Origin: Nitrosopumilus sp.
GTDB taxonomy: Archaea; Thermoproteota; Nitrososphaeria; Nitrososphaerales; Nitrosopumilaceae
Assembly (NCBI GenBank): GCA_963667665.2
Contig: OY763927.2
Location: 864,001 to 928,000, forward strand
Reading direction: 5' to 3'
Length of the DNA stretch: 64,000 nucleotides
How positions within the stretch are numbered: position 1 is the first letter of the stretch; the number at the start of each line of letters is the position of its first letter. The position numbers and the translations under genes are program-made. Below, piece by piece: positions 1 to 64,000 of the stretch. Below the pieces are notes generated by a model. The model worked only from the letters and a program-made list of their open reading frames with translations, ran no database searches and was not told where the DNA came from.

Positions 1-292
1 CCAGAAACATCTTGTTTGCTTCTTGCATTGATTGCTCATCGGGTTGTTCAGGATAAGAATAAGCATTAAGATGAGTTAGTATTTCAGCAAAAACTACACC
101 AAGACAAAACGCTCTGGATAATTCAGGGATTTGATCAAATTGTAAAGTTTTAAGAATTGAAATATTTCCCTTGAGCATGTGGTTTACACTCTTGTAATCA
201 TTTAGTATTTGATTGATCATATATTACATAATATGACAAAGATAGTGTAATTGCAACAGATATTCCAATAGTGATTATTTTGTATCTAGTTT

Positions 293-766
293 TCACTTTC
301 TTTTTCTCCAAATCAAAAATCCAATTATTCCAATTGCAACAGATAGAACCACAATCCACCTGTACGGATAGTACCAATAAGGATTATCAATGTCAAATTG
401 TGTTGAAAAAGAATATGGTCCAATCTGTAATGTATTGTCATCATTATCCAAATACAACACTACTCTTTCTCCAATCTCAAAGACAGTTGAATCTTCAACC
501 CAAACTCCCTCATCATGCACACCAGATCCAACAACATGAAGGACTTCATCAGATTGAGTATTTTTCAGATATCGTATTACTTGTACATCATAAAGAGAGT
601 GAGTACCCACATCGGTATACTCTATAATAGATCCAAATACAATGATGTCGTAAATATCATACAGTTCTTCTGGAGTATGAGACACGACCAAGGCAAAAGA
701 TGTAGGAATTAAAGAAAACAAAATTCCAAATGAGATAGCAGATACTATCAAAAGTCTAGTTTTCAT
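293..766 (-). CDS. Secreted protein with C-terminal membrane anchor
   Basis: N-terminal signal peptide (MKTRLLIVSAISFGILFSLIPTSFA) and C-terminal TM helix followed by RKRK. Confidence 0.75.
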   Translation of the reverse strand: MKTRLLIVSAISFGILFSLIPTSFALVVSHTPEELYDIYDIIVFGSIIEYTDVGTHSLYDVQVIRYLKNTQSDEVLHVVGSGVHDEGVWVEDSTVFEIGERVVLYLDNDDNTLQIGPYSFSTQFDIDNPYWYYPYRWIVVLSVAIGIIGFLIWRKRK

Positions 767-770
767 AATA

Positions 771-1007
771 TTATTTAATTGGATTCCAAATACATTTTCC
801 TAAATCAAATTGATGTGTACTATTTTTTATTAAAAGAGTAGGAATTGCCTGATTAGGACCTACAGGTACACAATTTACTACTAAATCAGCATTTTTTACA
901 CCTTCATCTGATTTTTTTGTTTCATAATAATCAATGATAGGAACTGTAGATAGAATAATTATTGTAATAGCTAAACTAATGATAATTATTTTTTTATTCA
1001 TTTTCAT
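771..1007 (-). CDS. Small membrane-anchored exported protein
   Basis: N-terminal hydrophobic helix; C-terminal NSTHQFDLGKCIW motif resembles NTTHAIDNHTCEW of 1717-2280. Confidence 0.6.
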   Translation of the reverse strand: MKMNKKIIIISLAITIIILSTVPIIDYYETKKSDEGVKNADLVVNCVPVGPNQAIPTLLIKNSTHQFDLGKCIWNPIK

Positions 1008-1084
1008 CTAATAATCTCCATGTGTATGTTTGAGAATTAATTGTTATTAATTAAATTACACTATCAAAATAAAAAAGAGGGAGA

Positions 1085-1732
1085 TTAACCCAATGTATTC
1101 TCTAAAATTGATTTCATTTGAGAAACTGGCAAATCAGCCATAATAGTATAGTATTTTTTATTTTTCTCGTCTACTACACGAATTTCCCCTGGACTCCAAT
1201 TTTCATGAGTTTCTAACAATTCATTTGTATCTTCATCAATAACTAATGTATTTCTCATTCCTGGTTCAATGAAAAGAGCTGGTAAACCATTTACTTTTCC
1301 CATAGATACTCTATCAGGAAAACTTGTTGAATCTACTAGAAGCTGTAAACGCTTCTCACCACCAGCTATTTCCACATCAAAACCTGAAGTTTGATCAGCT
1401 TCGAAATATCGAATTAGCCCATTTGCAAAAGTTTGTGTAAGTCCGTTGTCTCTACACATTGGTTCTTTTGCAAAGTACAAATCTACAAATCCTGTGTCAG
1501 TATAATTATCCTCTAATGTATGTGATTCAGGAATTCCTACTGGCATATGAAATAACATTTTTCCTGCTTCAGGATTAACATTTTTGTGAACTGTACAATT
1601 TGGGGTTGGCAGAGCATCGACTCTTATAATGTTAGAATCCAAAGATACCATTACTGTAGTTATTCCAAAAATAGCTAGGGCCATACCCACAACTAATGTG
1701 AAATTAACAATTTTTTTCATTTTATATTCCAT
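1085..1732 (-). CDS. Exported protein, DUF4367-like C-terminus
   Basis: Signal/TM N-terminus; VNGLPA...YTIMADLPVSQMKSILEN resembles the DUF4367-type end; start probably at 1720. Confidence 0.65.
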   Translation of the reverse strand: MEYKMKKIVNFTLVVGMALAIFGITTVMVSLDSNIIRVDALPTPNCTVHKNVNPEAGKMLFHMPVGIPESHTLEDNYTDTGFVDLYFAKEPMCRDNGLTQTFANGLIRYFEADQTSGFDVEIAGGEKRLQLLVDSTSFPDRVSMGKVNGLPALFIEPGMRNTLVIDEDTNELLETHENWSPGEIRVVDEKNKKYYTIMADLPVSQMKSILENTLG

Positions 1733-2280
1733 TCACACGTATGGTTATCAATTGCATGAGTAGTGTTAGAATAATTTAATGCAGGTTCTGGACATTTTTC
1801 TTTGCCATTAGGATTATTACTGATTCTTTCTTGGCAAGCACAATTACCCAATACACCTTTTAGATGTTTTTCTGTATCATGTCCAATATATTCTACAAAT
1901 GGATAGGTGTATTTTGATTTATCAACACAGTGAGTTCCATTATTGATATAATTCTCAGCACAAAAAATTTCTTTTCCTTCGGTCATTACTGCATCTTCAA
2001 TAGTTTGCCATTTACAGTCAATACTACTTATCTTGTGGGTATTATTATTCCAGTATTGATGTCCTTCGAGATAACAATCACCACCTGATTCGAAGCAAGC
2101 ACAACTATCTAAAACTTTTTGAAGTTCTGCTGGATCACTATTTGGTTCAATATTTGGTTCAATATCAACAACATCTCTAATTACTGTAGTTGACTCTGGT
2201 AATAGAGAATAACCAATTAGCATTAAAATTATTGAAAGAGTTAAAGGAATCCCAATAATTGGAATTAATTTATTCATCAT
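1717..2280 (-). CDS. Cys-rich exported protein with internal duplication
   Basis: TM N-terminus; two repeats VLxxCAC...NxTHxIxxxxCxW. Confidence 0.65.
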   Translation of the reverse strand: MMNKLIPIIGIPLTLSIILMLIGYSLLPESTTVIRDVVDIEPNIEPNSDPAELQKVLDSCACFESGGDCYLEGHQYWNNNTHKISSIDCKWQTIEDAVMTEGKEIFCAENYINNGTHCVDKSKYTYPFVEYIGHDTEKHLKGVLGNCACQERISNNPNGKEKCPEPALNYSNTTHAIDNHTCEWNIK

Positions 2281-2323
2281 CTCTTACCTAATTACTCGTT
2301 TATTAATTTAAAAAGAAAAAAAA

Positions 2324-2968
2324 TTATTGTAGTGAGTTTCCTAATTTCACTAAATCATCAAGTGGAACATTTCCATAGAATGAGTATCTATATCCATCTT
2401 CACTAATGATTTTTAGTTTGGATTTTGTATCATATGTTGTAGTAATTATTTCACCATCACCAAAGTCAGCTGTTTGTGTTCCACAATCTGAACAAGATTC
2501 TACACCATATGCAGGCATACCATTAATTGTAAAGTATTGTGCATTTCTAGCAGGATTAAGTTCATTAATTTCTGCTATGGTTTCTTTGATTCTTTGTTCA
2601 GCTGTTAACATTTCTGCTCTTTCATCTTCTGAAATGTGAACATTTTCATTTACTTGATGTAAGAAAATGTTTCCTTCAGATGGATTAACAGATTCACCTA
2701 ACCATGTAGTCGATTCAACTGAATTATTTGATATTAATACACCAATTTCATTTGGGTTTCCAATGGCCACACATTTCAGTGAATAACCGTTTGAAAAGTC
2801 AGTTGGATATAATCCAAAGCTAGTGATTTTTTTGCTATCTTCGGCAGTCATACAAGTTCTATCAAGATTATTGACAGATATGGAATCAACAGCTTGTATT
2901 GAAACTATACTTGCAATTACTGCAACCATGATAATACTACCAAATAGCATTGTGTTTTTTCTATTCAT
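2324..2968 (-). CDS. Exported protein, DUF4367-like
   Basis: Signal peptide; INGMPA and YSFYGNVPLDDLVKLGNSL motifs; resembles 1085-1732. Confidence 0.7.
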   Translation of the reverse strand: MNRKNTMLFGSIIMVAVIASIVSIQAVDSISVNNLDRTCMTAEDSKKITSFGLYPTDFSNGYSLKCVAIGNPNEIGVLISNNSVESTTWLGESVNPSEGNIFLHQVNENVHISEDERAEMLTAEQRIKETIAEINELNPARNAQYFTINGMPAYGVESCSDCGTQTADFGDGEIITTTYDTKSKLKIISEDGYRYSFYGNVPLDDLVKLGNSLQ

Positions 2969-2974
2969 GATAGT

Positions 2975-3170
2975 CTATCCTGGTAAGTAATCAGACTCAA
3001 ATATACTTGAGGTACAATCATCACTTGCTGCTGATGTACCAAAATCAAGAGTATTTTCACTGTTACTTACTAATTCTATGTCTTTGCCTGAGGCACTATT
3101 GTCATTTTCACAATAATTATTAAAATCTGCAGCTGATAGATTTATCCAGTTTGTTCCATCATGTATTTTG
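2975..3170 (-). pseudogene. C-terminal remnant of a secreted protein
   Basis: Open frame KIHDGTNWINLSAADFNNYCEND...SDYLPG* with no start codon, directly upstream of 2324-2968. Confidence 0.4.
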
Positions 3171-3259
3171 TTTGTTCAAATGAACGCACAAATCCCTTTT
3201 TTTATTTTTTAATTAATTATCAATAAATTTTGGAATATTTGATTTTCAATCATCTAAGG

Positions 3260-3898
3260 CTATCTGTATAGATCAGACCAAGTTTGAGTATCCCTCAAAT
3301 CTAAACTACTTGTTGTCTCAGCGCGGTATCCGTTGGTTTTCTTCAAGTCAATCAATGGGTTGTTTGGAGTATAACCACTGCATTCAAACTCAAATTCATC
3401 AATGATTGCAAAGCCCTTACTTGTTGTCCATCCTTCTTCTTTGTCAAAGAGTGTAACAACTTTGTAATCACCTATACTACAATCAGCATACTTGAAGTGT
3501 CTTAATGTTTGACCGTCTTTGTGAAGGTAAACATCAACATCAAATTGTCCATAATTGTGTTGAGTGTTATGTATCCCTCTTTCGAATGACACATCTGCAG
3601 CTTCGTATAGATGTGGTCTGTCAAAATCCATTACTCCTTCCAATTTGAAAGCAGGTGATTCTGAATCACGATCAAAGCCTGACATTTGCGTATACACCTG
3701 AAAACCATCTGATTCTTCTATAGCCTCACGGAATTCAAAGACAGTATGAATTGCAATGTCATTTGCTTTTGTGTATTGTTTCTCTTCAGTTTCTTCAGCA
3801 AAACTTTGTGGTTGCGCCATTCCAACTAAAGCAACTAAGGAGATTGCCAATACTGATACCAGAGTTAATTTTTTCTGTATGGTAATCATCAGTTTCAT
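3260..3898 (-). CDS. Conserved thaumarchaeal exported protein (possible Hcp/tail-tube-like fold)
   Basis: Signal peptide; FDVDVYL...FKYADCSIGDY...FEFECSG beta-strand pattern. Confidence 0.7.
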   Translation of the reverse strand: MKLMITIQKKLTLVSVLAISLVALVGMAQPQSFAEETEEKQYTKANDIAIHTVFEFREAIEESDGFQVYTQMSGFDRDSESPAFKLEGVMDFDRPHLYEAADVSFERGIHNTQHNYGQFDVDVYLHKDGQTLRHFKYADCSIGDYKVVTLFDKEEGWTTSKGFAIIDEFEFECSGYTPNNPLIDLKKTNGYRAETTSSLDLRDTQTWSDLYR

Positions 3899-4243
3899 CT
3901 AATCTAAGATGGGAAATATAATACACTTGTTGGATATAGTAACTATAGAATATCTAGTTGTAATTATTCTATATTCTAGAAACTTATTTTATAATAAGAT
4001 AATTTAACTTTGATTGATCATCATCTGGTAATCATAGTAAGATTATGGTTCACATACCAATAGTCATTTTGTGAATATTGGTTAGGTCAAATCTCAACAG
4101 ATTTGAACATAGTGTAAATATATGCTGTAAAATAATTTCAAACACTTCCTACCAAAAATTACTCCTATGTTAAAGTAAAATATGTACAAATCTCTTTAAC
4201 AGGTATAAAATAATATTTAAGAAATCATGTAATTATCAGATGT

Positions 4244-4915
4244 ATGGGAGATAAAAAAAGAGGCTCTGTAAGTAAACAAAAACTAAAAGCAGTTCTTGAA
4301 AATGAGCATCTTTGGTCCAGAGTAAGAGTATATGCAGTTCATGAAATGAAACCAATTGTAGCAGAAATTAAAAAAAGATATCCTAATGATGTAATTAGAA
4401 AATCACTTGTAAATTACTCAATTATTAGAACTGTTTCAGTTTTTGAAATATATCTTCTTAATCTATCACACAGATTAGCAAGACACGATCCAGATAAAAC
4501 AAAAAACTTATTTTCAGATATTAAAACAAGTGAAACACTTGAGAATCAATTGGTGTCAGTATTTAGTTTCACCAAACTTGAAGATATCAATAATGTTTTT
4601 TCTAATTTCATAGATGAAGATTTTTTAACAAAAATACAGAAAGAGAGTGTAGAATATGCTCCAGATTATTGGTACGAGAGTGAACATATGCCATATACCA
4701 AACCCTTACACAAAAATTGGGATGAATTCATTAAGATTTTCGAAATACGTCATGATATCATTCATCATAACAAGTTAGTAAATTTTCAATACTCTTACTT
4801 AAGAAATCTATTGGGCAACACAATGCAATTTTTGATGTGTGCTTCAGGTATTGTTCCACACATATCACCATATGCATCAGAACAGGAAGAACTCGAAGAG
4901 ATTGAAGATATTTAA
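4244..4915 (+). CDS. HEPN-domain protein (putative RNase)
   Basis: Helical protein with N-terminal FE and an RxxxxH motif (EIRHDIIH). Confidence 0.7.
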   Translation: MGDKKRGSVSKQKLKAVLENEHLWSRVRVYAVHEMKPIVAEIKKRYPNDVIRKSLVNYSIIRTVSVFEIYLLNLSHRLARHDPDKTKNLFSDIKTSETLENQLVSVFSFTKLEDINNVFSNFIDEDFLTKIQKESVEYAPDYWYESEHMPYTKPLHKNWDEFIKIFEIRHDIIHHNKLVNFQYSYLRNLLGNTMQFLMCASGIVPHISPYASEQEELEEIEDI

Positions 4916-5375
4916 TTTTTTGCCAGGTTTAACAACAAATTTAATTTATTTTACGGTTCAAATTCTATTAAGAAATTATATTTTTCACCATAATTTTGAA
5001 AAAAGGTCAAACGGAAACTCCTTGTCTATACCCCTTACACATTGTGCTCCCGTTACAATTTGAACCCTAGACGTGACAAAACCAAAAATTAACTAATTTT
5101 TAACAATTAATCCTTGAGAGAGATTTGAACCAATCAAATAATTCTAGATTGGAGCATGATAATACGAAAAACATGATAATCTTACGATATTTCAGGAACA
5201 TATTGGTTAGATTTTTTCTTTTACATGAAATCAGATAATGTAGATTTTACTCAGGAAATTCCTGAGATAGTATTCATGAATGCCAGATTCTGTTGGTACC
5301 CATAATGACTCGCATTTACTTTATTCAAAATATAACCAACACCAACAAAAACGAGTCTCAAAAAAGCGTGACATT

Positions 5376-7397
5376 CTATCTACCAAGAAGAGTTTTTGTT
5401 AATTTGTATAGATTTCCAAAGCTTGGCTGGCTGATTTTAGACACATCTCGTATATCATTTCGAGTTACATTTTCACCACACACTATACATGCAAGATACA
5501 GTACAGTCGCAGCTAGCCCACTAGGTTTTCTACCCACACCACCACCCATTTTTGTAATTGTATCAATACATTTCATGGCATGTTTAGTGGCATTATCGGA
5601 AATTCCTAATTGTTTGGAATAGATAGTAACATAGTTTTTCATTCGTGAATTAGAATCAACCGGATTCTTAGAATAGATATTTAGATTTATTTTTCTTTCA
5701 GCTTCGATAAAGACCTGGTTCTCTCTACGGATTTTTTTCAAATAGCGAGTTTTCTCCAAATAATCAATTCTATTTCTAATCATTTTTTCTGTAATATCAC
5801 CACCTTCTAACAATTCAATCAAACTTTCAAGTGGAATAGAATTATCTCGGAGTATGCCTTTTACCTCACTATCCAATGCTCTAGTTCTCAGTCTCTTGTA
5901 AAAGGAGGAATTAATACCAGTTTGTTCATGGAGATCATCCAAACTTTCTAAAATAGATGATGAGAAATTTGTTTTCGTGTCGTGTTCTTGTCTAAGTAAT
6001 TCTTTCCAAACTATTTTCCAATCAAAATTACCAGCTTGAACTATTAAGCCTAAATCCTGAATATCTCCTTCTCTCAAAGTAACTGCTTTTAATAAAAATA
6101 AATCTTCATTGCAAATACTGTGTAAAATGAGTTTACCAAATTCTTCAACAGTAGATCTTTTGATCATGTTTTCAGATAATAACAATTTTCTTGCAATTCT
6201 TGTTTTGAATAAATCTATACGACTTCGAGCTGGATGCTCAAGTATATCAAAAGGATCAATACGATTATCATCTTCTGTAAAATGTAATTTGTTAAGTGAA
6301 CGATATCCAATTTGCTCCAAACATGCAACTAATGCGTTTCCTTCATCCCCATCAATCACTATAATATCACAATCTTTAGTTCTAGGTTTAATGCCTTTTT
6401 TCCTCATGTTTTCACCTCCAAAAAGATATGCTTTGACAGGTTTTTCCAATTGTTCACCTATCTCTTCGAATAATTTTGGATATGCAGTTGGAAGAGTGTA
6501 CAAATCAGGAGAAATATTGTATAACCTTGCTTTTTCCTCAAATTCATTTTTTGGTAAAAATAATTCAGTGTTGGTTACAGGGTTATTTCTAATATACCCC
6601 TCCACATCTATCCAAATATTTGAAATTGAATAAAGTCTAGCTGTTCGTCTAATTTCCAATGGATCCATTTTATCTCTATTTTTTAAATAAAATAGCATAC
6701 ATATTGTAATCTCATTTTTGTTTTTATTTTGTATTGCAGATATTATAGAATGTATCAACACATCCTCAAGTGTTATTGCCCCATCTTGTTTTATGTAGTA
6801 ATCATTAATTGTATGGTAATCTATACCATAATCTGAGAATAAAGAAAGACCAGTTAATTCACCGTTAATATTTTCATTTTTGAGTGTTTTTTTCAATACT
6901 CTCATACTATCTTGATAAATTATCTCAGAGTTTGGCTCAGTTAATTTTGCATTTTCTTCTGTTTTTAGATATTTAGCAAAAAGAAATACATCTTCATTTT
7001 CTCTTTTCAAATTTATCTTATTATTTGTTTTTGTTATAACTCCAATAGAATTAAAATCAGATATTGTACGTTGGATTGTTCTCAAAGAAAGACCAGTTAT
7101 CTTTTCTATTTCTTCAAAAGTTCTGGGCTCGGTTATACTAATTAGTATTTTTTCATTTGAATCATGTAATAATTTTTCAATGTCATAGTGCGTCGACATT
7201 TTATTGAAAAGAGCATATTTTGGATTTAGATTTATTTTTAAAACTCCATCTTCTTTATGGACATAATTCTGGTCAACTAGTTCCTTTACAAGTAAATTAA
7301 ATTGAGAATCACTAATTCCCAAATCCTGTTTTAGGACAGTAATTGTGTTTGTTCCTTTACTAATTTTTTTTAATAGTTGTATCAATGTTTTGTTCAT
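5376..7397 (-). CDS. wHTH + nucleotidyltransferase (DUF6036/AbiEii-like) + C-terminal TFIIB cyclin repeat
   Basis: N-terminal HTHs; NTase motif FGGENM...TKDCD, RIDLF and REGD; C-terminal GRKPSGLAATVLYLAC...VTRNDI matches the TFB repeat. Confidence 0.75.
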   Translation of the reverse strand: MNKTLIQLLKKISKGTNTITVLKQDLGISDSQFNLLVKELVDQNYVHKEDGVLKINLNPKYALFNKMSTHYDIEKLLHDSNEKILISITEPRTFEEIEKITGLSLRTIQRTISDFNSIGVITKTNNKINLKRENEDVFLFAKYLKTEENAKLTEPNSEIIYQDSMRVLKKTLKNENINGELTGLSLFSDYGIDYHTINDYYIKQDGAITLEDVLIHSIISAIQNKNKNEITICMLFYLKNRDKMDPLEIRRTARLYSISNIWIDVEGYIRNNPVTNTELFLPKNEFEEKARLYNISPDLYTLPTAYPKLFEEIGEQLEKPVKAYLFGGENMRKKGIKPRTKDCDIIVIDGDEGNALVACLEQIGYRSLNKLHFTEDDNRIDPFDILEHPARSRIDLFKTRIARKLLLSENMIKRSTVEEFGKLILHSICNEDLFLLKAVTLREGDIQDLGLIVQAGNFDWKIVWKELLRQEHDTKTNFSSSILESLDDLHEQTGINSSFYKRLRTRALDSEVKGILRDNSIPLESLIELLEGGDITEKMIRNRIDYLEKTRYLKKIRRENQVFIEAERKINLNIYSKNPVDSNSRMKNYVTIYSKQLGISDNATKHAMKCIDTITKMGGGVGRKPSGLAATVLYLACIVCGENVTRNDIRDVSKISQPSFGNLYKLTKTLLGR

Positions 7398-7614
7398 TTT
7401 AGTGACATTTAATAGGTTAAATTACTATAAAAACATATTTTATGACACTAAATTAAGAATTATCATTTTTGTAGCCAAGGCATGTTCATGTGAACATACC
7501 TTGAGGAAAATTCAGAAAAACAGGATAATATGAAACACATGATAATAAGAAAAATATTTACATTTTTGAACAGATTAAGGTAAGTTTACCTGAACTTCCC
7601 TTAAAACAATGGGC

Positions 7615-8088
7615 TCACGGCTCAAAAGATAGATGAGTTTGTTTGGCATTAGAGGGTTTTTTCTTTGAATTACCCTCGACAACATTGTCCTGAATGAATT
7701 TGTTGAATGCTGCAAGCATTGGAGTCTTGTTTAAAATGTTAGAATGTTGTGCAATAAGATTACCTATCACCAATGCGTTTTGCATCATTGGATAAGCATT
7801 TGATTTGTTTTGATTCTTTTCGTAAACGTTTTGTAAAGACTCTTGCAAATTTGTCATTCGTTCAATTTCTTTTGAAAGGTAATTCAAATTTCTTTTGAAA
7901 TTTAATACAAAACCTTCTCTAGCTAAATGATGCAACCAAGCTGTGTTGTCTTCTTGTAACACTTGCATGTAGTTTTTCCATGTTGCATCAGATTTTATTT
8001 TGCAATCTTTTTTTATTTCTTCTACCGATCTGCCTTGATGAAATCCGGCTAGGATTTTCTCTTTCTTTTTTGCATTTATGTTCGGCAT
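7615..8088 (-). CDS. HTH + coiled-coil protein, mobile-element type
   Basis: GRSVEEIKKDCKI HTH-like segment; in a run with HNH and integrase genes. Confidence 0.6.
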   Translation of the reverse strand: MPNINAKKKEKILAGFHQGRSVEEIKKDCKIKSDATWKNYMQVLQEDNTAWLHHLAREGFVLNFKRNLNYLSKEIERMTNLQESLQNVYEKNQNKSNAYPMMQNALVIGNLIAQHSNILNKTPMLAAFNKFIQDNVVEGNSKKKPSNAKQTHLSFEP

Positions 8089-8140
8089 TTGATCGGCCCC
8101 CCCACACCATTAGCCAAGATATATTCTAAACAATGCAGCA

Positions 8141-8857
8141 TCATTGGCCAGTTCTCCTGAAAATAATTTGCTTGCCGTTAACTTCTCTTCGTTCATAATC
8201 TTTTGCTACAGCACAAGACATTGATTCCAAATGACGTTGAACAGCAGAATGAGAGCCTCGGCCAATTTCATTTTGAACTAGATAAGTAACACATTCTACA
8301 GCTTCTTTCATCGGAAGATCTATTCGGATGGGAGGTTTTCCATTATGTGGAATCAGTTGTTGTGAAAGGAATTGAGTACAATGTTTGATTATTACTACAC
8401 TTACGTCGGCTTCATCACTTGTCTGCTTGCCTATGTTGAATCTTATTCCTCGCTCGCTCTCTCGCGCAGGGTCGAATTCATCAGCCCATCTTTCATTTGT
8501 TTTTAATTTATCAAGAGCAAGATTCTTCCAATCAAAGTTAGTTTTCTTTTCTTCATTACAAATAGCATGAGCCCAAACCATATTTTCAAGTCGGTTATCT
8601 GACTCTTTGTTGTTAAGATGATCCCATTCTAGGCATAGAGTATTAGATTCTGGATGAAATGGTTGTTTGCAATAGAAGCAAGTACATTCTTCATATTTGA
8701 GTCCAGGATAATCTCTACGCATTATCATCTGACCCCATTTCATTTTTTGATTATGGTTAATGTGTAAAGTCATAATGATGTAACTCCAGAAATGCTTTGG
8801 CGAGAGAGAGAGCGAGAAATCAATTTGTACAAGTACCTTTACTAGAAATAATTGCAA
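8141..8857 (-). CDS. HNH endonuclease domain protein
   Basis: CFYC...EWDHL...N..ENMVWAHAICNEEK; true start probably near 8773. Confidence 0.75.
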   Translation of the reverse strand: MQLFLVKVLVQIDFSLSLSPKHFWSYIIMTLHINHNQKMKWGQMIMRRDYPGLKYEECTCFYCKQPFHPESNTLCLEWDHLNNKESDNRLENMVWAHAICNEEKKTNFDWKNLALDKLKTNERWADEFDPARESERGIRFNIGKQTSDEADVSVVIIKHCTQFLSQQLIPHNGKPPIRIDLPMKEAVECVTYLVQNEIGRGSHSAVQRHLESMSCAVAKDYERREVNGKQIIFRRTGQ

Positions 8858-9005
8858 TTTTTTTGATAATGTGTTTAGTAAAACAATCTATCTTGGAACA
8901 CTTTTGACAAACACTGTAAGACTTGGCATCTCCTGCAACAGAATAAGTGATGATATATGATGGTGTATGTTCATCCATACAAGAATAAATAATTTGTTTA
9001 GTCAT
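8820..9005 (-). CDS. Small Zn-finger protein
   Basis: C..H and CQKC motifs, 61 aa. Confidence 0.5.
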   Translation of the reverse strand: MTKQIIYSCMDEHTPSYIITYSVAGDAKSYSVCQKCSKIDCFTKHIIKKIAIISSKGTCTN

Positions 9006-9168
9006 TTGTGATTTTTACTCCCATATTGTACAATCACATATTCAATTCTCAACATATGTTTTCTAAATAAAAATAATGATTAAAAAACTAATTGTAAATG
9101 AAACACCAATTAGATTATCATTAGATAGTTATGTTATAGATATTTTTAAAAATAACAGTTAGAACAAA

Positions 9169-10317
9169 CTAGTTTTTTCTTTTAAGTTCCATTCTTTTTT
9201 TATCTAGTAAAAGCTCATCCAATATTTTTTTTGTTTCTAGCTGGTCTTGAGACTGTTGTTTCTTGTATTCCTCAAACTGTTTTTCAAGACTTGCAGATTT
9301 TTTTAAGCTATCATGTAATTGATTATCATGAGATATTTCAGTAAATACCGTGATTTCAGGCTCTACCATTTCATAGTAAATTTCCAACGCGTGCCTTGAT
9401 CTTCCCTTGTATTCTTTAGAGCCAGAGTATTTTTTGCCAGTGAATATTTTTTTGAAAGCTAACGGAACACCTGCTCTGTCACACGCATCATCAAACTCTT
9501 TTCTCATTCTTTTTGGTCTGAATAGTTGTTGTACACCAGGTTTCAACGTTATAGACATGTGTGAAACTCCAGTTCTAACATTAACTGAGAATTGTGCTCT
9601 GCTTAATGCATTGCCTCTTGGCAACAATTCATAATCAGATGGCGTAAAGTTTCTACCGTATTTTGTTCTGAAGGTAGCTTTTCTTTTAGCTAGCTCAGTT
9701 ACAAAAACAGGTTCATCATCAGATGCAAATTCTCGTTCTTGTTTGTAATAGCGTCTTAGTAGTCGAGTAGCTTCTTTGCTGAAAAAAGTATCAATAATCT
9801 CACCAGACTTGCTTCTAAAATCACTAATGAAAAATCGGTCATGTTGAGCCTCTTGGTATCTAACATCACCAACAGTAATTCTCAACAAATCCCCACTATC
9901 TATTCCAGAGCTTAGTGCACAAAGAAATATCACCTGATCTCTAAAATTAAAATGAGATAAAATTTCCTTGAAAAGATCCCTATCAATAATTACTTTTCTT
10001 ATTATTTGGTTGTCATCTAATTTGATTTCGATGATTTTTGTCATTGGATAATTTTTGTCAGTTGAAGCTACTTGTCGAGCTCGTATGGCAGGAGATTTGA
10101 TCTTGCCCATAGTTACGGCGTTATGGCTATAGAATCCTCTAACGGTTCCATAGATTCCAATTACAGCAGAATTATAATCTATAGTGGGTTTGTTTTTGCA
10201 ATACACAAATCCCTGGTGCAATCGTGTCTTGACTTTCCTAGGATCAATTACAGCTTCCTCGATTAACTCATCTGGATTTTTTGGGTCGTCAGATTGACTT
10301 ACAGCTTTTAAGAACAT
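9169..10317 (-). CDS. Tyrosine recombinase/integrase (atypical active site; possibly 5'-disrupted)
   Basis: RDQVIFLCALSSGID, RSKSG, RPKRMRK, FTGKK..EY; frame stays open ~48 codons upstream to a TAA just after ATG 10473. Confidence 0.75.
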   Translation of the reverse strand: MFLKAVSQSDDPKNPDELIEEAVIDPRKVKTRLHQGFVYCKNKPTIDYNSAVIGIYGTVRGFYSHNAVTMGKIKSPAIRARQVASTDKNYPMTKIIEIKLDDNQIIRKVIIDRDLFKEILSHFNFRDQVIFLCALSSGIDSGDLLRITVGDVRYQEAQHDRFFISDFRSKSGEIIDTFFSKEATRLLRRYYKQEREFASDDEPVFVTELAKRKATFRTKYGRNFTPSDYELLPRGNALSRAQFSVNVRTGVSHMSITLKPGVQQLFRPKRMRKEFDDACDRAGVPLAFKKIFTGKKYSGSKEYKGRSRHALEIYYEMVEPEITVFTEISHDNQLHDSLKKSASLEKQFEEYKKQQSQDQLETKKILDELLLDKKRMELKRKN

Positions 10318-10592
10318 TGGAAACCAGTATTCAGTGCCATAAAGCGTACCTCTAGATAATTCACCATCATTAGCATTCTCTTCTAAGCTAGTTACCCAAT
10401 TTTTGTAGGATTTGTATTCTTTGTAATTTTTTTCCTTAGATATTGTAAGATTTGCTGTTTTTTACACGTGCATAATACGGTTTTATATCTATTAAAGTTC
10501 GATGATGAGCGAACTTAATTATATTAAAGTTTAAACTTTTTTTAGATCTAAGAAACGTTAGTAATAAATCACCCAGTTTTATTGTACATGAT

Positions 10593-10880
10593 ATGGGTGA
10601 ATTAGAACACAAATTCGAAGTAGAAATTAAAGAAAGAGAAGGAATACACAAACTCCCAGAAAAGGTCAAAGACGAGATGAAATCAGGAGGAATGATGGAT
10701 GAGAAAGGAAAATTAAAACTAAAAGGTGTTAGCCCAAAAATGCTCAAAAGAATGAAACAGGAATTTGTAGAGTGCCCAGTTTTGAAAGAAGATACCCACT
10801 TCATTCAATGTTTTGTGTGTCCAAACTTCCAAAGCAGAGTCATGGGCAAAGTACTTTGTAAAGGGGATCCTCTAAAATAA
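10593..10880 (+). CDS. Conserved thaumarchaeal Cys-rich small protein
   Basis: ECPV...FIQCFVCPNF...LC motif; core-like codon usage. Confidence 0.75.
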   Translation: MGELEHKFEVEIKEREGIHKLPEKVKDEMKSGGMMDEKGKLKLKGVSPKMLKRMKQEFVECPVLKEDTHFIQCFVCPNFQSRVMGKVLCKGDPLK

Positions 10881-11211
10881 TCTAAAATATGGTTCTGTGA
10901 AGTTATCGGGTGCTGGGATTTCAGGCATTTAATTCCTAAATACAAAAAAAAGCGTCATGGATCTGGTGATGTTGGCATGGTTAATGTGATATTGGTCTGT
11001 TCTATTGAATCAAGGAATTGTTCGTACCACTTCGGGTCTTGTATGTAGTTGAATGGATTTTTTCACCTCCATGACGCCTTTTTCTAAAGAAAAATGGGAT
11101 TATGTGTCGTCGTTGAACTGAATGATGTATGCGTATCGCTAATGTCATCACCTCCCCGCAACTCATGCGTGGAATCGATCCGACTGTTCTGTGAAGTTAT
11201 CGATGGACCAA

Positions 11212-12342
11212 TCAGACTGAATTTCCCTTATGAAGTGAGGCGTTCTGAATGATGGTTTTCCATTTGTTTTTGCCGTCAACTTCTATGAGAGAGGCTTGAG
11301 CAAGCGTTCTGCCCTGCAATGCTGAATGTTTCTTGGTATAGTTGTAATACGCTTTCATGCCGTCAATCAACGGAGTATCGAACTTCTTTAAACCTCTAAA
11401 GACTTTCTCACGGTCTCTGATTTCGCCATTCAGGCGTTCCATCTTGTTATTGTTATCACGGTCTCTTTTGCCTGCAATGTGAATGTACCTGATATGGTTT
11501 GTTTTCTTGCCAAATACCTTTTTGGATGATTTCATGCAAGCTGGCAGTCCGTCAGTTACAAAGTGTGCTGGGTTCTTACCGATCTTCTCTTTGGTCAGCT
11601 CCAACAGCTTGTCTGCATTGTGCTGAAACTTTGTGTGTGCCATGTCACTAGCCAACCAATATCTTGTATCATCATCCATGCTTGCGAAAAGATAGACCTG
11701 TTTGCCTTTGATCTTTATCCATATCTCATCTGCACGCACCATTGTCCTGCCATTCGTTCTTGGGATGATCTCGTTGAGGTAATCAGATGTCATTTTGGAG
11801 TATTTTGCCACCCAGTTGTAGATTGTTCTGTAAGAGACTGTAATGTCTTCTTGCTCAAAACAATCCGCAATATCTCTTACTGACATTCCAGCATAGTACA
11901 TCTGAAGAGATCTTGTGATAATGACATCATCTGATCTCATTTTCTCAAATCCAAAATTAGCTGTAAACCTCTTTTTGCAGTCAAGGCAGGCATACCTTTG
12001 CACGTTGCCTTTTGCCGTCTGTCTTGTTCCGTTCTTCTTTAGTCTGCCTGAATCGCAGTATTTGCATAGTTTCAACTGTGATCTTTCCATGATTCGAAAT
12101 GTGTTGTTCTTTCTGCACTTGTTATTCTTCACTATCTCTAGTACAATTTTGATGTGCTTGCAGTCTGCCTTTCGAAACCTGTGATCAGGACATTCGCAAA
12201 CTAAACCGTTTGCCGTCTCTCTTACTGCATACCTCTTTTCAGGGTTTGTCTGTGATCTGACTGAAAATGTATTTGCATCAATCTGTGAGCAGTGACCCTG
12301 TGTTTCCATAATCTGTTTTGCTTTTTGAGTTCTTGTGTTCAT
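11212..12342 (-). CDS. IS6-family DDE transposase with SWIM and Zn-ribbon N-terminus
   Basis: CECPD..CKH (SWIM), CKYC..CLDC, ADE, VTDG, NNKMERLNG. Confidence 0.9.
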   Translation of the reverse strand: MNTRTQKAKQIMETQGHCSQIDANTFSVRSQTNPEKRYAVRETANGLVCECPDHRFRKADCKHIKIVLEIVKNNKCRKNNTFRIMERSQLKLCKYCDSGRLKKNGTRQTAKGNVQRYACLDCKKRFTANFGFEKMRSDDVIITRSLQMYYAGMSVRDIADCFEQEDITVSYRTIYNWVAKYSKMTSDYLNEIIPRTNGRTMVRADEIWIKIKGKQVYLFASMDDDTRYWLASDMAHTKFQHNADKLLELTKEKIGKNPAHFVTDGLPACMKSSKKVFGKKTNHIRYIHIAGKRDRDNNNKMERLNGEIRDREKVFRGLKKFDTPLIDGMKAYYNYTKKHSALQGRTLAQASLIEVDGKNKWKTIIQNASLHKGNSV

Positions 12343-12431
12343 ACCATACTGTACTTTTTAACTACATATATACTATACGTTTTGACTATATGTAGGAAAC
12401 AGTTATATGATAACCAAATTCATGTTTGCAT

Positions 12432-12575
12432 ATGAGCATGAAAGTAGATGGTGCATATTGGCGACACGAGTGCAATAGATGCAATGAGATTTGGTACAGT
12501 AGGAACGAATCACCAAAGAACTGCAACAACAAAAAGTGTAATTCCCCATACTGGAACAAGGAAAGGGTACGTTAG
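12432..12575 (+). CDS. 47-aa Zn-ribbon protein
   Basis: MSMKVDGAYWRHECNRCNEIWYSRNESPKNCNNKKCNSPYWNKERVR*; below the ORF-track cutoff; divergent from the transposase. Confidence 0.65.
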   Translation: MSMKVDGAYWRHECNRCNEIWYSRNESPKNCNNKKCNSPYWNKERVR

Positions 12576-12578
12576 TTC

Positions 12579-14085
12579 ATGTCCCCTGACAAAATAATCG
12601 GGGGAGGAGCTTGCAAAAAATACCCTCTACTTTGGCGATAACCTAGACATTTTACAAAAACACATCATAGATGAATCTGTTGATCTTATCTATCTTGATT
12701 CTCCATTCAACTCAAAAGCTGCTTACAATATACTATTCAAAACACCTGACAATATTGAATCTCCTGCACAGATAACAGCTTTTGAGGATTCATGGCATTG
12801 GACTAGTGAATCAGAGCTGGCTTATGGGCAGTTATTGAATACAAGTACAACTGTCTCATCAGTGATCAGAGGTATGAGAGAAGCTATAGGTGAAAATGAT
12901 ATGATGGCGTATCTTGTCATGATGACAATCAGATTAATTGAACTGTACAGGGTTCTAAAAAATACCGGAAGTCTATATTTACACTGTGACCCTACTGCAA
13001 GTCATTATCTGAAGATAATTCTGGATGCAATCTTTCAGCCACAGAATTTTAGAAGAGAGATAATTTGGGATATTGCGGTTTTGTCAGGTTATAAAACACA
13101 GGCCAAGAACTGGATCAGGGGGCACGACACACTATTTTATTATGTAAAATCAAGTGATTTCACTTTTAATAAGCAAACTCAGCCACACAGACAAGAATAT
13201 CTTGCTCGTTTTAACAAAACTGACGAGAATGGTAAAAAATATTTTGACGGTAGAGAAAAGCGCAGATACCTCGATGATGTGGTAAAAAAAGGCAAGGCAA
13301 TAGGCGATGTCTGGTCTGATATTATGTCATTTCAACAGACGCCGACTTCAAAAGAAAGGATGGGTTATCCAACACAAAAACCACTAAGCTTACTTGAAAG
13401 AGTAATTAACTCCAGTTCAAATCAGGGTGATGTGGTATTAGATCCGTTTTGCGGATGCGGTACGGCAGTTCATGCATCTCAAAAGCTAAACCGCAGATAG
13501 ATAGGGATAGACATAACACATCTGGCTATAGGTCTTATTGAAAAGAGAATGAAGGATGCATTTGGAGTCAGCGTAGAAGTGAGGGGGACCCCCAACTCTT
13601 TTGAATCTGCAAAAGATTTGGCAAGACGCAACAAATTCCAGTTTGAGGCATGGGCAGTTACGCTAATTCCAAACGTGCTGCCAAATAGAAGACAGACAGG
13701 AGATAAAGGAATCGACGGGAGGGGATACATACAGTTGGGAACCAACAAAGATGGAAAGCGAATTGATGTCAAAATCATAGTATCTGTAAAAGGCGGAGAT
13801 AGCCTAAATCCAGGAATGGTCAGAGATTTGATTGGAACCATGGACAGTGAAAAGGCAGAACTGGGAGTCTTTGTCTGTCTGAGAGAACCTACAAGAAAGA
13901 TGAAAGAGGCAGCAGCAACAGCAGGAATATTTGAAACCCCTTTTGGGGAACAGTATCCGAAATTACAGATTTACACCATATCGGATTATTTCAAGAGAAT
14001 CAAGCCAAACCTGCCGTCACTGGCAGATTTTATCAGAGCTCCACGGTCAGAAACGGAGCCAAAAGGAAAACAGATCACGTTGTAG
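12579..14085 (+). pseudogene. N6/N4 DNA methyltransferase - Mrr-like endonuclease fusion, inactivated
   Basis: YFGDNL..DLIYLDSPF (DPPF altered), YPTQKP, DPFCGCGT; frameshift in G run ~12600; in-frame TAG at 13498 (RR*IGID); C-terminal DKGIDG..VSVK. Confidence 0.85.
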
Positions 14086-14135
14086 GATGTTTGATGACAT
14101 TATGGCCATGCCTCAAAACTCAGCTCTAGATAACT

Positions 14136-14717
14136 TCACATAACCCCATTTTGTAATTTTTCAGAATCTACAAATTTGGCAACGCCTATTGAAGAGTATT
14201 GATCAGCACGTAATGTACCTTCTAAACCCGATTGTATAGCAAAACCCGCATCATTAAACAAATTGAAATTAGCTATCGGGAATGAAGAATACTCATGTAA
14301 GTATAATAACCAATTATCCTGTTGAGTTCCTCGCTTTATTTCAAAATTTAACGTATCACCAACATCAAAATCATGTAAAATAGTATATTCACTATATTGA
14401 TTAGTCATTATAGTGTCGTCATAGTAATTATAAGCATAGTATACTTTCTCATCTGCAATACAAGCATCACCAATACCATCCCTATCTACATCATTAAATT
14501 CACCTTGTGTAACTCCAAACTCAATCCATTCGTTATCAGATAAAATAATCCATTGCGTAGCTACTGCAACATTAGTAAGACAATCATCAGATTTGATAAA
14601 CATATCAGGTACATGAAGTTGATATTTTATACCTTGAAAAGATGGAGGAGTTATTGATTCACTTGTTTGAGCATAACAATGAGGTGAAATACATAAAGAC
14701 GCATCTGCATATTGCAT
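14136..14717 (-). pseudogene. Secreted neprosin-like (glutamic peptidase-like) protein truncated by transposon end
   Basis: PHCYA, WIEFG and SGLEG motifs; C-terminus runs into the TIR at 14145; signal peptide lies in frame upstream without a start codon. Confidence 0.5.
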
Positions 14718-14769
14718 CCCTACAAACCCAATACTAACTACAAAGATTAATGAAAAAACAAAAAAGAGG

Positions 14770-15618
14770 TTATTCAGGATAGATTACGCCTCGAATTGAA
14801 TTAATTATTTTTAGTCCATCAACATGATCTAAAGAATTAGAAGTAATCTGGATAGTATAATCAGAAAATACAGCATCCATAGCAAAACCCAAAATATTAT
14901 TATCAGGAGTTTTAATGCTAAACAAACCGTTTGTCTGATTAACTATGACCCAACCATCTGCTTTCAAATGTAACAAATCTTCATAACTATCAACTTGTTC
15001 AATATTCCAAGTCGGATGGACATTATAGATAATTCCTCCAGCTTCTATAACATCATTTTCAACTGTAGTGTTATCATACACAAATAACACAGGTACAAAA
15101 TGCATGGTCAACCCATGTTTAGTATCATTGCCAAATGTGTCCCATCCATGTAAAGAATATCCAAGCTTGTATCCTTTAGGAATATATTCTGGTATCCAGT
15201 CAGTTACAATAAATTCATCAGAAGTTGATTGTCTAGTTGATTGCTTTGCTACTTGTTTTGCAGTTTGTAGATCATCTAGTGTATTTGTCATTATTTCATG
15301 AGGATTTACAAAGTTTTGTTGTAAGACAGGTGTTTCAAATGGTCTTCGTAGTGGCTTGATTGTTTCTTCATGTTGAATTTGTAATGGGTTTACTATAGTA
15401 AATCCGAGTTTCTTTTCTAATTTCTCAACTGAATTCTCATTTACACAAGCTGGAGTTCCTCTACTAGTCTCCATTAGAATTTTTGAATCTCTGCACTGTA
15501 TCTGCTCTAGTGGTATTCCTTCGTTGAATTGTTTGTATGGCGTATCTATTTCTGCAAACGCAGGTATTGTGAATAATCCGATTGCCAGGAATAACCCTAA
15601 CATTGTTTTACCAATCAT
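14770..15618 (-). CDS. Exported protein with thaumarchaeal PxKQ..QC..PACV N-domain and DUF4367-like C-domain
   Basis: Signal peptide; PYKQFNEGIPLEQIQC, WIPEYIPKGYKL. Confidence 0.75.
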   Translation of the reverse strand: MIGKTMLGLFLAIGLFTIPAFAEIDTPYKQFNEGIPLEQIQCRDSKILMETSRGTPACVNENSVEKLEKKLGFTIVNPLQIQHEETIKPLRRPFETPVLQQNFVNPHEIMTNTLDDLQTAKQVAKQSTRQSTSDEFIVTDWIPEYIPKGYKLGYSLHGWDTFGNDTKHGLTMHFVPVLFVYDNTTVENDVIEAGGIIYNVHPTWNIEQVDSYEDLLHLKADGWVIVNQTNGLFSIKTPDNNILGFAMDAVFSDYTIQITSNSLDHVDGLKIINSIRGVIYPE

Positions 15619-15779
15619 TAGAGTTTACAAAAAATGTATAATTATTAAGTATGGATCAGAATATTGATTTTTTGCGATCAGAATTAGTTGTTTAATTTTA
15701 TTAAAATATGTGTAAAAATGAAGTTTTACTACATATTCATAATTAAAGAATATGTGTTGTATAGAGTATTGCATACGTT

Positions 15780-16133
15780 CTAAGGAATATTAATCCCTCC
15801 TACTACATTATTTACTGCATAATATGTGCTAAGTAGAGTTACACAACCAACATTTTCGACAAAACCTTTTGTTACACCACTTTCTACCCATTCTCCAGAA
15901 GTAGGATCGGTCAACCATCCAGTAGAAACTGCAATATTTTCACAAGCTGCTTGGTCTATAAACAAATCAGGTGAATCTAAATTATATTCAACTCCATCTA
16001 TAGGAATAAATCGATTTGACTGAACCAAAGAATAACAGTGAGGATTATCACATCACAATATAGCAAATGCTTCTTGATTTACGGCTACAAAACTTAGAGC
16101 AAAAATTACAGAAAATAAAATTAAGTATTTCAT
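15780..16133 (-). pseudogene. Truncated paralog of the neprosin-like secreted protein
   Basis: MKYLILFS...AFAIL*CDNPHCY...GEWVESGVTKG; internal TGA and early end. Confidence 0.55.
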
Positions 16134-17086
16134 TTCATTATACTCTCAAAAATTGGGAGTAATTCATCAAGTGTGTGATAATTTGAAGTTACATGCATTG
16201 AAGTAAATTTATCAGGATTGAAGGAAAAACCTGCACTGTAATGATTCAATAGATTTCCTCCTTCATAGGCCATTACAGTTTTCCCATCACGAGTCATTTC
16301 TGTAAATCCACCGTAATTACCAGGTTGTGATTCTCTATGTTCTTTCAAAAGTTCTATGTTATCTTCTGTTTCATCTGCGCCAGATGACCAATATTCAACA
16401 CCAATCGTAAATCCTTTAGAAACTTGGAGATCATAATTAGTTGTATTTGCATGTAAAACAAATGAAGTTGGTACAAAAGTAATACCTAAAACATAATTAC
16501 TTGTTTTTTCATAGTAGGTAGTTGAAGTGTATAATAATTTCTGGCCGTCTGGGATATATGTAGGCATCCAGTCTTCAGGATAATATCCTACTCCTTCATT
16601 AAGAGAATATTTTTCATGAGAAATAGCTGCAAAACGTGCAACGCCATCACTACTTACTGCAAAGTCATCAGCAGTTGTTTTTCCCATAATTTTATCATAC
16701 ATTGGCACTGGTGCTGGTGCTTTTTGTAACATAGATCTCTGTATCTCTCTTCCGTCATCTACAAAAGGTACAGGTGATGCCATGTTTAGTTGAACTAGAG
16801 GTGCTGAACTTTGAGTATCTTCTTTTTCATCTAAAATTTCAACTACTGTTTTAATTTCTTCCCAACCTAATGCATCAGCAGTTCTCTCATACACACATGC
16901 AAGATTTCCATGGGTGCGAAGCACAAGCACATGATTTGGATTATCACATTGTAGCTGGTTAATTTCTAATCCCTGCTCTAGTTGGACTCGTAAAGGCTCT
17001 GAGAATCCCAAGGGAATAGTACCTAGAACCATTACCAAAGCAAGTGAAACTCCTAGTAGTTTTTTCATAGTCACATCTATTATCAA
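16130..17086 (-). CDS. Exported protein, paralog of 14770-15618
   Basis: PLRVQLEQG..QLQC..LACV, DWMPTYIPDGQKL. Confidence 0.8.
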   Translation of the reverse strand: MIIDVTMKKLLGVSLALVMVLGTIPLGFSEPLRVQLEQGLEINQLQCDNPNHVLVLRTHGNLACVYERTADALGWEEIKTVVEILDEKEDTQSSAPLVQLNMASPVPFVDDGREIQRSMLQKAPAPVPMYDKIMGKTTADDFAVSSDGVARFAAISHEKYSLNEGVGYYPEDWMPTYIPDGQKLLYTSTTYYEKTSNYVLGITFVPTSFVLHANTTNYDLQVSKGFTIGVEYWSSGADETEDNIELLKEHRESQPGNYGGFTEMTRDGKTVMAYEGGNLLNHYSAGFSFNPDKFTSMHVTSNYHTLDELLPIFESIMK

Positions 17087-17222
17087 ATTTGATAATACGT
17101 ATAGCCATTACTGATGATTACGATATTCGTATTTGTATAATATTGAGAGATTATTTTTGTTGAGATTCAAATCTATAGAGGCATGAACTATTATTGGAAA
17201 AAAAGATGGTATTAAACTAGAA

Positions 17223-18170
17223 TTGATAACAACATCTCTACCATTCTCAAATTCAAAAACAATTCATAGTGAAAGAATTTTTTCAACAGATAATGCAATA
17301 AAGAAAAACTTGTCATTACAATCAGAACAATTTGCATTTACACTAGATAAGTTATCAGCTGAAGACATTGTTTTTTCAAAAACTCAAATAAATGAATCTC
17401 TAAAAGGAAACTATATTTTTTCAATTGACGTGTATTCAGTAAATTCAGATGTACTTATTCCTGAATCAAAACTAATCATTGGAGGTAAAGCTTTTGGAAT
17501 AATGGGAACTGATGAATTAAGACGTGATTTAGCGATAGGATTGTTGTGGGGTACGCCACTTGCATTGTTTATTGGCATTGTTGTTGCAATTGCATCAGTC
17601 GTTATGGGATTACTCTACGGAGTATATGCAGGATTCAAGGGCAAAAAAACAGATGAGACAATGATGAGATTTAATGATGTAATCTATGCATTGCCAGTAC
17701 TTCCATTTCTCATCATACTTTCAGTGACAATTAGTAATAGCATATTTGTGATGGTTGGATTTTTGATGATGTTTGGGTGGGTAGGAATTGCAAAAGTATC
17801 AAGAAGTATGTCACTTCAAATCAAGACTCGAGGCTATGTTGAAGCTGCAAACATGATGGGGCAAAAAGACTCCAAAATAATTCTCAAGCACATCGTACCA
17901 CAATTACTGCCTTATGCATTTGCAAGTATTGCAATATCAGTTCCTGCTGCAATCACTACAGAAGCTGGTCTTAGTTTTTTGGGATTAGGTGATCCATCGT
18001 TTCCAACATGGGGGCAAATACTACATGATGCAAATACATTTGGTGCAGCAGCAAGAGGATTATGGTGGTGGATAATGCCCCCAGGAGTAATGATTGCCAT
18101 TACTGGTCTTGCATTTGTCTTTATTGGTAATGCACTTGATGTAATAGTGAATCCAAAGTTAAAACGATAA
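17223..18170 (+). CDS. dppC: Oligopeptide ABC transporter permease (DppC/OppC), probably 5'-truncated
   Basis: MGTDELRRD, EAA loop YVEAANMMG, LSFLGLG..PTWG. Confidence 0.85.
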   Translation: MITTSLPFSNSKTIHSERIFSTDNAIKKNLSLQSEQFAFTLDKLSAEDIVFSKTQINESLKGNYIFSIDVYSVNSDVLIPESKLIIGGKAFGIMGTDELRRDLAIGLLWGTPLALFIGIVVAIASVVMGLLYGVYAGFKGKKTDETMMRFNDVIYALPVLPFLIILSVTISNSIFVMVGFLMMFGWVGIAKVSRSMSLQIKTRGYVEAANMMGQKDSKIILKHIVPQLLPYAFASIAISVPAAITTEAGLSFLGLGDPSFPTWGQILHDANTFGAAARGLWWWIMPPGVMIAITGLAFVFIGNALDVIVNPKLKR

Positions 18171-18175
18171 TAAAA

Positions 18176-18538
18176 TTAGAGGTCAAATTTTCGAATTAAT
18201 TCAATAGCACCATCATTCAATTTTATTGAATAGCAGAATGAATTTTCATCATTGAATGCTGCCAACTTGTTAGCAAATACTTTTTTGCTGTGACCGCCAT
18301 ATGATGCTGTGTCTGATTCATCAAAGCAAATAGTCATTTGTTTCATTTTAAGATTATTTTTTAGAAGAAAAGCAATGAACTTTTTGTAATTTTCAGTAAC
18401 AAACCAGTCTATATTTTTTTCTTGACTTGCTCCAATCCATATCTCAATAGAGTTTTGGTATAGAACCTTTTTTCTTAATTCTTCTAATGCCATCTTTCTT
18501 TCACAATTAAAAATCAGCACGTTGCATCTTTGATCCAC
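18176..18538 (-). CDS. Hypothetical protein
   Basis: 120 aa ORF; likely start at MALEEL (~18493). Confidence 0.65.
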   Translation of the reverse strand: MDQRCNVLIFNCERKMALEELRKKVLYQNSIEIWIGASQEKNIDWFVTENYKKFIAFLLKNNLKMKQMTICFDESDTASYGGHSKKVFANKLAAFNDENSFCYSIKLNDGAIELIRKFDL

Positions 18539-18830
18539 ATCGTGGACAAGTACCGCCTTTGTGTTTGTTGTTACAAACTAGACAAACATATTTTACTTTA
18601 CCAGAACCGTCTTGTGAACCCATTCCAAAGAACCCACCACCTCTTGTTTCAGAATCACCGCCATAACCACGCATACGATTCATGTATCGTCTTCTTAGAA
18701 ATAATGGAAATGCAATAAAAATTCCTAGTGCAGCTGCTAAACCATATGGAAATGGAAGAACCATTTGTAATCCAATACTAATAACTAGTGAAGCAGCTAA
18801 GAAAACCAAATAAGACTTGTAATTAAACAA
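18507..18830 (-). CDS. Membrane protein with C-terminal Zn ribbon
   Basis: Two TM helices, CLVC...CPRC. Confidence 0.75.
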   Translation of the reverse strand: MFNYKSYLVFLAASLVISIGLQMVLPFPYGLAAALGIFIAFPLFLRRRYMNRMRGYGGDSETRGGGFFGMGSQDGSGKVKYVCLVCNNKHKGGTCPRCGSKMQRADF

Positions 18831-19084
18831 TTCATTAAAAGTATCTTAAAAAAGGTTATAAAGCTTTGTCAGTATTTTTTGGATTTTTCATGAAGCATTT
18901 TACAAATTTTGTATAATTGAAAGAGGGATAGAATTTCCACTACTATCCCATGCAAAAATTGAATCATCATCATATGGAATTCTTTTTTGTACATTTTTGT
19001 TACTTTATCTGATGTGAATTTACCGCCAGTTGAGAATCCTCCTAGTTTGGAACAGTGTAATGTCACTAGTAGTGTTGTTGTTTC

Positions 19085-19261
19085 GGGGTCTGTAAATGCC
19101 TCTACGACACTATGACCTAAAAGTTGTTTGGCGTATGGTTCTGTAGCTTCTAATCTTTGTTGTCTACGCCAGGTTTGTCAAACATGGGCTAAGAAAATTT
19201 TGGCCACCTTTCTCATCGCTCTGTTGTGAAGATGACCGTCATTAAAGTACGTCTTTCCTCT
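19085..19261 (-). pseudogene. C-terminal fragment of an IS110-like/Nop-domain protein
   Basis: RGKTYFNDGHLHNRAMRKVAKIFLAHV*QTWRRQQRLEATEPYAKQLLGH; abuts a CRISPR repeat. Confidence 0.55.
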
Positions 19262-19263
19262 AA

Positions 19264-19367
19264 GTTTCAATCTTTATTGTAATAGAAATCTATTCAGAGC
19301 AGGAAAAAGAACCCTTCAAGGCTATCGTACAACTGTTTCAATCTTTATTGTAATAGAAATCTCAGAG
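19264..19367 (-). CRISPR. Detached CRISPR mini-array (2 repeats, 1 spacer)
   Basis: 36-bp repeat GTTTCAATCTTTATTGTAATAGAAATCTATTCAGAG, a 35-nt spacer, then a repeat lacking 3 nt. Confidence 0.85.
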
Positions 19368-19413
19368 TTTGATCGCTAGATTTTTAATCAACGTGATTCT
19401 AGAAATATTAATA

Positions 19414-20273
19414 ATGGAAAAACATCAAAAATACAAATTGCTAGTATTTTCACAGTATGTGCTATACTGATTGGAGGTATTGGGGATATACAAGCCGAAG
19501 AACAAAAACCAGATATTAAAAAGGTAATAAAAGAAATTTCAAAAGAGTTACGAGAATACGTCAAAGATGAATCTCCACTAAAAGAGGATGAATCTACAAA
19601 AATACAAGAGATAAAATCTGAATATTCAGATAAACTTGATACTGTATTTGAGTTAGTTTTATCAAATTCAAATATTGATTATTCTGTTGGAACAGATCTA
19701 GAAAAAGACACTTTGAAAAAACTCTTGATTCAAGAAGAACTCAAATGGCAAAAAATAGATTTCTATGATAGTAAATTAGAATCTAAACTAAACACACAGT
19801 CATTTGATTGGTTATTACCTTCTGCATATGCATCACACAATAGTTGTGCATCACAACAAGAGGTACAATACTTCAAACAGGTAACTGTAGATATTACTGG
19901 CCAGAGTGGTTTTGAGGGTGGAAATCAACTATTCAATGTAGCTAGAACTTTGTTATCTGATTGTTCTGTAAAATATACTTTATCTTTTCTAGATGAAGAT
20001 CATCCTATACCTTGGATTGACTCTTGGTATGATGATGTCAGAATGGATGTATATGGAAGAATTACAGATATAGAGACATTTTATGTTGATGATGATCAAA
20101 TTGAATTTATAGGTGTGTGGAGTGACGAACAAACATTTTATAAATTAATACCTCTTCATTATACTTCTGAGATGTCTTTCCAAAACACTGTCTATGTAAG
20201 TAACACCTGGAGTCATATGATGAGTACAGAAGATACAAATCCTTCAATGTGGAAGACTACGCATGTCTTTTAA
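19414..20273 (+). pseudogene. Secreted protein of DEDxP/GRxxDxE/NTWxH family; frameshift in A5 run near the start
   Basis: ATG 19414 is out of frame with the signal peptide KIQIASIFTVCAILIGG; paralog of 21648-22524. Confidence 0.7.
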
Positions 20274-20339
20274 CATTTCTTTTTTTTTAGAATAATTAAT
20301 GCAATAGTAATTCTTGTATTTGCAGTATTTTTAGGATTT

Positions 20340-20552
20340 TTGGGATTAATCGGTGGTGAGTTGTTTTTCTTTTCTCAGAAATTGTTTGGTTATTGGTTAG
20401 TTGGTTATCTATGTGTCATGATTTGTACAGCCACAATACTATCTCTTACACAATTGTACAATATCAAGCAAAGTGACAAGTTTAGCATTATTTGGCATGT
20501 ATTATTTTTTGGAATTTGGATTATAGGAAATAAAATATATGTGCCAGCATAA
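20340..20552 (+). CDS. Small multi-TM protein (candidate partner/immunity protein)
   Basis: Hydrophobic; C-terminus WHVLFFGIWIIGNKIYVPA resembles 20799-21095. Confidence 0.55.
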   Translation: MGLIGGELFFFSQKLFGYWLVGYLCVMICTATILSLTQLYNIKQSDKFSIIWHVLFFGIWIIGNKIYVPA

Positions 20553-20798
20553 CCCTAATTAACTTACAGACGATTGAATGATCCTAATAAAAATATAAAA
20601 GTCTGAAATAATAATAGACGGTAACTAATTATCTGATCGTAACTGATAAACTATTTTTCTCAATAAGATTAATTTTAGCGTAAATAAGGATGGTTCAATA
20701 TTTGGTTCTACCCCAGAAATAACTACCTCATCTAATACTGTGACATATAAAGAAGTATTTGATGCTGTTGGTGAGAATACAAGTATGAGTAAATTCAC

Positions 20799-21095
20799 AT
20801 GGGTTTACTGACCTTCTTTTTCTATTTTCGTAAAATATCTGCAGTAATTCAAATTTTACTATCATCACCACTGCTATTTTTCATAATAATCAATGCTGAG
20901 ACTTGGGCATTTTGTGAAAAATTCAATGGTAATGATGCTAGATTAATTGTGATGCCGCTAACAATTGCCGGAATAATTATCGGTATACTATCTTTGAAAT
21001 ATATGAAAAAAGTTGATATTTTGGTCATATCCTGGTATGTTGTGTTTATCATTTGGATCATCAGTAACAGAATATGTATGCCAGCATACCTCTAA
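20799..21095 (+). CDS. Small multi-TM protein, paralog of 20340-20552
   Basis: WYVVFIIWIISNRICMPA. Confidence 0.55.
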   Translation: MGLLTFFFYFRKISAVIQILLSSPLLFFIIINAETWAFCEKFNGNDARLIVMPLTIAGIIIGILSLKYMKKVDILVISWYVVFIIWIISNRICMPAYL

Positions 21096-21154
21096 TACGA
21101 CTTGCAAGAGGTAATAGTAGGTGTGCTGACGGTAACCTAAAGGTCACCTATAAT

Positions 21155-21546
21155 GTTTCAATCTTTATTGTAATAGAAATCTATTCAGAGATCATCCTCT
21201 TCCTTGATCTGTTTTGATACAAACTGTTTCAATCTTTATTGTAATAGAAATCTATTCAGAGGGAGAAGTATGGAAGAATCGAGTGAAGCCATTAGGGTTT
21301 CAATCTTTATTGTAATAGAAATCTATTCAGAGTAGACCAATTTTACCAAAGCAATTGGTAACCATAAAGTTTCAATCTTTATTGTAATAGAAATCTATTC
21401 AGAGACACTTGACTTATTTCCCATTTTATTGTCTGGGAAGTTTCAATCTTTATTGTAATAGAAATCTATTCAGAGAGGAGCAATAGGAAGTCAAGCGTTA
21501 AGAACATTAGGTTTCAATCTTTATTGTAATAGAAATCTATTCAGAG
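21155..21546 (-). CRISPR. CRISPR array: 6 identical 36-bp repeats, 5 spacers (35-36 nt), no adjacent cas genes
   Basis: Repeats start at 21155, 21226, 21297, 21369, 21440 and 21511; reverse complement ends in ATTGAAAC (type I-B/III-like handle). Confidence 0.95.
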
Positions 21547-21647
21547 ACTCAGGTCGTCCTCCTGTATAGATAGTAAGAATATTGTCTTATTCTATATAAT
21601 GATAATTTGGGATCATTTCAAATATTACTAATTTTTGGATATGTTAA

Positions 21648-22524
21648 TGACTAAAAACAATATCAAAATCTTATTGTTTGCATCTTTGATAGCGTAATGA
21701 TTCTACCATTTTCAATGATAGATAATGCAGATGCCAAAACTGATGAAAAATCTGTAAAGGATTTACTTAAAGATGTAAGTAATGAAGCAAAAGAATATGT
21801 CAAACAAGATGAAAAGGATAAATCTAAAGATGAAAAAAAGGATGAATTAAAAATAAAGTATGACAACAAATTAGATAAAGTACGAGAGAAACTTGAAGAG
21901 CAAACTGGTTATATGTTAAATGAAGAACAAACATCCAAATTTAACAACTATGTAATCAATGAAATTATAAAACGTACTGAAATTGAACAGGCATACTTAT
22001 CTAATGACATTCAAGTAACTGAAACTTTAGAAATTGATGGCTTTTGGAATATTATTCCATATGTACAAGCAACAACAAATCAATATCCAATATCAGAATT
22101 TGTTCAACCATTAGTTGATGTAACTGGTGGTTCTGGTTTGAGTGGATTTGTTTACTATAATGTAAATGGTGATAACCAACTAATTGGTGTTGATAAGATA
22201 ATTTCATCCAGTCAAAGTATGACTAGATATGTCTTAGAATGGCAAGATGAAGATGATCCAAATCCAACGCTTGATGCAATATATGACCAATACAGATTAC
22301 AACATTTTGGACGAATTGCTGATGTTGAAACATTTGTAGTTCTTGATGGTCAAATCCAATTTGATGGGATTTGGGATCAAGGAAATGGATATGGCATATC
22401 AGCTCATGGTGATAAAACAAGAACTTGGTCTAATGGTGTAACTATCTATGCCAATACTTGGAATCATGCACTTGACATATATGATAACAATTCAGGATTG
22501 ACGAAATACATTAGGTATTTCTAA
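21648..22524 (+). CDS. Secreted protein, paralog of 19414-20273 (1-nt frameshift in signal peptide)
   Basis: MTKNNIKILLFASLIA then a frame change to MILPFS; DEDDP, GRIADVE, NTWNH. Confidence 0.7.
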
Positions 22525-22541
22525 TCCTTTCTTTTTTTATT

Positions 22542-22853
22542 TTGAATCTAAAGAAAATTTTATTATTTGTACTATTACCACTTCAAGGAATTTTGTTATC
22601 TTTAATAGTACGTGAAATAATTATTATTCCAATTTCAGGTGAGCCTCATTTTCTATTTCAGGTGTGGTTTTTCTTTAATTTTCTTGCAAATACCATTTTT
22701 GGTATATTATACATGCCATTTTTTTTTGAAAGAGATTGGTACCAGTATGATTGGTTTACAATTCCAACATTATCTATATTATCAAATTTGATATTTTGGC
22801 TTCCTATTGCATATGTTTTTCGTAACATATTCTCTAAATCTCATAATTCTTAA
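22542..22853 (+). CDS. Small multi-TM protein
   Basis: Three hydrophobic segments; directly follows the secreted protein. Confidence 0.55.
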   Translation: MNLKKILLFVLLPLQGILLSLIVREIIIIPISGEPHFLFQVWFFFNFLANTIFGILYMPFFFERDWYQYDWFTIPTLSILSNLIFWLPIAYVFRNIFSKSHNS

Positions 22854-22884
22854 TGGTGTATATATTTACATCATTAAGAATTAA

Positions 22885-23190
22885 TCAAATATTAATTCCT
22901 ACAAATTTATCATAATAAAATGCAATACTAATAATTATTAATAATATTGCTATATGTAATGAATGGTTAATTGTAGAGTATTTTATTTTTGAGACTAACA
23001 TCATTGAGAAAAATCCTCCAATTATAACCAATACTAAATTCAATGATGTTAATGTATTATCTAACTCTAAATTTGTATAATCTTCATCAATTGTAAAATC
23101 CTCAAAACTAATTGTAGGTATTAACAATACCATTAAAACTACAGTTAATGAACCTAAATAACCAATTAATAATGGTTTTTGATTTTCCAT
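22885..23190 (-). CDS. Small multi-TM protein
   Basis: Three hydrophobic segments. Confidence 0.55.
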   Translation of the reverse strand: MENQKPLLIGYLGSLTVVLMVLLIPTISFEDFTIDEDYTNLELDNTLTSLNLVLVIIGGFFSMMLVSKIKYSTINHSLHIAILLIIISIAFYYDKFVGINI

Positions 23191-23228
23191 GATTCTATTA
23201 TAAAAAAGAAAAAGAGGGACAATCTGTA

Positions 23229-23699
23229 TTATCTTTTATAAATTATAAAAAAAGAAATACATCCTGCAATAGCCCCGAGTATTATTGCAGTAATTGGTCC
23301 TATTATTGTAAATAATGGAAGTATTATGATTAAACCCAACAGTACAGCAAATAACCAATTGTTGTTTTTTGTTTTAAATACAAACTTACAACATAACCAA
23401 ACCAACAATGAAAAACTAACACTTGAAAAAATTACAATATATGAATTTAACAATATTCCATCAAACACAAAATTACCATCAATATATCTAGTTAAAAATA
23501 AAAAAGGAATTAGAGATAAACTGATTATTAATATTACAGATATTTTTTTATTGGAAAAAAAAAGATGGAAGTCATTGTATGTGCAACGTGCTGTATATTG
23601 TATTTCCAGCTCTTGATGCATCAGAAACACATACTGACCAATAATGGGTTTTTCCAGTGTATGGGAAATTCCATGTATTTTCATCATAACAGCTCTCAA
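23229..23699 (-). CDS. Multi-TM protein (start uncertain, probably near 23570)
   Basis: Four TM segments in the C-terminal part; N-terminal part overlaps the upstream ORF. Confidence 0.45.
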   Translation of the reverse strand: MRAVMMKIHGISHTLEKPIIGQYVFLMHQELEIQYTARCTYNDFHLFFSNKKISVILIISLSLIPFLFLTRYIDGNFVFDGILLNSYIVIFSSVSFSLLVWLCCKFVFKTKNNNWLFAVLLGLIIILPLFTIIGPITAIILGAIAGCISFFIIYKR

Positions 23700-24048
23700 C
23701 CCATGATCCGTGATCGTTTACACTTATCCAACTTTCAGTTGTAACTCCATTGTCATATCCTGAACCGATGAATTTTACTTTGTGATATGGAACAAGGTTA
23801 CCCCACCAACCAACATTATGTATAGTTGATTGTGTTGACCAAGTGCTACCATGGTTCATATGTTGTGATATTGTTGCAGAATTACAAACCAAAAAACCAT
23901 TATGACACCAATATTTGTAATAAAAGTATCCTTGAAAATCAGATGTTTGTGATTTTGTAGTAGATGGTTCTATGTATCTGGCTTCAGACTCCATATTGTT
24001 GTGATTTTCTATCCCAATAGCTTGGGTTCTCTGTGTATTTTTCACCAA
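23572..24048 (-). CDS. Aromatic-rich beta protein, probable C-terminal part of a secreted protein
   Basis: W/Y/C-rich 158 aa ORF without a signal peptide. Confidence 0.5.
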   Translation of the reverse strand: MVKNTQRTQAIGIENHNNMESEARYIEPSTTKSQTSDFQGYFYYKYWCHNGFLVCNSATISQHMNHGSTWSTQSTIHNVGWWGNLVPYHKVKFIGSGYDNGVTTESWISVNDHGSWVESCYDENTWNFPYTGKTHYWSVCVSDASRAGNTIYSTLHIQ

Positions 24049-24271
24049 TCACAAGGCCTACATCAAGAAGATCATCCACCAAATTATCAAATATATCATT
24101 AATTGTTATATATTTCACACTTTCAAATTTACACTCATTAATCATCTTGATGTCTTTAGTGACTATAATCAAATTATTATCTTTGGCAAACTTTACAATC
24201 TCTGGGTCGTCTGCTGTTCTATCTGGGCATTTATCATCCACTACTTTACAATATTCCACACGGTTTTTCAA
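23984..24271 (-). pseudogene. PIN-like (DUF5615/Mut7-C-type) fragment
   Basis: ADDPEIVKFAKDNNLIIVTKD motif; N-terminal acidic motif missing. Confidence 0.5.
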
Positions 24272-24629
24272 AAAGTTGGAAAAAAGGGCGTTTAGTGACG
24301 AGTTTTGACCTGTTTTTGAACAGTCGTCACTAGACTCGTCACTAGAAACTTAAATATGATATACGTATTTTTCCGATAATGTTATATGTATTGTCAGTAA
24401 AACCGTGTTTTAGTTTTCCAAAAGAAGAGATCTTATGCTCGTCTTAATGATAATAGTTCTTTGGAACAATTCCAATCAGGAATTGAGCCGAAAAAGTATG
24501 AGGAAAGGTAAAATGCGAAAAAAGGCCAAAGACCGGATCTATCATAAAAAGTGGGTTGAGATTGGCAAATATGTTGGTAAAATAGCCTATTTTGGTACTT
24601 TTTGGGCTAATATCATGACATGGTGACAT

Positions 24630-24738
24630 AAAGACCGGTCTAAAGACCGGATCCATTCGAAAATCTCAACAAAGACCGGTTTAATGACTGGATCCATTCG
24701 AAAATCTCAACAAAGACCGGATCCAAAGACCGGGTCTA
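24630..24738. repeat. Iteron-like repeat cluster (AAAGACCGG units, 41-bp period)
   Basis: GGATCCATTCGAAAATCTCAACAAAGACCGG at 24649 and 24690; several AAAGACCGG copies, one more at ~24528. Confidence 0.8.
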
Positions 24739-24999
24739 CCAAAAAATGTCAACAAGACACCCTACAAACAGTGCATAAACAATATGTTTCAGGTTCAAAC
24801 GCGATTACGAGATAATCATACTTTTCTCTATTATGTATCCAGATAGCATATACGTATTGAAGACATGTAGAAATTCTCCATCCCAATAACTGTCACACTT
24901 TTCGCCTCAGCAGGATACATCGCGTTAACTGATCTTAGTTGGGATCTTTCCAGGATATCCATACTCATGATTCATTGATTGGATCCCAACCTAAAATGG

Positions 25000-25254
25000 T
25001 CATCTGGTGTCTTGAAAGCATCTTGTGCAGTTTTTCTGCGCCGTGACATCGGTGTTGCAATGCATGCACTGCACCAGCACGGCTCGCATCTGGTTGGGTC
25101 TGAATATCTTCACTGTGTCAGTGTCTATCCGTACTGGTTCTTCCTTATTCCAACAGGAATGACACAGCAGGTGCTCCATGTACATGTAATTGTATAGTAC
25201 GGCATAATCACTTTCATGACTACATCTCTTGAGTTTGGGGATGCAGTCAGTCAA
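25000..25254 (-). CDS. Small Cys-rich Zn-finger protein
   Basis: CSH, CHSC, CMHC, CTRC. Confidence 0.5.
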   Translation of the reverse strand: MTDCIPKLKRCSHESDYAVLYNYMYMEHLLCHSCWNKEEPVRIDTDTVKIFRPNQMRAVLVQCMHCNTDVTAQKNCTRCFQDTR

Positions 25255-25391
25255 AACTTGGGTACAATTCCATCAACTGGCTAAATGTTTCTGAGGATGT
25301 GTGTGTAATTGAGCAATTTTGAATATTGTCGCTAATTTTCACTTTGAGCTCGATCAGTTACCGTGCAGGCATTTCCGTGACAGACAGACAG

Positions 25392-28300
25392 TCAGTCATG
25401 CTCAAGCACGTACTGTAGTGCCAGCATGAACTCGTCGACTGTGACGGTACCCTTTGCGACCAGCACCCCAAGCTCTGTCATCATCCAGTCCGGTATGTCG
25501 GCGCCCTGATGGTCATCAAGACCCAAAAGCTCAAGCAGTTGCTCATCAGTTATGGATTCTGACTCAAAGCCTGACCACATGCGTATGATCTGCAGAATCT
25601 GTGTGTCATCGTAATCATCGGGCCCCAGTATGTCATAGGGTACAGGTTCCGGATCTGCGGCATCATCTGCAAAGTCCGGTGTTACAGGTTCGGGGTCTGC
25701 TGGGAGTACGGAGTCAGGTTCGAGAGGTTCGGGGTCTGCTGCCTGCATGGCAGATTCCGGCGATGCTGCTACCACCTCAAGGGCGTCAATTATCTTGACG
25801 AATAAGGCCTCTCTGTCCGTATTCCACATGTATGCGACCATGTTGGTGGGGCCCATCGGCTCCTCTCCAAACTCTATGGTTATGCGAACGGTCCTCTTTT
25901 CAGGTATCGAGTCGTCCTCCTGTGTTACAGTAACTGTGGCACTGCCGATGTATCCGTGCGGGTCAGTGACACTGGTTGTACCGTCGTCTTTGTACGTGAT
26001 GTATGTGTCGCTGTCCGCATAATTTGTGTTCCTGCCTTGCAAGTTAAGATACAATATAAAGTGTGCAAACTCCTTCTCTGTGTATACGGTAAACGTGATA
26101 TGTACTGGATTGTCCCCTGCCGTGACAGTCTGAGGTATTAATGTGTTTTCATAAGCATCAAGTAGGTAGCCGTAGCCGTTTATCACAAGCGGAAGGTCAA
26201 AGGTATCATCAGGTGTGATAGGTTCCAGCGGGTCAGATGCATCGTGGGATGCGACCTGTTCTGCGATGTGTGGCGGAATATCAACTAGCCTTGACTGTGC
26301 CAGCGCGTTTATGTGCACTATTGATGCCTTGGATGATGGTGATGATGATGATCCTTTCTGAGAGGCGTCCCTTATGGGTTGGGGCTGCACATCCGTTGTC
26401 CGGTCACCGTCAGTGTCTGTTACAGCGCCGTCCTCAACAACAAGATGCGGGCTTTGCAGGGCATCGTACTGATCTTGTTGTTCAGAGTCAAGTGTTGCAG
26501 TTATGGTACGACCCGAGTAATCTGCACCTGTTACGCTTGAGAGCGTAATGCCGCCAGTATCAGGGTTTGCGCTGCTGCGCACGTGCAGCCCGGAATAGTC
26601 GACGGTGGCAATATCTTGGTTGAATGTAATCGTCAGCTGTCCATTGCCGGGGTTGTACGCGGCAGACGATACCGTTATGGGCACATCGCGCACGGTAACA
26701 GTAATGGTATAGGTCTTAGTCGTAGAGTCCTGGGCAGTAACTATTACCGTGACGGTGGTGGGCTCGCCCACAGTCAGGCCGGTGACGATGTGACCGGTGC
26801 CGCTGGTCACAGTGTTGCCGTTGACTGTTATTGCAGCCGAGCTGTCGCTGGCAGTGGGGGTGACTGTCACCTGGGTGACAGAGTTATCCACGCTGGCAGT
26901 GTACGTGATGTCAGAGCTGGAAAACTGCGGGCTCAGCGTGCCAGAACTGATCGTCAGGCCGCCAAGGTCGGCGTTGTCAGAGAGGGCAGCACGTGTAAGG
27001 GTAATGATATAGGTCTTAGTCGTAGAGTCCTGGGCAGTAACTATTACCGTGACGGTGGTGGGCTCGCCCACAGTCAGGCCGGTGAGGATGTGACCGGTGC
27101 CGCTGGTCACGTGTTGTCGTTGACTGTTATTGCAGCCGAGCTGTCGCTGGCAGTGGGGGTGACTGTCACCTGGGTGACAGAGTTATCCACGCTGGCAGTG
27201 TACGTGATGTCAGAGCTGGAAAACTGCGGGCTCAGCGTGCCAGAACTGATCGTCAGGCCGGCAAGGTCGGCGTTGTCAGAGAGGGCAGCACGTGTAAGGG
27301 TAATGATGTAGGTCTTAGTCGTAGAGTCCTGGGCAGTAACTATTACCGTGACGGTGTTGGCTCGCCCACAGTCAGGCCGGTGACGATGTGACCGGTGCCG
27401 CTGGTCACGTGTTGTCGTTGACTGTTATTGCAGCCGAGCTGTCGCTGGCAGTGGGGGTGACTGTCACCTGGGTGACAGAGTTATCCACGCTGGCAGTATA
27501 CGTGATGTCAGAGCTGGAAAACTGCGGGCTCAGCGTGCCAGAACTGATCGTCAGGCTGCCAAGGTCTGCGTTGTCGGAGAGGGCAGCACGTGTAAGGGTA
27601 ATGGTGTAGGTCTTAGTCGTAGAGTCCTGGGCGGTAACTATTACCGTGACGGTGTTAGGCTCGCCCACAGTCAGGCCGGTGACGATGTAGTCATTGCCGC
27701 TGGTCACGTCGTTGCCGTTGACTGTTATTGCAGCCGAGCTGTCGCTGGCAGTGGGGGTGACTGTCACCTGGGTGACAGAGTTATCCACGCTGGCAGTGTA
27801 CGTGATGTCAGAGCTGGAAAACTGCGGGCTCAGCGTGCCAGAACTGATCGTCAGGCCGGCAAGGTCGGCGTTGTCGGAGAGGGCAGCACGTGTAAGGGTA
27901 ATGGTGTAGGTCTTAGTCGTAGAGTCCTGGGCGGTAACTATTACTGTGACGGTGTTAGGCTCGCCCACATTCAGGCCGGTGACGATGTAGTCATTGCCGC
28001 TGGTCACGATGTTGCCGTTGACTGTTATTGCAGCCGAGCTGTCGCTGGCAGTGGGGGTGACTGTCACCTGGGTGACAGAGTTATCCACGCTGGCAGTATA
28101 CGTGATGTCAGAGCTGGAAAACTGCGGGCTCAGCGTGCCAGAACTGATCGTCAGGCTGCCAAGGTCTGCGTTGTCGGAGAGGGCAGCACGTGTAAGGGTA
28201 ATGGTGTAGGTCTTAGTCGTAGAGTCCTGGGCGGTAACTATTACTGTGACGGTGTTAGGCTCGCCCACATTCAGGCCGGTGACGATGTAGTCATTGCCGC

Positions 28301-31300
28301 TGGTCACGTGTTGCCGTTGACTGTTATTGCAGCCGAGCTGTCGCTGGCAGTGGGGGTGACTGTCACCTGGGTGACAGAGTTATCCACGCTGGCAGTATAC
28401 GTGATGTCAGAGCTGGAAAACTGCGGGCTCAGCGTGCCAGAACTGATCGTCAGGCCGGCAAGGTCGGCGTTGTCAGAGAGGGCAGCACGTGTAAGGGTAA
28501 TGATATAGGTCTTAGTCGTAGAGTCCTGGGCAGTAACTATTACCGTGACGGTGGTGGGCTCGCCCACAGTCAGGCCGGTGAGGATGTGACCGGTGCCGCT
28601 GGGCACGATGTTGTCGTTGACTGCTATTGTGGCTGAGCTGTCGCTGGCAGTGGGGGTGACTGTCACCTGGGTGACAGAGTTATCCACGCTGGCAGTGTAC
28701 GTGATGTCAGAGCTGGAAAACTGCGGGCTCAGCGTGCCAGAACTGATCGTCAGGCCGGCAAGGTCGGCGTTGTCAGAGAGGGCAGCACGTGTAAGGGTAA
28801 TGATATAGGTCTTAGTCGTAGAGTCCTGGGCAGTAACTATTACCGTGACGGTGGTGGGCTCGCCCACAGTCAGGCCGGTGACGATGTGACCGGTGCCGCT
28901 GGTCACGATGTTGTCGTTGACTGTTATTGCAGCCGAGCTGTCGCTGGCAGTGGGGGTGACTGTCACCTGGGTGACAGAGTTATCCACGCTGGCAGTGTAC
29001 GTGATGTCAGAGCTGGAAAACTGCGGGCTCAGCGTGCCAGAACTGATCGTCAGGCCGCCAAGGTCTGCGTTGTCGGAGAGGGCAGCACGTGTAAGGGTAA
29101 TGGTATAGGTCTTAGTCGTAGAGTCCTGGGCAGTAACTATTACCGTGACGGTGTTAGGCTCGCCCACAGTCAGGCCGGTGACGATGTAGTCATTGCCGCT
29201 GGTCACGTCGTTGCCGTTGACTGTTATTGCAGCCGAGCTGTCGCTGGCAGTGGGGGTGACTGTCACCTGGGTGACAGAGTTATCCACGCTGGCAGTGTAC
29301 GTGATGTCAGAGCTGGAAAACTGCGGGCTCAGCGTGCCAGAACTGATCGTCAGGCCGCCAAGGTCTGCGTTGTCGGAGAGGGCAGCACGTGTAAGGGTAA
29401 TGGTATAGGTCTTAGTCGTAGAGTCCTGGGCGGTAACTATTACTGTGACGGTGTTAGGCTCGCCCACATTCAGGCCGGTGACGATGTAGTCATTGCCGCT
29501 GGTCACGTCGTTGCCGTTGACTGTTATTGCAGCCGAGCTGTCGCTGGCAGTGGGGGTGACTGTCACCTGGGTGACAGAGTTATCCACGCTGGCAGTATAC
29601 GTGATGTCAGAGCTGGAAAACTGCGGGCTCAGCGTGCCAGAACTGATCGTCAGGCTGCCAAGGTCTGCGTTGTCGGAGAGGGCAGCACGTGTAAGGGTAA
29701 TGGTGTAGGTCTTAGTCGTAGAGTCCTGGGCGGTAACTATTACTGTGACGGTGTTAGGCTCGCCCACAGTCAGGCCGGTGACGATGTAGTCATTGCCGCT
29801 GGTCACGTCGTTGCCGTTGACTGTTATTGCAGCCGAGCTGTCGCTGGCAGTGGGGGTGACTGTCACCTGGGTGACAGAGTTATCCACGCTGGCAGTGTAC
29901 GTGATGTCAGAGCTGGAAAACTGCGGGCTCAGCGTGCCAGAACTGATCGTCAGGCTGCCAAGGTCTGCGTTGTCGGAGAGGGCAGCACGTGTAAGGGTAA
30001 TGGTGTAGGTCTTAGTCGTAGAGTCCTGGGCGGTAACTATTACCGTGACGGTGTTAGGCTCGCCCACAGTCAGGCCGGTGACGATGTAGTCATTGCCGCT
30101 GGGCACGATGTTGCCGTTGACTGTTATTGCAGCCGAGCTGTCGCTGGCAGTGGGGGTGACTGTCACCTGGGTGACAGAGTTATCCACGCTGGCAGTGTAC
30201 GTGATGTCAGAGCTGGAAAACTGCGGGCTCAGCGTGCCAGAACTGATCGTCAGGCTGCCAAGGTCTGCGTTGTCGGAGAGGGCAGCACGTGTAAGGGTAA
30301 TGGTGTAGGTCTTAGTCGTAGAGTCCTGGGCGGTAACTATTACCGTGACGGTGTTAGGCTCGCCCACATTCAGGCCGGTGACGATGTGAGTCGGTGCCGC
30401 TGGGCACGATGTTGCCGTTGACTGTTATTGCAGCCGAGCTGTCGCTGGCAGTGGGGGTGACTGTCACCTGGGTGACAGAGTTATCCACGCTGGCAGTGTA
30501 CGTGATGTCAGAGCTGGAAAACTGCGGGCTCAGCGTGCCAGAACTGATCGTCAGGCTGCCAAGGTCTGCGTTGTCGGAGAGGGCAGCACGTGTAAGGGTA
30601 ATGATGTAGGTCTTAGTCGTAGAGTCCTGGGCGGTAACTATTACTGTGACGGTGTTAGGCTCGCCCACATTCAGGCCGGTGACGATGTGACCGGTGCCGC
30701 TGGTCACGATGTTGTCGTTGACTGTTATTGCAGCCGAGCTGTCGCTGGCAGTGGGGGTGACTGTCACCTGGGTGACAGAGTTATCCACGCTGGCAGTGTA
30801 CACGATGTCAGAGCTGGAAAACTGCGGGCTCAGCGTGCCAGAACTGATCGTCAGGCCGCCAAGGTCTGCGTTGTCAGAGAGAGGTGCGGCACGTGTAAGG
30901 GTAATGGTGTAGGTCTTAGTCGTAGAGTCCTGGGCGGTAACTATTACTGTGACGGTGTTGGTGCCCACATTCAGGCCGGTGACGATGTGACCGGTGCCGC
31001 TGGGCACGATGTTGTCGTTGACTGTTATTGCAGCCGAGCTGTCGCTGGCAGTGGGGGTGACTGTCACCTGGGTGACAGAGTTATCCACGCTGGCAGTGTA
31101 CGTGATGTCAGAGCTGGAAAACTGCGGGCTCAGCGTGCCAGAACTGATCGTCAGGCCGGCAAGGTCGGCGTTGTCGGAGAGGGCAGCACGTGTAAGGGTA
31201 ATGGTGTAGGTCTTAGTCGTAGAGTCCTGGGCGGTAACTATTACTGTGACGGTGTTGGTGCCCACATTCAGGCCGGTGACGATGTGACCGGTGCCGCTGG

Positions 31301-33803
31301 GCACGATGTTGTCGTTGACTGTTATTGCAGCCGAGCTGTCGCTGGCAGTGGGGGTGACTGTCACCTGGGTGACAGAGCTGTCCACGCTGGCAGTGTACGT
31401 GATGTCAGAGCTGGAAAACTGCGGGCTCAGCGTGCCAGAACTGATCGTCAGGCCGGCAAGGTCGGCGTTGTCGGAGAGGGTGGCGGCAGACACACTGACT
31501 TCCAGCATGCGCCAATTGTTTCCGTCCTCAAAGACGTTTGAACCCGAGGCAGTCACATTAACCATATAGGAGGACTTTGTCCCAACTGAAGTCATGTTTA
31601 TCTTGTTGCCGTTCACGATCTCAAAGAAGGCATAATCGTTGTCCCTGCTGATACCGTACGTCGGGTTGTGGTCATTGAGGTAGTCGTTCTGCGCGGAGAT
31701 CTCTGCCACCACCCCCGGCACGTCCGCCCTTGCAATCGAGGTGGCGTTTGCCACGACATACCAGTTCCCGAGGTTCTGGTTGAAGGAGAAGGTACTGATA
31801 AACATGTTGCCCATTTCACTTACCGAGGAGACGTCCCAGTCGTTGAGGGGTTGGTTGAAGACGGTGGCGAAAAAGAACATGCCAGACATGTCGGTGACAG
31901 ACGAGACATCCCAGGAGGAGAGGTCGCCGTTGAAGGATGAGGTGCTGGCGAACATGTATTCCATGTGGGTCACGCTCGAGACGTCCCAGGAGGAGAGGTT
32001 GCCGTTGAAGGATGAGGTGCCGTAGAACATGTATCCCGTGTCGTCGACATCGGACAGGTCCGGCGCGTCGGTTGCGCGGTACACCATATTGGTCGCCCCG
32101 TCAAACGCCCTGTACATGGTGGTCCATCTCGTGTCGCCCCACTGGTCGATCGACTTGAGCTGGAGGACGTTTGGTTTATCGTCCGAGTCGTATATGAAGA
32201 TACTCTTAAGGCCATCATCCAGTACGGTGACGGTGTAGTTTCCGGCGGTGCTGTACGTGTGCGACTGGGAGTCGCTGACATTTGTGCTGTTGGAGCCGTC
32301 ACCCCATAGGATGGAGTACATGCCTTTCATGGGGAGGGTTATGCTCTTGTCGGAGTCGGTGGCAGTCCAAGTGGTGATAAACGGCCGGTGCTCCCCCTTG
32401 ACGGTGACGATGAGCGTCCGGGTGTGGCCTTCCTCTTCGGCGTTAGGCTCGCCCAGTACGGCAGGAGCAGTTATGTCCAGAGGATACATGCCTACAGGTG
32501 GCAGGTTTGTAGAGTTAAGCGAGAGTGTCTTGCCGTCCATGACAAACCTGGTGTCATCTATAGAATATGTGGACACAAGGCCGTCCAGGTAACTGTTCTG
32601 CGCCCTGATGGGAAACATCGCGTTGGCAGTCAGGACGGGAGGGTCCTGCACCACGTACCATTCCCCGAGGTTCTGCGAGAACGCGGTGGCGAAATTGAAC
32701 ATGTCATCCATGTTGGTCACGCGCGAGACGTTCCAGGAGTTGAGAGGCTGGTTGAAGTCGGTGGCGTCTGCGAACATGCCAGACATGTAGGTGACAGACG
32801 AGACATCCCAGTCGTTGAGGGGCTGGTTGAAGGAGGTGGCGACTGCGAACATGTCGTTCATGTTGGTGACAGAGGAGACGTCCCAGGAGTTGAGAGGCTG
32901 GTTGAAGACGGAGGCGTAATAGAACATGCCAGACATGTAGGTGACAGACGAGACATCCCAGTCGTTGAGGGGCTGGTTGAAGGAGTTGGCGACTGCGAAC
33001 ATGTCGTTCATGTTGGTGACAGAGGAGACGTCCCAGGAGGAGAGGTTGCCGTTGAAGTCGTAGGCGAAGATGAACATGTCGGACATGTCAGTCACCTTTG
33101 AGACGTCCCAGGAGGAGAGGTCGCCGTTGAAGGAGGAGGCGCTATCGAACATGTTGGACATGTCAGTCACGCCTGAGAGATCGGGCGCATCACCTGCGTT
33201 GTACACCATGTTGGAGGCGCCGCTAAAGGCGTTCTCCATCGAGGCCCATGAGGCGGTACCCCACTGATCCAGTGAGACCAGTTTGGACGCGTCGGCGGCA
33301 TTGTTCAGGTGAAACCATGTCAGGCCGCCGGTTATCTGGACGGTATAGTCGCCGGCAGTATTGTAGGTGTGGTCAACGGGTGTCGAGACGCCGGCGGTGG
33401 TGTTGCCGTCGCCCCAATTAATGGTGATGTCGGTTCCTACTAGCGGGAGGGTTATCGACTCGTCTGCAGAAGTCGTCCTCCACGTGGTCACAAACGCCCC
33501 GGCGGTCAGAGACGTGCTGTCTGGAGTCTGCGCAAACGCGTATCCTGACTGTGACGCAGACAAGTCCGGAATTGACCAAGTGTTACCGGTCAGATGGTAC
33601 GGTGCGGGGTCTGATGCAACTATTTGTCCCGGCTTGACTGTGTGTTGCACCTCTGCGCCACCCCCCACCCCAATCACCATGAGCGATACGGCAAATACGG
33701 CTACCAGCAGGAATATCTTTTCGTGGCGGCACCTGCAGGCTGTGCGGGACGAACCGCTGGACAAATATCGAAAAGGGGCACTAAAATTGTAATTAAAGGT
33801 CAC
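25392..33803 (-). CDS. Giant surface adhesin: PKD-like + DUF285 (BspA-type) repeats + 16 cadherin-like beta-sandwich repeats + thaumarchaeal C-terminal anchor-like domain (four frameshifts)
   Basis: WDVSSVTNMxxMF repeats, WGDG PKD motifs, SDNADLxxLTISSGTLSPQF repeats, IPDWMMTELG..DEF C-terminus; ORF pieces join across ~30389, 28307, 27408 and 27110. Confidence 0.85.
26690..31480. repeat. ~16 near-identical 300-bp tandem repeats (100-aa cadherin-like domains)
   Basis: Unit GAGCTGTCGCTGGCAGTGGGGGTGACTGTCACC... recurs every ~300 bp. Confidence 0.95.
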
Positions 33804-33851
33804 TGTCCTTATTTATACCATTAAGTATTTATATTTGCCTTTATAGTTCTG

Positions 33852-33984
33852 TTGTACGGAAATTAGTTCTGTCCAAGTTTAATCGTACCATAAAGGATTA
33901 TTTTACACTGTACTAGTCATCTATTGTACAGAAATTAGTTCTGTCCAAGTTTAAGCGCACCATAAATGATCGTTTACACTGTAC
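33852..33984. repeat. 72-bp-period direct repeat upstream of the adhesin
   Basis: TTGTACxGAAATTAGTTCTGTCCAAGTTTAA...TTTACACTGTAC at 33852 and 33924. Confidence 0.8.
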
Positions 33985-34418
33985 CGATCAGGCCGCATGA
34001 TGCAAATCTGGAAATATTTGGCAGTTCTTTTAAAATATGCAGCATCAGATGTCAAATAAAAAGTGTCAGGAATCTGCCAAAAAATCACAGTGAACGGACC
34101 CAAACACCGCCTAGATGACAGGATTTGCACAGATCTTGGATGGTTTGCAGGTTTTGTGTGGATGTGGCAAAGGCAGAAATGGGAGTGGCATCAAATGGCT
34201 GGCAGACTGCTTCGGGCAAAGAGCATACACGTGGAACCTGAAAATGCTGCACAATCAGGTCAAACCCCGTCCGGCCCACTACAATAAGGAAGCTTTTATA
34301 GAATTTTTTTTATGTGTGTCACAACATGCAGGTTGGACGCTGAACGGAATTCCATATTCAGGTATGCGTGAAAATGAGCTAGTTCTTTGCTGCAGGTTAT
34401 TCCCGGCCCTTTATTGCC

Positions 34419-34837
34419 ATGGCAGTATTAGATTATGACTCATGTTACAAAATACTGCGTCCTGTGGAACAGGCAGATTTCAACGCACCTCCCAAAATCG
34501 TTCATATATTGAAGATGATCCCGTCTGACGGGCGCGTGGCATTTGAACATTTTAAGGATACCGGCAAACATACTGCCATCAGGGAGTCAAACATGCATGT
34601 TCCAACGGAATACTCAAAAGAATATCACCGTACGAGTGCGTATTGAGGCTTGGTTCAGTTAAATTCTGGCGCACACGGCTCAGCGAGTCCGGCCACAAGA
34701 ACTACGCGTCAGAACCTGGCACCGGGCAAGCATGTTTGAGATGCCTATCCAGGTTCGACGAGTGGCTGCCCGGTAGCTCATTCCATACTATTCGGATTAA
34801 AGATCCGGACAAAATCACTTTCGCCGTTTTCAATTGA
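34419..34837 (+). pseudogene. N-terminal remnant of a tyrosine recombinase of the 56727-58412 family
   Basis: SVKFWRTRL...KN...T.QACLRCLSRFDEWL aligns with SIQYWQSQL...KN...TKKAYLRQLWNFNKWL. Confidence 0.6.
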
Positions 34838-35697
34838 GTGTTCAATTAGGTGGATGGGTGTTAAGTAGGGTGATAAATGATTATGGGAGTGGTTCGTGTC
34901 CTCTTTTGTATCCTGAGAATTTTCTATATTCGTAATCAGTTAAAGGAGTTTGACATCCACATTTACAAAATGTTTTCATGTTTTCAATTTACACTGCACA
35001 TACAAAAAGATTAGGAATTCATCTTTAGCCAGCAACTGTCTTTTCCATTTGACAACCATGCAAATTTATGAAGTTTCAAAATATCATTAATCTCCCTCCA
35101 GATGTGTTTATCAATCCAATCCTTGGGAGTTATTTTGATAGAGTCACCCTTATTAACTATTGATACTTTTTTGATTCTCTTTCCAAGATTGTTTACAAAA
35201 TTTGGTTTGCTTCCAGCTTGTTTTATCAAATCTAGATATTTGTCATCACCAAGATTCAAGTTAATGTTTGCAGCTTGTGCAGGAGTCTTACCATTTAGCC
35301 CTTGATGTGGTTTTACAAAGTTATGGTTAATTTTCAACAATTCTGAAAATGTTTGTGCTGATTCATCATTTCCCAATCCACGTCTAGCTTTGAGTTTTTC
35401 TCTTATCTCATTATGGTATCTCTCAATAGGCCTATTCACAAAGCCATCTTTGAGTGATTTTGTTTTGATATGTGCAGTTTTATTTTCAAACTCTTTTCTA
35501 ATTGCTTCTTGGTAAGAGTTGAGACAATCAGTTAATACATAATTTGGATTCTGTGATACTATCTTTTTGCCACTTGTGATAATCTTTCTTGCATCTGAAA
35601 TTTTCCTTTTCTGTTGATTTGGGATATTTTTTTTGACAAAACTTGAAGACAGAGTCAAATCTAACATTATTTCTGAAATTAGAATCACTACATTTTA
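34827..35697. repeat. 871-bp direct repeat, copy 1 (copy 2 at 41485-42355)
   Basis: Offset 6658 bp; I noticed three substitutions, all synonymous in the transposase frame. Confidence 0.95.
35011..35688 (-). pseudogene. IS6-family transposase C-terminal fragment
   Basis: LTDCLNSY, NRPIERYHN, KPHQGLNGKTPA; first catalytic Asp missing. Confidence 0.8.
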
Positions 35698-35821
35698 GGT
35701 TCTGTAACGTTACCGGTTGGATCTTCTTCGTGTAACACATCGGTTGGTTTTAGTGTAAAATCCCTGGAATATTTTGAGAAACATATTGACACCTTAACAA
35801 ATCCATATTTTTTCAACCATT

Positions 35822-36175
35822 TTACTTACGTGTCCTACGCCTAGAAGCCCCAAATGAGCCAGGTCCAAATCCTAGAAATTCATTAATCTTTCCACCCAAA
35901 GTCTTTGGTTCAAATTTCTTTTTGTAATAATTTCCACTTGAAGTACTCTTATCCAAATTACAATCAATACATGCTGGAACTAGATTCCGAAGGTAATTTG
36001 ATCCTCCTTTTGCACGAGCTTTGCTGTGATCTATATGCCATGCTCCACGATTTCCATATTTACCACGATTTCCATATTTACCATAATTGACAAATGCTAA
36101 TTGTTTTTCACAATAATAACAATGCCTATTATTTTTATCATAGACATAATTGACTTCTTCATCAGTAAACGTCAT
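35822..36175 (-). CDS. HNH endonuclease
   Basis: CYYC...WHIDH...GGSN...NLVPACIDCN; 18-bp in-frame duplication (GKYGNR x2). Confidence 0.85.
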   Translation of the reverse strand: MTFTDEEVNYVYDKNNRHCYYCEKQLAFVNYGKYGNRGKYGNRGAWHIDHSKARAKGGSNYLRNLVPACIDCNLDKSTSSGNYYKKKFEPKTLGGKINEFLGFGPGSFGASRRRTRK

Positions 36176-36191
36176 AATTTATCAACTATAT

Positions 36192-36551
36192 TCAGTATGG
36201 AAAAGTTATTGTGATTTCTTTTCCTTCTGGTGTGACTTCATTACATTCAGGAGTATATTTCTTGTAAAGAGTATGTTCTATGTTTTTTTGATCTTCTTCA
36301 TTATTTACATAGCAATATCTAAAATACAATGCTTTGTCTCCTACTCTGCTTTTAATACATTTGTTCTCTTCATCATTTGATAGATGTTTTAATAATCTAG
36401 TTTCCAAATATTTTGTTCTACCAACATACACTGGTCTGTATCCGCCTTTTTTGAGACCCACACTGATCAGATAGTTTCCACCTATATCGTTAACAACTTT
36501 TTTGACAGTTTCTTCATAATAATCAAAAAGGCCATGCCACTCTAATTCCAT
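36192..36551 (-). CDS. GIY-YIG nuclease
   Basis: GNYLI..YVGRT..L..RL..H..E..CN. Confidence 0.8.
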   Translation of the reverse strand: MELEWHGLFDYYEETVKKVVNDIGGNYLISVGLKKGGYRPVYVGRTKYLETRLLKHLSNDEENKCIKSRVGDKALYFRYCYVNNEEDQKNIEHTLYKKYTPECNEVTPEGKEITITFPY

Positions 36552-36561
36552 ATCATCACCA

Positions 36562-36828
36562 TCAACATTTCCCCTGCAAACGCTTCCGTTTGTAGATTAC
36601 ATCAGCTACTACTCTTCCATATGATCTTGCTTTTGGTTTTACTGTTACTGTTTTCCCCTGAATTTGCCTTGCTAGTTTTTGCTTCGCAGACAAATATCCT
36701 GGTTGTCCTTTTTCAGGACAGTTCAAACCAGTTACGCGAACATATTGAGAGTTATTTACTTTATTTCGTATCTTGAAAGTATCACCATCAATTACTTTCT
36801 GAACTTTTCTACGGTAAACCTTTTTCAT
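36562..36828 (-). CDS. Thermonuclease (SNase)-family protein
   Basis: KVIDGDTF, VRVTGLNCPE, SYGRVVADV. Confidence 0.85.
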   Translation of the reverse strand: MKKVYRRKVQKVIDGDTFKIRNKVNNSQYVRVTGLNCPEKGQPGYLSAKQKLARQIQGKTVTVKPKARSYGRVVADVIYKRKRLQGKC

Positions 36829-36947
36829 TTTTTTCTCCCATATATCATTGGAGTTTCATCAGGTCCATCATCAAATTCTCTGATTATTCGTGGGTACATT
36901 TTATTCATATCATGCCTAGAACTTTACAATAATAATATATGATCAAG

Positions 36948-36972
36948 ATAGTCTTAATAATACTTAGACTAT
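36948..36972. promoter_or_regulatory. Dyad operator ATAGTCT-N11-AGACTAT
   Basis: Ends 1 nt before the regulator ATG (36974), in the divergent intergenic region. Confidence 0.6.
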
Positions 36973-36973
36973 A

Positions 36974-37708
36974 ATGACTAAACTGACAAGACTGCGTATA
37001 CACGTATGTCCAATAGGATATGAGATAGACCGAATTGTTGAATCTGCAAAAAAATTACAAGCTGATCGTGTATGGCTAATCATAGAACAGAATCCTTCAA
37101 AAGAAACAGCTTCTAAATTCATTAAGCAGGTAAGATCCCTTCTGAAAAAGAATGAAATCGATGTAAAACTAAAAGGCGTATCACGTGATGATCTTTTTGA
37201 CAATCTAAAAGGAATAAAAGAAATTTTCGAAGAAGAAAAAGGAAATGAACTTTATGTCAATGTTTCAGCTGGCTCAAAAATTCAAGCAATTGCAGGGATG
37301 ATGGCATGTATGATGTTTAAAGAGTATGAATCTATTCCATATTATGTTAATCCAAAAAAATATGAAAAGCCTTCGACATCACCACAATCATCAGGTGTAA
37401 AAGATATTGTTCCTCTTCCAGATTATACAATACAAAAACCCAACGCCGAATTAGTACAAACTCTCAAAATAATTAAAAATAATAATGAAAAATTAAATAA
37501 AAAGTCTTTAGGAAAAATTGCAATTCGTGAGGGATTAATAGATTCGAAAAATGATAAAGTAACTCAAAGTGATTATGCAAAACTAGACCATCACATTATC
37601 AAGCCGTTAGAAGAAATATGGAAATATATCACTGTAAAAAGAATTGGAACTAATCATTGGATTGAATTGACAGATGCAGGAAAAGATGCATGTAAATTTT
37701 TAATCTGA
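36974..37708 (+). CDS. DUF6293/HFX_2341-type CARF-like + wHTH regulator
   Basis: IHVCPIGYEIDRI, ADRVWLI, YVNVSAGSK, PYYV; C-terminal wHTH (IELTDAG). Confidence 0.8.
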   Translation: MTKLTRLRIHVCPIGYEIDRIVESAKKLQADRVWLIIEQNPSKETASKFIKQVRSLLKKNEIDVKLKGVSRDDLFDNLKGIKEIFEEEKGNELYVNVSAGSKIQAIAGMMACMMFKEYESIPYYVNPKKYEKPSTSPQSSGVKDIVPLPDYTIQKPNAELVQTLKIIKNNNEKLNKKSLGKIAIREGLIDSKNDKVTQSDYAKLDHHIIKPLEEIWKYITVKRIGTNHWIELTDAGKDACKFLI

Positions 37709-37973
37709 TATATGTATATGGTAATTATTCATAAACACCACACAATTTTAACACGAGTATACATATTTTTACAATATATTTTTTGAGCAATTCCTGTTTT
37801 TAGTAACTTAAATTTGAATCTTGATTGATTTGTATTTTTGATAACATAATACCCTTCATTTTTCTAATCTCAAATCATAATAACTATCATTATATCAAAA
37901 ATTCGTCGTAGTGGAATCACTAATGAATTTGATGATACAGATGTGTCTGGAGATGAAATTGTCAAAAAATTAG

Positions 37974-38201
37974 ATGATGCTTTGGAGGATTACAGGTGAA
38001 ATTGTGACAAAACAACACATCAAAGTCATCGTAGAAAACAACTCCTACATTGTTAATGTGACTGAATCTTCAGAAAGTGGATTTGTTGGAAACTGTATAG
38101 AATTACCCGCAGCAATAAGCCAAGGAGAATCAATTTCAGAACTAGAGAAAAATATCAAAGAGGCAATAATGCTAGTTTTACAAGAACATATGGACAAATG
38201 A
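37974..38201 (+). CDS. HicB-like antitoxin (HicA N-terminal remnant DVSGDEIVKKL just upstream)
   Basis: GFVGNCIELPAAISQGESISELEKNIKEAI. Confidence 0.7.
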   Translation: MMLWRITGEIVTKQHIKVIVENNSYIVNVTESSESGFVGNCIELPAAISQGESISELEKNIKEAIMLVLQEHMDK

Positions 38202-38517
38202 TTCACAATCCCTAAATCATTCTGCTGTAAACTAGCAACATGTCACGTCGTTAATGACAAAAACAAGAATTCATGGAGCCAGAGTACCAAGAAACGCAAG
38301 GGTCAAACGACCTGTAAGCTGTGGTTTTGTGAAAAGAAAAAAGAGAGGTTACCAACATGTGATGACTCTTATCCAAAATACCAAAAAGCAAGGTGTCAAC
38401 AGATGCAAAATCTGCAAACATCATTTTCTTTCTTACTTGAAAACAGTTACAAATTTGATTAAAATACAAAATCACTGTTTTTACACAATCTTAATCTCTC
38501 AGTCTATCTCTTAGCCA

Positions 38518-39225
38518 TTGTTGCCAAATCTTTTTGTAGACATTGAAACTGCACCTCAATTCACCAAAGAAGAATACTTTAAAACAAAAGAGGCAATTGA
38601 TTCAGGAATATTACACAAGAATTCTGAGAACAAGGATTTGTTTTGGAGATTTGAGCGAGGGGGCCTTACACCATTTAATGGCAAAACTATCCTCATTACA
38701 TACAAAATCAACAATGGCCATGTCTTTCGACTCAAAGAATGGGAACTAGGAGAAAAAGAACTATTGCAAAAATTCTACAACGTTGTAGTTGATTTGCAGC
38801 GAGGAACAAGTGATGATAGACTAAAAATAATTGGTCACAACATCCTTCGATTTGACTTGTTTTTTCTGTATGGTAGAATGATTCATCACAATATTGAGGA
38901 TGAAAAATGGCTTCATCAATGGCTCATTAACAAACCTGAAGTAATTGATTTTCTTCAAATACATCTACCATTAAATAATTTCAAAACTAAAGGTCTCAAG
39001 CATGATGTTTTGGCATATGCGTATGATTTTCCTGTAAAATCAACTCTTGGTTCTGGTGAAATCCCACATTATTTTCAAGAGGATTATGATAAAATAATAG
39101 AATATTCTGAGCGTGAATTCATTTATCCAGAATTGTATGAGAAAATCATTACTAATGGAATGATTACATCAGAGATGTTACAAAAATCAATTAAACATTA
39201 TGATAATTTACAAAATGAAAATTAA
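38518..39225 (+). CDS. DEDD/RNase H-like 3'-5' exonuclease
   Basis: FVDIET, IGHNILRFDL, IEYSERE. Confidence 0.8.
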   Translation: MLPNLFVDIETAPQFTKEEYFKTKEAIDSGILHKNSENKDLFWRFERGGLTPFNGKTILITYKINNGHVFRLKEWELGEKELLQKFYNVVVDLQRGTSDDRLKIIGHNILRFDLFFLYGRMIHHNIEDEKWLHQWLINKPEVIDFLQIHLPLNNFKTKGLKHDVLAYAYDFPVKSTLGSGEIPHYFQEDYDKIIEYSEREFIYPELYEKIITNGMITSEMLQKSIKHYDNLQNEN

Positions 39226-39372
39226 TTTTAAAATGAACTAAAGATCATCTTTTTTCTCAGAACCCAAATCATTTAACAAATCAGAATATTTCTCAATAAT
39301 TTCATCTGTGATTTTCTCATCTATTATGTTCATAATGAATGACTCTTTTCATAGTATAAGTTGTAATCTATT

Positions 39373-39765
39373 TTAACAAGAATCTAAACTCATATCTCCA
39401 TTCTCATCAGTATTTACAGGTATTCGAATTTCCTTTCCAAAAAAATCCGTTATTGAATACTGTTTTGGAGTCACCATTCTAGCTGCACTTTGAATCAATG
39501 TCTTCCACTTGTCTTCTCCAAGAATGTTAATTCCTGCAATTTCAGCAGGAGTTTTACCTCCTAAACTGGTATGTGGCCTGAAATAGTTGTGATATAATTG
39601 ATATCCTGAAATCACGACTGAATCCTTCTTTTTTACGCCTCGTGTTGTCTTTTCTTTGTCTCGAAATTCACCGTTTAATCTCTCCATCATGTTGTTGTTG
39701 TGGTTTCCATCCATTCTAATGGTGTTAATGTGAATCGGAATATCATTTCCTTTTCCACGCATCAA
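39373..39765 (-). pseudogene. IS6-family transposase C-terminal fragment
   Basis: NNNMMERLNGEFRD, RPHTSLGGKTPAE. Confidence 0.8.
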
Positions 39766-40021
39766 ATTCGATAATTTTCAGATTCTTGTCATTAGTTTTT
39801 TCCAAGTCCTTTTTTACTTTTTTGATTAATGTTGTTTTACCAGATCCCCATTCTCCATGAATTCCTATTGTAAAAGGAGGTTGTAATTTTTTATCAGTGA
39901 GAATGTTGGCAATTTGCTGAGAATACTTGACAAAATTAAATTGTAAATTCTCAATTTCAGGTTCATCTGTGATTAGTTTAAGTTTCTCAAGAATCTGTTG
40001 TTTATGATCACTTTCTGACAT
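39743..40021 (-). pseudogene. KAP-family P-loop NTPase N-terminal fragment
   Basis: PFTIGIHGEWGSGKTT...IIEFDAWK, then truncated. Confidence 0.8.
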
Positions 40022-40206
40022 ACACTTTCGATTTTCTTAATCGTATCTTATAATTTTGTATTGAATATTATCCAGTTACGATGTAACAACACCCTAAAAC
40101 AGGTTCTGTAAAGTTGGTGGTTTACGATTGACTTTAACTAACCTGTCAAAGATCGCCTCATTCACCGTCACGCCTAAAAGTAGGACATTTGAGGAACTGA
40201 TCAGAA

Positions 40207-41163
40207 ATGTACAAACAAGGATTTGCATTAATAGGAACGGCTGCATTTCTGCACATTATTACACAAATATTTCAATTTATTCAAGACCAAACTCTCGACA
40301 TTTTTCGAAATGAGTCCCACGTATTTAGCATCATTATTCCAATTATTATTGGAATAATAGGTATAGTGTTGATTTTCAAAGATAAATTTGGGTGGTTCAA
40401 AAATAAAGATAATAGAAAACAATATGATGCAAAAAAACTCAATGAGACTGTTTTCAGAAAATTAATGCGAGTAGAATGTATAGAAGATGAATTTTTCTTT
40501 ATAGAAAAATTTGGGTTTTGTATACCTACAAATAAAATGGCATTTACAAACAAAAGCGAATCTGATTATTTATTTTGGGCTGTAGGAAGTAGAGATGCCA
40601 GATACATTCACAAAGAATTTGACATTATTGAGAGAATTATCCCAAATTTAGAAACAGGAGAACAATATTTGAAGATAGAATATTATGAAATTTATAAACA
40701 ATGGATTCAAATTAAAAAAGATTTGGAAGAATTAAATCTAAAAAGAAAATCTTTCTTTAATTCAATATCCAAACAAATTGGTAAGAAATTAAAAAAACAT
40801 TTCAACTGTGAATCTAAATTACTTTTACATCCATTTGGAGATGAATGTGTATTTTTTGAAGAAAATACAGAAAAGATTTTGCCGTATCAATTCAATACAC
40901 ATTATCTTGAATTAGATAATCCTTGTGAAAATCAATACTATGTAACATATAGGAGAAATAGGATTCTGGGCAGTAATAAAAACACAGCAGATTTGGATGT
41001 AGTTAAAGATGTATTCACTACTATTACAAATGATAGAAGAATAATAGACAAAAAAATTAACTTTGATATGGATAAAATAAACTTAAACAAAAGAATCTCA
41101 GATTTTTGTGATCAATTGGAACATAAGGTTGTACATGATATTGACGCTCAAATTACTTCCTAA
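40207..41163 (+). CDS. Hypothetical protein with two N-terminal TM helices
   Basis: 318 aa ORF downstream of an internal IS6-like end GGTTCTGTAAAGTT (40102). Confidence 0.65.
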   Translation: MYKQGFALIGTAAFLHIITQIFQFIQDQTLDIFRNESHVFSIIIPIIIGIIGIVLIFKDKFGWFKNKDNRKQYDAKKLNETVFRKLMRVECIEDEFFFIEKFGFCIPTNKMAFTNKSESDYLFWAVGSRDARYIHKEFDIIERIIPNLETGEQYLKIEYYEIYKQWIQIKKDLEELNLKRKSFFNSISKQIGKKLKKHFNCESKLLLHPFGDECVFFEENTEKILPYQFNTHYLELDNPCENQYYVTYRRNRILGSNKNTADLDVVKDVFTTITNDRRIIDKKINFDMDKINLNKRISDFCDQLEHKVVHDIDAQITS

Positions 41164-41484
41164 GATATTCACTCATAATAACACGAATAGTCTCAGATAC
41201 AGTCCAACAATTCTTCATTACATTCTTTTTCTAATGTTTTTACCATATCAACAGAGGAAAGAAACAAAACTGTACTCGAGGAAGTAGACCATTCCAAGTT
41301 CAAATCTGTTGAGATTTGCACAAAAATCAACCGAAATGAGACAAGGAGAAGATATCAACCGAGCATGTTACAGAACCTCCTAACTGACCACTTCATCACC
41401 CGAATTGACCACTAGTTGAAAATCCGCCTAGTTTGGAACAGTGTATAAAATTATACACTGTTCAATCTTAGTGTCATTTCATGA

Positions 41485-42355
41485 TTTTCAATTGAGTGTT
41501 CAATTAGGTGGATGGGTGTTAAGTAGGGTGATAAATGATTATGGGAGTGGTTCGTGTCCTCTTTTGTATCCTGAGAATTTTCTATATTCGTAATCAGTTA
41601 AAGGAGTTTGACATCCACATTTACAAAATGTTTTCATGTTTTCAATTTACACTGCACATACAAAAAGATTAGGAATTCATCTTTAGCCAGCAACTGTCTT
41701 TTCCATTTGACAACCATGCAAATTTATGAAGTTTCAAAATATCATTAATCTCCCTCCAGATGTGTTTATCAATCCAATCCTTGGGAGTTATTTTGATAGA
41801 GTCACCCTTATTAACTATTGATACTTTTTTGATTCTCTTTCCAAGATTGTTTACAAAATTTGGTTTGCTTCCAGCTTGTTTTATCAAATCTAGATATTTG
41901 TCATCACCAAGATTCAAGTTAATGTTTGCAGCTTGTGCAGGAGTCTTACCATTTAGCCCTTGATGTGGTTTTACAAAGTTATGGTTGATTTTCAACAACT
42001 CTGAAAATGTCTGTGCTGATTCATCATTTCCCAATCCACGTCTAGCTTTGAGTTTTTCTCTTATCTCATTATGGTATCTCTCAATAGGCCTATTCACAAA
42101 GCCATCTTTGAGTGATTTTGTTTTGATATGTGCAGTTTTATTTTCAAACTCTTTTCTAATTGCTTCTTGGTAAGAGTTGAGACAATCAGTTAATACATAA
42201 TTTGGATTCTGTGATACTATCTTTTTGCCACTTGTGATAATCTTTCTTGCATCTGAAATTTTCCTTTTCTGTTGATTTGGGATATTTTTTTTGACAAAAC
42301 TTGAAGACAGAGTCAAATCTAACATTATTTCTGAAATTAGAATCACTACATTTTA
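41485..42355. repeat. 871-bp direct repeat, copy 2, containing IS6 fragment 41669-42346
   Basis: Identical translated ORF to 35011-35688. Confidence 0.95.
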
Positions 42356-42499
42356 CAAAGTAAAACAACGAAGAAATTCTTTGTAGTTCATCATCAGATG
42401 GATTTTCAGGATGAGTGACAATATCATCAATCTCTTTTGCCATCTGTTCTAATGGGTTATCCAAGAATTTGATTTTATCATGGAATTTTTATCTTTAAC

Positions 42500-43445
42500 G
42501 CTCCGCTCGGCCCCTTTGGGGGGCCTCGCTACGCTTTGATTTTCTCTTAGAAAATCTATCAGGATTTCCTTTCAGGAAATCATATGGAAAAATTAATAAT
42601 TTTTCTAAAGGGGCCTTGATGTTCCGTACGAACGTGCGTACCGTTACAGCGCGGCGTTCCGTACGGTTCCGTTACGACGTTCGTGCCGTCAGACGTTACG
42701 TTTTACGATTATGTTACGACATGTGATTCTTTGAATCACTAATGATCCATAAGACCATAAAATAGGGCGAATTCTACGAATCTTTGATTCGTTATAACGG
42801 TCTTTCAGACCGTAGTAATAGGGCGAAAATTACAATTAAAAATTTTCAAATCTAGATTATTGAATATTGTAATTTGGGATATCAAGATGAACGGAGGACT
42901 GACAAATTTCTCTCGAAATTAAAAAGACGGTTTTAACCAATTTGATGATTTGAATACAATGTGTTCTTTGTATAGATATCAACAAATCATCATCGATCAA
43001 CAAGAGAGATTTGAGTTGTTTTTTGTACACTCTGGATAAGGACCATTTCAGGACACAGGTTAAAGTAATTTAGAATTTCTCAAAAGAGAATGAGTTCTGT
43101 TTTCTATGGTGATGGATACACTTACTCTCATGAGACAGTCAAAAAGTCAGAACTAATTCCAGAGAAGATATGTCCTCAATGTGGAAATGATGTAGATAAC
43201 AACTTTGAGATTCTTTCAGGAACAATGGAATTACTCATGAAGGATGAATTAGAGATGTTGATACTCAAAAAAGGTACAAAACACAATAGTACGATGTACC
43301 AGATGTGATATCCAGTTTATTCGACAGGAAACCAGGATTACAAGATATAATGTGAAATTCTATGAGTAAACACATAGATTCTGAAAAATAAAGACCGAAG
43401 GTCAAAGCGTAGCGAGGTTTGAGCGAAGCGAAAACCGAGCGGAGC
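42500..43445. other. Putative plasmid/ICE origin (oriV/oriT-like) region
   Basis: Inverted GC-rich ends (GCTCCGCTCGG..CCTCGCTACGCTTTGA / TCAAAGCGTAGCGAGG..CCGAGCGGAGC), GTTCCGTACG/CGTTAC repeats, AATAGGGCGAAA x2. Confidence 0.45.
43090..43308 (+). CDS. Small protein with CxxC
   Basis: CPQCG; 72 aa. Confidence 0.4.
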   Translation: MSSVFYGDGYTYSHETVKKSELIPEKICPQCGNDVDNNFEILSGTMELLMKDELEMLILKKGTKHNSTMYQM

Positions 43446-43711
43446 CTTAGAAAATAATTAATCATTCTTCAAACATAGTATTCTTCACCAATACCAATAA
43501 TCAGTATTCTTCACTAGTATTCTGAGTCATCATTCCATCTAGTCAATTCTAGAATTTTTATTTTTACTGTATATTTTGTTACCCTTTTTACTGAGGCCTT
43601 TTCTTTTTTTTCTTTTTTTGTTCGCCGATTCGCTGTTAGGGTATATTGCGAATAAAGTGTTTTCGTGCCTAGATTGAAATTATTCGCCAAAAGTTAGTTT
43701 TAGGAGTAAAT

Positions 43712-43764
43712 TGGGATCAATGGGATCAATGGGATCAATGGGATCAATGGGATCAATGGGATCA
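43712..43764. repeat. Tandem repeat (TGGGATCAA) x6
   Basis: Direct reading; last unit lacks the final A. Confidence 0.95.
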
Positions 43765-43802
43765 TTTTGTGTCTGTTAAATAGAAAATGACAATCTAAAA
43801 TT

Positions 43803-44042
43803 GTGAAAAATAAATATTATAGAAAATGTGGTAGCCGAAGTAAAAATAGAAAACGTTGGATTATTGAACTTCCAATAAAATGGGTTAAAGAATTACAATT
43901 AGAAGAAGCAATGATGGAATTAGTTCTAAAAGGTAACACAATAACAATACGAAAAGTTGTAGAATCAAAATCAACAGATGAAAAGATACCCGAGAACAGT
44001 GTTGGAACCGCAGGTGATGGTCCGACTATTACAAGATATTAA
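43803..44042 (+). CDS. AbrB/MazE-like DNA-binding protein
   Basis: WIIELPIKWVKELQL...MELVLKGNTITIRK. Confidence 0.65.
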   Translation: MKNKYYRKCGSRSKNRKRWIIELPIKWVKELQLEEAMMELVLKGNTITIRKVVESKSTDEKIPENSVGTAGDGPTITRY

Positions 44043-44044
44043 TT

Positions 44045-47000
44045 CTAAACAACAAATATCTTAACTCCTATTTTTTCTTCTTCTGTAAGTGATTCATAAA
44101 CGTCTTGGATTTTTGGACTAATTGACCATACATGACACTCTTTGAATCCTAACTGTTTCCATTTTACCATATTTAGTTTGACATGACTTTTATGAGAATC
44201 GGACTCTGCGTTTGACTCTATTTCAACAGATATTGGAATTTCTTTTTCATAATCATAAGCTACAAAATCTGTTCGTAATTTGCCTTTCTTTACTTTTTGT
44301 GTAGCTACTGTGACAAAGTTTCCTTTTGAAACATAATGATCTGTTACCTTTTGAACCATCATTGGAATGTCTTTGGCACTTCCTACAGTCTCAGAAGAAT
44401 AATCAAATAATTGAGATTTTGTCTTATCTGTCAATGAATATACTCCCTTATGGCCTTCAGTTTTAGAAAGCATTTTTTTGTTTACCATGTTCTGCAGAAT
44501 GTCCTTAGACATGGTATCTCGATGAATTGTACCGCCTTTGAAGCTATCAACAATCTTTTGAAGTCCAAGTGGTGAATCTTTGAGAATACAACAAACCAAC
44601 CATTCATCTTCTGTTGGAGGCTCAAATGAGATATTCTTGAGCCATACATTGCTTTGAGAGGAATATTGCTTCATCAAAGAGTCGCCAACTACACCATGAC
44701 CGTATTTCTCCTTTTGAGATTCTATGAATTCATCTAGGAATTCCTTTGGCTGAGTATCTTTTTTAGGAAAAACTGGCCAAAACTGGATAGGTATTGGTTG
44801 GGTTTCCCCTGGAGCTGCAATTAATCTTACAGTCCAGGGATAGTATTCTTGTGTAGCTAGCTGCGATTCAATCTCTTTGGTATATGTTGGATCCCAAATT
44901 TGGCCAAATCTTTTACCATCTCTGCCAGAAACCTTTCCTACAAATTGAGTTCCTACATTTCCTGTAATAATTTCAAACAATTTATCATTAAGCTGAGTCG
45001 ATGTTTGATGTGCCAGTAACAATGATAGTTTGTATGATCTAGCTTGTGTCAACATTGATTCTATTATTGGCAGATTTGCAATATCTTGAAATTCATCTAA
45101 TGCCAAAACAACCTGTGTTCTGTCTTCTTCAATTTTGATTCTATCTGCTCTTTCTTGTATTACAAACCACAGCTTGATCACCAATGTTTGTTTAGCTAAA
45201 GTTATGATATGCTGAGGAATGTTTAGTGGTGATAATCTAATTATTGTGACATGTCCTGGTGAAATCAATTCATCAAAATTAATGGTTGATTCTCTGACAC
45301 AGAAAAGATGTCTCAGAATTGGGTCTGTTGCAAATTTCTCAACTCTATTCAATACTGGCTCATAAGCTTCTTTGGACATTCCTGCAATGGATTCAACTGC
45401 TTGTTGTAAAACAGCATCAGGCTTTCCTAATTCCTTGAACATTTTTGATAACATTTCTGTTCCATCTTCCTGGATAGAGATTATAATCTCATACAAATCA
45501 AGAAATGTTGGTTTGTCATTATTCAGATATAGATATTGTAGTAGTGTGTCTAGAATTCTTTTTAGTCTGACAAAAGAATCAGAGCCATTATACCAATATT
45601 CTATCATTGTCATAATATAACCAACATATTGTGAAACTACAGCTTCTCTGTTTTCTGGAAGATATGATGGAAGCTCCAAAATATTCATAGAGAATTTTGT
45701 TTGGATTGGATCCAAAAAGTGAACATTACCTTTTGCTAATGTTTCATTTTCGCATTGTCTTAGAAAATCATATGAATCAGATCCCTTTGGGTCAATTAGG
45801 ATGAAGGCATTTGGGAAATTTCCAGAAATATTTGAGAGCTCCAAATGTTTTGCAATTGCTCTGATTAGAGTGGTTTTTCCTGATTTGGTACCACCAACTG
45901 CATACATGTGAGTTGGAATATCCTCAGTGGATAGAACTATGCTCTTAGTTTCTGCTGAATGAATGAAATTACCATAGAAATTAGGTTCATCATAATTTAA
46001 CGTGGAATTTCTTGAATAATATCCAAGACAATAACCAATTTTGTTCATCTGTTGTTGTGGCATTGATTGTTTTCGGGTGATGGTTAGATGCTTTGTGGTG
46101 CTGTTAGGTAAATGAATGAACAATCCCAATTCACTTGGAATTAATAACAAAAATGGTGGCGATTTTCTTGTCTTATATTTTCCACTCCAAGATTTTGAAC
46201 AATAATCATTTACTATTTTTGGGAATTGATGTATAGGATCAGGAAGTAGTCTGTCTGGAAATATGTCTATCTTTTGTTTTTTTGTTTTCTCTGAATTTAT
46301 CTTGATGTATTGTGGATTTTTTTCTGAATAAAAATTATCATATTTGTAGATATTTTTGGTAACATGCTCAAAATTTGAGCGGATATTTTCAACTGGTAAG
46401 GATTCTATTTCTGAGAAATCTAAATCCAAATCAACATTTGATTCTACCAATCCTCTAACAGACAACAACACATGTGAGTCCTGAGTCTTCATAGTGCTGT
46501 GTTTTTCTAATACTTTGAAATTTGTTGCAAAGTCGTGAAACTTTTCTGGATGTTCTCGTCCTTCAGTTTTACTTGTGAATAGCATATCTGATGTACTGTA
46601 ATAGTCATTAGCTGTTACTGTCTTGTAATGGTTTTTGATATTAGTTGAATGAGATTGTAGTTCTTTCACAAAAGAATGGTTTTTGAATACTAGCTGAATC
46701 CATGCGTATTTTGAAAGCTGGATGGTATTTGCAATTTGTGTGATTAACAGATGTGCTTTTGCCTGATCAAAGACTGTTGTATAATGACCGTGCTTGTATC
46801 CTACATCAAATATTTGGTAATCCTTGTTTTTATCAAACCAGTCAGGAACCAAATAATCAATATCTTCAAAATCAATATTTTGATACATGTTGTAAAATGA
46901 CTGTTTTAGCTTGTCAAGATCGTGGGTTGATGCCACCAAAACTATGTGAAGTTGTTGTTTTTCTGAATCCCACCATAACTCCATTGAGCGAATTCCTGCA

Positions 47001-47161
47001 GAAATTATTCCCCCTACGTTGTTTATTGCGTTTTTTACGTCCATAGTTGTTGGAATTGAAATAAAACACGCCTTGAGTTCAGTATTTGTTCCTACAAATC
47101 TTTCTGTTTGGTCTAATAATCCTGGAATATTTTTAGAGTTTGAAAGCTTCCAATTAGCCAT
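44045..47161 (-). CDS. VirB4/VirD4(TraD)-HerA-type ATPase with C-terminal wHTH and PD-(D/E)XK-like domain
   Basis: HMYAVGGTKSGKT, LIDPKG, LDEFQ, QARSY..LLLAHQ; C-terminal RTDFVAY..VEIE. Confidence 0.85.
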   Translation of the reverse strand: MANWKLSNSKNIPGLLDQTERFVGTNTELKACFISIPTTMDVKNAINNVGGIISAGIRSMELWWDSEKQQLHIVLVASTHDLDKLKQSFYNMYQNIDFEDIDYLVPDWFDKNKDYQIFDVGYKHGHYTTVFDQAKAHLLITQIANTIQLSKYAWIQLVFKNHSFVKELQSHSTNIKNHYKTVTANDYYSTSDMLFTSKTEGREHPEKFHDFATNFKVLEKHSTMKTQDSHVLLSVRGLVESNVDLDLDFSEIESLPVENIRSNFEHVTKNIYKYDNFYSEKNPQYIKINSEKTKKQKIDIFPDRLLPDPIHQFPKIVNDYCSKSWSGKYKTRKSPPFLLLIPSELGLFIHLPNSTTKHLTITRKQSMPQQQMNKIGYCLGYYSRNSTLNYDEPNFYGNFIHSAETKSIVLSTEDIPTHMYAVGGTKSGKTTLIRAIAKHLELSNISGNFPNAFILIDPKGSDSYDFLRQCENETLAKGNVHFLDPIQTKFSMNILELPSYLPENREAVVSQYVGYIMTMIEYWYNGSDSFVRLKRILDTLLQYLYLNNDKPTFLDLYEIIISIQEDGTEMLSKMFKELGKPDAVLQQAVESIAGMSKEAYEPVLNRVEKFATDPILRHLFCVRESTINFDELISPGHVTIIRLSPLNIPQHIITLAKQTLVIKLWFVIQERADRIKIEEDRTQVVLALDEFQDIANLPIIESMLTQARSYKLSLLLAHQTSTQLNDKLFEIITGNVGTQFVGKVSGRDGKRFGQIWDPTYTKEIESQLATQEYYPWTVRLIAAPGETQPIPIQFWPVFPKKDTQPKEFLDEFIESQKEKYGHGVVGDSLMKQYSSQSNVWLKNISFEPPTEDEWLVCCILKDSPLGLQKIVDSFKGGTIHRDTMSKDILQNMVNKKMLSKTEGHKGVYSLTDKTKSQLFDYSSETVGSAKDIPMMVQKVTDHYVSKGNFVTVATQKVKKGKLRTDFVAYDYEKEIPISVEIESNAESDSHKSHVKLNMVKWKQLGFKECHVWSISPKIQDVYESLTEEEKIGVKIFVV

Positions 47162-47269
47162 AACTGCAAATACTGAGGAATTATTTAAGATGAAAAATGG
47201 CTAGTTCAGTGGCGAACTAATATCGATTGTCAGTCAATTTGTATACTGTTTTTTTCTAATTAAACATTG

Positions 47270-47307
47270 TGGACGGGTCGGGATTTGAACCCGAGACCAA
47301 TCGACTG
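47270..47307 (-). tRNA. tRNA 3' fragment (probably tRNA-Ala), not a full gene
   Basis: CAG TCGAT TGGTC TCGGG TTCAAAT CCCGA CCCGTCC A: T-arm intact; U70/A73 fit Ala identity; 5' half absent. Confidence 0.7.
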
Positions 47308-47522
47308 GGTTCTGTAACATCACCGGTTGGATCTTCTTCGTGTAACACATCGGTTGGTTTTTGTGCAAATCTACCAAAGTTTGGTCATTAAATCTCCCAT
47401 CGGGTTTTGTCAGATCAGCAATACTCCCCACTTTTGTTTATAACTCTAATCTTAATTTTCAAAAAATCATAAATTTTTTGTTGACTGTTAATATTATATT
47501 CTATCAAATCGTATAGTATTAC

Positions 47523-47777
47523 ATGCATTGGATAGGATGGTTAGCAGCTGGAGTACTTGCATGCATTGCTTATGACAAGTTACCTTCAGAAAATAAACAA
47601 AAATGGGAAACTGCAATTAAATCTCATCATGGTGAGTGGGGATTAGCTGGTGTTGCAGGTGGGTTAGCTACTGATAATCTTGGTTTAGCTGCATTTGGTG
47701 CAGGTCTAACTCTACACGATCTGCCTGACAAAAATAAATGGTTTACAGGCGATAAGAAAAACAACGTTTCATTCTAG
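47523..47777 (+). CDS. Small Gly-rich hydrophobic protein
   Basis: HHGEWG...GAGLTLHD motif. Confidence 0.6.
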   Translation: MHWIGWLAAGVLACIAYDKLPSENKQKWETAIKSHHGEWGLAGVAGGLATDNLGLAAFGAGLTLHDLPDKNKWFTGDKKNNVSF

Positions 47778-47851
47778 TCTGCGTTCTTATTCATTTCAAA
47801 CTGAGTTAATTGACCACAGTATTTTTTGCATATGCATAATCTGTCAGTCTG

Positions 47852-48127
47852 ATGGTTTCAAAAAAAGCAGTTCACTTGCTAGAATTACTATTGCAAGGAG
47901 ATATTATGTTACGAGATGGAATGCTTGATCCATCAAAGAAATGGAACTCTGAGCATGATGCCTTTCACAGTCTAGTCCAAACATATGCTGGTCTTTTGGA
48001 TCAAAATATCCAAATCTTAGAAGCAATCCAAAAGGAACTTCATGTAAATTGCAAACATCCCAAGAAAATGAGGGATAGAACCTCTGATGGACAGTGGTAT
48101 TGTATGAATTGTAATCTTGATCTATAA
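47852..48127 (+). CDS. Small protein with C-terminal Zn ribbon
   Basis: CKH...CMNC. Confidence 0.6.
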   Translation: MVSKKAVHLLELLLQGDIMLRDGMLDPSKKWNSEHDAFHSLVQTYAGLLDQNIQILEAIQKELHVNCKHPKKMRDRTSDGQWYCMNCNLDL

Positions 48128-48211
48128 TCCTAATTGAATTAAAATGGTTTTAGTTTAACTAAACAATATCTGATTTAGTGAAAATAAATACTACTGATCT
48201 ATTCTAACTTT

Positions 48212-48766
48212 GTGCAGGGATTAGATGTTTTTGATACTTTAGGCTTAACCTTAGCGTCTAATGATAATAAAATTGTAGGACGCACAACCATTCAAAAACT
48301 AATTTATTTTGAAACTATTAAAATTCCAGAAATTAAATTAAATCAGCCTTATTTTGCCTATTTTTATGGTCCATTTAACAAAAATGTGGCAAAATCTCTT
48401 GAACAAATGGTAATTCTTGATATTTTCGAAGAACATAGAACATATGACAACCATGGAAGTTATGTCTATAAAGTATCAGCCAAGGGTAATCCTCTGATCA
48501 ATAAACTTGTAAAGAAATCTGGAAAAATATTTGATAAAATTGAAAATATTGTTCATACATGTAATGAATACTGTAAATTAGATCCTAACCCACTATCTTT
48601 TGCAGCCAAAGTTCATTTCATGATGAGTTCTCCAAAATCTAAAAAAACCATGACGAATAACGAATTAATGAAGTTAGGAAAATCATTAGGCTGGAAATTA
48701 TCCAGATCTGATATAAAGGGTGGATCTGAATTGTTAAATCAGCTTAACCTTGTTAAAATCCAGTGA
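48212..48766 (+). CDS. YwgA/Panacea(DUF4065)-like protein
   Basis: GRTTIQKLIYF...YGPFNKNV. Confidence 0.7.
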   Translation: MQGLDVFDTLGLTLASNDNKIVGRTTIQKLIYFETIKIPEIKLNQPYFAYFYGPFNKNVAKSLEQMVILDIFEEHRTYDNHGSYVYKVSAKGNPLINKLVKKSGKIFDKIENIVHTCNEYCKLDPNPLSFAAKVHFMMSSPKSKKTMTNNELMKLGKSLGWKLSRSDIKGGSELLNQLNLVKIQ

Positions 48767-50066
48767 TAAACAATATTTCTCTTACAAATCTATTAGAGAT
48801 CCATTATATGGCTTCATTAATTTATCCAAAAAAGAAACAGAAATTATTGACACGTATGCATTTAGAAGATTACAAAACATCAAACAGCTCTCACATGCAT
48901 ATGTAGTATATCCATCAGCAGTACATACTAGATTTGAACATTCGTTAGGTGCTTTACATGTTGCCGATAGAATGTGTCAACAGTTAGGACTAGAAAGAAA
49001 AAAAAGAGAACTTGTCAGACTATCCATTCTTTTACATGATATTGGTCATGGTCCATTTTCTCATTTATTTGAACAGGTTTTAAAAAAAATCAATAAGGAA
49101 CAATTTGAACATGAAGATATTTCTACCTGGATTATTAACGAAAATTCTGAAATATCTTCAATTGTCAAAAATTATAAAAAATCAATAATTGAAATTCTTA
49201 AAAAAGACGACAGAGTTCCAAAATGGGAGTCTTCTGGCAACTCTCTTTTATCAGATATTGTTTCTAGTGGTCTTGATGCAGATAAACTAGATTACTTGAG
49301 ACGAGATTCTTATCATATTGGTGTTGCTTATGGACAATTTGATTTAGAAAGAGTTATTCAAACAATTAGATCAAATCAAAATAAAACTCGTCTCTGCATT
49401 GATGGTAAGGGTAAAGATTCTGTAGAAAATTACCGATTGGGTAGATATCTAATGCATGCCCAAGTATACGAACACCATACCAGAATTGTAGCAGATTCAA
49501 TGTTTTTGAAAGCCTTAGATTTAGCAATTACAAAGGAAAAAATTCTTGATAAAAAATTACTTACTATATCAAAAAATTCTTCTCATAAACGGTTTCTAAA
49601 ATACTATTTAGAATTAGATGATAGAAACATCTATGATACTATTCTTAAAAAACCACGTTCCGAAGCTGCAAAACTTCTAACTGCCATAAAACAACGTAAA
49701 TTATTGAAAAGAGCTTGTGATTATCCTATAACCTCTATGGTTAATGCAGATGTAGCCGAAAAAATTATAAAAATGAATACAAACGAATTAGAAAAAGAGA
49801 TAGCCAAAAAAACAAAAATTAACATCAATCAAATCATTGTATATTTCTCAGAAATTAACATAAAGTTATACGACAAACGTGACATACTAGTTCTTTGGAG
49901 AGGACAGCTAAAAGATTTCAATGATCTTTCCCCAATTTCAGCTCAATCATCAGTTCAAAGACTTTTGGTTTTTGGACCTAGAGATGATAACAAACGGAAA
50001 AAAATCACACAAGAAGTAGCAAACTATCTTAATATTCCAATGAAAGAAATTCGTCCAATGAGTTAG
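48750..50066 (+). CDS. HD-superfamily dNTP triphosphohydrolase (SAMHD1/YwfO-like)
   Basis: RDPLYG, RRLQNIKQL, HTRFEHSLG, LHDIGHGPFSH, DADKLDYLRRD, VYEH. Confidence 0.9.
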   Translation: MLKSSDKQYFSYKSIRDPLYGFINLSKKETEIIDTYAFRRLQNIKQLSHAYVVYPSAVHTRFEHSLGALHVADRMCQQLGLERKKRELVRLSILLHDIGHGPFSHLFEQVLKKINKEQFEHEDISTWIINENSEISSIVKNYKKSIIEILKKDDRVPKWESSGNSLLSDIVSSGLDADKLDYLRRDSYHIGVAYGQFDLERVIQTIRSNQNKTRLCIDGKGKDSVENYRLGRYLMHAQVYEHHTRIVADSMFLKALDLAITKEKILDKKLLTISKNSSHKRFLKYYLELDDRNIYDTILKKPRSEAAKLLTAIKQRKLLKRACDYPITSMVNADVAEKIIKMNTNELEKEIAKKTKININQIIVYFSEINIKLYDKRDILVLWRGQLKDFNDLSPISAQSSVQRLLVFGPRDDNKRKKITQEVANYLNIPMKEIRPMS

Positions 50067-50102
50067 AAAACACAAAAATAATTATGAATTTAACTAAAAA
50101 TT

Positions 50103-50510
50103 ATGAATTTTAAATCTGAAATTAACCGAGACGAATTAATTCAAAAAGCTAGGGAAGCAAAAGAATTTGCTTATTGTCCTCACTCCGACTTTAAGGTTGG
50201 TGCTGCACTACTCTTAGAAAATGGAAAAATCATACTAGGTTGTAATGTGGAGAATATTTCTTATGGTGCAACAAACTGTGCTGAAAGAACAGCAATCTTC
50301 AAAGCAATATCTAATGGAGAACAATCATTTCAAGCAATAGCTATCTCGTCTTCTAGTTCTCCTGATAAACCAATTTACCCATGCGGAATTTGTAGACAAG
50401 TCATGGCTGAATTTAATCCTGAAATGATTGTCTATGTTGACGGAGATGAAACTTCTTACAAATTATCAGAGTTATTACCAAAATCATTTGACGAAAATCA
50501 AATGAAATAG
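50103..50510 (+). CDS. cdd: Cytidine deaminase (homotetrameric type)
   Basis: VGAAL, GCNVEN, CAERTA, PCGICRQ. Confidence 0.9.
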   Translation: MNFKSEINRDELIQKAREAKEFAYCPHSDFKVGAALLLENGKIILGCNVENISYGATNCAERTAIFKAISNGEQSFQAIAISSSSSPDKPIYPCGICRQVMAEFNPEMIVYVDGDETSYKLSELLPKSFDENQMK

Positions 50511-50595
50511 AATAATCTCTGTTAGACAGAAATTCAATATTTCATCTACATGAATAGAGATCAACTGATAAAATTATTCATAATAACTAACATTA

Positions 50596-50985
50596 TTAGA
50601 TCCTTTTTGAGCGTGGAAGTACAAATCCTGATTTCGTAGGAATGTCTTCGGGAACTGCCTCGTGATAACCATGCAATAATTGATACATAACCTTGTTGAA
50701 CAATGATATTTCAAATTTACTCTCTGAAAAATTATCATAAAACTCAAAAGAATCATCATCATTATAAAAAAACTCTACAACTGATTCATACCAATTCTCT
50801 CTGGGATTTTGATCGTAGATAATCATCTTCCTTAATTGTTCTAAATCTTGTTTTGCACATTCAAGAAATCCATAAATGCCTCGAAGATGTACTTCTGTTT
50901 CTCTAGCAAAACTTTCTGCTCTTTTAATATTATTTTCCAGTTGTTTTAATCGATATGTTAATGCACCAGCTTCTCTTTGATCCAT
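50596..50985 (-). CDS. Hypothetical coiled-coil protein, virus/MGE-like
   Basis: Last gene of a tightly packed operon headed by the Cas4-like gene. Confidence 0.6.
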   Translation of the reverse strand: MDQREAGALTYRLKQLENNIKRAESFARETEVHLRGIYGFLECAKQDLEQLRKMIIYDQNPRENWYESVVEFFYNDDDSFEFYDNFSESKFEISLFNKVMYQLLHGYHEAVPEDIPTKSGFVLPRSKRI

Positions 50986-50997
50986 TTTTTATGCCCT

Positions 50998-51228
50998 CTA
51001 AAGTTCCACTGTATCTAAAATTTTATGACCAAATTCTTTTGCATTTTCAATTGTTAATTGTGAATCTCCATCTACATAAATTGCAGAAACAATTCCAAGT
51101 AAGACTATAATTCCAAATAAAGTAAGAATAATACTCATTTCTTTCCTCCTTGTGCTCTTTCTAGTTTTCTTGAAAAACTTGTTACTCTTTCGTTCCAATA
51201 TGGGAACATATTTTCTGCATGTTTCCAT
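50998..51228 (-). CDS. Small membrane protein (start probably at MSIIL, ~51138)
   Basis: Single TM helix; ATGA-type overlap with the upstream ORF. Confidence 0.45.
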   Translation of the reverse strand: METCRKYVPILERKSNKFFKKTRKSTRRKEMSIILTLFGIIVLLGIVSAIYVDGDSQLTIENAKEFGHKILDTVEL

Positions 51229-51374
51229 CTACCATATTCTCGATTAGAGAGATTTTCTCGAATCTTTGAACCATATACATCAACTACTCTTTTGTAGTAA
51301 GCAGTCATTGCAATTGCCTTATTCAGATTTGGTAAGACATAGAATTGAATAATCAGCCACGAAAATAGGCTCAT
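51135..51374 (-). CDS. Hypothetical protein
   Basis: Translationally coupled in the operon. Confidence 0.5.
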   Translation of the reverse strand: MSLFSWLIIQFYVLPNLNKAIAMTAYYKRVVDVYGSKIRENLSNREYGRWKHAENMFPYWNERVTSFSRKLERAQGGKK

Positions 51375-51610
51375 TTCATCTCCTCCAATGTTTTATCAGA
51401 GAATTTCATTTGATTTTTTGAGAGAGTTTCTTTCCTGTCATCTTTGACTTCCTCTTCATTAATTTCCTTGAATTCTAGTAACAATTTCATTCGAAATTGC
51501 TTCTCTAGCATTTGCATGCATGGAACTGTAAATTCTTGCATTTGCATGCATAGAGGACAAAAATAATAATCCTCAGTATCTATAGTCATTTCTTGTTTTA
51601 CCTTATTCAT
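51371..51610 (-). CDS. Hypothetical protein with CxxC
   Basis: CPLC; coupled to the Cas4-like gene. Confidence 0.5.
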   Translation of the reverse strand: MNKVKQEMTIDTEDYYFCPLCMQMQEFTVPCMQMLEKQFRMKLLLEFKEINEEEVKDDRKETLSKNQMKFSDKTLEEMK

Positions 51611-52367
51611 TTTCTTTTTCCTCCTTTGATTTTGGGATAGACAATGGTTTATCAGTTAATCCATTTCCATCCTCAAAGCATCTTGTCTGGTATTTACAAA
51701 ACTTGCAGAGTCCAGATGTTTCTCCATTTGGAATTTTGTCATGTGTCTTACCATCTTCAATTTCCTGAATTCTAGTCTTTATCCAGTCTGTTAGATCTCT
51801 TTTTTCTACTTTGTATGTTACAATATCAGACATGTCTGCATAGACAATGTTTAGATTCTCTACTGGTACGTATTCTGAAAACATTGTATCATAGCATTGT
51901 AGTTGCAAGATATGTTCGAGTTTTGGCAAGAATCCTTGCTTTATTTGCCATCTAACAAACTTTGTAGTTTTTAGATCAATGATTGTCTTTGTTTTCCAAT
52001 CATACATGTCTAGTCTTCCTGCTAGTGTTGCTACTTTTCCATTCTTTAATGGAACATGATACTCAATATCCATCTCACGCCATTTGTAAGCATATGTCAT
52101 GTTGTGAAGAAAATCACCACGAACAGTAGCCCACATTGATTCAAGTGTTGTATCTGCTAGAAGTTCTTCTTGAGATATTCCTAGTTGTTTGTATAGAGAT
52201 TTTCTTTGACATCCAACTAGTTCAGTCACAGAATATCTAGACTTCCAGTTTTTGGTAAATACACCGTTTCGTTTTTGTAAAAAATTAATGATTCCTTCTG
52301 GTGCATCTATTTCTTTTGCTAAAGCGATTTGGCCGCTACCCATTTGTTTTGAAATCTTTTGTTTCAT
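51603..52367 (-). CDS. Solo Cas4-like PD-(D/E)XK exonuclease
   Basis: C..RK, RG..LH, GRLD, IDLK, QLQCY, CKFCKY..RC (four Fe-S Cys). Confidence 0.85.
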   Translation of the reverse strand: MKQKISKQMGSGQIALAKEIDAPEGIINFLQKRNGVFTKNWKSRYSVTELVGCQRKSLYKQLGISQEELLADTTLESMWATVRGDFLHNMTYAYKWREMDIEYHVPLKNGKVATLAGRLDMYDWKTKTIIDLKTTKFVRWQIKQGFLPKLEHILQLQCYDTMFSEYVPVENLNIVYADMSDIVTYKVEKRDLTDWIKTRIQEIEDGKTHDKIPNGETSGLCKFCKYQTRCFEDGNGLTDKPLSIPKSKEEKENE

Positions 52368-52400
52368 ACATTATATAATGAATGATGTTTAGTAGGTTTA

Positions 52401-52432
52401 AATTTGGATTATACAAATAATATTTGTACTAA
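52401..52432. promoter_or_regulatory. 32-bp operator/BRE box, copy 1
   Basis: AATTTGGATTATACAAATAATATTTGTACTAA; 29/32 match to copy 2; 33 nt from the Cas4-like ATG. Confidence 0.8.
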
Positions 52433-52447
52433 ATAGTATTTTTACAC

Positions 52448-53194
52448 CTAGATCGTTCCAATTCTAACTTGAGTATCAATCCACACTTGTAAAATCTCAA
52501 TAAACTCATAAACTGAAAAAATTACTAAATTCGCCAAAGTGATATAATTTCCTGGATGATCAATTCCCGATATTGGTTCTGAGATCTTTCTTTTTGCAAG
52601 ATCAAACTTAGCACTGAAAAAAGGTTCTTCTTTATGTGTTTGAAAATTTCTCATGTTATTTAGAACGTCTATAACTCCTCCATAATATTCATATAATTCA
52701 TTTTTTGCTTTTCTCCAATCCATACTTTGTTTATTGTCTTTTCTGCTTCTTGTTGTATATGGATTATTTTGTACATTTTGATAACGAATTTTAATATTTT
52801 CCCGATTAAATTTTTCTAAGAGATTATGCAAAGAATCATCTGGTTCCAATGCATGTTCACAAGAATTTTTCAAATAACCTTTGAATAATTTTAAAAACAT
52901 ATCTTTTAGTGCATGAGGAATATTTCTCAATAATTCATTTTCAATCCGCTGTAATTCATCGAAATCTTTAGGTATTGGAAAGTCTGTAGGAAAAATACTT
53001 GGAATAATACCTTGAGATAAATCATCATATGCCTTTTTAATATTTTCACTCACGTCTGGTGTAATTTCTTCAGTTGTTTTCATTAACTCAATAATTTTAT
53101 CATTTAATGATTCCCAGATCAAAGTTTGTGTGTCTTTTACTCTAACTCTTAAAATCAGATAACGATCAAAATTTGAAATTTCTTTGTTTGTCAA
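52448..53194 (-). CDS. HEPN-like protein
   Basis: Helical; NMRNFQTH (RxxxxH); start abuts the stop of the RM gene. Confidence 0.65.
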   Translation of the reverse strand: MTNKEISNFDRYLILRVRVKDTQTLIWESLNDKIIELMKTTEEITPDVSENIKKAYDDLSQGIIPSIFPTDFPIPKDFDELQRIENELLRNIPHALKDMFLKLFKGYLKNSCEHALEPDDSLHNLLEKFNRENIKIRYQNVQNNPYTTRSRKDNKQSMDWRKAKNELYEYYGGVIDVLNNMRNFQTHKEEPFFSAKFDLAKRKISEPISGIDHPGNYITLANLVIFSVYEFIEILQVWIDTQVRIGTI

Positions 53195-55384
53195 TTATTC
53201 CTCATAATCAAATTTGAAAAGATTTTGTTTTTCAGCTTTTAGTTGTTTTTCAAGTTTTTCTATGTTGTTTAATTTATTATCTAATGCTACTAACTTTTTC
53301 TTTTGTTGATTAAGTGGAGTTTTAGGAATGATCAAAGAATTGAGATTGTCCATATTTATTCTAGAAATAAAATTTGCTTTGCTTTTTATTTTTAATTGTT
53401 CCTGCACACTTTCTGAATTGAGCACATATGCTAGAAATTTAGGAATGATTTTTTTTGGATCTGCTCTAATTACAGCTATTTGTGGACTGGGTAAAATTCC
53501 TACGTCTTTTTTACGTGTAATTCCTATTTTTCCAACTGTTCCCTGGCATGATAATAAAATATCATTTTCTTTGATTAAAAAATCAGAGTACTGTTTAGGA
53601 TATTGTATATAGATAGTTTTTGAAACCACATCCTTTATGAAACCATTTTCTATGTCTTGTATTCTAAGATATGGAGTGGGTGTCTTCTTACTATCTAGTT
53701 CAGAATCAACTGGAGATGGTTTCCCAAACCAAATTTTTCCTAATTTTTCTAATTCAATACCGTTTAGATTTTCGATAATCTTTTGTAATTCTGGTGTTTT
53801 GTCTGATACTGTCCATGTTTTAATCAAATCATTTTGATGTACATGAAAACTTTCAGAAGATGCTTTGAATGATTTTCCTTGTTCAAATTTTTGGAAATCA
53901 TTTTTAATTTTTCTTAAAACATTTGTCCTTAATTTTTTATCTTGAAATACATCTGTAGAAATATCCGACAAGAATACTCTGTTCCAATTTTCCTTACCTT
54001 CTTTTCTTTTGAAATTTAGAATTATCAAACTCATAGATATTCCTGTTTGAGGTAAAGCAATTCCTTGAGGAAATTGAATTATGGCTCTTAGATATCCTGG
54101 ATGTGCTAAAGAAAGACGAAGTGATTCTAAATTTTTCATTGCAAGAAAACTTGGAGGTACTAATAATGCAACTTTGGATAGGTTTTTTTGATTTTGTAAT
54201 TTTTTGATAATATATGCTAATTGTGTTCTTCCATAATTCCCATAAATTTTTCTTATTTCATCTCTTGATGAAATATCTGCACCAATTGGAGGAAAACAAA
54301 AAATGTACTCAAAATCGTTCATTTCCTTAGAATTTAAAAACAAATAATCTTTATTGACTAATTTTATTTCTTTTTCGTATAATTTAGAAATGACTTCTAA
54401 AATTTCACATACATCAGTATTTACTTCAACGCCTGCCAGATTTTTGGTTACATAATCATTTAATTGACTTTTAGTAAGTTTGTATTTTTTTTCAAATATC
54501 TCTGGTAAATCAAAAAGTGGACCATATCTTGCATATGGAATAAGTATTTTTTTATTTTTTAATGGATCAATTAAATCAAATATGAGATTGGATAGTTCTT
54601 TTGGATAATCAATCCAATCGTCTCTTAACAATAATTTTAACATTATTTTCCTAATTGCTTCTTTGTCTGATTTTAATAACGAATATTCTTTCACTGTATC
54701 AAACAATTCATAAAATTTTATTCTAGATAGTTTTTCTTCTGTAACTCTATGTGTACCAAACAAATTTGGAAATGTTCTCTTTCCTAATTCAAACAATTCA
54801 TTTATTTTTTCTTCTTTTGATTTGTTTGTGTCTTCTTCGAATAATTTTCCTTTGAATTCTGTTTCATCTAAAATTTTTAATGTAACAATTTGTAAAAATG
54901 GAGTATATTGATAAAAATCTCTTCTAACTATATCTGCAAGTATTTTTATTTGATAATTAGTTGCAGCAAGGGGTTTGAATTCATTTAATATTTTTTGAAT
55001 TTTATCAAAAAATTCCTTTTTTGGAATATCTTTGATTGGTAAAAGACTATTTCCCTTTAACTGAAATGTCTTTTTTTCTTTTCCATTATATAATATTCCA
55101 TATTCTGCTTTTGATTCTTTTAGATATTCTGAAAGTTGATGTTCAAAAAGTGGTAAAACCAAATTTCCTGTTTTTACTTCTACAATAATTCTTGGTTTTT
55201 TCTTTTCATCAAATACAACGACATTTGCTCTTTTTCCAGAATCTTCTCCAAGAAAGACTTCTCTTCCAATCTGTTTTGGAGGGAATCCATAGTCCTTCTT
55301 CAAAATCTTGATAATTTTTTCAACAAGTTCCACCTCCTTGATCATATCATATTCTTCATTATCGTTGTTTTTATTCATGTTCAT
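53195..55384 (-). CDS. HsdR_N nuclease-like + N6-MTase-like + TRD fusion (type I/IIG-like) with degenerate catalytic motifs
   Basis: RANVVV..VEVK; motif I IPYARYG; motif IV FPPIG; TRD ENDILLSCQGTVGK..IPKFLAYVLNS..PLNQQ. Confidence 0.8.
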   Translation of the reverse strand: MNMNKNNDNEEYDMIKEVELVEKIIKILKKDYGFPPKQIGREVFLGEDSGKRANVVVFDEKKKPRIIVEVKTGNLVLPLFEHQLSEYLKESKAEYGILYNGKEKKTFQLKGNSLLPIKDIPKKEFFDKIQKILNEFKPLAATNYQIKILADIVRRDFYQYTPFLQIVTLKILDETEFKGKLFEEDTNKSKEEKINELFELGKRTFPNLFGTHRVTEEKLSRIKFYELFDTVKEYSLLKSDKEAIRKIMLKLLLRDDWIDYPKELSNLIFDLIDPLKNKKILIPYARYGPLFDLPEIFEKKYKLTKSQLNDYVTKNLAGVEVNTDVCEILEVISKLYEKEIKLVNKDYLFLNSKEMNDFEYIFCFPPIGADISSRDEIRKIYGNYGRTQLAYIIKKLQNQKNLSKVALLVPPSFLAMKNLESLRLSLAHPGYLRAIIQFPQGIALPQTGISMSLIILNFKRKEGKENWNRVFLSDISTDVFQDKKLRTNVLRKIKNDFQKFEQGKSFKASSESFHVHQNDLIKTWTVSDKTPELQKIIENLNGIELEKLGKIWFGKPSPVDSELDSKKTPTPYLRIQDIENGFIKDVVSKTIYIQYPKQYSDFLIKENDILLSCQGTVGKIGITRKKDVGILPSPQIAVIRADPKKIIPKFLAYVLNSESVQEQLKIKSKANFISRINMDNLNSLIIPKTPLNQQKKKLVALDNKLNNIEKLEKQLKAEKQNLFKFDYEE

Positions 55385-55417
55385 AATATGAAAAGAATCT
55401 AAAAAGCAATAATCTTA

Positions 55418-55449
55418 AATTTGGATAATACAAATATTTTTTGTACTAA
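55418..55449. promoter_or_regulatory. 32-bp operator/BRE box, copy 2
   Basis: AATTTGGATAATACAAATATTTTTTGTACTAA; overlaps the regulator ATG; 33 nt from the RM-gene ATG. Confidence 0.85.
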
Positions 55450-56348
55450 TGGCAATATTCATAGCACCGATAGGAACTCACACTGAACATGTAAAGGGAT
55501 GGCTCAAAGAAGAATCTAGAGATGTAGATACTCTATGGCTGATTCATAGTAAAAAAAACATAAAGTTTGATTTTCCAAAGATTGCAAAAAAATTAGAAAA
55601 AGATCTAAATGCAGCATATCCACAAATCACAATAAAGAAAAAAATAATTGAAAGTGCATTTTCTGAAGACCCCACAATTGATGCTATACTTGAAATTATT
55701 CGCAAAGAGGAAGATGATGATTCCTCTATTATTCGAAAAGACTTTGTTGTAAATATCACAGGTGGTACTAACATTATTGCAGCAGCCACAATTCTTGCAG
55801 CAACATTTTATGGAACAAGAGCTCATTATGTTAAAGAACCACAAAAAGGTGATCCAAGGGGAACAAAATATGTTTACGAATTACCAATTCAACCAATAGG
55901 AATTGCTAGATTAAATCAAAATCAGTTAGATGTTTTAAAAATTATTGCAGACTCTACTTATGAAATAAATGATGTACCTAAAGGACTAGATAATAAAAAA
56001 ACACCTGGTTCTATTACACGATTTAAGTTACTCCAAAAACTTGGATGGGCAAAACCAGTAAAAGGATCAAAATTTCCAAGAAGAGAAGGAGGAACCAGAT
56101 TACTTGGAATCACAAAGAAATTAAGAGATGCTGGTTTAGTTGAACAAATAGATTTTATTGAATTTTATAAGGATCAAAATGAATCTAAAAAATCAAAAAT
56201 AGTATATCAGGATGGTTATGCAAAAAAAGTTGAAAATAAAAAATATGTTTCTGACTGGAAAATTTTAAGAAATGAAAGAGAAGTAAGATATGAGATAACT
56301 GCTGCAGGCAAACGTAAAGCAAGAGATGCCCTTATGTTTGATATTTAG
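55449..56348 (+). CDS. CARF-like (DUF6293/Csa3-type) + wHTH regulator
   Basis: IFIAPIG, LWLIHS, VNITGGT, AHYV; wHTH KLRDAGLVE..YEITAAG. Confidence 0.8.
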   Translation: MAIFIAPIGTHTEHVKGWLKEESRDVDTLWLIHSKKNIKFDFPKIAKKLEKDLNAAYPQITIKKKIIESAFSEDPTIDAILEIIRKEEDDDSSIIRKDFVVNITGGTNIIAAATILAATFYGTRAHYVKEPQKGDPRGTKYVYELPIQPIGIARLNQNQLDVLKIIADSTYEINDVPKGLDNKKTPGSITRFKLLQKLGWAKPVKGSKFPRREGGTRLLGITKKLRDAGLVEQIDFIEFYKDQNESKKSKIVYQDGYAKKVENKKYVSDWKILRNEREVRYEITAAGKRKARDALMFDI

Positions 56349-56376
56349 TACAAAAAATATTTGTATTATCCAAATT
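56345..56376. promoter_or_regulatory. 32-bp operator/BRE box, copy 3 (perfect inverse of copy 2)
   Basis: TTAGTACAAAAAATATTTGTATTATCCAAATT overlapping the regulator stop; 33 nt before ATG 56410. Confidence 0.85.
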
Positions 56377-56726
56377 CAAAGATAACTTGTAGTTTCTCTA
56401 ACTATTTTCATGACACAAAAATGCCCTCAAAAGAAACGATGCGTGCAAGAGATATTTTGAGATGGTTTGTGGTGTTTGTTATTGGCTACTAAAAGAATGC
56501 AAATCCCAAAAAATTGCAATTCCTGGGGGCTACAAATTATCTAAATTAATTCAAAATGAAGGATTTGTGATAAAATACCCAAAACCAACCGATCTGTTAC
56601 ACGGAAAAGATCCCACCGGTGATGTTACACTATGACAATTTTTCATTTAACCGTTTTGAACTGGATCCACTTTTGGGAATAGATCGCAGAGAATCAGGTG
56701 TGAAATTGAGGCTAGTTTATGGTCTT

Positions 56727-58412
56727 TTATTCATAAATTCTTCTGATTTTGGAACCACAATTAGGGCATTGCTCTTTTGTATGAATAATTGAGCAGTCAG
56801 CACAGCAAAACTCGATTGGGGTAGATGCTGAGACGTTTTGTGGTTTCTGTTTTATCTCTGTGAGTTCCTTTTTAATGTCTGCAAATTCTTCTTGTTGCTG
56901 TTTTAGGATTATTTCATGTCTTGCAAGGGCTGATTTTTGTGATTTTTCTTCGGATTCTTTTTGTTTTAGTGTTGCAAGTGCATCATTTAGTTCTGCCTTC
57001 AGAACATCAGAATCATCAGTGCCATTAACTATTGATGTGAATTTTGTAAATATGTTAAGTCTTTTTGATGCCTTGGAGTATTCTTTTCGCAGATTTTCAG
57101 GAAATAATTTTGCTTGTTTTTTGTAAGAGTTTTTTGGTTTATGTCCTACTGATTCTTCAATTACATCTTCTCTACACCCACAATCAGTTAACACAGATAC
57201 CAATACGTCACGAATTTCATGTGAATCCATGTTGTAGATATTTTTGCCATTAGCTGTTTTGCCTATTATTTTTAATATTCCTGCTCTTTGTGCAATTTTA
57301 TGGAAGGAGTGGCTCACCCATGAATCTGTAACGGGGTTTCCAAATTTATTTAGAAATATTGGATCTCCCATTTGGATATTCTGTTTTGTTTGTTTTTTTC
57401 TAAAATCCAAATATCTTTGTAACTCATAAACTGCATCTCTGTCTAGAAATCCAATATGCTTGTAATCTACTTTAATTCTTACAAGAGTAATTGGTACAGG
57501 GCACTTGTCTAAATCCCATGAATTGTGATTCTCCGAGCCAAAATATTTCACTAATTGTTCCCATGCCTCAAAATTGAATCTGTCCACCAAGGTTGTTCTA
57601 TCCAATCCTCTTTGAAATTTACACAAAAATAATGCTTTTTCCATCATTGATGGCTTTCCAACAGTTAAAAATTTCATCAAATCAGATAATGACATGCTTT
57701 GTTCTTCGATCTCGTTATTATGAGTAATTGTAGGATCATACTGAAAATTAATCTCCTGTTCATTTCTTTCAAAATATGATATTATTGCAGATTTGATTAG
57801 TGTTAACGAATTTGCTTTAAAATTGATATGTTTCTCATCAAGAAGATATTGCTTTATGATTCGTATGATTGTTTTTTGTTCTATAAATGGTCCTTCTAAT
57901 ATGTCAAGAATTTCTTCTACGTTTTGAAATTTTTTATATTCTGTTTTTTGTACAAATGTGTTTTTATTGGTTCTATGGAGTAATGATATTTTGAATCTTC
58001 TTTCATTGTTTTCAATGTCGGGGGATGTAAGCCATTTGTTAAAATTCCACAATTGACGCAAATATGCTTTTTTGGTACTATCTTCTGCAGTTTTTGCGTT
58101 CTTTTGCCTGTTTCCTCTTAATTGTGATTGCCAATATTGTATTGATTTTAGATCTGTAAACCAGGCAGGGATGTAATTCTCATCAACTCTTTCAATCATT
58201 TTATGATCTTTTGCAAATTTTATCATCTTTTGACTTTTAATGAGGGCATTTTTCTTTTCGTTCTTGCATATTTTTAGAAGAAATTTTTTATTATTTTCAA
58301 ATAATGAGTTTACTGAAACGGTCTCACCTGTTTGTGGAAAGTGAATTTCTTCAAATAATTGCGGAAATTCTAGATTATTTTTGACAACTTTGTACAGGTA
58401 TGACTGTTTCAC
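56727..58412 (-). CDS. Tyrosine recombinase with C-terminal coiled coil and Zn ribbon
   Basis: FQRGLD, RIK, SHEIRD, VGHK..SY; CADC..CPNC. Confidence 0.85.
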   Translation of the reverse strand: MKQSYLYKVVKNNLEFPQLFEEIHFPQTGETVSVNSLFENNKKFLLKICKNEKKNALIKSQKMIKFAKDHKMIERVDENYIPAWFTDLKSIQYWQSQLRGNRQKNAKTAEDSTKKAYLRQLWNFNKWLTSPDIENNERRFKISLLHRTNKNTFVQKTEYKKFQNVEEILDILEGPFIEQKTIIRIIKQYLLDEKHINFKANSLTLIKSAIISYFERNEQEINFQYDPTITHNNEIEEQSMSLSDLMKFLTVGKPSMMEKALFLCKFQRGLDRTTLVDRFNFEAWEQLVKYFGSENHNSWDLDKCPVPITLVRIKVDYKHIGFLDRDAVYELQRYLDFRKKQTKQNIQMGDPIFLNKFGNPVTDSWVSHSFHKIAQRAGILKIIGKTANGKNIYNMDSHEIRDVLVSVLTDCGCREDVIEESVGHKPKNSYKKQAKLFPENLRKEYSKASKRLNIFTKFTSIVNGTDDSDVLKAELNDALATLKQKESEEKSQKSALARHEIILKQQQEEFADIKKELTEIKQKPQNVSASTPIEFCCADCSIIHTKEQCPNCGSKIRRIYE

Positions 58413-58487
58413 GTTGGTTTTTGGGAGTTTTCATAAATAAATATGCCGAAAACCAACCACGATAAGCTCATTAGTTAAATTAATTCT

Positions 58488-59942
58488 TTGAATTCTAGTT
58501 TGAGTAAAGAAGACAAAGGGATCACAGTTTCAAAAAAAGAAGATTTTAGTGAATGGTACACACAGATAGTTCTTAAAGCCAAACTTGCAGATTATGCACC
58601 AGTTAAAGGACTAATTGTTCTTAGACCTGATGGATATTCTATTTGGGAATCATTAAGAAACACATTTGATAAAAAATTTGCAAATAATGGAATCAGAAAT
58701 GGGTTTCTGCCTATTTTAATTCCAGAGTCATTGTTAAGTAAAGAGCAAAAACACTTTGCTGGATTTAATCCAGAAGTATTTTGGGTAACTCATTCAGGGA
58801 ATAATGAAATTGGAGACAGGCTTGCATTAAGACCTACATCTGAAACTTTAGCATACACAATGTATGCCAAATGGATTCAAAGTTGGAGAGATTTACCATT
58901 AAAGATTAATTTTTGGAATACAGCACTTAGAGCAGAGATCAAAGGAACAAAACCATTTCTTAGAACATCCGAATTTTTGTGGCAAGAAGGTCATACAGTA
59001 CATGCAACACAAGAAGAAGCGGAAGAAGAAGTGATGAAAATATTAGAGATTTATAAAAAAACTGTTGAAGAAGAGTTGGCAATTCCAGTAACAACAGGAA
59101 GGAAAAGTGAGAAAGAAAAGTTTGTAGGTGCAGTATACACAACCACTATGGAATCCATTATGCCAGATGGGAAGGCATTACAAATGGGCACATCACATTT
59201 TCTAGGACAAAATTTTTCAAAACCATTTGAAGTAAAATTTGCAGACAAAGACAATGTAGAGCATTTTGCATGGCAAACATCATGGGGAGTTTCTTGGAGA
59301 CTAATTGGTGCAATGATAATGATTCATGGTGATGATCAAGGTCTTGTGTTACCACCAAAGATAGCACCAATGCAAGTTGTAATTGTACCAATTTACAAAA
59401 ATGATGAAGGCAAAGATAAGGTATTACCCAAAGTAGAAGAAATTAGAAAAAATCTAGAGTCAAAAGAAATCAGAGTACATGTTGATGATAGAAGTGAATT
59501 ATCTCCAGGATACAAATTCAATGATTGGGAACTAAAAGGAGTTCCTATACGAATAGAGATAGGCCCTAAAGACATAGAAAAGAAGAGCATAGTTCTTGCA
59601 AAAAGATACAATCGTGAAAAGTCAAGTTTAGGTTTTTCTGAAATTGAAAAAATCCCCCCTATCTTAGATGAAATACAAAATGACATGTTAAAAACTGCTA
59701 GAGAACAAACGAAAGCAAATACCATAGATATTTCAGACTATACTGAATTCAAATCAAAAATTGAGAAAGGGGGTTTCTTTAGTGCTCCTTGGTGTGGAAA
59801 ATTAGAATGTGAGGAAAAAATTAAAGAGGAAACAGGTGCAGATATCAGAGTAATTCCATTTGGTAGTGAAAATACAGAGAAAAAATGCATGTATTGCCAA
59901 GAACAAAGTATTTCAATCCCGATTTTTGCGAGAGGATACTAA
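58488..59942 (+). CDS. proS: Proline--tRNA ligase (archaeal/eukaryotic type)
   Basis: DFSEWY, LRPTSE, FLWQEGH, QTSWG, FARGY; start probably at 58500. Confidence 0.97.
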   Translation: MNSSLSKEDKGITVSKKEDFSEWYTQIVLKAKLADYAPVKGLIVLRPDGYSIWESLRNTFDKKFANNGIRNGFLPILIPESLLSKEQKHFAGFNPEVFWVTHSGNNEIGDRLALRPTSETLAYTMYAKWIQSWRDLPLKINFWNTALRAEIKGTKPFLRTSEFLWQEGHTVHATQEEAEEEVMKILEIYKKTVEEELAIPVTTGRKSEKEKFVGAVYTTTMESIMPDGKALQMGTSHFLGQNFSKPFEVKFADKDNVEHFAWQTSWGVSWRLIGAMIMIHGDDQGLVLPPKIAPMQVVIVPIYKNDEGKDKVLPKVEEIRKNLESKEIRVHVDDRSELSPGYKFNDWELKGVPIRIEIGPKDIEKKSIVLAKRYNREKSSLGFSEIEKIPPILDEIQNDMLKTAREQTKANTIDISDYTEFKSKIEKGGFFSAPWCGKLECEEKIKEETGADIRVIPFGSENTEKKCMYCQEQSISIPIFARGY

Positions 59943-59954
59943 TCTATTTTTAAA

Positions 59955-61265
59955 ATGACCTCAAATCCAGAATTAGAGCAAAGAGAACCATTGCTAGAAC
60001 AGTTTAGAGAGACTAGAAGTAGAACATTAGAACTTGTAAAAACATTAGGAAAAGATGATTTTGTTGTTCAGACTGCATTTTTCATGAGTCCACCAAAATG
60101 GCATATTGGTCATGTTAGTTGGATTTATGAAGCAATAATGAGTAAATTGGATAAAAATTATGAATTTTATTCAAATGAATTTTCAGAATATCTTAATTCC
60201 TATTATCAACAATTTGGGATTCCACAAGATAAGGGACTAAGAGGAGTAAGTTCAAGACCCACAGTTGAGCAGATATTCCAATACTTTAACACAATTAATC
60301 AAAGAGTAGAGCATTTTATTGAATCTCAAACTTTGAGTGAGGATTCGGTAAGATTAATCACCATGGGATTTCATCATGAATATCAACATCAAGAGCTTCT
60401 AGTGTATGATTTACAACATCTTCTTGCAGAGCAATATAGACCAGTAAAAAGAAATGAGATTCCAAAACAAAATGAGATTGAGAAAAAATCAACCAAGATC
60501 AAAGGAGGTTTATACACAATGGGTTACAACGGAAAAGATTATTGTTATGACATTGAACTTCCAGAACACAAAGTCTACCTTAATGATTATAAATTAGATA
60601 TTTTCCCAGTTACAAATCAACAATATTTAGAATTTATTGATGATGGAGGATATGAGACATACAAATATTGGTTATCAGATGGTTGGGAGAAAGTTAAAGA
60701 AAATAAATGGATAGCACCCATGTACTGGGAAAAAATAGATGGTAAATGGAATGTAAGAGACTTTTTAGGAATTAGAAAAATCAATCCGAATGAACCTGTA
60801 TGTCATGTAAGTTATTTTGAAGCTGACGCATATTGTAAATGGGCTGGAAAAAGACTCCCTACAGAAGCAGAATGGGAAAAAGCTGCGTGTTGGAATGAAG
60901 AAACGCAAGTAAAAACAATCTATCCGTGGGGGAATGAGAAACCAACAGAAGAAAAATGCAATATTCTGGAATCATATTTTTGGGGATGTACTGAAATTGG
61001 GACATTTCTAAATGGCACTAGTCCTTCAGGATGTCAACAGATGATTGGAGATGTTTGGGAATGGACATCATCAGAATTTACTGGATATCCAGGATTCAAA
61101 ACAGGATTTGATGAATATAATGATAAATGGTTTTCAAACCAAAAAGTATTGAAAGGAGGTTCGTTTGCCACTCCAAAAATGTCAATTAGAGGAAGTTACA
61201 GGAATTTCTTTAGAACAGATGAAAGATGGTTATTCTCAGGTTTTAGATGTGCAGAAGATATCTAA
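59955..61265 (+). CDS. egtB: Ergothioneine biosynthesis sulfoxide synthase (DinB + FGE-sulfatase domains)
   Basis: SPPKWHIGH, HEYQHQE, RLPTEAEWE, GFRC. Confidence 0.9.
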   Translation: MTSNPELEQREPLLEQFRETRSRTLELVKTLGKDDFVVQTAFFMSPPKWHIGHVSWIYEAIMSKLDKNYEFYSNEFSEYLNSYYQQFGIPQDKGLRGVSSRPTVEQIFQYFNTINQRVEHFIESQTLSEDSVRLITMGFHHEYQHQELLVYDLQHLLAEQYRPVKRNEIPKQNEIEKKSTKIKGGLYTMGYNGKDYCYDIELPEHKVYLNDYKLDIFPVTNQQYLEFIDDGGYETYKYWLSDGWEKVKENKWIAPMYWEKIDGKWNVRDFLGIRKINPNEPVCHVSYFEADAYCKWAGKRLPTEAEWEKAACWNEETQVKTIYPWGNEKPTEEKCNILESYFWGCTEIGTFLNGTSPSGCQQMIGDVWEWTSSEFTGYPGFKTGFDEYNDKWFSNQKVLKGGSFATPKMSIRGSYRNFFRTDERWLFSGFRCAEDI

Positions 61266-62284
61266 TTTTTGGATATCAAAGTTAGTGAAAAATGCTTGTC
61301 ATCATCAAGCCACGTATGTTTAATTTCAAATCCAATACTATCAAACAGTTCATAAATTTGTGATAATTGATATTTGTGTGAATGTTCAGTATGAATTAGT
61401 TCATCCTTTTCCAAATTCAACAAAAGATCTGATTTTGATACTATAACTGATTGATGTACAAGAGATTTTAGATACATCTCAATTCTTTGTTTCTCTTCGT
61501 TGTAAATTGCATGATGTGAAAAATTTTTCAAATTAAAATCAGCATCAAGTTCAGCATTAATTCTAGAAAGAACATTGAGATTAAACTTGGCAGTCACACC
61601 TTGTGTATCATCATATGCAGATTCCAAAATCGGTTTTTCTTTTACCAAATCTAATCCAATCAAAAAGAGATCACCAGATTTCATTGTAGAATGTATTTTC
61701 TGTAAAAATTTGAAACCATCACTTGGAGAAAAATTGCCAAAACTGGAACCCAAAAAGATTATCAGATTTTTCTTGTCGTCGAAATTTTTAAGAAATTCTA
61801 AACCACCTTCATAAGTGTCAATTATGCCTGTGATATACAATCCATCATAATTTTTCAGTAATTCCTCAGAACTTTCAGTCAGAATTTCAGAGATATCAAT
61901 TGGAAAGTACTCTATAGTTTCTTGTAATTGTGTCAAAATATCAAGAATCAGTCTAGTTTTTACAGATGTACCACTTCCAAGTTCAACTAATCGAAAATTT
62001 TTATCAATGTAAGAGGATAATTCAGGTTGTAACTTCCTCAGAATAGAAATTTCAGTTCTTGTAGGATAATATTCAGGTAAAGAACAAATTTTTTCAAACA
62101 AATCTGAGCCCTTTTTATCATAAAAGAATTTGGGGTTGATAAATTTAGAATCTCGATTCAAACTAGAAGATATTTCTTCTGAAAATGTTTTCTCAATTTT
62201 AGTAGCATGTGGTTTAAAGTATCGAAGTTTGGGAGATACCACATATTTTTTGTAATCAAGATTTTTTTGAATTGTGTTACTCAA
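61262..62284 (-). CDS. egtD: L-histidine N-alpha-methyltransferase
   Basis: PKFFYD, LPEYYPTRTE, VELGSG, AYDD, TEHSHKY. Confidence 0.92.
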   Translation of the reverse strand: MSNTIQKNLDYKKYVVSPKLRYFKPHATKIEKTFSEEISSSLNRDSKFINPKFFYDKKGSDLFEKICSLPEYYPTRTEISILRKLQPELSSYIDKNFRLVELGSGTSVKTRLILDILTQLQETIEYFPIDISEILTESSEELLKNYDGLYITGIIDTYEGGLEFLKNFDDKKNLIIFLGSSFGNFSPSDGFKFLQKIHSTMKSGDLFLIGLDLVKEKPILESAYDDTQGVTAKFNLNVLSRINAELDADFNLKNFSHHAIYNEEKQRIEMYLKSLVHQSVIVSKSDLLLNLEKDELIHTEHSHKYQLSQIYELFDSIGFEIKHTWLDDDKHFSLTLISKN

Positions 62285-62380
62285 GAATTAAAACCAGATT
62301 CATTAAACATAAATTCTTTCTCCCAATTCTTTACGCATAAATCATATTTCTTGATATACTTCTTCATTCAACAATAGTAA

Positions 62381-63343
62381 GTGAATGAAATACTCAGAGT
62401 AGAACATTTAAAAAAATACTTTATCAAAAAAGGATTATTTGCTTCAAAATCCATAGTAAGAGCAACAGATGATGTTTCATTTTCTCTTAAAAAAGGGGAA
62501 GTTTTTGTGTTAGCCGGTGAATCAGGTTCTGGAAAGTCAACTATAGCAAAATTAATCTTAAAATCAATTGAACCAGATTCTGGAAAAATTTTTTTCGAAG
62601 ATCTTGAGATCAATAATGAACAAAAGAAGTTAAAAAAAATTAGAATGAATTGTCAGATGATCCACCAAGATCCATATGATTCGATAAATCCAAGAATGAG
62701 AGTTATAGATATTGTATCAGAGCCTCTTGAAATCCACAATGTTGGAAATAAAGATGAAAGATTAAGAAGAGTGATTGAAGTTTTGCACGAAGTAAAATTA
62801 GAGCCTGTTGATGAAATGATAAAGAAATATCCACACATGTTATCAGGAGGTCAAAGACAGAGAGTTGTCTTGGCAAGAGCATTGGCACTAAAACCAAAAA
62901 TAATTCTAGCAGACGAGCCAGTTTCAATGCTAGATGTTTCAATTAGAGCAGAGGTGCTCGAACTAATGCAAGAATTACAGAAAAAATATGACATTTCTTT
63001 TATCTATATCACTCATGATTTGGCAACAGCCAGATATTTTGGTCAAAGAATAGGAATTTTGTATCTAGGTAAAATCGTAGAAATGGGTCCAATTAATCAA
63101 GTTTTAGTAAATCCAAAGCATCCATACACACAAGCACTAATTGATGCAATTTCAGAACCAGACCCAGATAACCTTCACAGAGAGAAGAAAATTCGAATAA
63201 ATGATCCATCAGATGTCGATGTTTATCAAGGATGTAGATTCAGGGCTAGATGTCCTTATGTCATAGAGAAATGTAAAGAAGAACCTAACTTGGAAAAAGT
63301 AGATGACGAGCATTTTGTTGCATGTTATGTAAAACTAGACTAG
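62381..63343 (+). CDS. Oligopeptide ABC transporter ATP-binding protein (DppF/OppF)
   Basis: GESGSGKST, LSGGQRQR, HPYTQAL, CRFRARC. Confidence 0.92.
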   Translation: MNEILRVEHLKKYFIKKGLFASKSIVRATDDVSFSLKKGEVFVLAGESGSGKSTIAKLILKSIEPDSGKIFFEDLEINNEQKKLKKIRMNCQMIHQDPYDSINPRMRVIDIVSEPLEIHNVGNKDERLRRVIEVLHEVKLEPVDEMIKKYPHMLSGGQRQRVVLARALALKPKIILADEPVSMLDVSIRAEVLELMQELQKKYDISFIYITHDLATARYFGQRIGILYLGKIVEMGPINQVLVNPKHPYTQALIDAISEPDPDNLHREKKIRINDPSDVDVYQGCRFRARCPYVIEKCKEEPNLEKVDDEHFVACYVKLD

Positions 63344-64000
63344 GAGTTTCTAACAGAGGGCATTCGTTTATCTTTGTAAGTAACAACATGTGAAACACCA
63401 TTCTTTGGAAAAACACCATAGATCAGTTTTGCTTTTTGTATAACAGAATCTTTTAGAGATACCAAAATAAATTGACTTTCTTTAGATCGTTCCTCTAAAA
63501 TCTTTGCAAGTCTTTTAGAATTTGGAGCATCAAGATGTGCATCAACCTCATCAAACAAGTAAAATGGTGAAGGTTTTAGTTTTTGAAGTGCAAGTACAAA
63601 TACAATTGCAGCCAATGTCTTTTCACCACCACTAATTGAGGTTGATTCTCTTTTTGGTTTATTTGGGAATTGGATTAAATAAGAAATTCCAGAATCAAAT
63701 ATATCATCTTCATTTTGTAATTCTAACCAAGCATTACCATCAGTCATTTTATTGAAAATTAAACGAATTTCTTTATCTACCGTATCAAATGCATCCAAAA
63801 ATGTTTGGCGTTTATCTTTATCAACATCATCAAGGAATTTAATTATTGAATTTCTTTCCTCTTCAAGAGAATTCTTTCTTGTAGACATTGAACGATATCC
63901 GTAAGAGACTTCAAGATATGTTTCAGGAGCTTTAGCATTTAATGCATTAAGGGAATTAAATTCAGCAGTCAATCCCTGGATAATGGGTTCAACATCAAAG
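63340..64000 (-). CDS. smc: Chromosome segregation protein SMC, C-terminal part (runs off the window)
   Basis: ISGGEK, PFYLFDEVDAHLD, QFILVSL. Confidence 0.93.
   Translation of the reverse strand, partial: FDVEPIIQGLTAEFNSLNALNAKAPETYLEVSYGYRSMSTRKNSLEEERNSIIKFLDDVDKDKRQTFLDAFDTVDKEIRLIFNKMTDGNAWLELQNEDDIFDSGISYLIQFPNKPKRESTSISGGEKTLAAIVFVLALQKLKPSPFYLFDEVDAHLDAPNSKRLAKILEERSKESQFILVSLKDSVIQKAKLIYGVFPKNGVSHVVTYKDKRMPSVRNS

Follow-up and report, generated by a model that had tools for sequence, protein, structure and literature searches.

Insertion sequences of the IS6 family are described as elements of about 800 bp with a single ORF and 15-20-bp repeats, marked by 8-bp target repeats, GG tips and a cTGTt motif; among the members listed in the same account, only ISDsp3 has a passenger gene (PMC7986276). 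The discussion by Harmer and Hall cited here does not accept archaeal 'IS6' elements as true members of the family (PMC6807381), and the thaumarchaeal survey drawn on here counted IS-like transposons as elements of one or two genes (PMC6563490). We analysed a 64,000-nucleotide stretch of Nitrosopumilus DNA (the window) in which four copies of a long end sequence bound two gene-filled units, A-B and C-D. It is likely, in our judgement, that the units are two cargo transposons without a transposase, from an IS6-like clade of Nitrosopumilus, and that the four sequences are their terminal inverted repeats. The features on which the argument draws are as follows.

10891-58459, no strand: variable island of 47.6 kb holding both A-B and C-D
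34827-35697, minus: 871-bp repeat, copy 1, adjoining the tip of A exactly
35698-41377, no strand: unit A-B, 5,680 bp, bounded by ends A and B
35698-35759, plus: end A, type 1, GG tip (GGTTC)
39373-39765, minus: C-terminal transposase remnant of 130 aa, inside A-B
40102-40120, plus: solo tip of another subfamily (GGTTCTGTAAAGTTGGTGG), nested in A-B, its first 19 nt resembling the inverted repeat of element L061
41312-41377, minus: end B, type 2, GG tip
41485-42355, minus: 871-bp repeat, copy 2, 99.7% identical to copy 1
47271-47307, minus: tRNA-like 3' fragment (T arm and acceptor 3' strand), adjoining the tip of C; not a gene, and not found at other places
47308-56634, no strand: unit C-D, 9,327 bp, bounded by ends C and D
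47308-47369, plus: end C, type 1, GG tip, 94% identical to A
56576-56634, minus: end D, type 1, with a CATAG tip in place of GGTTC
56727-58412, minus: tyrosine recombinase of 561 aa, at the island's right edge immediately beyond D
58413-58457, no strand: inverted pair GTTGGTTTT / AAAACCAAC within the promoter region of the integrase, where the island has its right boundary

Four ends and the units they bound

An initial annotation had reported a repeated end at four places in inverted arrangement, and self-BLAST of positions 33000-64000 together with a repeat search bore this out, locating copies of 49-66 bp at 35698 (A, plus), 41377 (B, minus), 47308 (C, plus) and 56634 (D, minus). A (35698-35759) and C (47308-47369) match at 94% over 62 nt (E = 2e-20), C and D (56581-56629, minus strand) at 92% over 49 nt (E = 3e-13), and B (41312-41377, minus strand) and C at 82% over 66 nt (E = 1e-10). 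The ends exceed chance, because GGTTCTGTAAC is seen three times in the window where 100 shuffles give an expectation of 0.00. A fifth genomic copy, E, lies at C1:268341 of the same genome (G000), and in the 1.88-Mb chromosome a regular expression for the half-site matches at 14 places, of which 10 belong to the five ends.

The ends are 55-62 bp long. Read from the outside inwards, each has a 5-nt tip, then the outer site (TGTAAC-N5-CGGTKG), a conserved spacer reading (G)ATCTTCTYC, the site's inner copy and finally TTTT, and an alignment of 15 ends has 22 invariant columns reaching position 54. The tip is GGYTY in 11 of the 15 and CATNN in the other four (D and three others); the same 11/15 start GGYTYTGT, a GG tip with a cTGTt motif, and the caaa motif is absent. 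The annotated pair of TGTAAC..CGGTTGG repeats in each end holds for A, whose two direct sites (TGTAAC-N5-CGGTTGG and TGTAAC-N4-CGGTTGG) are 28 bp apart from start to start, and fails for B, whose inner site is TGTCTC-ATTT-CGGTTGA and defines type 2. B is nearest to E, which is also of type 2 (inner site TGTCTC..CGGTTGA), and to L005, the right end of L006 and G014. D had been read as beginning GGTTC and terminating at 56629, which was wrong: its tip is CATAG and its terminus 56634, and about 100-180 bp of subterminal homology are shared with the left end of L006 and the right end of L012. Flank comparison agreed with the annotation that the window copies have no target-site duplication, either at A-B (ACATTTTA / TCCTAACT) or at C-D (ATCGACTG / ACAATTTT), and no 8-bp match was seen by eye when the flanks of A, B, C and D were paired in swapped or reverse-complemented form.

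The unit lengths agree with the 5.7 and 9.3 kb first proposed, and each unit does hold a CARF regulator with nucleases. In A-B, Pfam identifies HNH, GIY-YIG, SNase-like and PolB-exo-like exonuclease domains beside a CARF-wHTH gene at 36974-37708, 75-aa and 86-aa ORFs, a KAP NTPase fragment and a 318-aa membrane/coiled-coil ORF. C-D contains small ORFs, a DarG-like 184-aa ORF, an HD/HD_assoc_2 (dGTPase-like) protein, a cytidine/dCMP deaminase, a Cas4-like PD-(D/E)XK nuclease, a 248-aa ORF, a 729-aa HSDR_N and type I S-domain protein, and a CARF-wHTH gene at 55449-56348. Both CARF genes match PADLOC CARF3 (E = 1e-69 and 5e-22) and Pfam HFX_2341_N/Csa3_N/CARF_Card1. An intact transposase was found in neither unit by Pfam on the ORFs, as the annotation had said; A-B retains only the 130-aa remnant. 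A 35-39-bp palindromic repeat, unlike the end motif, flanks the CARF gene of C-D.

Given that both units encode a CARF-wHTH protein and that a 17-18-bp site in direct repeat is a typical operator arrangement, the two-site motif might be read as an operator array for these regulators and not as a transposon end. This seems extremely improbable, since such ends occur in L012 and L126, where Pfam finds no CARF gene, the ends lie at insertion boundaries with target duplications, and the palindromic repeat is a better operator candidate.

The left border of A-B is sharply defined. Within the window's own genome, the tip of A is the exact base at which copy 1 of the 871-bp repeat departs from two paralogous copies. 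Position 35697/35698 is a true breakpoint because those two copies run on without interruption, copy 2 into 42356-42489 and the third at G000:C1:583774-584008. Copy 1 encodes a 225-aa IS6-like transposase without the N-terminal half and the first catalytic D. We rejected an IS26-type pseudo-compound transposon (871-bp repeat, A-B, 871-bp repeat), which requires two intact IS copies in direct order: the protein of the repeat, which is without that first D, aligns to the IS6 model over positions 102-202 only, and the right border of the repeat is no IS end, copy 2 extending beyond it. Around five transposase paralogues and the 871-bp repeat, inverted repeats were not found to a distance of 1.5 kb.

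Beside C, Rfam gave only weak matches, to tRNA-like domains (47230-47400), and nothing at E ≤ 1 across 33-64 kb; ARAGORN found no tRNA genes in the window, and a 29-mer of the tRNA-like fragment was present in 0/100 other genomes of the genus at ≤2 mismatches. Scans of ORF domains, tRNAs and Rfam led us to drop the ideas of a Tn7-like element, CRISPR repeats or a split tRNA.

Related elements and their transposase

Empty and filled sites were compared, as suggested in the initial annotation. The CofC-TFB spacer is empty in G000 (C1:952230-952304) and filled in L006 (404-10055, 9.65 kb), a relative with the same ends, which has the 8-bp duplication AATCACAG on both flanks; L012 (1706-2996, 1.29 kb) is likewise flanked by the 8-bp CTAATTGT. 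Two of the four two-ended members of the subfamily (L006 and L012, not A-B or C-D) therefore have a duplication. L006 combines a type 1 end with a CAT tip and a type 2 end with a GG tip, and its duplication is perfect; therefore, such pairings can transpose. Autonomous relatives are also present. L126 (in G181, 2,454 bp) has ends of the form GGTTCTGTTTC-N5-CGGTTG..TGTTAC-N4-CGGTTG, the 8-bp duplication AGATCTCA and an intact 374-aa DDE_Tnp_IS240 ORF, and L121 and L127 resemble it. Among nine transposase-bearing two-ended relatives, 8-bp duplications occur in five (C1:403718-406290, L057, L061, L048 and L126) and are lacking in four (C1:474894-477934, L056, L060 and L121); when all two-ended elements are pooled, direct repeats of the target, 8 bp long, occur in 7/13. 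What sequence comparison shows is insertion with 8-bp target duplications, sites both filled and empty, and autonomous copies within the family.

The elements measure 1.3-9.7 kb and have 2-12 genes, at least two of them passenger ORFs and many defence-like; HEPN, cyclase and Fic proteins are among the cargo. As judged from these gene contents, an IS6-like family can carry multi-gene, defence-like cargo. The clade of these ends has been found so far only in Nitrosopumilus. Most of the ends seen in other genomes stand alone: a search for a partner found none within 40 kb for G414 (nor near its tail remnant) or G377, within 15-40 kb for G013 or G294, or for E, though the E locus has one end and an intact 409-aa gene. 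At G377, tandem ends lie 64 bp apart. The first collection pattern fits type 2 ends only, so the scan of genome contigs under-sampled the family; viral contigs gave 0 matches, and a DNA search of 60 relatives with end C found nothing outside G000.

The transposases of autonomous copies join an N-terminal SWIM-like CxC..CxH motif and a CxxC..CxxC zinc ribbon, together an excess of ~135 residues over IS6, to a DDE_Tnp_IS240 core. Full-length proteins match Pfam DDE_Tnp_IS240 at 43.8-69.8 bits (cut-off 27), and in 4/4 the best NCBIfam match is NF033587 (IS6), over positions 1-201/202, at 101.8-123.4 bits, under the cut-off of 125. G000 has a single intact gene from the matching lineage (C1:274564-275790, 409 aa); its product retains WRADE, TDG and NNNxMERLNGE, the first of which is missing from the 225-aa ORF beside A. 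Remnants of this lineage lie inside A-B, L006, G365 and G013. That in A-B is 85% identical to the intact gene and keeps the lineage-specific C-terminal tail (aa 378-409), which matches only end-adjacent places (the E locus, A-B, L006 559-654, G365 and, weakly, G414), and a 56-aa remnant in G013 spans it. A tail of ~95 bp after the 409-aa gene (GGTGAATC..) was considered as an end and rejected, having no inverted copy.

Mobility, the island and the adjacent recombinase

Either an IS6-like transposase or the adjacent tyrosine recombinase had been put forward as the mobiliser. The first half of that proposal is upheld by the tip, the end architecture, the 8-bp duplications of relatives, the autonomous relative and the lineage-specific remnants; the second half is not supported. 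If the ends were att or inversion sites of the 561-aa recombinase, which would then move or flip the units, one could point to the 93 bp between the end of its gene and the tip of D, to the tRNA-like fragment adjoining C, and to the annotated inverted pair of the sub-motif upstream of the gene, which is indeed there (58413-58421, plus, and 58449-58457, minus). GTTGGTTTT, a 9-mer, occurs six times in the window against 1.33 expected, three of the six within ends A, C and D. However, the pair is missing upstream of 11/11 other integrase homologues inspected, and the integrase family occurs in 28/101 genomes of the genus and at four places in G000, where only the window copy is near an end, whereas the ends were detected in only 5/401 genomes of the family. 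Moreover, Pfam found no integrase gene among the scanned ORFs of L005 and L006, and relatives show 8-bp duplications and inverted ends instead of direct att repeats. The distribution does not support a link between this recombinase and the ends, and we consider the recombinase reading very unlikely.

The preferred reading remains that of IS6-like terminal repeats. The transposase would bind the two sites of each end through its N-terminal DNA-binding modules, pair the ends and cut at their tips, and the ends would be joined to the target with an 8-bp stagger, probably by a copy-in/cointegrate route as for IS26. We infer mobilisation of A-B and C-D in trans; their movement would require the 409-aa enzyme, or a relative, to act on them. 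Such replicative events and recombination between copies usually leave debris, and the missing duplications, the solo ends and the tandem ends may be of this sort. Current mobility of the two units is unproven, because the window copies lack duplications and D has a CAT tip. Several points count against the preferred reading. For placement in the IS6 family, these are the scores just below the cut-off of 125 and the CAT tips in 4/15 ends where IS6 has GG; for the elements themselves, they are the absent duplications in the window, the solo ends and our finding no complete element with these exact ends and an intact transposase.

The whole region forms one 47.6-kb island, which the three closest relatives lack at this site and whose left edge is the exact tip of another IS6-like end (GGTTCTGTGAAG..), beside a 376-aa transposase (11212-12342, minus strand). 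It could be argued that the ends are genuine and IS6-like, with A-B and C-D being no mobile units but chance pairings of solo or decayed ends, brought together by rearrangement in a dump of mobile DNA and no longer enzyme substrates. The island itself, the lack of duplications at both units, the non-GG tip of D, the foreign solo tip at 40102 and broken KAP NTPase gene within A-B, the duplicated 871-bp segment on its flanks and the frequency of solo ends elsewhere are all consistent with such fossils. Yet L006, which has the same end combination, has its perfect duplication, decay is slight (A/C 94% and C/D 92% identical) and the genome also encodes an intact transposase from the matching lineage; we regard this alternative as unlikely.

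Populations with this island occur in nine studies, with no RNA run listed among those that have it. Contigs aligned to the region break at the ends, so that circular or excised forms would not be visible in them. One apparent deletion, joining 42355 to 47308, was discarded, being the junction of the repeat and A placed on C. In X8, 47418 is joined to 58464 with just 28 nt on one side, which is a hint; in X12, a loose end before 47307 (two records, agreement 0.67) has a different flank, absent from G000 at ≤3 mismatches, which gives a weak hint of another insertion site. The tandem ends of G377, the abutment of A on another IS fragment and the IS6-like tip at the island edge would fit the more speculative idea that ends attract further insertions.

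If the elements are active, they would offer defence genes a concrete means of moving in marine ammonia-oxidising archaea, which are abundant, and would be a simple system for the effect of extra zinc-finger domains and repeated end sites on IS6-type transposition. More speculatively, we hypothesize that this Nitrosopumilus-specific IS6-like branch may have become a shuttle dedicated to defence and toxin genes: the long two-site ends would allow one trans-acting SWIM/zinc-ribbon transposase to move cassettes of up to ~10 kb from which its own gene has been lost, and ends attracting insertions would build defence islands as IS26 builds resistance islands; we hold this as a tentative and somewhat doubtful idea.

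Comparison with known systems

Tn7-like elements, as characterised in the source cited, resemble these in having several TGT-starting transposase-binding sites per end (putative here) and defence-rich cargo (PMC8649781). No TnsA, TnsB or TnsC domains were found among the scanned ORFs of window positions 35-64 kb, L005 and L006. The Tn7 target duplication is 5 bp, whereas it is 8 bp here. MITEs and other non-autonomous DDE derivatives share the retention of both ends, the loss of the transposase and, in the relatives L006 and L012, the duplications; unlike them, the units here are far larger and filled with genes, and a master copy with identical ends was not found.

ISDsp3 is likewise an IS6-type element with a gene that is not for transposition, but in the entry cited it has one hypothetical gene and a single copy, in contrast to the 2-12 genes and transposase-less derivatives seen here (PMC7986276). 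The long IS6 clade (clostridial; 'clade h' or clades VII-VIII) shares an N-terminal zinc-binding extension and, compared by description, a repeat consensus longer than that of IS26, as here. It differs in being bacterial and 1.2-1.5 kb long, and the descriptions drawn on do not mention cargo or two-site ends (PMC7986276, PMC6807381).

With IS6/IS26 elements such as IS26 and IS257, as set out in the review sections used, the Nitrosopumilus elements share the DDE_Tnp_IS240 core, the 8-bp duplication and a GG tip followed by CTGT, and also duplications that are often missing and frequent arrays (PMC7986276). Unlike those elements of ~800 bp with one ORF and 15-20-bp repeats, they are 1.3-9.7 kb long with several passenger genes, and have long two-site ends, no caaa motif, CAT tips in 4/15 ends and extra N-terminal domains. 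IS6 chemistry, as indicated by transposase type and 8-bp duplications, appears here to be tied to two-site ends and to 1-10 kb of cargo, in which CARF regulators and nucleases are joined by a dGTPase-like HD protein, a deaminase, and HEPN, cyclase and Fic proteins.

Ends and units in the window

The ends in the window belong to an IS6-like family of cargo transposons that is genuine: we establish what the ends look like, that members can duplicate their target, that one site is occupied in one genome and empty in another, that a relative is autonomous, that remnants of the transposase persist, and that the same genome (G000) encodes an intact enzyme. Two members of this family, both without an intact transposase, lie in the window, and their current activity is uncertain. 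Self-BLAST of 33000-64000 recovered the four copies proposed in the initial annotation with small corrections, pairing A with C (94% over 62 nt), C with D (92% over 49 nt) and B with C (82% over 66 nt):

35698-35759, forward strand: end A, type 1
41312-41377, minus strand: end B, type 2
47308-47369, forward strand: end C, type 1
56581-56629, minus strand: aligned part of end D, type 1
G000:C1:268341: end E, a further copy elsewhere on the chromosome, type 2

The 11-mer tip GGTTCTGTAAC is present three times in the window, where 0.00 copies would be expected. The GGTTC start first described does not hold for D, whose tip is CATAG ahead of TGTAAC and whose end therefore reaches 56634 rather than 56629. 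Similarly, the doubled TGTAAC..CGGTTGG motif needed amending: TGTAAC stands in both internal sites of type 1 ends (A, C and D), whereas the inner site of type 2 ends (B and E) reads TGTCTC..CGGTTGA. A half-site regex found 14 places on the 1.88-Mb chromosome, 10 of them inside ends A-E. CAT tips were found in 4 of 15 ends, with a GG tip always opposite in both complete cases, and solo ends were numerous among the ends found. In one genome (G377, L039 19767-19895), a CAT-tipped end is directly followed by a GG-tipped end on the same strand, 64 bp apart, an arrangement apparently left by insertion of one element at another's border.

The units bounded by these ends, A-B (5,680 bp) and C-D (9,327 bp), have the content originally ascribed to them: each carries a CARF-wHTH gene (PADLOC CARF3, E 1e-69 and 5e-22) and several nuclease-type genes, and neither has an intact transposase. 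We likewise found no target duplication flanking A-B or C-D. Within C-D, a 35-39-bp repeat whose core (..GTACAAA..TTTGTA..) is palindromic lies upstream of a Cas4-like gene (52397-52435), in the CARF-wHTH divergent promoter (55415-55449) and just past the CARF-wHTH gene (56342-56380); two copies are direct and one inverted (identity 90-97%), making the repeat a candidate operator of this regulator. At 48750-50510, an HD/HD_assoc_2 protein (PADLOC dGTPase, E 1e-13) is directly followed by a cytidine/dCMP deaminase, a pair which we take to resemble nucleotide-depletion defence. Next to C, at 47271-47307, lies a tRNA-like fragment made up of the T arm and the 3' strand of the acceptor but lacking the 5' half. 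Neither the rest of G000 nor 100 other genomes of the genus gave a match, and the fragment may be what is left of an att site that foreign DNA carried in.

Insertion boundaries and distribution

A pattern covering both end types, searched against metagenome contigs and 401 family genomes, matched 3 metagenome contigs and 5 family genomes including G000; the remaining 4 were among 98 further genomes of the genus, and the 302 genomes from other genera gave nothing. The reversed-pattern control gave no matches. An earlier, type 2-only pattern had matched L005, a Nitrosopumilus MAG chromosome, and L006. The latter carries a complete element (404-10055, 9,652 bp) whose type 1 end has a CAT tip and whose type 2 end has a GG tip, and the 8-bp target duplication AATCACAG stands at both flanks. 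The element fills a CofC-TFB spacer that is empty in G000, and in L005 a type 2 end lies at that position. A second complete element (L012 1706-2996, 1,291 bp) is flanked on both sides by CTAATTGT, also 8 bp. Overall, 7 of 13 two-ended elements have 8-bp duplications. Within the window, the 871-bp repeat left of A, a segment duplicated around A-B, stops at 35697, while its second copy and a third (C1:583774-584008) both continue 134 bp further, making the A tip the exact breakpoint. Given the L006 and L012 duplications, the empty G000 spacer and this breakpoint, the ends coincide with insertion boundaries, and the motif survives the synteny-breakpoint comparison on which the initial annotation had staked it.

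A tandem 9-bp repeat (TGGGATCAA, ~7 copies) occupies 43703-43773, between the 871-bp repeat and a HerA/TraG-like gene. One gene inward of four of the five type 2 ends (B excepted) lies a ~92-aa DUF7695 gene, which may be an element-borne accessory factor:

L006 7907-8263: DUF7695 gene
L010 6512-6790: DUF7695 gene
L037 1067-1348: DUF7695 gene
L042 287-586: DUF7695 gene

The surrounding island and its recombinase

In the three closest relatives by ProRS-EgtB DNA (G294, 93%; G073, 86%; G035, 86%), window positions 10516-10890 are joined to 58458/58460 onwards with 11-26 nt between, so 10891-58459 is a single 47.6-kb island upstream of ProRS, absent at the syntenic position in all three. These genomes are thus uninformative on empty sites for A-B or C-D. 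On the left, the island border coincides exactly with another IS6-like tip (GGTTCTGTGAAG..), beside a 376-aa transposase; the border on the right is the integrase promoter with its inverted pair. The island contains an R-M pair (N6_N4 MTase and Mrr-like gene), a HerA/TraG-like ATPase, the integrase and a number of transposon remnants. Another integrase-like ORF (9169-10317) immediately adjoins the conserved 375-bp piece on its left side, which gives the locus the look of an integration hot spot. The stretch 25392-33803, at 0.50-0.58 GC versus ~0.31 elsewhere, is an array of repeat ORFs of the cadherin-like and DUF285 kinds, with repeats at a 300-bp period; some parts of it are found again at other places in the genome. 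Contigs from other sequencing runs contain the region (20 rows, 9 studies), and in X13 they span the point where the tRNA-like fragment meets C; these contigs break at the ends, and none shows an excised form.

The tyrosine recombinase adjoining D (561 aa) had been named, alongside an IS6-like transposase, as a possible mobiliser. The inverted pair of GTTGGTTTT noted upstream of it is real, and it is absent upstream of all 11 other integrase homologues examined. The distribution of the recombinase family argues against this role: 28 of 101 genus genomes have a member, G000 has it at four positions, and of these four none but the window copy lies close to an end; Pfam found no integrase in the scanned ORFs of L005 and L006. 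The IS6-like half of the proposal is favoured by an autonomous element, by transposase remnants and by the 8-bp duplications.

The transposase lineage and known IS6 elements

A sequence-only model built from 15 aligned ends, with a cut-off of E<=0.01, matched 28 of 130 genus genomes. It brought to light L126 (G181), a 2,454-bp element with ends of the same design as those in the window (GGTTCTGTTTC-N5-CGGTTG .. TGTTAC-N4-CGGTTG), the target duplication AGATCTCA and an intact 374-aa transposase. Because this single autonomous element has both, the two-site CGGTTG end is tied to the DDE_Tnp_IS240-type transposase family. The end tip is also common to other G000 elements encoding DDE_Tnp_IS240 proteins, such as that at C1:403718-406290 (~40-bp repeats, duplication GTCAAAAA). 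Inside this 2.57-kb element with its 8-bp duplication, a 491-aa ORF with N6 DNA methylase and DDE_Tnp_IS240 domains (L007 2273-3748; G000:C1:403775-405247) may be a real fusion or else an artefact of the reading frame.

A-B contains a 130-aa remnant that shares 85% identity with a 409-aa protein encoded intact in G000 (C1:274564-275790), which has a SWIM-like CxC..CxH motif, a CxxC..CxxC ribbon and a full IS6-type core retaining WRADE, TDG and MERLNGE; this core aligns to positions 1-201 of 202 of NCBIfam NF033587 at 114 bits, below the cut-off of 125. The last 32 residues of the 409-aa protein are lineage-specific, matching only the E locus, A-B, L006 559-654, G365 and, weakly, G414. Another genome (G013) has a 56-aa transposase remnant 3.8 kb from an end. 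Homologues of the 409-aa protein occur in 42 of 101 genus genomes, none more than 49% identical at full length. Around these homologues we found two-ended elements, 2.5-3.8 kb long, in which two-site repeats of 33-62 bp enclose a central transposase plus 2-5 passenger ORFs, a nucleotide cyclase and a Fic protein among them. At the E locus (L010; G000:C1:271900-275800), three partial 3'-end copies, each with the same ~80-95-bp downstream tail, and a fourth tail piece lie beside the intact gene, a local pile-up. Two different transposase-bearing elements with unlike repeats, in two genomes (L057 and L061), apparently share one target (ATATTTAAAAA K AGAA) with 8-bp duplications TTAAAAAK, which hints at target preference.

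We infer that the N-terminal modules of the transposase bind the two sites of each end, and that cleavage at the tips would be followed by an 8-bp staggered attack on the target. Such an enzyme could act in trans on A-B and C-D, probably by a copy-in/cointegrate route analogous to that of IS26 in the available text of a family review (PMC7986276).

In the literature searched, including passages of a 2026 archaeal IS survey (PMC13343696), we found no IS6-like elements with two-site ends or multi-gene cargo described for Nitrosopumilus. A thaumarchaeal mobilome survey (PMC6563490), in the portion available, counts 244 IS from 13 families and lists them as elements of 1-2 genes. The accessible review text (PMC7986276) describes IS6 members as ~800 bp long and GG-tipped, with a cTGTt motif and repeats of 15-20 bp, and as giving 8-bp repeats; it mentions a zinc finger for one long clade and a passenger gene for a single member. 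According to the accessible part of Harmer and Hall (PMC6807381), archaeal members are only distantly related, have longer repeats often not starting with GG, and should be taken out of the IS6 family.

Follow-up and report, generated by a model that had tools for sequence, protein, structure and literature searches.

Organization of the locus

The locus lies within the 64-kb stretch of Nitrosopumilus DNA analyzed here (the window), at the edge of an island of roughly 47.5 kb, and combines three genes on the minus strand with a divergently oriented regulatory gene. The gene at 51603..52367 (minus strand) encodes a stand-alone Cas4-like PD-(D/E)XK nuclease of 254 aa with four cysteines (C53, C221, C224, and C230), which matches PF12705 with 40 bits and PF01930 with 27.7 bits (cut-off 22.7). 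Its score against TIGR00372 is 49.5 bits, under the cut-off of 65, and it has no CRISPR context; in relatives the Cas4-like gene (cluster 3) is a conserved partner of the regulator. The gene at 53195..55384 (minus strand) encodes a fused restriction-type protein of 729 aa. It consists of an N-terminal PD-(D/E)XK nuclease domain HSDR_N_2 (PF13588 at 1.5e-12), a middle region of HsdM-like type whose methylase motifs are degenerate (no NPPY/F, FPPIG in its place), and a C-terminal target-recognition domain of the type I S-subunit kind (PF01420 at 3e-12; PADLOC Specificity_I at 1.5e-19; S subunits 5ybb and 3okg in PDB). Its G193 homologue carries HsdM_N in addition.

The third gene (52448..53194, minus strand) starts with a TTG immediately behind the stop codon of the 729-aa gene. 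Its 248-aa product is a candidate HEPN RNase by motif: R182-x4-H187, which fits the R-x4-6-H pattern, is invariant in all five homologues, and the Atlas lead is to PF18735 HEPN_RiboL-PSP (17 of 30 matches, top score 0.92). None of the five family members has a Pfam match. The model of this protein is all-helical, with pLDDT 61.5 overall and below 50 over residues 110-214, and a Foldseek search with this low-confidence model gave nothing at E 0.001 or better.

On the plus strand, the gene at 55449..56348 encodes a 299-aa protein with an N-terminal CARF domain (about residues 1-150) and a C-terminal winged helix with an enlarged wing. Beyond it, at the right edge of the island, lies a tyrosine-recombinase-like gene (56727..58412, minus strand; 561 aa from GTG), which matches PF00589 with 26.7 bits (cut-off 27.1) and has weak XerA/C/D matches. 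Exact direct repeats of at least 10 bp were not found at the island junctions, nor did Rfam and tRNA scans of the window return anything. Profile searches for Cas1, Csm1/Cas10, Cmr2, and GGDEF gave no match in the genome, which is 99.97% complete, and the only SMODS match was sub-threshold; none of the known cyclic-oligoadenylate synthases was detected. With restriction-modification (RM), Cas4-like, and HEPN-like genes as neighbors and no cas1 or cas10 found in the genome, the genes assigned to the regulator are a non-CRISPR defense cassette, as the preliminary description had proposed.

The repeated box and promoter geometry

The 32-mer AATTTGGATAATACAAATATTTTTTGTACTAA matches the window at 52401-52432 (plus strand, three mismatches), 55418-55449 (plus strand, no mismatches), and 56345-56376 (minus strand, no mismatches), and in none of 100 dinucleotide shuffles; as features, copies 1 and 2 are listed on the minus strand and copy 3, which repeats copy 2 without mismatch in inverted orientation, on the plus strand. 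The dyad TACAAA-N5-TTTGTA, located at 52412-52428, 55429-55445, and 56349-56365, respectively, occurs in the whole 1,891,871-bp genome three times, always within these copies. The reversed control of the bare dyad occurs once in the same genome, and a search of the window that tolerates one mismatch picks up two more sites, at 15307 and 44261, which are unrelated. The three 32-bp boxes with the third one inverted, as initially noticed, are thus borne out by both the 32-mer search and the genome-wide dyad count. The window sequence also confirms that each box lies exactly 33 nt from an ATG: the gaps are 52368-52400, up to ATG 52367 (minus strand) of the Cas4-like gene; 55385-55417, up to ATG 55384 (minus strand) of the 729-aa gene; and 56377-56409, up to ATG 56410 (plus strand). 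Measured from the dyad, these 33 nt correspond to 44-45 nt.

Copy 2 covers the start of the CARF-wHTH gene, as had been noted, since its last base is the A of ATG 55449. Copy 3, in turn, has its first base inside the TAG stop of the same gene (56346-56348), so that the regulator gene is bracketed by two perfect inverted copies of the box.

A genome-wide position count places the start of TATA-like hexamers at -32 to -28 from the ATGs, and genes of this genome are largely leaderless. With a TATA element 28-32 nt before the ATG, a fixed distance between operator and TATA would show as a dyad-to-ATG distance of 44-45 nt. In copy 1, the TATA-like sequence is TTTAAATTT (52397-52405), and in copy 2 the TATA-like palindrome TTAAATTT (55415-55422) is common to both divergent directions. 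Given the hexamer positions, the copy-2 dyad, read towards the regulator, falls behind the TATA element and ahead of the gene start; read towards the RM gene, it precedes the TATA element. The box covers the regulator's own core promoter, and autorepression of the 55449-56348 gene, as judged from the sequence, appears well supported by this position. The consensus of the repeat includes promoter elements, namely the TATA-like run and the AT-rich stretch before the ATG. In the stretch from TATA to ATG the length is kept and the sequence is not; the target genes themselves differ (hsdM, Cas4-like, and the fused RM gene). Several of the target TATA-like elements are weak, for instance TTTAGGG, AAAAAAAGT, and ATTCAAAG.

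A third half-site, TACAAA or TCCAAA, is situated 3-4 bases beyond the inverted pair (about 55420-55429 in copy 2). The half-site sequence is TACGA in loci L019 and L031, CTACAA in L015 and L017, and TACAAA elsewhere, and within one genome it shifts in step at all sites, the third half-site included. The CCAAATT segment had originally been described as BRE-like. Its location is indeed where a BRE would be, but the CCAAA co-varies with the dyad arms and is therefore better read as a third half-site.

Behind copy 3 (56410..56635, plus strand), ATG 56410 opens merely 16 codons (56410-56460), followed in another frame by a 57-aa open reading frame (ORF) at 56462-56635. A 49-bp repeat at 56581-56629 is also found at 35703-35751 and 47313-47361. 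The 56377-56800 segment has no similarity to neighbor proteins of the other loci except the window's own integrase; the 57-aa ORF has none to the loci of relatives at the nucleotide or protein level, and 56410-56635 resembles none of the genes found behind the operator in relatives. The decayed gene first suggested at 56410 finds no support in these comparisons.

Conservation of the operator in related loci

The comparison covered 20 homologous loci with 40 dyad sites, taken from Nitrosopumilaceae and from allied genomes and metagenomes. The motif search around homologues, proposed in advance as a check, found the dyads conserved in these loci: in 15 of 20 an exact dyad ends 3-4 nt before the ATG of the regulator. 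The remaining five have one mismatch (L020 and L054), an imperfect dyad (L040 and L022), or none (L023). At 44-45 nt from the dyad, 25 site-directions have an ATG that opens at least 40 codons, 16 of them at least 100 codons. The corresponding rates for 80,000 random position-directions are 0.8% and 0.6% (0.6% for 44-45 nt). Nine of the 25 ORFs have just 40-59 codons. These locus counts overstate independence, since many of the loci are kin.

In relatives, the genes targeted from these dyads belong to type I RM operons, encode Cas4-like nucleases, or correspond to the fused RM gene. In most homologous loci, a dyad directly follows the regulator stop and precedes hsdM or a Cas4-like gene. The spacing has exceptions: it is 63 nt for the RM homologue of G193, 68 nt in G115, 25-40 nt in L027 and L028, 111 nt for the HEPN-like genes of G024 and G074, and 106 and 109 nt for the divergent genes of L056 and L057, respectively. 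Distant homologues of the regulator in Bathyarchaeia, Promethearchaeum, and Thermoplasmata have no dyad.

The bare 17-nt dyad occurs singly in 104 of 226 family genomes, too much noise for a presence/absence analysis, and a 25-nt pattern was used instead. It has 11 sites in four of the 226 genomes, all within 6 kb of the regulator, and its reversed control has none in the 226. The regulator is present in eight of these genomes, including all four with the motif, and the motif is absent from all 218 genomes that lack the regulator. Both the recurrence of the box at the same positions around homologues and its restriction to regulator-carrying genomes agree with the early suggestion that it is the putative operator of this regulator.

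These data bear on two other explanations of the box. The first one is a duplicated strong-promoter module that belongs to another host factor, with the CARF-wHTH protein merely traveling along; the TATA-like run and the AT-rich stretch in the repeat consensus would fit such a module. We consider it improbable, since it is at odds with the absence of the motif from the 218 regulator-less genomes, the half-sites changing in step at all sites of a genome, and, in 15 of 20 loci, the dyad overlapping the start of the regulator itself.

The second one treats the boxes as recombination or transposition sequences (att, dif-like, or terminal inverted repeats) of the neighboring tyrosine recombinase, with copies 2 and 3 delimiting a regulator cassette able to invert or move. 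Perfect 32-bp inverted repeats that exactly bracket the regulator gene, a recombinase gene 350 bp away, and the position at the island edge could be explained in this way. However, dyads flank the regulator also where the scanned ORFs show no recombinase, and the two copies differ from each other in such loci. The distances of 44-45 nt to start codons and 3-4 nt to the regulator ATG would be meaningless for recombination. Finally, the DNA contigs of three runs have the arrangement of the window and no inverted form, bearing in mind that rare variants could escape contigs. A recombination function thus seems extremely unlikely.

Some further observations concern the assemblies. DNA contigs of runs X2, X4, and X6 are interrupted at the repeated boxes, which is usual assembler behavior. 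A weak joint from 52391 to 56258 is present in a single contig, with a depth of 5.8 and a side of 21. The X1 run, labeled 'metatranscriptomic WGA', yielded only fragments of relatives with 90-99% likeness and is probably DNA; a look-up of RNA runs for 51500-57000 listed none that contains the locus.

The CARF-wHTH protein

The 55449-56348 product had been assigned to CARF-wHTH proteins, and both profiles and fold comparison uphold this assignment. The best PADLOC model is CARF3--CARF (E 4.7e-22), followed by 26 further CARF/Csx1/Csm6/Csa3 models. The AF2 model (pLDDT 86.7) has Csa3 6wxq_A as its best Foldseek match (E 1.8e-7, 248 columns, both domains); 2wte_A is matched over 304 columns and both domains with TMt 0.59, and all the matches listed are CARF proteins. 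The protein scores 27.5 bits against PF19810 HFX_2341_N (cut-off 30), and 61 of its 82 homologues have a precomputed match to PF19810.6. Against TIGR01884 (cas_HTH, Csa3) it reaches 17 bits, below the cut-off of 60.2. A sequence search of PDB gave nothing relevant (best E 0.13), the viral contigs contained no relative of the regulator, and Pfam matches to the WYL family and to HTH_3-type (Xre) domains are absent from the regulator.

A homodimer is predicted with a score of 0.67, the best control having 0.00. Of the proteins solved as same-chain pairs, 20 of 30 attained this mark, and of those solved as single chains, one of 23 did. Contact agreement between runs is 71% or more, and the partner pLDDT is 84 or higher. 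The predicted interface is two-fold symmetric and would involve residues 103-112 (an invariant loop), 115-120, and 143-151, with the beta4-alpha4 loops at the interface. As solved CARF dimers exist, the dimer result may reflect likeness to known structures.

The loops of the CARF pocket are the most conserved part of the regulator family, yet they differ from those of Csa3. By alignment and model, the invariant residues G9, T104, G105, G106, T107, and Y127 are on the beta1-alpha1, beta4-alpha4, and beta5 loops, the counterparts of which hold cA4 in Csa3a as described in PMC8699464. In place of Csa3 motif 2 (Leu-x2-Gly-h-Arg), the arginine of which is described there as binding the cA4 phosphates, the family invariably shows T104-G105-G106-T107-(N/K), which lacks an arginine. 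We also sought a specificity residue in the recognition helices by comparing regulators of TACGA- and TACAAA-type sites; the helix is too variable to read.

These features leave room for a CARF domain that senses no ligand any more and serves as a dimerization module only, the protein being a constitutive, dose-dependent controller like the C proteins of RM systems. The lack of the motif-2 arginine, and the lack in the genome of matches to Cas10/Csm1, Cmr2, Cas1, and GGDEF, with SMODS sub-threshold only, are in line with this possibility. Nevertheless, we find it doubtful, as the family's invariant residues sit on the pocket loops and not elsewhere, which is the look of a conserved ligand site.

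Predicted mechanism of regulation

We propose that the 55449-56348 protein is quite likely a homodimeric CARF-wHTH transcription factor with the repeated box as its operator, combining autorepression with control of the defense cassette. The operator would comprise three half-sites, the inverted pair and the third TACAAA/TCCAAA, directly abutting a TATA-like element. At its own gene, with the dyad between the TATA element and the start, the bound protein would shut off its own transcription. At the Cas4-like gene, the RM and HEPN-like operon, and the type I RM operons of relatives, the putative operator is just upstream of the TATA element, which would let one protein set the expression of the whole cassette. 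Copy 3 appears equivalent to the operator and promoter that drive hsdM or a Cas4-like gene in relatives; the gene behind it is missing here, probably lost at the mobile-element junction.

The direction of control at the targets is the least certain step. We lean slightly towards repression, relieved when the CARF pocket is occupied: at the target promoters the third half-site would sit where TFB would touch the BRE. A less probable though still credible reading has the same operator and regulator but makes the protein an activator of the defense promoters: the dimer upstream of BRE/TATA would recruit TFB/TBP and block its own gene at the shared divergent promoter, and nuclease expression would be delayed after entry of the island into a new cell, as with controller proteins. 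Activation is favored over target repression by the strict distance of the dyad upstream of the TATA-like element, by the weak TATA-like elements at several targets, and by the activator role of Csa3a. The single TATA-like palindrome serving both directions in copy 2 also fits activation. It is countered by the third half-site, which is probably contacted by the protein, given its co-variation with the dyad, and which occupies the place where TFB would bind the BRE. The WYL regulators CapW and BrxR are repressors, which also speaks against activation. Published data point both ways: Csa3a, the best fold match, is described as raising cas4a/cas1/cas2 transcription from an 18-bp palindrome 12 bp upstream of the cas4a promoter BRE/TATA (PMC8699464), whereas the characterized HFX_2341 is described as a repressor (PMC11434293).

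More speculatively, and with rather low probability, the locus may be a CRISPR-independent CARF circuit, in which the TGGT(N/K) pocket senses a nucleotide made upon infection or by a nuclease of the cassette and switches the type I RM, Cas4-like, and HEPN-like genes of the mobile island. The ligand could be, for instance, 2',3'-cyclic-phosphate RNA ends produced by the HEPN-like protein. Such an archaeal controller protein of restriction systems would act through a three-half-site operator, activating at low occupancy and occluding TATA/BRE when occupancy is high.

Discussion

The C proteins of RM systems are autoregulating, have palindromic boxes before their own genes, with adjacent stronger and weaker sites, and control nuclease expression. 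The predicted regulator would share autoregulation and boxes controlling nuclease genes with them. However, C proteins are small, Xre-type HTH, bacterial, mostly type II, and have no sensor domain, whereas the regulator is a 299-aa CARF-wHTH protein with no Xre-type match, predicted to act on archaeal TATA/TFB promoters and type I RM operons. CapW and BrxR, as far as described, likewise combine a sensor domain with a wHTH in a repressor beside the defense system that it controls, whereas here the fold is CARF, with no WYL match, and the host is archaeal.

Among CARF proteins, the closest parallel is Csa3a (Sso1445/SiRe_0764 type, CAPPa palindrome), a CARF and winged-helix dimer and the best fold match, for which a palindromic operator has been described a short, constant distance ahead of the BRE/TATA in a cas4-family promoter (PMC8699464). 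The order of domains, N-terminal CARF and then a MarR-like wHTH, is also that of Csa3, with the Foldseek alignment spanning both domains. The differences are numerous. Csa3 goes with type I-A CRISPR-Cas genes, whereas no CRISPR-Cas genes were found in the genome of the regulator; the regulator is under the TIGR01884 cut-off and has TGGT(N/K) instead of G-h-R in the pocket; its operator sequence, three-half-site layout, and much enlarged wHTH wing are distinct; and the genes that it is predicted to control are of the RM, HEPN-like, and solo Cas4-like kinds. HFX_2341 of Haloferax mediterranei (PF19810, DUF6293) belongs to the same Pfam family, at a borderline score for the regulator, and is also a CARF-wHTH protein not linked to CRISPR, itself described as a repressor (PMC11434293). 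It is, however, described as a vertically inherited global regulator, and no operator is reported in the abstract and Results of that paper, while the regulator studied here is patchy (8 of 226 genomes), island-borne, and has a putative local, sequence-defined regulon. Association of a CARF-domain regulator with RM genes was predicted by Makarova et al. 2014 (PMC4012209). The RtcR-like CARF-AAA+-HTH proteins described there next to RM genes are sigma-54 activators of bacteria and contain an NtrC-type ATPase, a domain that the regulator lacks. Our literature search found no description of such a CARF-wHTH/RM circuit, and an earlier mention in the 2020 CARF classification (Makarova et al., NAR) or in supplements is possible.

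The host, in which no CRISPR-Cas genes were found, belongs to the abundant marine ammonia oxidizers; its locus joins a CARF-wHTH protein with a sequence-defined, conserved putative operator on RM, Cas4-like, and HEPN-like genes. As a rule, CARF domains are taken to receive the signals of type III CRISPR systems, and the present case resembles a regulator of the CRISPR kind that has been connected to non-CRISPR defense. To our knowledge, regulation of defense systems is poorly known in archaea. For direct testing, the system provides a site of 17 to 25 bp, three promoters in their native setting, and operator variants that occur in nature. It would help in the annotation of such islands and bears on the control of archaeal RM systems, on how one TATA element may serve two divergent leaderless genes, and on what CARF domains sense outside CRISPR.

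Putative Operator Boxes and Start-Codon Spacing

Three copies of the 32-bp box are present in the window, at 52401-52432 (+ strand, three mismatches to the copy-2 32-mer), 55418-55449 (+ strand, the reference copy 2), and 56345-56376 (- strand, an exact match). The copy-2 32-mer had no match in any of 100 shuffles, and its core dyad, TACAAA-N5-TTTGTA, has only three sites in the whole 1.89-Mb genome, all within this region, versus one site for the reversed control. The gap between box and ATG is exactly 33 nt in all three cases (ATGs at 52367 and 55384 on the - strand and at 56410 on the + strand). Further, the last base of copy 2 is the first base (A) of the start codon of the putative regulator gene (55449-56348, + strand), and copy 3 starts within the stop codon of the same gene. 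Reading of the region together with the 32-mer and dyad searches bore out every particular of the preliminary description, that is, three copies with a 33-nt spacing.

TATA-like hexamers upstream of 661 well-defined ORFs of this genome cluster between -32 and -28 relative to the ATG, and therefore many host genes are, on sequence grounds, leaderless or nearly so. A second, smaller peak is seen at -66 to -63 from ATGs over the whole genome. The start of the TATA-like run beside the box is near -36 to -33. A fixed operator-to-TATA distance, the fixed archaeal TATA-to-start distance, and near-leaderless messages thus together account for the 33-nt rule (44-45 nt when counted from the dyad).

The consensus of target sites is TTA-TACAAA-taata-TTTGTA-taATaCAAAt-tAAA, followed by atat.a..t-ATG near the start. 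The CCAAA element had been taken for a BRE-like sequence; it is better taken as the half-site present a third time, varying in step with the dyad arms. It is TACGA where the arms are TACGA (loci L019, at two sites, and L031), CTACAA where they are CTACAA...TTGTAG (L015 and L017), and TACAAA or TCCAAA in other loci. Such joint change of three elements within a genome would fit one co-evolving protein rather than a general BRE.

The Predicted CARF Regulator

The 299-aa regulator matches 27 CARF-type PADLOC models (top, CARF3--CARF, E 4.7e-22). Its AlphaFold2 model, built with 22 homologues (pLDDT 86.7), finds Csa3 with cA4 as the top PDB match in Foldseek (6wxq_A, E 1.8e-7) and aligns to 2wte_A over 304 columns; the remaining matches listed are CARF proteins throughout. 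The earlier assignment to the CARF type is upheld by both searches. In a predicted symmetric homodimer the score is 0.67 versus 0.00 for the top control, with contact agreement of at least 71% and pLDDT of at least 84. Of the 30 proteins solved as one-chain pairs, 20 attained this score mark, and of the 23 solved as single chains, one did. Since CARF dimers have already been solved, this prediction may reflect mere likeness to them.

Residues invariant in the family (G9, T104-G105-G106-T107, and Y127) map to the loops making up the cA4 pocket of Csa3a and to the predicted dimer interface, which includes the invariant loop 103-112. The phosphate-binding arginine of Csa3 is absent from the family, and the host genome (99.97% complete) has no match to Csm1, Cmr2, Cas1, or GGDEF and a sub-threshold match only to SMODS. 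Because the pocket loops hold the invariant residues, whereas the Csa3 arginine and the four matches are lacking, the modeled pocket likely has a ligand, which is probably other than a host type III cA4.

Conservation in Related Loci

Regulator homologues were found in 11 of 401 genomes of the class, including the host genome; at E 1e-5 or better, the relatives form 82 protein clusters, 61 of them with PF19810. Loci in named genomes include those of a marine group I thaumarchaeote (L026), Nitrosopelagicus (L028), Nitrosotalea devanaterra (L032), a Nitrososphaerales MAG (L040), and SCGC AAA799-D11 (L044), and six more lie on metagenome contigs. The homologues are surrounded by type I RM operons (hsdM, hsdS, and hsdR), Cas4-like nuclease genes, sometimes in two pieces, and homologues of the 248-aa and 729-aa neighbors of the window's regulator.

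A motif search around these homologues, suggested in the preliminary description, showed that the dyads are conserved. A dyad of the same type lies just before the regulator ATG and, in most relatives, a second one right after the stop codon. A count over 20 loci gave 40 dyad sites; many of the loci are kin, so that the counts are not independent events. The dyad ends 3-4 nt before the regulator ATG in 15 loci; among the other five, two are one base off (L020 and L054), two are imperfect (L040 and L022), and L023 has none. In 25 site-directions, the distance from the dyad to an ATG that opens at least 40 codons is 44 or 45 nt, and 16 of these ORFs extend to 100 codons or more. By comparison, 80,000 random position-directions within the 20 loci gave rates of 0.8% and 0.6%, the latter for the 44-45-nt spacing. 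The genes downstream differ among loci, and the stretch between the TATA-like run and the ATG is conserved in length, but not in sequence. Some spacings depart from this rule: 63 nt for a fusion gene in genome G193, 68 nt in G115 (whose Cas4-like gene lacks its first ATG), 106-111 nt for several of the genes that diverge from the regulator, and 24-40 nt in a few loci. Distant homologues from Bathyarchaeia, Promethearchaeum, and Thermoplasmata have no such dyad.

The 25-nt pattern of dyad plus third half-site has 11 sites in four of the family's 226 genomes, each within 6 kb of a regulator gene (tallies include three unpublished genomes, G428, G231, and G427, contributing zeros only), and its reversed control has no match in the same set. 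The regulator is present in eight of these genomes, and the motif in none of the 218 without it. The four regulator-containing genomes that lack the pattern include G193 and G253, both using the CTACAA variant.

Several individual loci deserve mention. In L018 (genome G024, oriented 2782-2798, raw locus 14204), a single dyad is flanked on either side by a third half-site and, at exactly 44 nt each way, by an ATG. Each ATG opens just 50-51 codons, which start like the Cas4-like gene; the arrangement resembles a bidirectional operator whose genes are broken or split. In L018, L020, and L056-L058, the Cas4-like gene is divided into two parts (~50-145 aa starting MKQ... and 173-175 aa starting MWATVRGDF); a split, a frameshift, or a genuine two-gene arrangement could account for this. 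A contig binned as a 'Gammaproteobacteria' MAG (L027) carries a regulator homologue (41% identity) with a CTACAA-type dyad 3 nt before the ATG, and is probably mis-binned thaumarchaeal DNA. In a 78%-identical relative on a metagenome contig (L054), the box before the regulator differs little from that of the window (its left arm reads TCCAAA), and its distance to the ATG of a Cas4-like gene is 33 nt; the hsdM operon after the regulator has no dyad of its own and is possibly co-transcribed.

Proposed Direction of Control

In the regulator's own promoter, the third half-site comes next after TATA-like TTAAATTT (55415-55422), and then the dyad, which reaches to 4 nt before the ATG. Since these elements fill the stretch from TATA to ATG, a dimer on copy 2 would block polymerase and cause autorepression. 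The divergent RM gene would use the same TATA-like palindrome in the opposite direction, with the operator upstream and the third half-site where TFB would contact the BRE. Copy 1 has the same arrangement before the Cas4-like gene.

For the target genes, this overlap with the BRE position and the co-variation of the third half-site suggest repression, and HFX_2341 acts as a repressor (PMC11434293). Activation of the targets by the regulator is nearly as probable: the operator is strictly phased, the TATA-like runs at several targets are weak, and the palindrome through which Csa3a activates cas4a lies 12 bp upstream of that gene's BRE/TATA (PMC8699464). On balance, we lean slightly towards repression.

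By analogy, the regulator would work like Csa3a with its palindromic operator CAPPa. It falls outside Csa3 by profile score (TIGR01884, 17 bits, far under the cut-off of 60.2), motif 2, and CRISPR linkage, and is a borderline member of PF19810 (HFX_2341_N, 27.5 bits, just under the cut-off of 30). Its mode of action would also resemble that of RM controller proteins or of CapW and BrxR. Makarova et al. 2014 (PMC4012209) predicted another CARF regulator beside RM systems, one that is RtcR-like and has an AAA+ domain. No description of the present regulon was found in a literature search whose scope excluded the 2020 CARF classification and supplements.

Island Setting and Putative Target Genes

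The cassette is at the right end of a ~47.5-kb stretch (10,890-58,457). This stretch is identified as an island by sequence comparison, because five same-genus genomes lack it and join 10516-10889 directly to 58458 onward. It contains IS240-type transposase genes (11212-12342 and 35011-35688) and a TraG/VirD4-like gene (44045-47161); a tyrosine-recombinase-like gene (56727-58412) is at its right edge, and a second integrase-like gene (9169-10317) is situated immediately beyond the left one. A GC-rich block (24,000-35,000, 43-57% GC versus ~31% in the genome) is bordered on the right by the second transposase gene and codes for large DUF285 and cadherin-like repeat proteins (25392-33803, - strand). 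The island matches integrated elements of Thaumarchaeota as described in PMC6563490.

In relatives, the dyad after the regulator stop precedes hsdM or a Cas4-like gene by 44-45 nt. Copy 3 of the window is followed by a 16-codon ORF and, after that, one of 57 aa; neither is similar to those relatives' genes, and a decayed or displaced gene seems a fair reading. A 49-bp repeat (56581-56629, inverted) makes up the 3' part of the 57-aa ORF and has two more copies in the window (35703-35751 and 47313-47361; 88-92% identity). On visual inspection, the 47.3-kb copy follows an apparent 3' half of a tRNA gene; ARAGORN found no whole tRNA. The repeats are possibly old attachment-site junctions.

The genes next to the regulator encode a stand-alone Cas4-like PD-(D/E)XK nuclease with four cysteines (51603-52367), a 248-aa protein (52448-53194), whose TTG start directly follows the stop codon of the 729-aa gene, and the 729-aa restriction-type fusion (53195-55384). 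The 248-aa protein has no Pfam match; its family has an invariant R-x4-H, and a language model pointed to HEPN_RiboL-PSP. Because its structure model is poor and without a fold match, the HEPN label is only plausible. The fusion joins an HSDR_N_2 nuclease, an HsdM-like middle part, and a type I S-subunit recognition domain. In the middle part, motif I is degenerate and the NPPY/F methylase motif is absent, with FPPIG in its place. Judging by these motifs, the fusion may cut without methylating, in which case its tight control would be important.

Follow-up and report, generated by a model that had tools for sequence, protein, structure and literature searches.

Does a protein built like a restriction enzyme still act on DNA when all of its catalytic signatures look altered, and what binds it to the short gene into which its own gene directly runs? 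These questions are posed by two neighbouring minus-strand genes in a 64,000 nt stretch of Nitrosopumilus sp. contig OY763927.2 (positions 864,001 to 928,000; hereafter the window, in whose coordinates all features are given). The first (53195..55384) encodes a 729-aa protein (P0001) comprising nuclease, methyltransferase-like and single-TRD parts, as assigned from its ORF and translation, Pfam and Foldseek. The second (52448..53194), delimited by its ORF, translation and homologue clusters, starts at a TTG codon and encodes a HEPN-like partner of 248 aa (P0010). The TAA stop codon of the large gene (53195-53197) directly abuts the TTG start of the small gene (53192-53194) with zero spacer, as a first-pass annotation of the locus had reported, and a GAGGA sequence lies 4 nt upstream of the TTG. 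An integrase-like gene adjoins proS, and TraG/HerA-like, dGTPase-like and deaminase genes are found close to the pair. Together the two genes make up a conserved, co-translated unit carried by an integrated archaeal mobile element, probably an uncharacterised antiviral module.

The N-terminal portion of the large protein (residues 23-121; 55022..55318, minus strand) is a PD-(D/E)xK domain matching HSDR_N_2 (PF13588) with an E value of 1.5e-12. An N6_Mtase-like core, termed here a pseudo-methyltransferase, occupies 53816..54604 on the minus strand, where a six-frame search of the genome yielded a match to PF02384 at 45.7 bits, above the cut-off. No N6_Mtase match was obtained by hmmscan of the 729-aa protein itself, and four of five members of the family matched PF02384. 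HMM alignments placed the core on the HsdM chains 3ufb, 2okc and 7eew and on BsaXI (8w0p). These matches, together with Foldseek on a low-confidence model, indicate a gamma-class N6-adenine methyltransferase fold. The model, built from five sequences with a pLDDT of 57, served Foldseek ranking alone; the best match was the type IIG enzyme BpuSI (3s1s, E 1.5e-13), and CamA and M.TaqI were also recovered. The C-terminal portion is a type I-like TRD with a C-terminal helix of the dimerising kind (53234..53755, minus strand), identified by PF01420 (E 3e-12; Methylase_S at residues 544-717 in Pfam), by the PADLOC Specificity_I models and by the HsdS structures 5ybb_D and 3okg. Identity of the TRD across the three closest homologues (P0004-P0006) is 52-61%, a level of conservation close to that of the remaining domains. 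Esub1 (8vsq) was rejected as a relative, its match being confined to the TRD level. As judged from sequence, the protein is a HaeIV/BpuSI-like single chain of nuclease, gamma-methyltransferase fold and one TRD, and the intact HsdR_N-MTase-TRD reading frame annotated initially was borne out by the ORF list and by the HSDR_N_2, PF02384 and Methylase_S matches.

The methyltransferase core lacks both of its defining motifs. At the position of motif I (54512..54547, minus strand), aligned to DPACGTGGF of 3ufb and 2okc, the protein has ILIPYARYGPLF in place of xLDPACGTGGFL, and at that of motif IV (54284..54295, minus strand), aligned to NPPF of 3ufb, 2okc and 8w0p, it has FPPI. HMM alignment to the solved HsdM chains 3ufb and 2okc and to RM.BsaXI set IPYARYG on DPACGTG and FPPI on NPPF, with 'ilipyarq.g' under 'vLDPACGTgG' and 'lPPv' under 'NPPF' in the alignment rows. 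The equivalences proposed at first sight, PACGTG to PYARYG and NPPF to FPPI, were therefore right. Neither the SAM-binding motif I (D/E-x-x-x-G-x-G) nor the catalytic motif IV, (D/N)PP(Y/F/W), is present in the 729 residues.

These losses are shared widely among relatives. In a FastTree phylogeny of 89 full-length relatives, the large protein falls in a clade of 36 rows with an SH-like support of 99, and motif I is degenerate in all 36. The D/N of motif IV is missing in 33 of the 36, three members retaining D/N-PP, and its position is mostly filled by a hydrophobic residue (F, M, L, I, V etc.). Clade members extend down to about 24% identity with the window protein and keep its length and domain order. 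None of the close homologues has a canonical motif I or IV; canonical DPACGxGG and (D/N)PP occur in more distant members of the family. Since the methyltransferase motifs are non-canonical across the whole 36-member clade, the protein represents a conserved pseudo-methyltransferase and not a case of simple decay. It has most likely lost methylation, its fold and TRD now serving just to read DNA. The motif II residue E320 and the motif III residue D346 are conserved in the nearest relatives, and the PP of motif IV is conserved as well; given E320, D346 and the three members with D/N-PP, binding of SAM may survive.

The nuclease domain has a different history. Across 71 relatives, each of the residues D54, E69 and K71 is retained in at least 90%. 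In the window protein codon 54 is AAT (55223..55225, minus strand) and N54 replaces the Asp found in all four nearest homologues, while the ExK (55172-55180, minus strand) is intact with both E69 and K71. The D..(D/E)xK catalytic set is thus incomplete here and complete in the four nearest homologues, and the annotated change of the nuclease Asp to Asn was confirmed. The AAT codon was identical in the contigs of all three sequencing runs that span it (X3, X8 and X13). The triad is canonical in 24 of the 36 clade members; losses of the nuclease motif number 12 of 36 within the clade against 4 of 53 outside it. On the homologues compared, D54N is a change of the window's lineage alone, so that the alignment of homologues returned two answers: the methyltransferase changes are common to the clade (36/36 for motif I, 33/36 for motif IV), but the nuclease change is lineage-specific. 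The description of the protein as a dead R-M scaffold accordingly fits its methyltransferase motifs, lost clade-wide, but not the nuclease of the family. With its Asp replaced, the large protein in the window's lineage probably binds DNA without cleaving it. Given the canonical triad of the nearest homologues, the family may just be an active endonuclease instead of a scaffold.

The partner carries RNFQTH, an R-x4-H motif, at residues 182-187 (52634..52651, minus strand). Sixteen homologues of the small protein all share R182, N183, F184 and H187 (RNFxxH), and RNFQTH is unchanged across all strain alleles examined. With 17 homologue clusters this is a small orphan family, for which no match was found in Pfam, NCBIfam, PADLOC or PHROGs. 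A six-frame search with PF18735 (RiboL-PSP HEPN) did not recover the gene at E values up to 1, and hhalign of the family against four RiboL-PSP proteins, the single HEPN family compared profile to profile, gave a probability of 0.5%. The structural model is all-helical with a pLDDT of 70.5 and low confidence around the motif, and a Foldseek search with it returned nothing at E < 0.1. A wide VIA-align search placed at least 10 HEPN entries among the best 50 matches, amid helical-bundle noise; matches included 2hsb (Z 9.1), HepS 9oik (Z 8.7), sacsin 3o10 (Z 8.5) and 7ae2 (Z 8.4), the HEPN entries spanning Z 7.3-9.1, and scores of 8-9 lie under the tool's caution mark for helical bundles; a further VIA search of the PDB contributed nothing more. 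Among named clusters of the ESM Atlas, 17 of 30 matches grouped with HEPN_RiboL-PSP clusters, a label carried by just 15-83% of members in the clusters shown. Assignment to RiboL-PSP, the lead from the ESM Atlas, was supported by neither the HMM search nor hhalign and was not adopted. The RxxxxH motif reported by the first-pass annotation is therefore present and invariant, but no profile identifies the protein as HEPN. From the motif, the helical prediction and the weak fold matches it is probably a HEPN-like effector, and probably an RNase.

The two genes travel together elsewhere, and neither of the outcomes named at first as refuting the interpretation, canonical motifs in close homologues or a HEPN gene unlinked elsewhere, was fully observed. 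In contig L001 they are directly linked, the stop of the large gene overlapping the start of the small one, and homologues of both lie on contigs of matching length (5045, 6108 and 3414). Linkage outside the lineage is thin, being direct in L001 alone and indirect, by the matching sizes 5045 and 6108, in two more contigs. Single contigs of runs X8 and X12 span both genes. The pair was found in one of 61 related genomes and one of 401 genomes of the phylum, a rarity that restricts comparison. Family-alignment searches of genome contigs (A1, A2) gave no match to the pair beyond L001, tblastn gave none in plasmids, and alignments A1, A2 and A5 gave none in viral contigs, where A7 yielded two TRD-level matches (L019, L020).

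Variation between strains sits in the HEPN-like partner and not in the scaffold. Near-identical strains differ in the small gene by 30 substitutions in 25 codons, all of them non-synonymous; with 19% synonymous sites, the absence of synonymous changes has a P of about 0.002-0.005. The large gene (2190 nt) shows 0-2 variable nucleotides in the same comparison and is identical in contigs from several studies. DGR-type mutagenesis was rejected by eye as the source of the variation, changes extending beyond adenines. Strong diversifying selection acts on the surface of the small protein, in keeping with a direct contact between it and viral inhibiting or triggering proteins.

A regulatory element surrounds the pair. 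The palindrome TACAAA-N5-TTTGTA was found by motif scan at 55429..55445, 43 nt upstream of the ATG of the large gene and 3 nt from the ATG of a divergent gene; at 52412..52428, with a TATA-like box, upstream of a Cas4-like gene; and at 56349..56365, again with a box, right after the stop of the divergent gene and facing a plus-strand short ORF or transcript (ATG 56410). The 1.89 Mb of the genome hold no perfect copies besides these three; the reversed-pattern control gives one. At up to one mismatch the window holds 5 against 0.74 expected. L001 carries the identical palindrome at equal distance with a different spacer, and a related viral contig, L021, has the element too. The three copies mark promoters of the locus. 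A scan for sigma-70 promoters and terminators, a bacterial model unsuited to an archaeon, found 28 against 33 expected.

The divergent gene (P0175; 55449..56348, plus strand) encodes a CARF/HFX_2341-like protein and candidate regulator that matches PADLOC CARF3 with an E value of 4.7e-22 and PF19810 at 27.5 bits, under the cut-off of 30. No profile recognises a DNA-binding domain in it. Its C-terminal half resembles a winged helix by eye only. A divergent 44-aa ORF in L001 resembles the CARF N-terminus, also by eye, and BLASTP and Pfam give this no support. No Cas10 was detected in the genome. The gene under the second operator copy (51603..52367, minus strand) encodes a Cas4-like PD-(D/E)xK nuclease (PF12705, PF01930) that reaches 49.5 bits with TIGR00372, under that model's cut-off; it was rejected as a member of the conserved core, since an unrelated ORF follows the pair in L001. 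The palindrome probably governs expression of the locus through the divergent CARF protein, the likely binder of the operator. The operator regulon and the divergent CARF gene form a context absent from the earlier annotation.

How these parts work together is best approached through several competing readings. The one preferred here, tentatively and with somewhat less than even confidence, is that a DNA reader unable to methylate is coupled, on a mobile element of an archaeon, to a HEPN-like effector that evolves fast. The pseudo-enzyme would act as a DNA-reading scaffold that holds or licenses the effector, presumably in physical contact with it, by analogy with the PrrC-EcoprrI pair and with Ronin, and the locus-specific operator TACAAA-N5-TTTGTA would control expression, probably via the divergent CARF protein. 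Against this reading stand the lack of profile matches to HEPN, the canonical nuclease triad of the nearest homologues, the chance that SAM binding survives, a scaffold that stays constant between strains while its partner varies, and the thin linkage outside the lineage. A stronger form, in which a type IIG scaffold that no longer methylates, nor in this lineage cleaves, persists as a sequence-specific sensor of DNA or of anti-restriction proteins and licenses a fast-evolving HEPN RNase, as an archaeal guard or decoy, is doubtful. The site read might in that case be TACAAA-N5-TTTGTA itself and, since the palindrome is also present in viral contig L021, the module would autoregulate and recognise its invader with one reading head. 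It is likewise improbable that the large protein is instead its own locus's regulator, a single-TRD homodimer that sits on the palindrome at the three promoters and represses or times the HEPN-like toxin and the Cas4-like operon as an addiction or exclusion module. Such a role would suit the confinement of the genome's only perfect copies to this locus, arms that stay constant while the spacer changes from the window to L001, a pattern expected where a protein reads a bipartite site, and a TRD conserved between the two loci (53%); homodimeric single-TRD enzymes read sites of this form, for example GAY N5 RTC for HaeIV as given in PMC3874165. However, the CARF protein, encoded 3 nt away from the palindrome and with a C-terminal half that probably binds DNA, is a more ordinary choice, arms of six bases whose centres are 11 bp apart also suit a helix-turn-helix dimer, and 729 aa with a nuclease triad conserved in relatives is much machinery for a repressor.

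Other readings give the nuclease or the methyltransferase a present function. In a modification-dependent, type IV-like system, the pocket and TRD would flip out a modified adenine and recognise it within a set sequence context, and the nuclease would cut such DNA only, so that self-methylation is not needed; the HEPN-like gene would be an independent second layer and D54N would have disabled the DNA arm here. The retention of the triad in 24 of 36 clade members and all four nearest homologues while the methyltransferase motifs were lost agrees with this, as does the replacement of the motif IV D/N mostly by hydrophobic F, M, L, I or V, and a nuclease without a cognate methylase must otherwise spare self DNA somehow. 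TRDs of true R-M systems usually diversify; this one is conserved to about the same degree as the remainder of the chain, at 52-61% in the three closest homologues. Set against it are 12 independent-looking losses of the nuclease motif within the clade, the window gene included, a tight translational coupling with the partner that is left unexplained, and the lack of any known modified-base reader of such a type in the literature searched; we regard it as unlikely. An ordinary, active type IIG R-M enzyme with unusual motifs, its neighbour one more HEPN gene in an R-M locus, would share the overall fold and domain order seen here and would account for conservation of E320, D346 and the PP of motif IV, and at least 16 clades of HEPN proteins are linked to R-M systems in the account of PMC3710099. 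It is nevertheless hard to credit when motif I has neither its Asp nor two of its three glycines and places Arg and Tyr in the loop, when motif IV is missing its D/N as well as its aromatic residue and the position before PP varies freely among hydrophobics in the clade, against a catalytic role, and when the nuclease Asp of the window protein is lost too. Decay to a functionless R-M remnant beside an unrelated small gene is very improbable: the three altered signatures of the window copy and the rarity of a pair carried on a mobile element would be expected of it, but intact full-length homologues with the same substitutions persist down to about 24% identity, contigs from several studies carry the large gene unchanged, and pair and promoter element are conserved in L001.

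Several known systems share parts of this arrangement. HaeIV-type IIG/IIB enzymes, BpuSI (3s1s) and BsaXI (8w0p) have the same order of nuclease, gamma-class N6A fold and type I-like TRD and belong to a similar size class, HaeIV, whose type acts as a homodimer, being listed in PMC3874165 as 2R~gammaM~[GAY]. Unlike the HaeIV type, motifs I and IV are here degenerate clade-wide, the nuclease Asp is Asn, the TRD is undiversified among relatives, and a dedicated HEPN-like partner is translationally coupled. Gene-content pipelines class these genes among lone type IIG modules, under criteria such as those given in PMC12988326; the clade shows that a sizeable branch of "lone type IIG" genes cannot be ordinary R-M enzymes.

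The partner resembles HepS (9oik) and the RiboL-PSP HEPN proteins (PF18735) in being all-helical, about 250 aa long and marked by R-N-x3-H close to the C-terminal third, with weak fold and language-model similarity, but differs in being without HMM or profile-profile support and in its genomic partner. It would constitute a new HEPN-like family with a very clear positive-selection signature, of the kind that usually marks a direct host-virus protein interface. Csa3, a CARF factor, binds palindromic promoter sites. The window recalls such a setting in its divergent CARF/HFX_2341-like gene adjoining a palindrome that recurs at several promoters, including one before the Cas4-like gene, but no Cas10 was detected in the genome and the DNA-binding domain of the CARF protein is unrecognised by profiles. 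In Csm6/Csx1, CARF and HEPN are joined in one polypeptide, whereas here CARF is encoded on a separate divergent gene and the HEPN-like protein has no CARF match. The three-copy operator offers a ready handle on regulation.

The closest parallels in logic are PrrC and Ronin. Like PrrC with EcoprrI, the window has a HEPN-type effector gene within a restriction locus, and the R-M proteins of that system are proposed, in PMC3710099, to restrain the RNase. PrrC has an N-terminal ABC-type ATPase and lies among active hsdMSR genes, whereas the present partner is a stand-alone 248-aa protein without an ATPase and the R-M-like protein is a single chain without methyltransferase motifs. The decoy idea is itself already known from Ronin (bioRxiv 10.1101/2023.04.06.535777), and linkage of HEPN and R-M proteins on the PrrC analogy is described in PMC3710099; no pseudo-methyltransferase defence proteins were found among the papers listed. 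Ronin likewise links an R-M look-alike tightly to a death effector, and its activity is described as independent of methyltransferase catalysis (bioRxiv 10.1101/2023.04.06.535777). It consists of separate HsdS and HsdM without HsdR, plus the 61-aa transmembrane RonA, where the window has a fused chain with a nuclease domain and a 248-aa helical partner. In Ronin, a bacterial system with Ocr, ArdA and Aop1 as triggers, HsdM keeps canonical motifs and a small membrane peptide serves as effector; the present locus pairs a natural pseudo-enzyme as scaffold with a HEPN-like effector in an archaeal host. If the preferred reading of a DNA-reading scaffold coupled to a HEPN-like effector is true, the module would parallel in nature what was shown for Ronin by engineering, namely that methyltransferase catalysis is dispensable, and would extend decoy/guard logic to the archaea, whose defence repertoire is poorly known.

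The large gene (53195-55384, minus strand) encodes a 729-aa protein and ends in TAA, with no base between this stop and the TTG start codon of the small gene (52448-53194, minus strand; 248 aa). The locus region is AT-rich, with a GC content of 0.25-0.30. The genome comprises 2 contigs and 1.89 Mb and is archaeal, since the archaeal SSU model outscored the bacterial model (1461 and 1090 bits, respectively).

In the large protein, Pfam searches identified an HSDR_N_2 PD-(D/E)xK domain at the N-terminus (residues 23-121) and a type I specificity domain at the C-terminus (residues 544-717). N6_Mtase was missed by hmmscan of the protein; a six-frame search placed a match at 53816-54604 (45.7 bits), and 4 of 5 members of the large-protein family matched the same model. 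Solved chains of HsdS, HsdM and RM.BsaXI were matched by the family profile. The first-pass annotation had described three altered catalytic signatures, and its motif equivalences are correct, because the profile of the methyltransferase region aligned 'ilipyarq.g' with 'vLDPACGTgG' and 'lPPv' with 'NPPF' of 3ufb, 2okc and 8w0p. A poor model of the protein (pLDDT 57, 5 sequences) was closest by Foldseek to the type IIG enzyme BpuSI (E 1.5e-13); type I methyltransferases, CamA, BsaXI and DrdV ranked next. Going by its published description, the closest characterised architecture is that of HaeIV, 2R~gammaM~[GAY], whose chains each have a single TRD and act as homodimers at symmetric bipartite sites (PMC3874165).

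A word-indexed search with the large protein yielded 7 proteins out of 8000 scored candidates: its own cluster, four full-length homologues (60, 50, 46 and 34% identity) and two sharing only the TRD. Motifs I and IV were non-canonical in all four full-length homologues, each of which kept the nuclease Asp (RAD, RVD, RAD and ISD). An exhaustive profile search returned 125 proteins at E values up to 1e-30 among the best 150 listed. Motifs were tabulated for the 90 proteins that were 640-800 residues in length, shorter fragments and longer fusions being excluded, and a tree of 89 rows was built with FastTree, a quick method giving SH-like support only, after removal of P0128 as misaligned. The window protein fell inside a clade of 36 rows with a support of 99. 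Motif I (D-x3-G-x-G) was present in 0/36 rows of the clade, all 34 rows retaining it lying outside. The D/N preceding PP in motif IV was present in 3/36 rows of the clade (P0021, P0026 and P0031) and in 20/53 outside, where DPACGxGG and (D/N)PP were commonly found together and D/N was also missing from some rows with motif I intact. The nuclease D..ExK motif was broken in 12/36 rows of the clade and 4/53 outside, one of the latter being N-terminally truncated.

The proposed linkage to a HEPN-like gene recurs elsewhere. In metagenome contig L001, the large-gene homologue (191-2380) overlaps the small-gene homologue (2370-3134), and two further homologue pairs have both genes on equally sized contigs (5045 and 6108). 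Single contigs covered both genes in the public sequencing runs X8 and X12. The Cas4-like gene downstream of the pair was not conserved in L001. Of the 61 relatives and the 401 genomes from the phylum that were searched, only the window's own genome was found to contain the pair. Neither such a clade nor such a partner was described in the papers found by full-text literature searches, though supplements could list such genes.

The small protein had no family match in Pfam, NCBIfam, PADLOC or PHROGs and was named by none of the family libraries searched. Homologues at 47-100% identity fell into 11 clusters in a single-sequence search and 17 in a profile search, and R182, N183, F184 and H187 of the RNFxxH motif were invariant across 16 sequences. 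The model was all-helical (pLDDT 70.5), with low confidence around the motif. No Foldseek match had an E value under 0.1; Csm6 ranked third. A structure search independent of Foldseek placed at least 10 HEPN entries in the top 50, all under the caution mark of the tool and ranked beneath rhodopsin-type helical noise; these included 2hsb (Z 9.1, 119 aligned), HepS 9oik (Z 8.7) and sacsin 3o10 (Z 8.5), in addition to 7ae2, 5yep, 8xdj, 1ylm, 1wwp, 4nqf and AbiA 8oz7. In a named-cluster search of the ESM Atlas, 17 of 30 matches grouped with HEPN_RiboL-PSP clusters. The HEPN_RiboL-PSP HMM did not match the small gene, and hhalign against four HEPN_RiboL-PSP proteins gave a probability of 0.5%. The protein is described here as HEPN-like. 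Elsewhere in the genome, a 258-aa ORF outside the window (G000:C1:614521-614955), unrelated to the small gene, matched HEPN_RiboL-PSP below threshold (22.9 bits).

Both genes were compared with contigs from four public runs. Relative to the window, the small gene differed at 6 nucleotides (4 codons) in X3, 22 (17 codons) in X8 and 23 (21 codons) in X12, giving 30 positions in 25 codons combined, and X8 and X12 carried an in-frame 3-nt insertion after 52708. The 2190-nt large gene showed 0, 0 and 2 differences, equating to 0.9 variants per kb against 40 for the small gene. The amino acid was altered at every variable small-gene codon; taking 19% of sites as synonymous, the chance of zero synonymous changes is about 0.002-0.005. 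Recombinational import of a diverged allele is disfavoured because synonymous changes would have come along with it. Many changes were charge reversals, and the changes recurred with the period of a helix, as at residues 79, 83, 90, 98 and 102. No allele was changed in the RNFQTH motif or in the C-terminal helix. The homologues P0012 and P0013 carry tandem expansions of an NNPYTTRSRR-like unit in a loop near residue 145. The small protein varies in the way that a protein surface engaged in an arms race does.

The locus lies within an island bordered by an integrase-like gene adjoining proS and containing TraG/HerA-like, dGTPase-like HD, deaminase and IS genes. The likely right border is where the gene for a 561-aa protein weakly matching tyrosine recombinases (56727-58412, minus strand) abuts the prolyl-tRNA synthetase gene (58488-59942, plus strand); no tRNA genes were found in the window. 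Adjacent plus-strand genes for a weakly matching DarG/macro-like protein (48212-48766), an HD + HD_assoc_2 dGTPase-like protein (48750-50066) and a cytidine/dCMP deaminase (50103-50510) look like a nucleotide-depletion-type defence cluster. A 1038-aa TraG/VirD4/HerA-like ATPase (44045-47161, minus strand; PADLOC mad8 match) marks the island as conjugative or virus-like. A second HFX_2341/CARF winged-helix gene (36974-37708) lies, together with a PolB-exonuclease-like gene, between two 225-aa IS240-type DDE transposase ORFs with identical Pfam scores (35011-35688 and 41669-42346, both minus strand), and this segment may be a composite element. Two surface-type proteins of very large size, containing DUF285, cadherin-like and PKD repeats, are encoded upstream of the island (28304-33803, minus strand).

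A palindrome, TACAAA-N5-TTTGTA, is located at 55429-55445, 43 nt upstream of the large-gene ATG, with the ATG start codon of the divergent CARF/HFX_2341-like gene (55449-56348, plus strand) 3 nt away. Further copies occur at 52412-52428, upstream of the Cas4-like gene, and at 56349-56365, after the CARF stop. These are the only three perfect copies in the 1.89-Mb genome (reversed-pattern control, 1); with up to 1 mismatch allowed, 5 matches lie in the window, where 0.74 would be expected. About 35 nt are common to the three copies in register, including a TATA-like box. L001 has identical arms with another spacer (palindrome at 130-146) at an equal distance from its large-gene homologue, followed by a similar box. 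Palindrome and box occurred once in 2.9 million viral contigs, at 5001-5028 of L021, with a ClpP-like protease gene on one side and a 354-aa ORF on the other; this is a hint that the cassette is that of a virus or mobile-element lineage in the host group. The third copy faces only short ORFs (56410-56490, plus strand) of 16 and 23 codons, the longer of which has a hydrophobic tail. A small peptide, or a non-coding RNA, that converges on the integrase-like gene may be expressed from this copy. The CARF protein, whose C-terminal half has a winged-helix look by eye only, is the ordinary candidate for binding the palindrome. Cas10 was not found in the genome.

A regulatory pseudo-enzyme that binds this operator is a rival explanation for the large protein, as a single-TRD homodimer would also fit the symmetric N5 site. 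Simple decay would account for the altered motifs as erosion. Loss of motifs I and IV across a clade of full-length proteins indicates, as judged from the alignments, that the methyltransferase signature loss is old and the protein since maintained full-length, with the caution that intact ORFs alone can enter the motif table. An active enzyme with odd motifs would accord with the retention of motif II (E320) and motif III (D346) in the nearest relatives, set beside the absence of motif I throughout the clade. A modification-dependent nuclease, a further rival, would accord with the nuclease motif retained in most rows of the clade. D54, E69 and K71 were each conserved in at least 90% of 71 aligned relatives. 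The dead restriction-modification scaffold of the first-pass annotation probably holds for the methyltransferase but not for a nuclease dead across the family, the D54N change belonging to the lineage of the window protein. N54 did not differ in contigs of X3, X8 and X13, which come from three studies, X12 ending before this codon; the genome itself may derive from the sample of one of these runs. That the nuclease motif has been lost repeatedly within the clade suggests that at least some members can do without catalysis.

Taken together, the best-supported reading is a two-gene module in which a type IIG-like DNA reader incapable of methylation, and in this case probably of cleavage as well, would be coupled to a HEPN-like effector, the whole being carried and regulated by a mobile element. 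PrrC is associated with EcoprrI, and many restriction-modification-linked HEPN proteins are described as proposed to work likewise (PMC3710099). Ronin is described as a system in which a death effector is held by an HsdMS decoy, independently of methyltransferase catalysis (bioRxiv 10.1101/2023.04.06.535777). The proposed logic of the pair is similar to that of both systems. The pair belongs to neither, as the defining parts of PrrC/EcoprrI and of Ronin were checked and not found in it.
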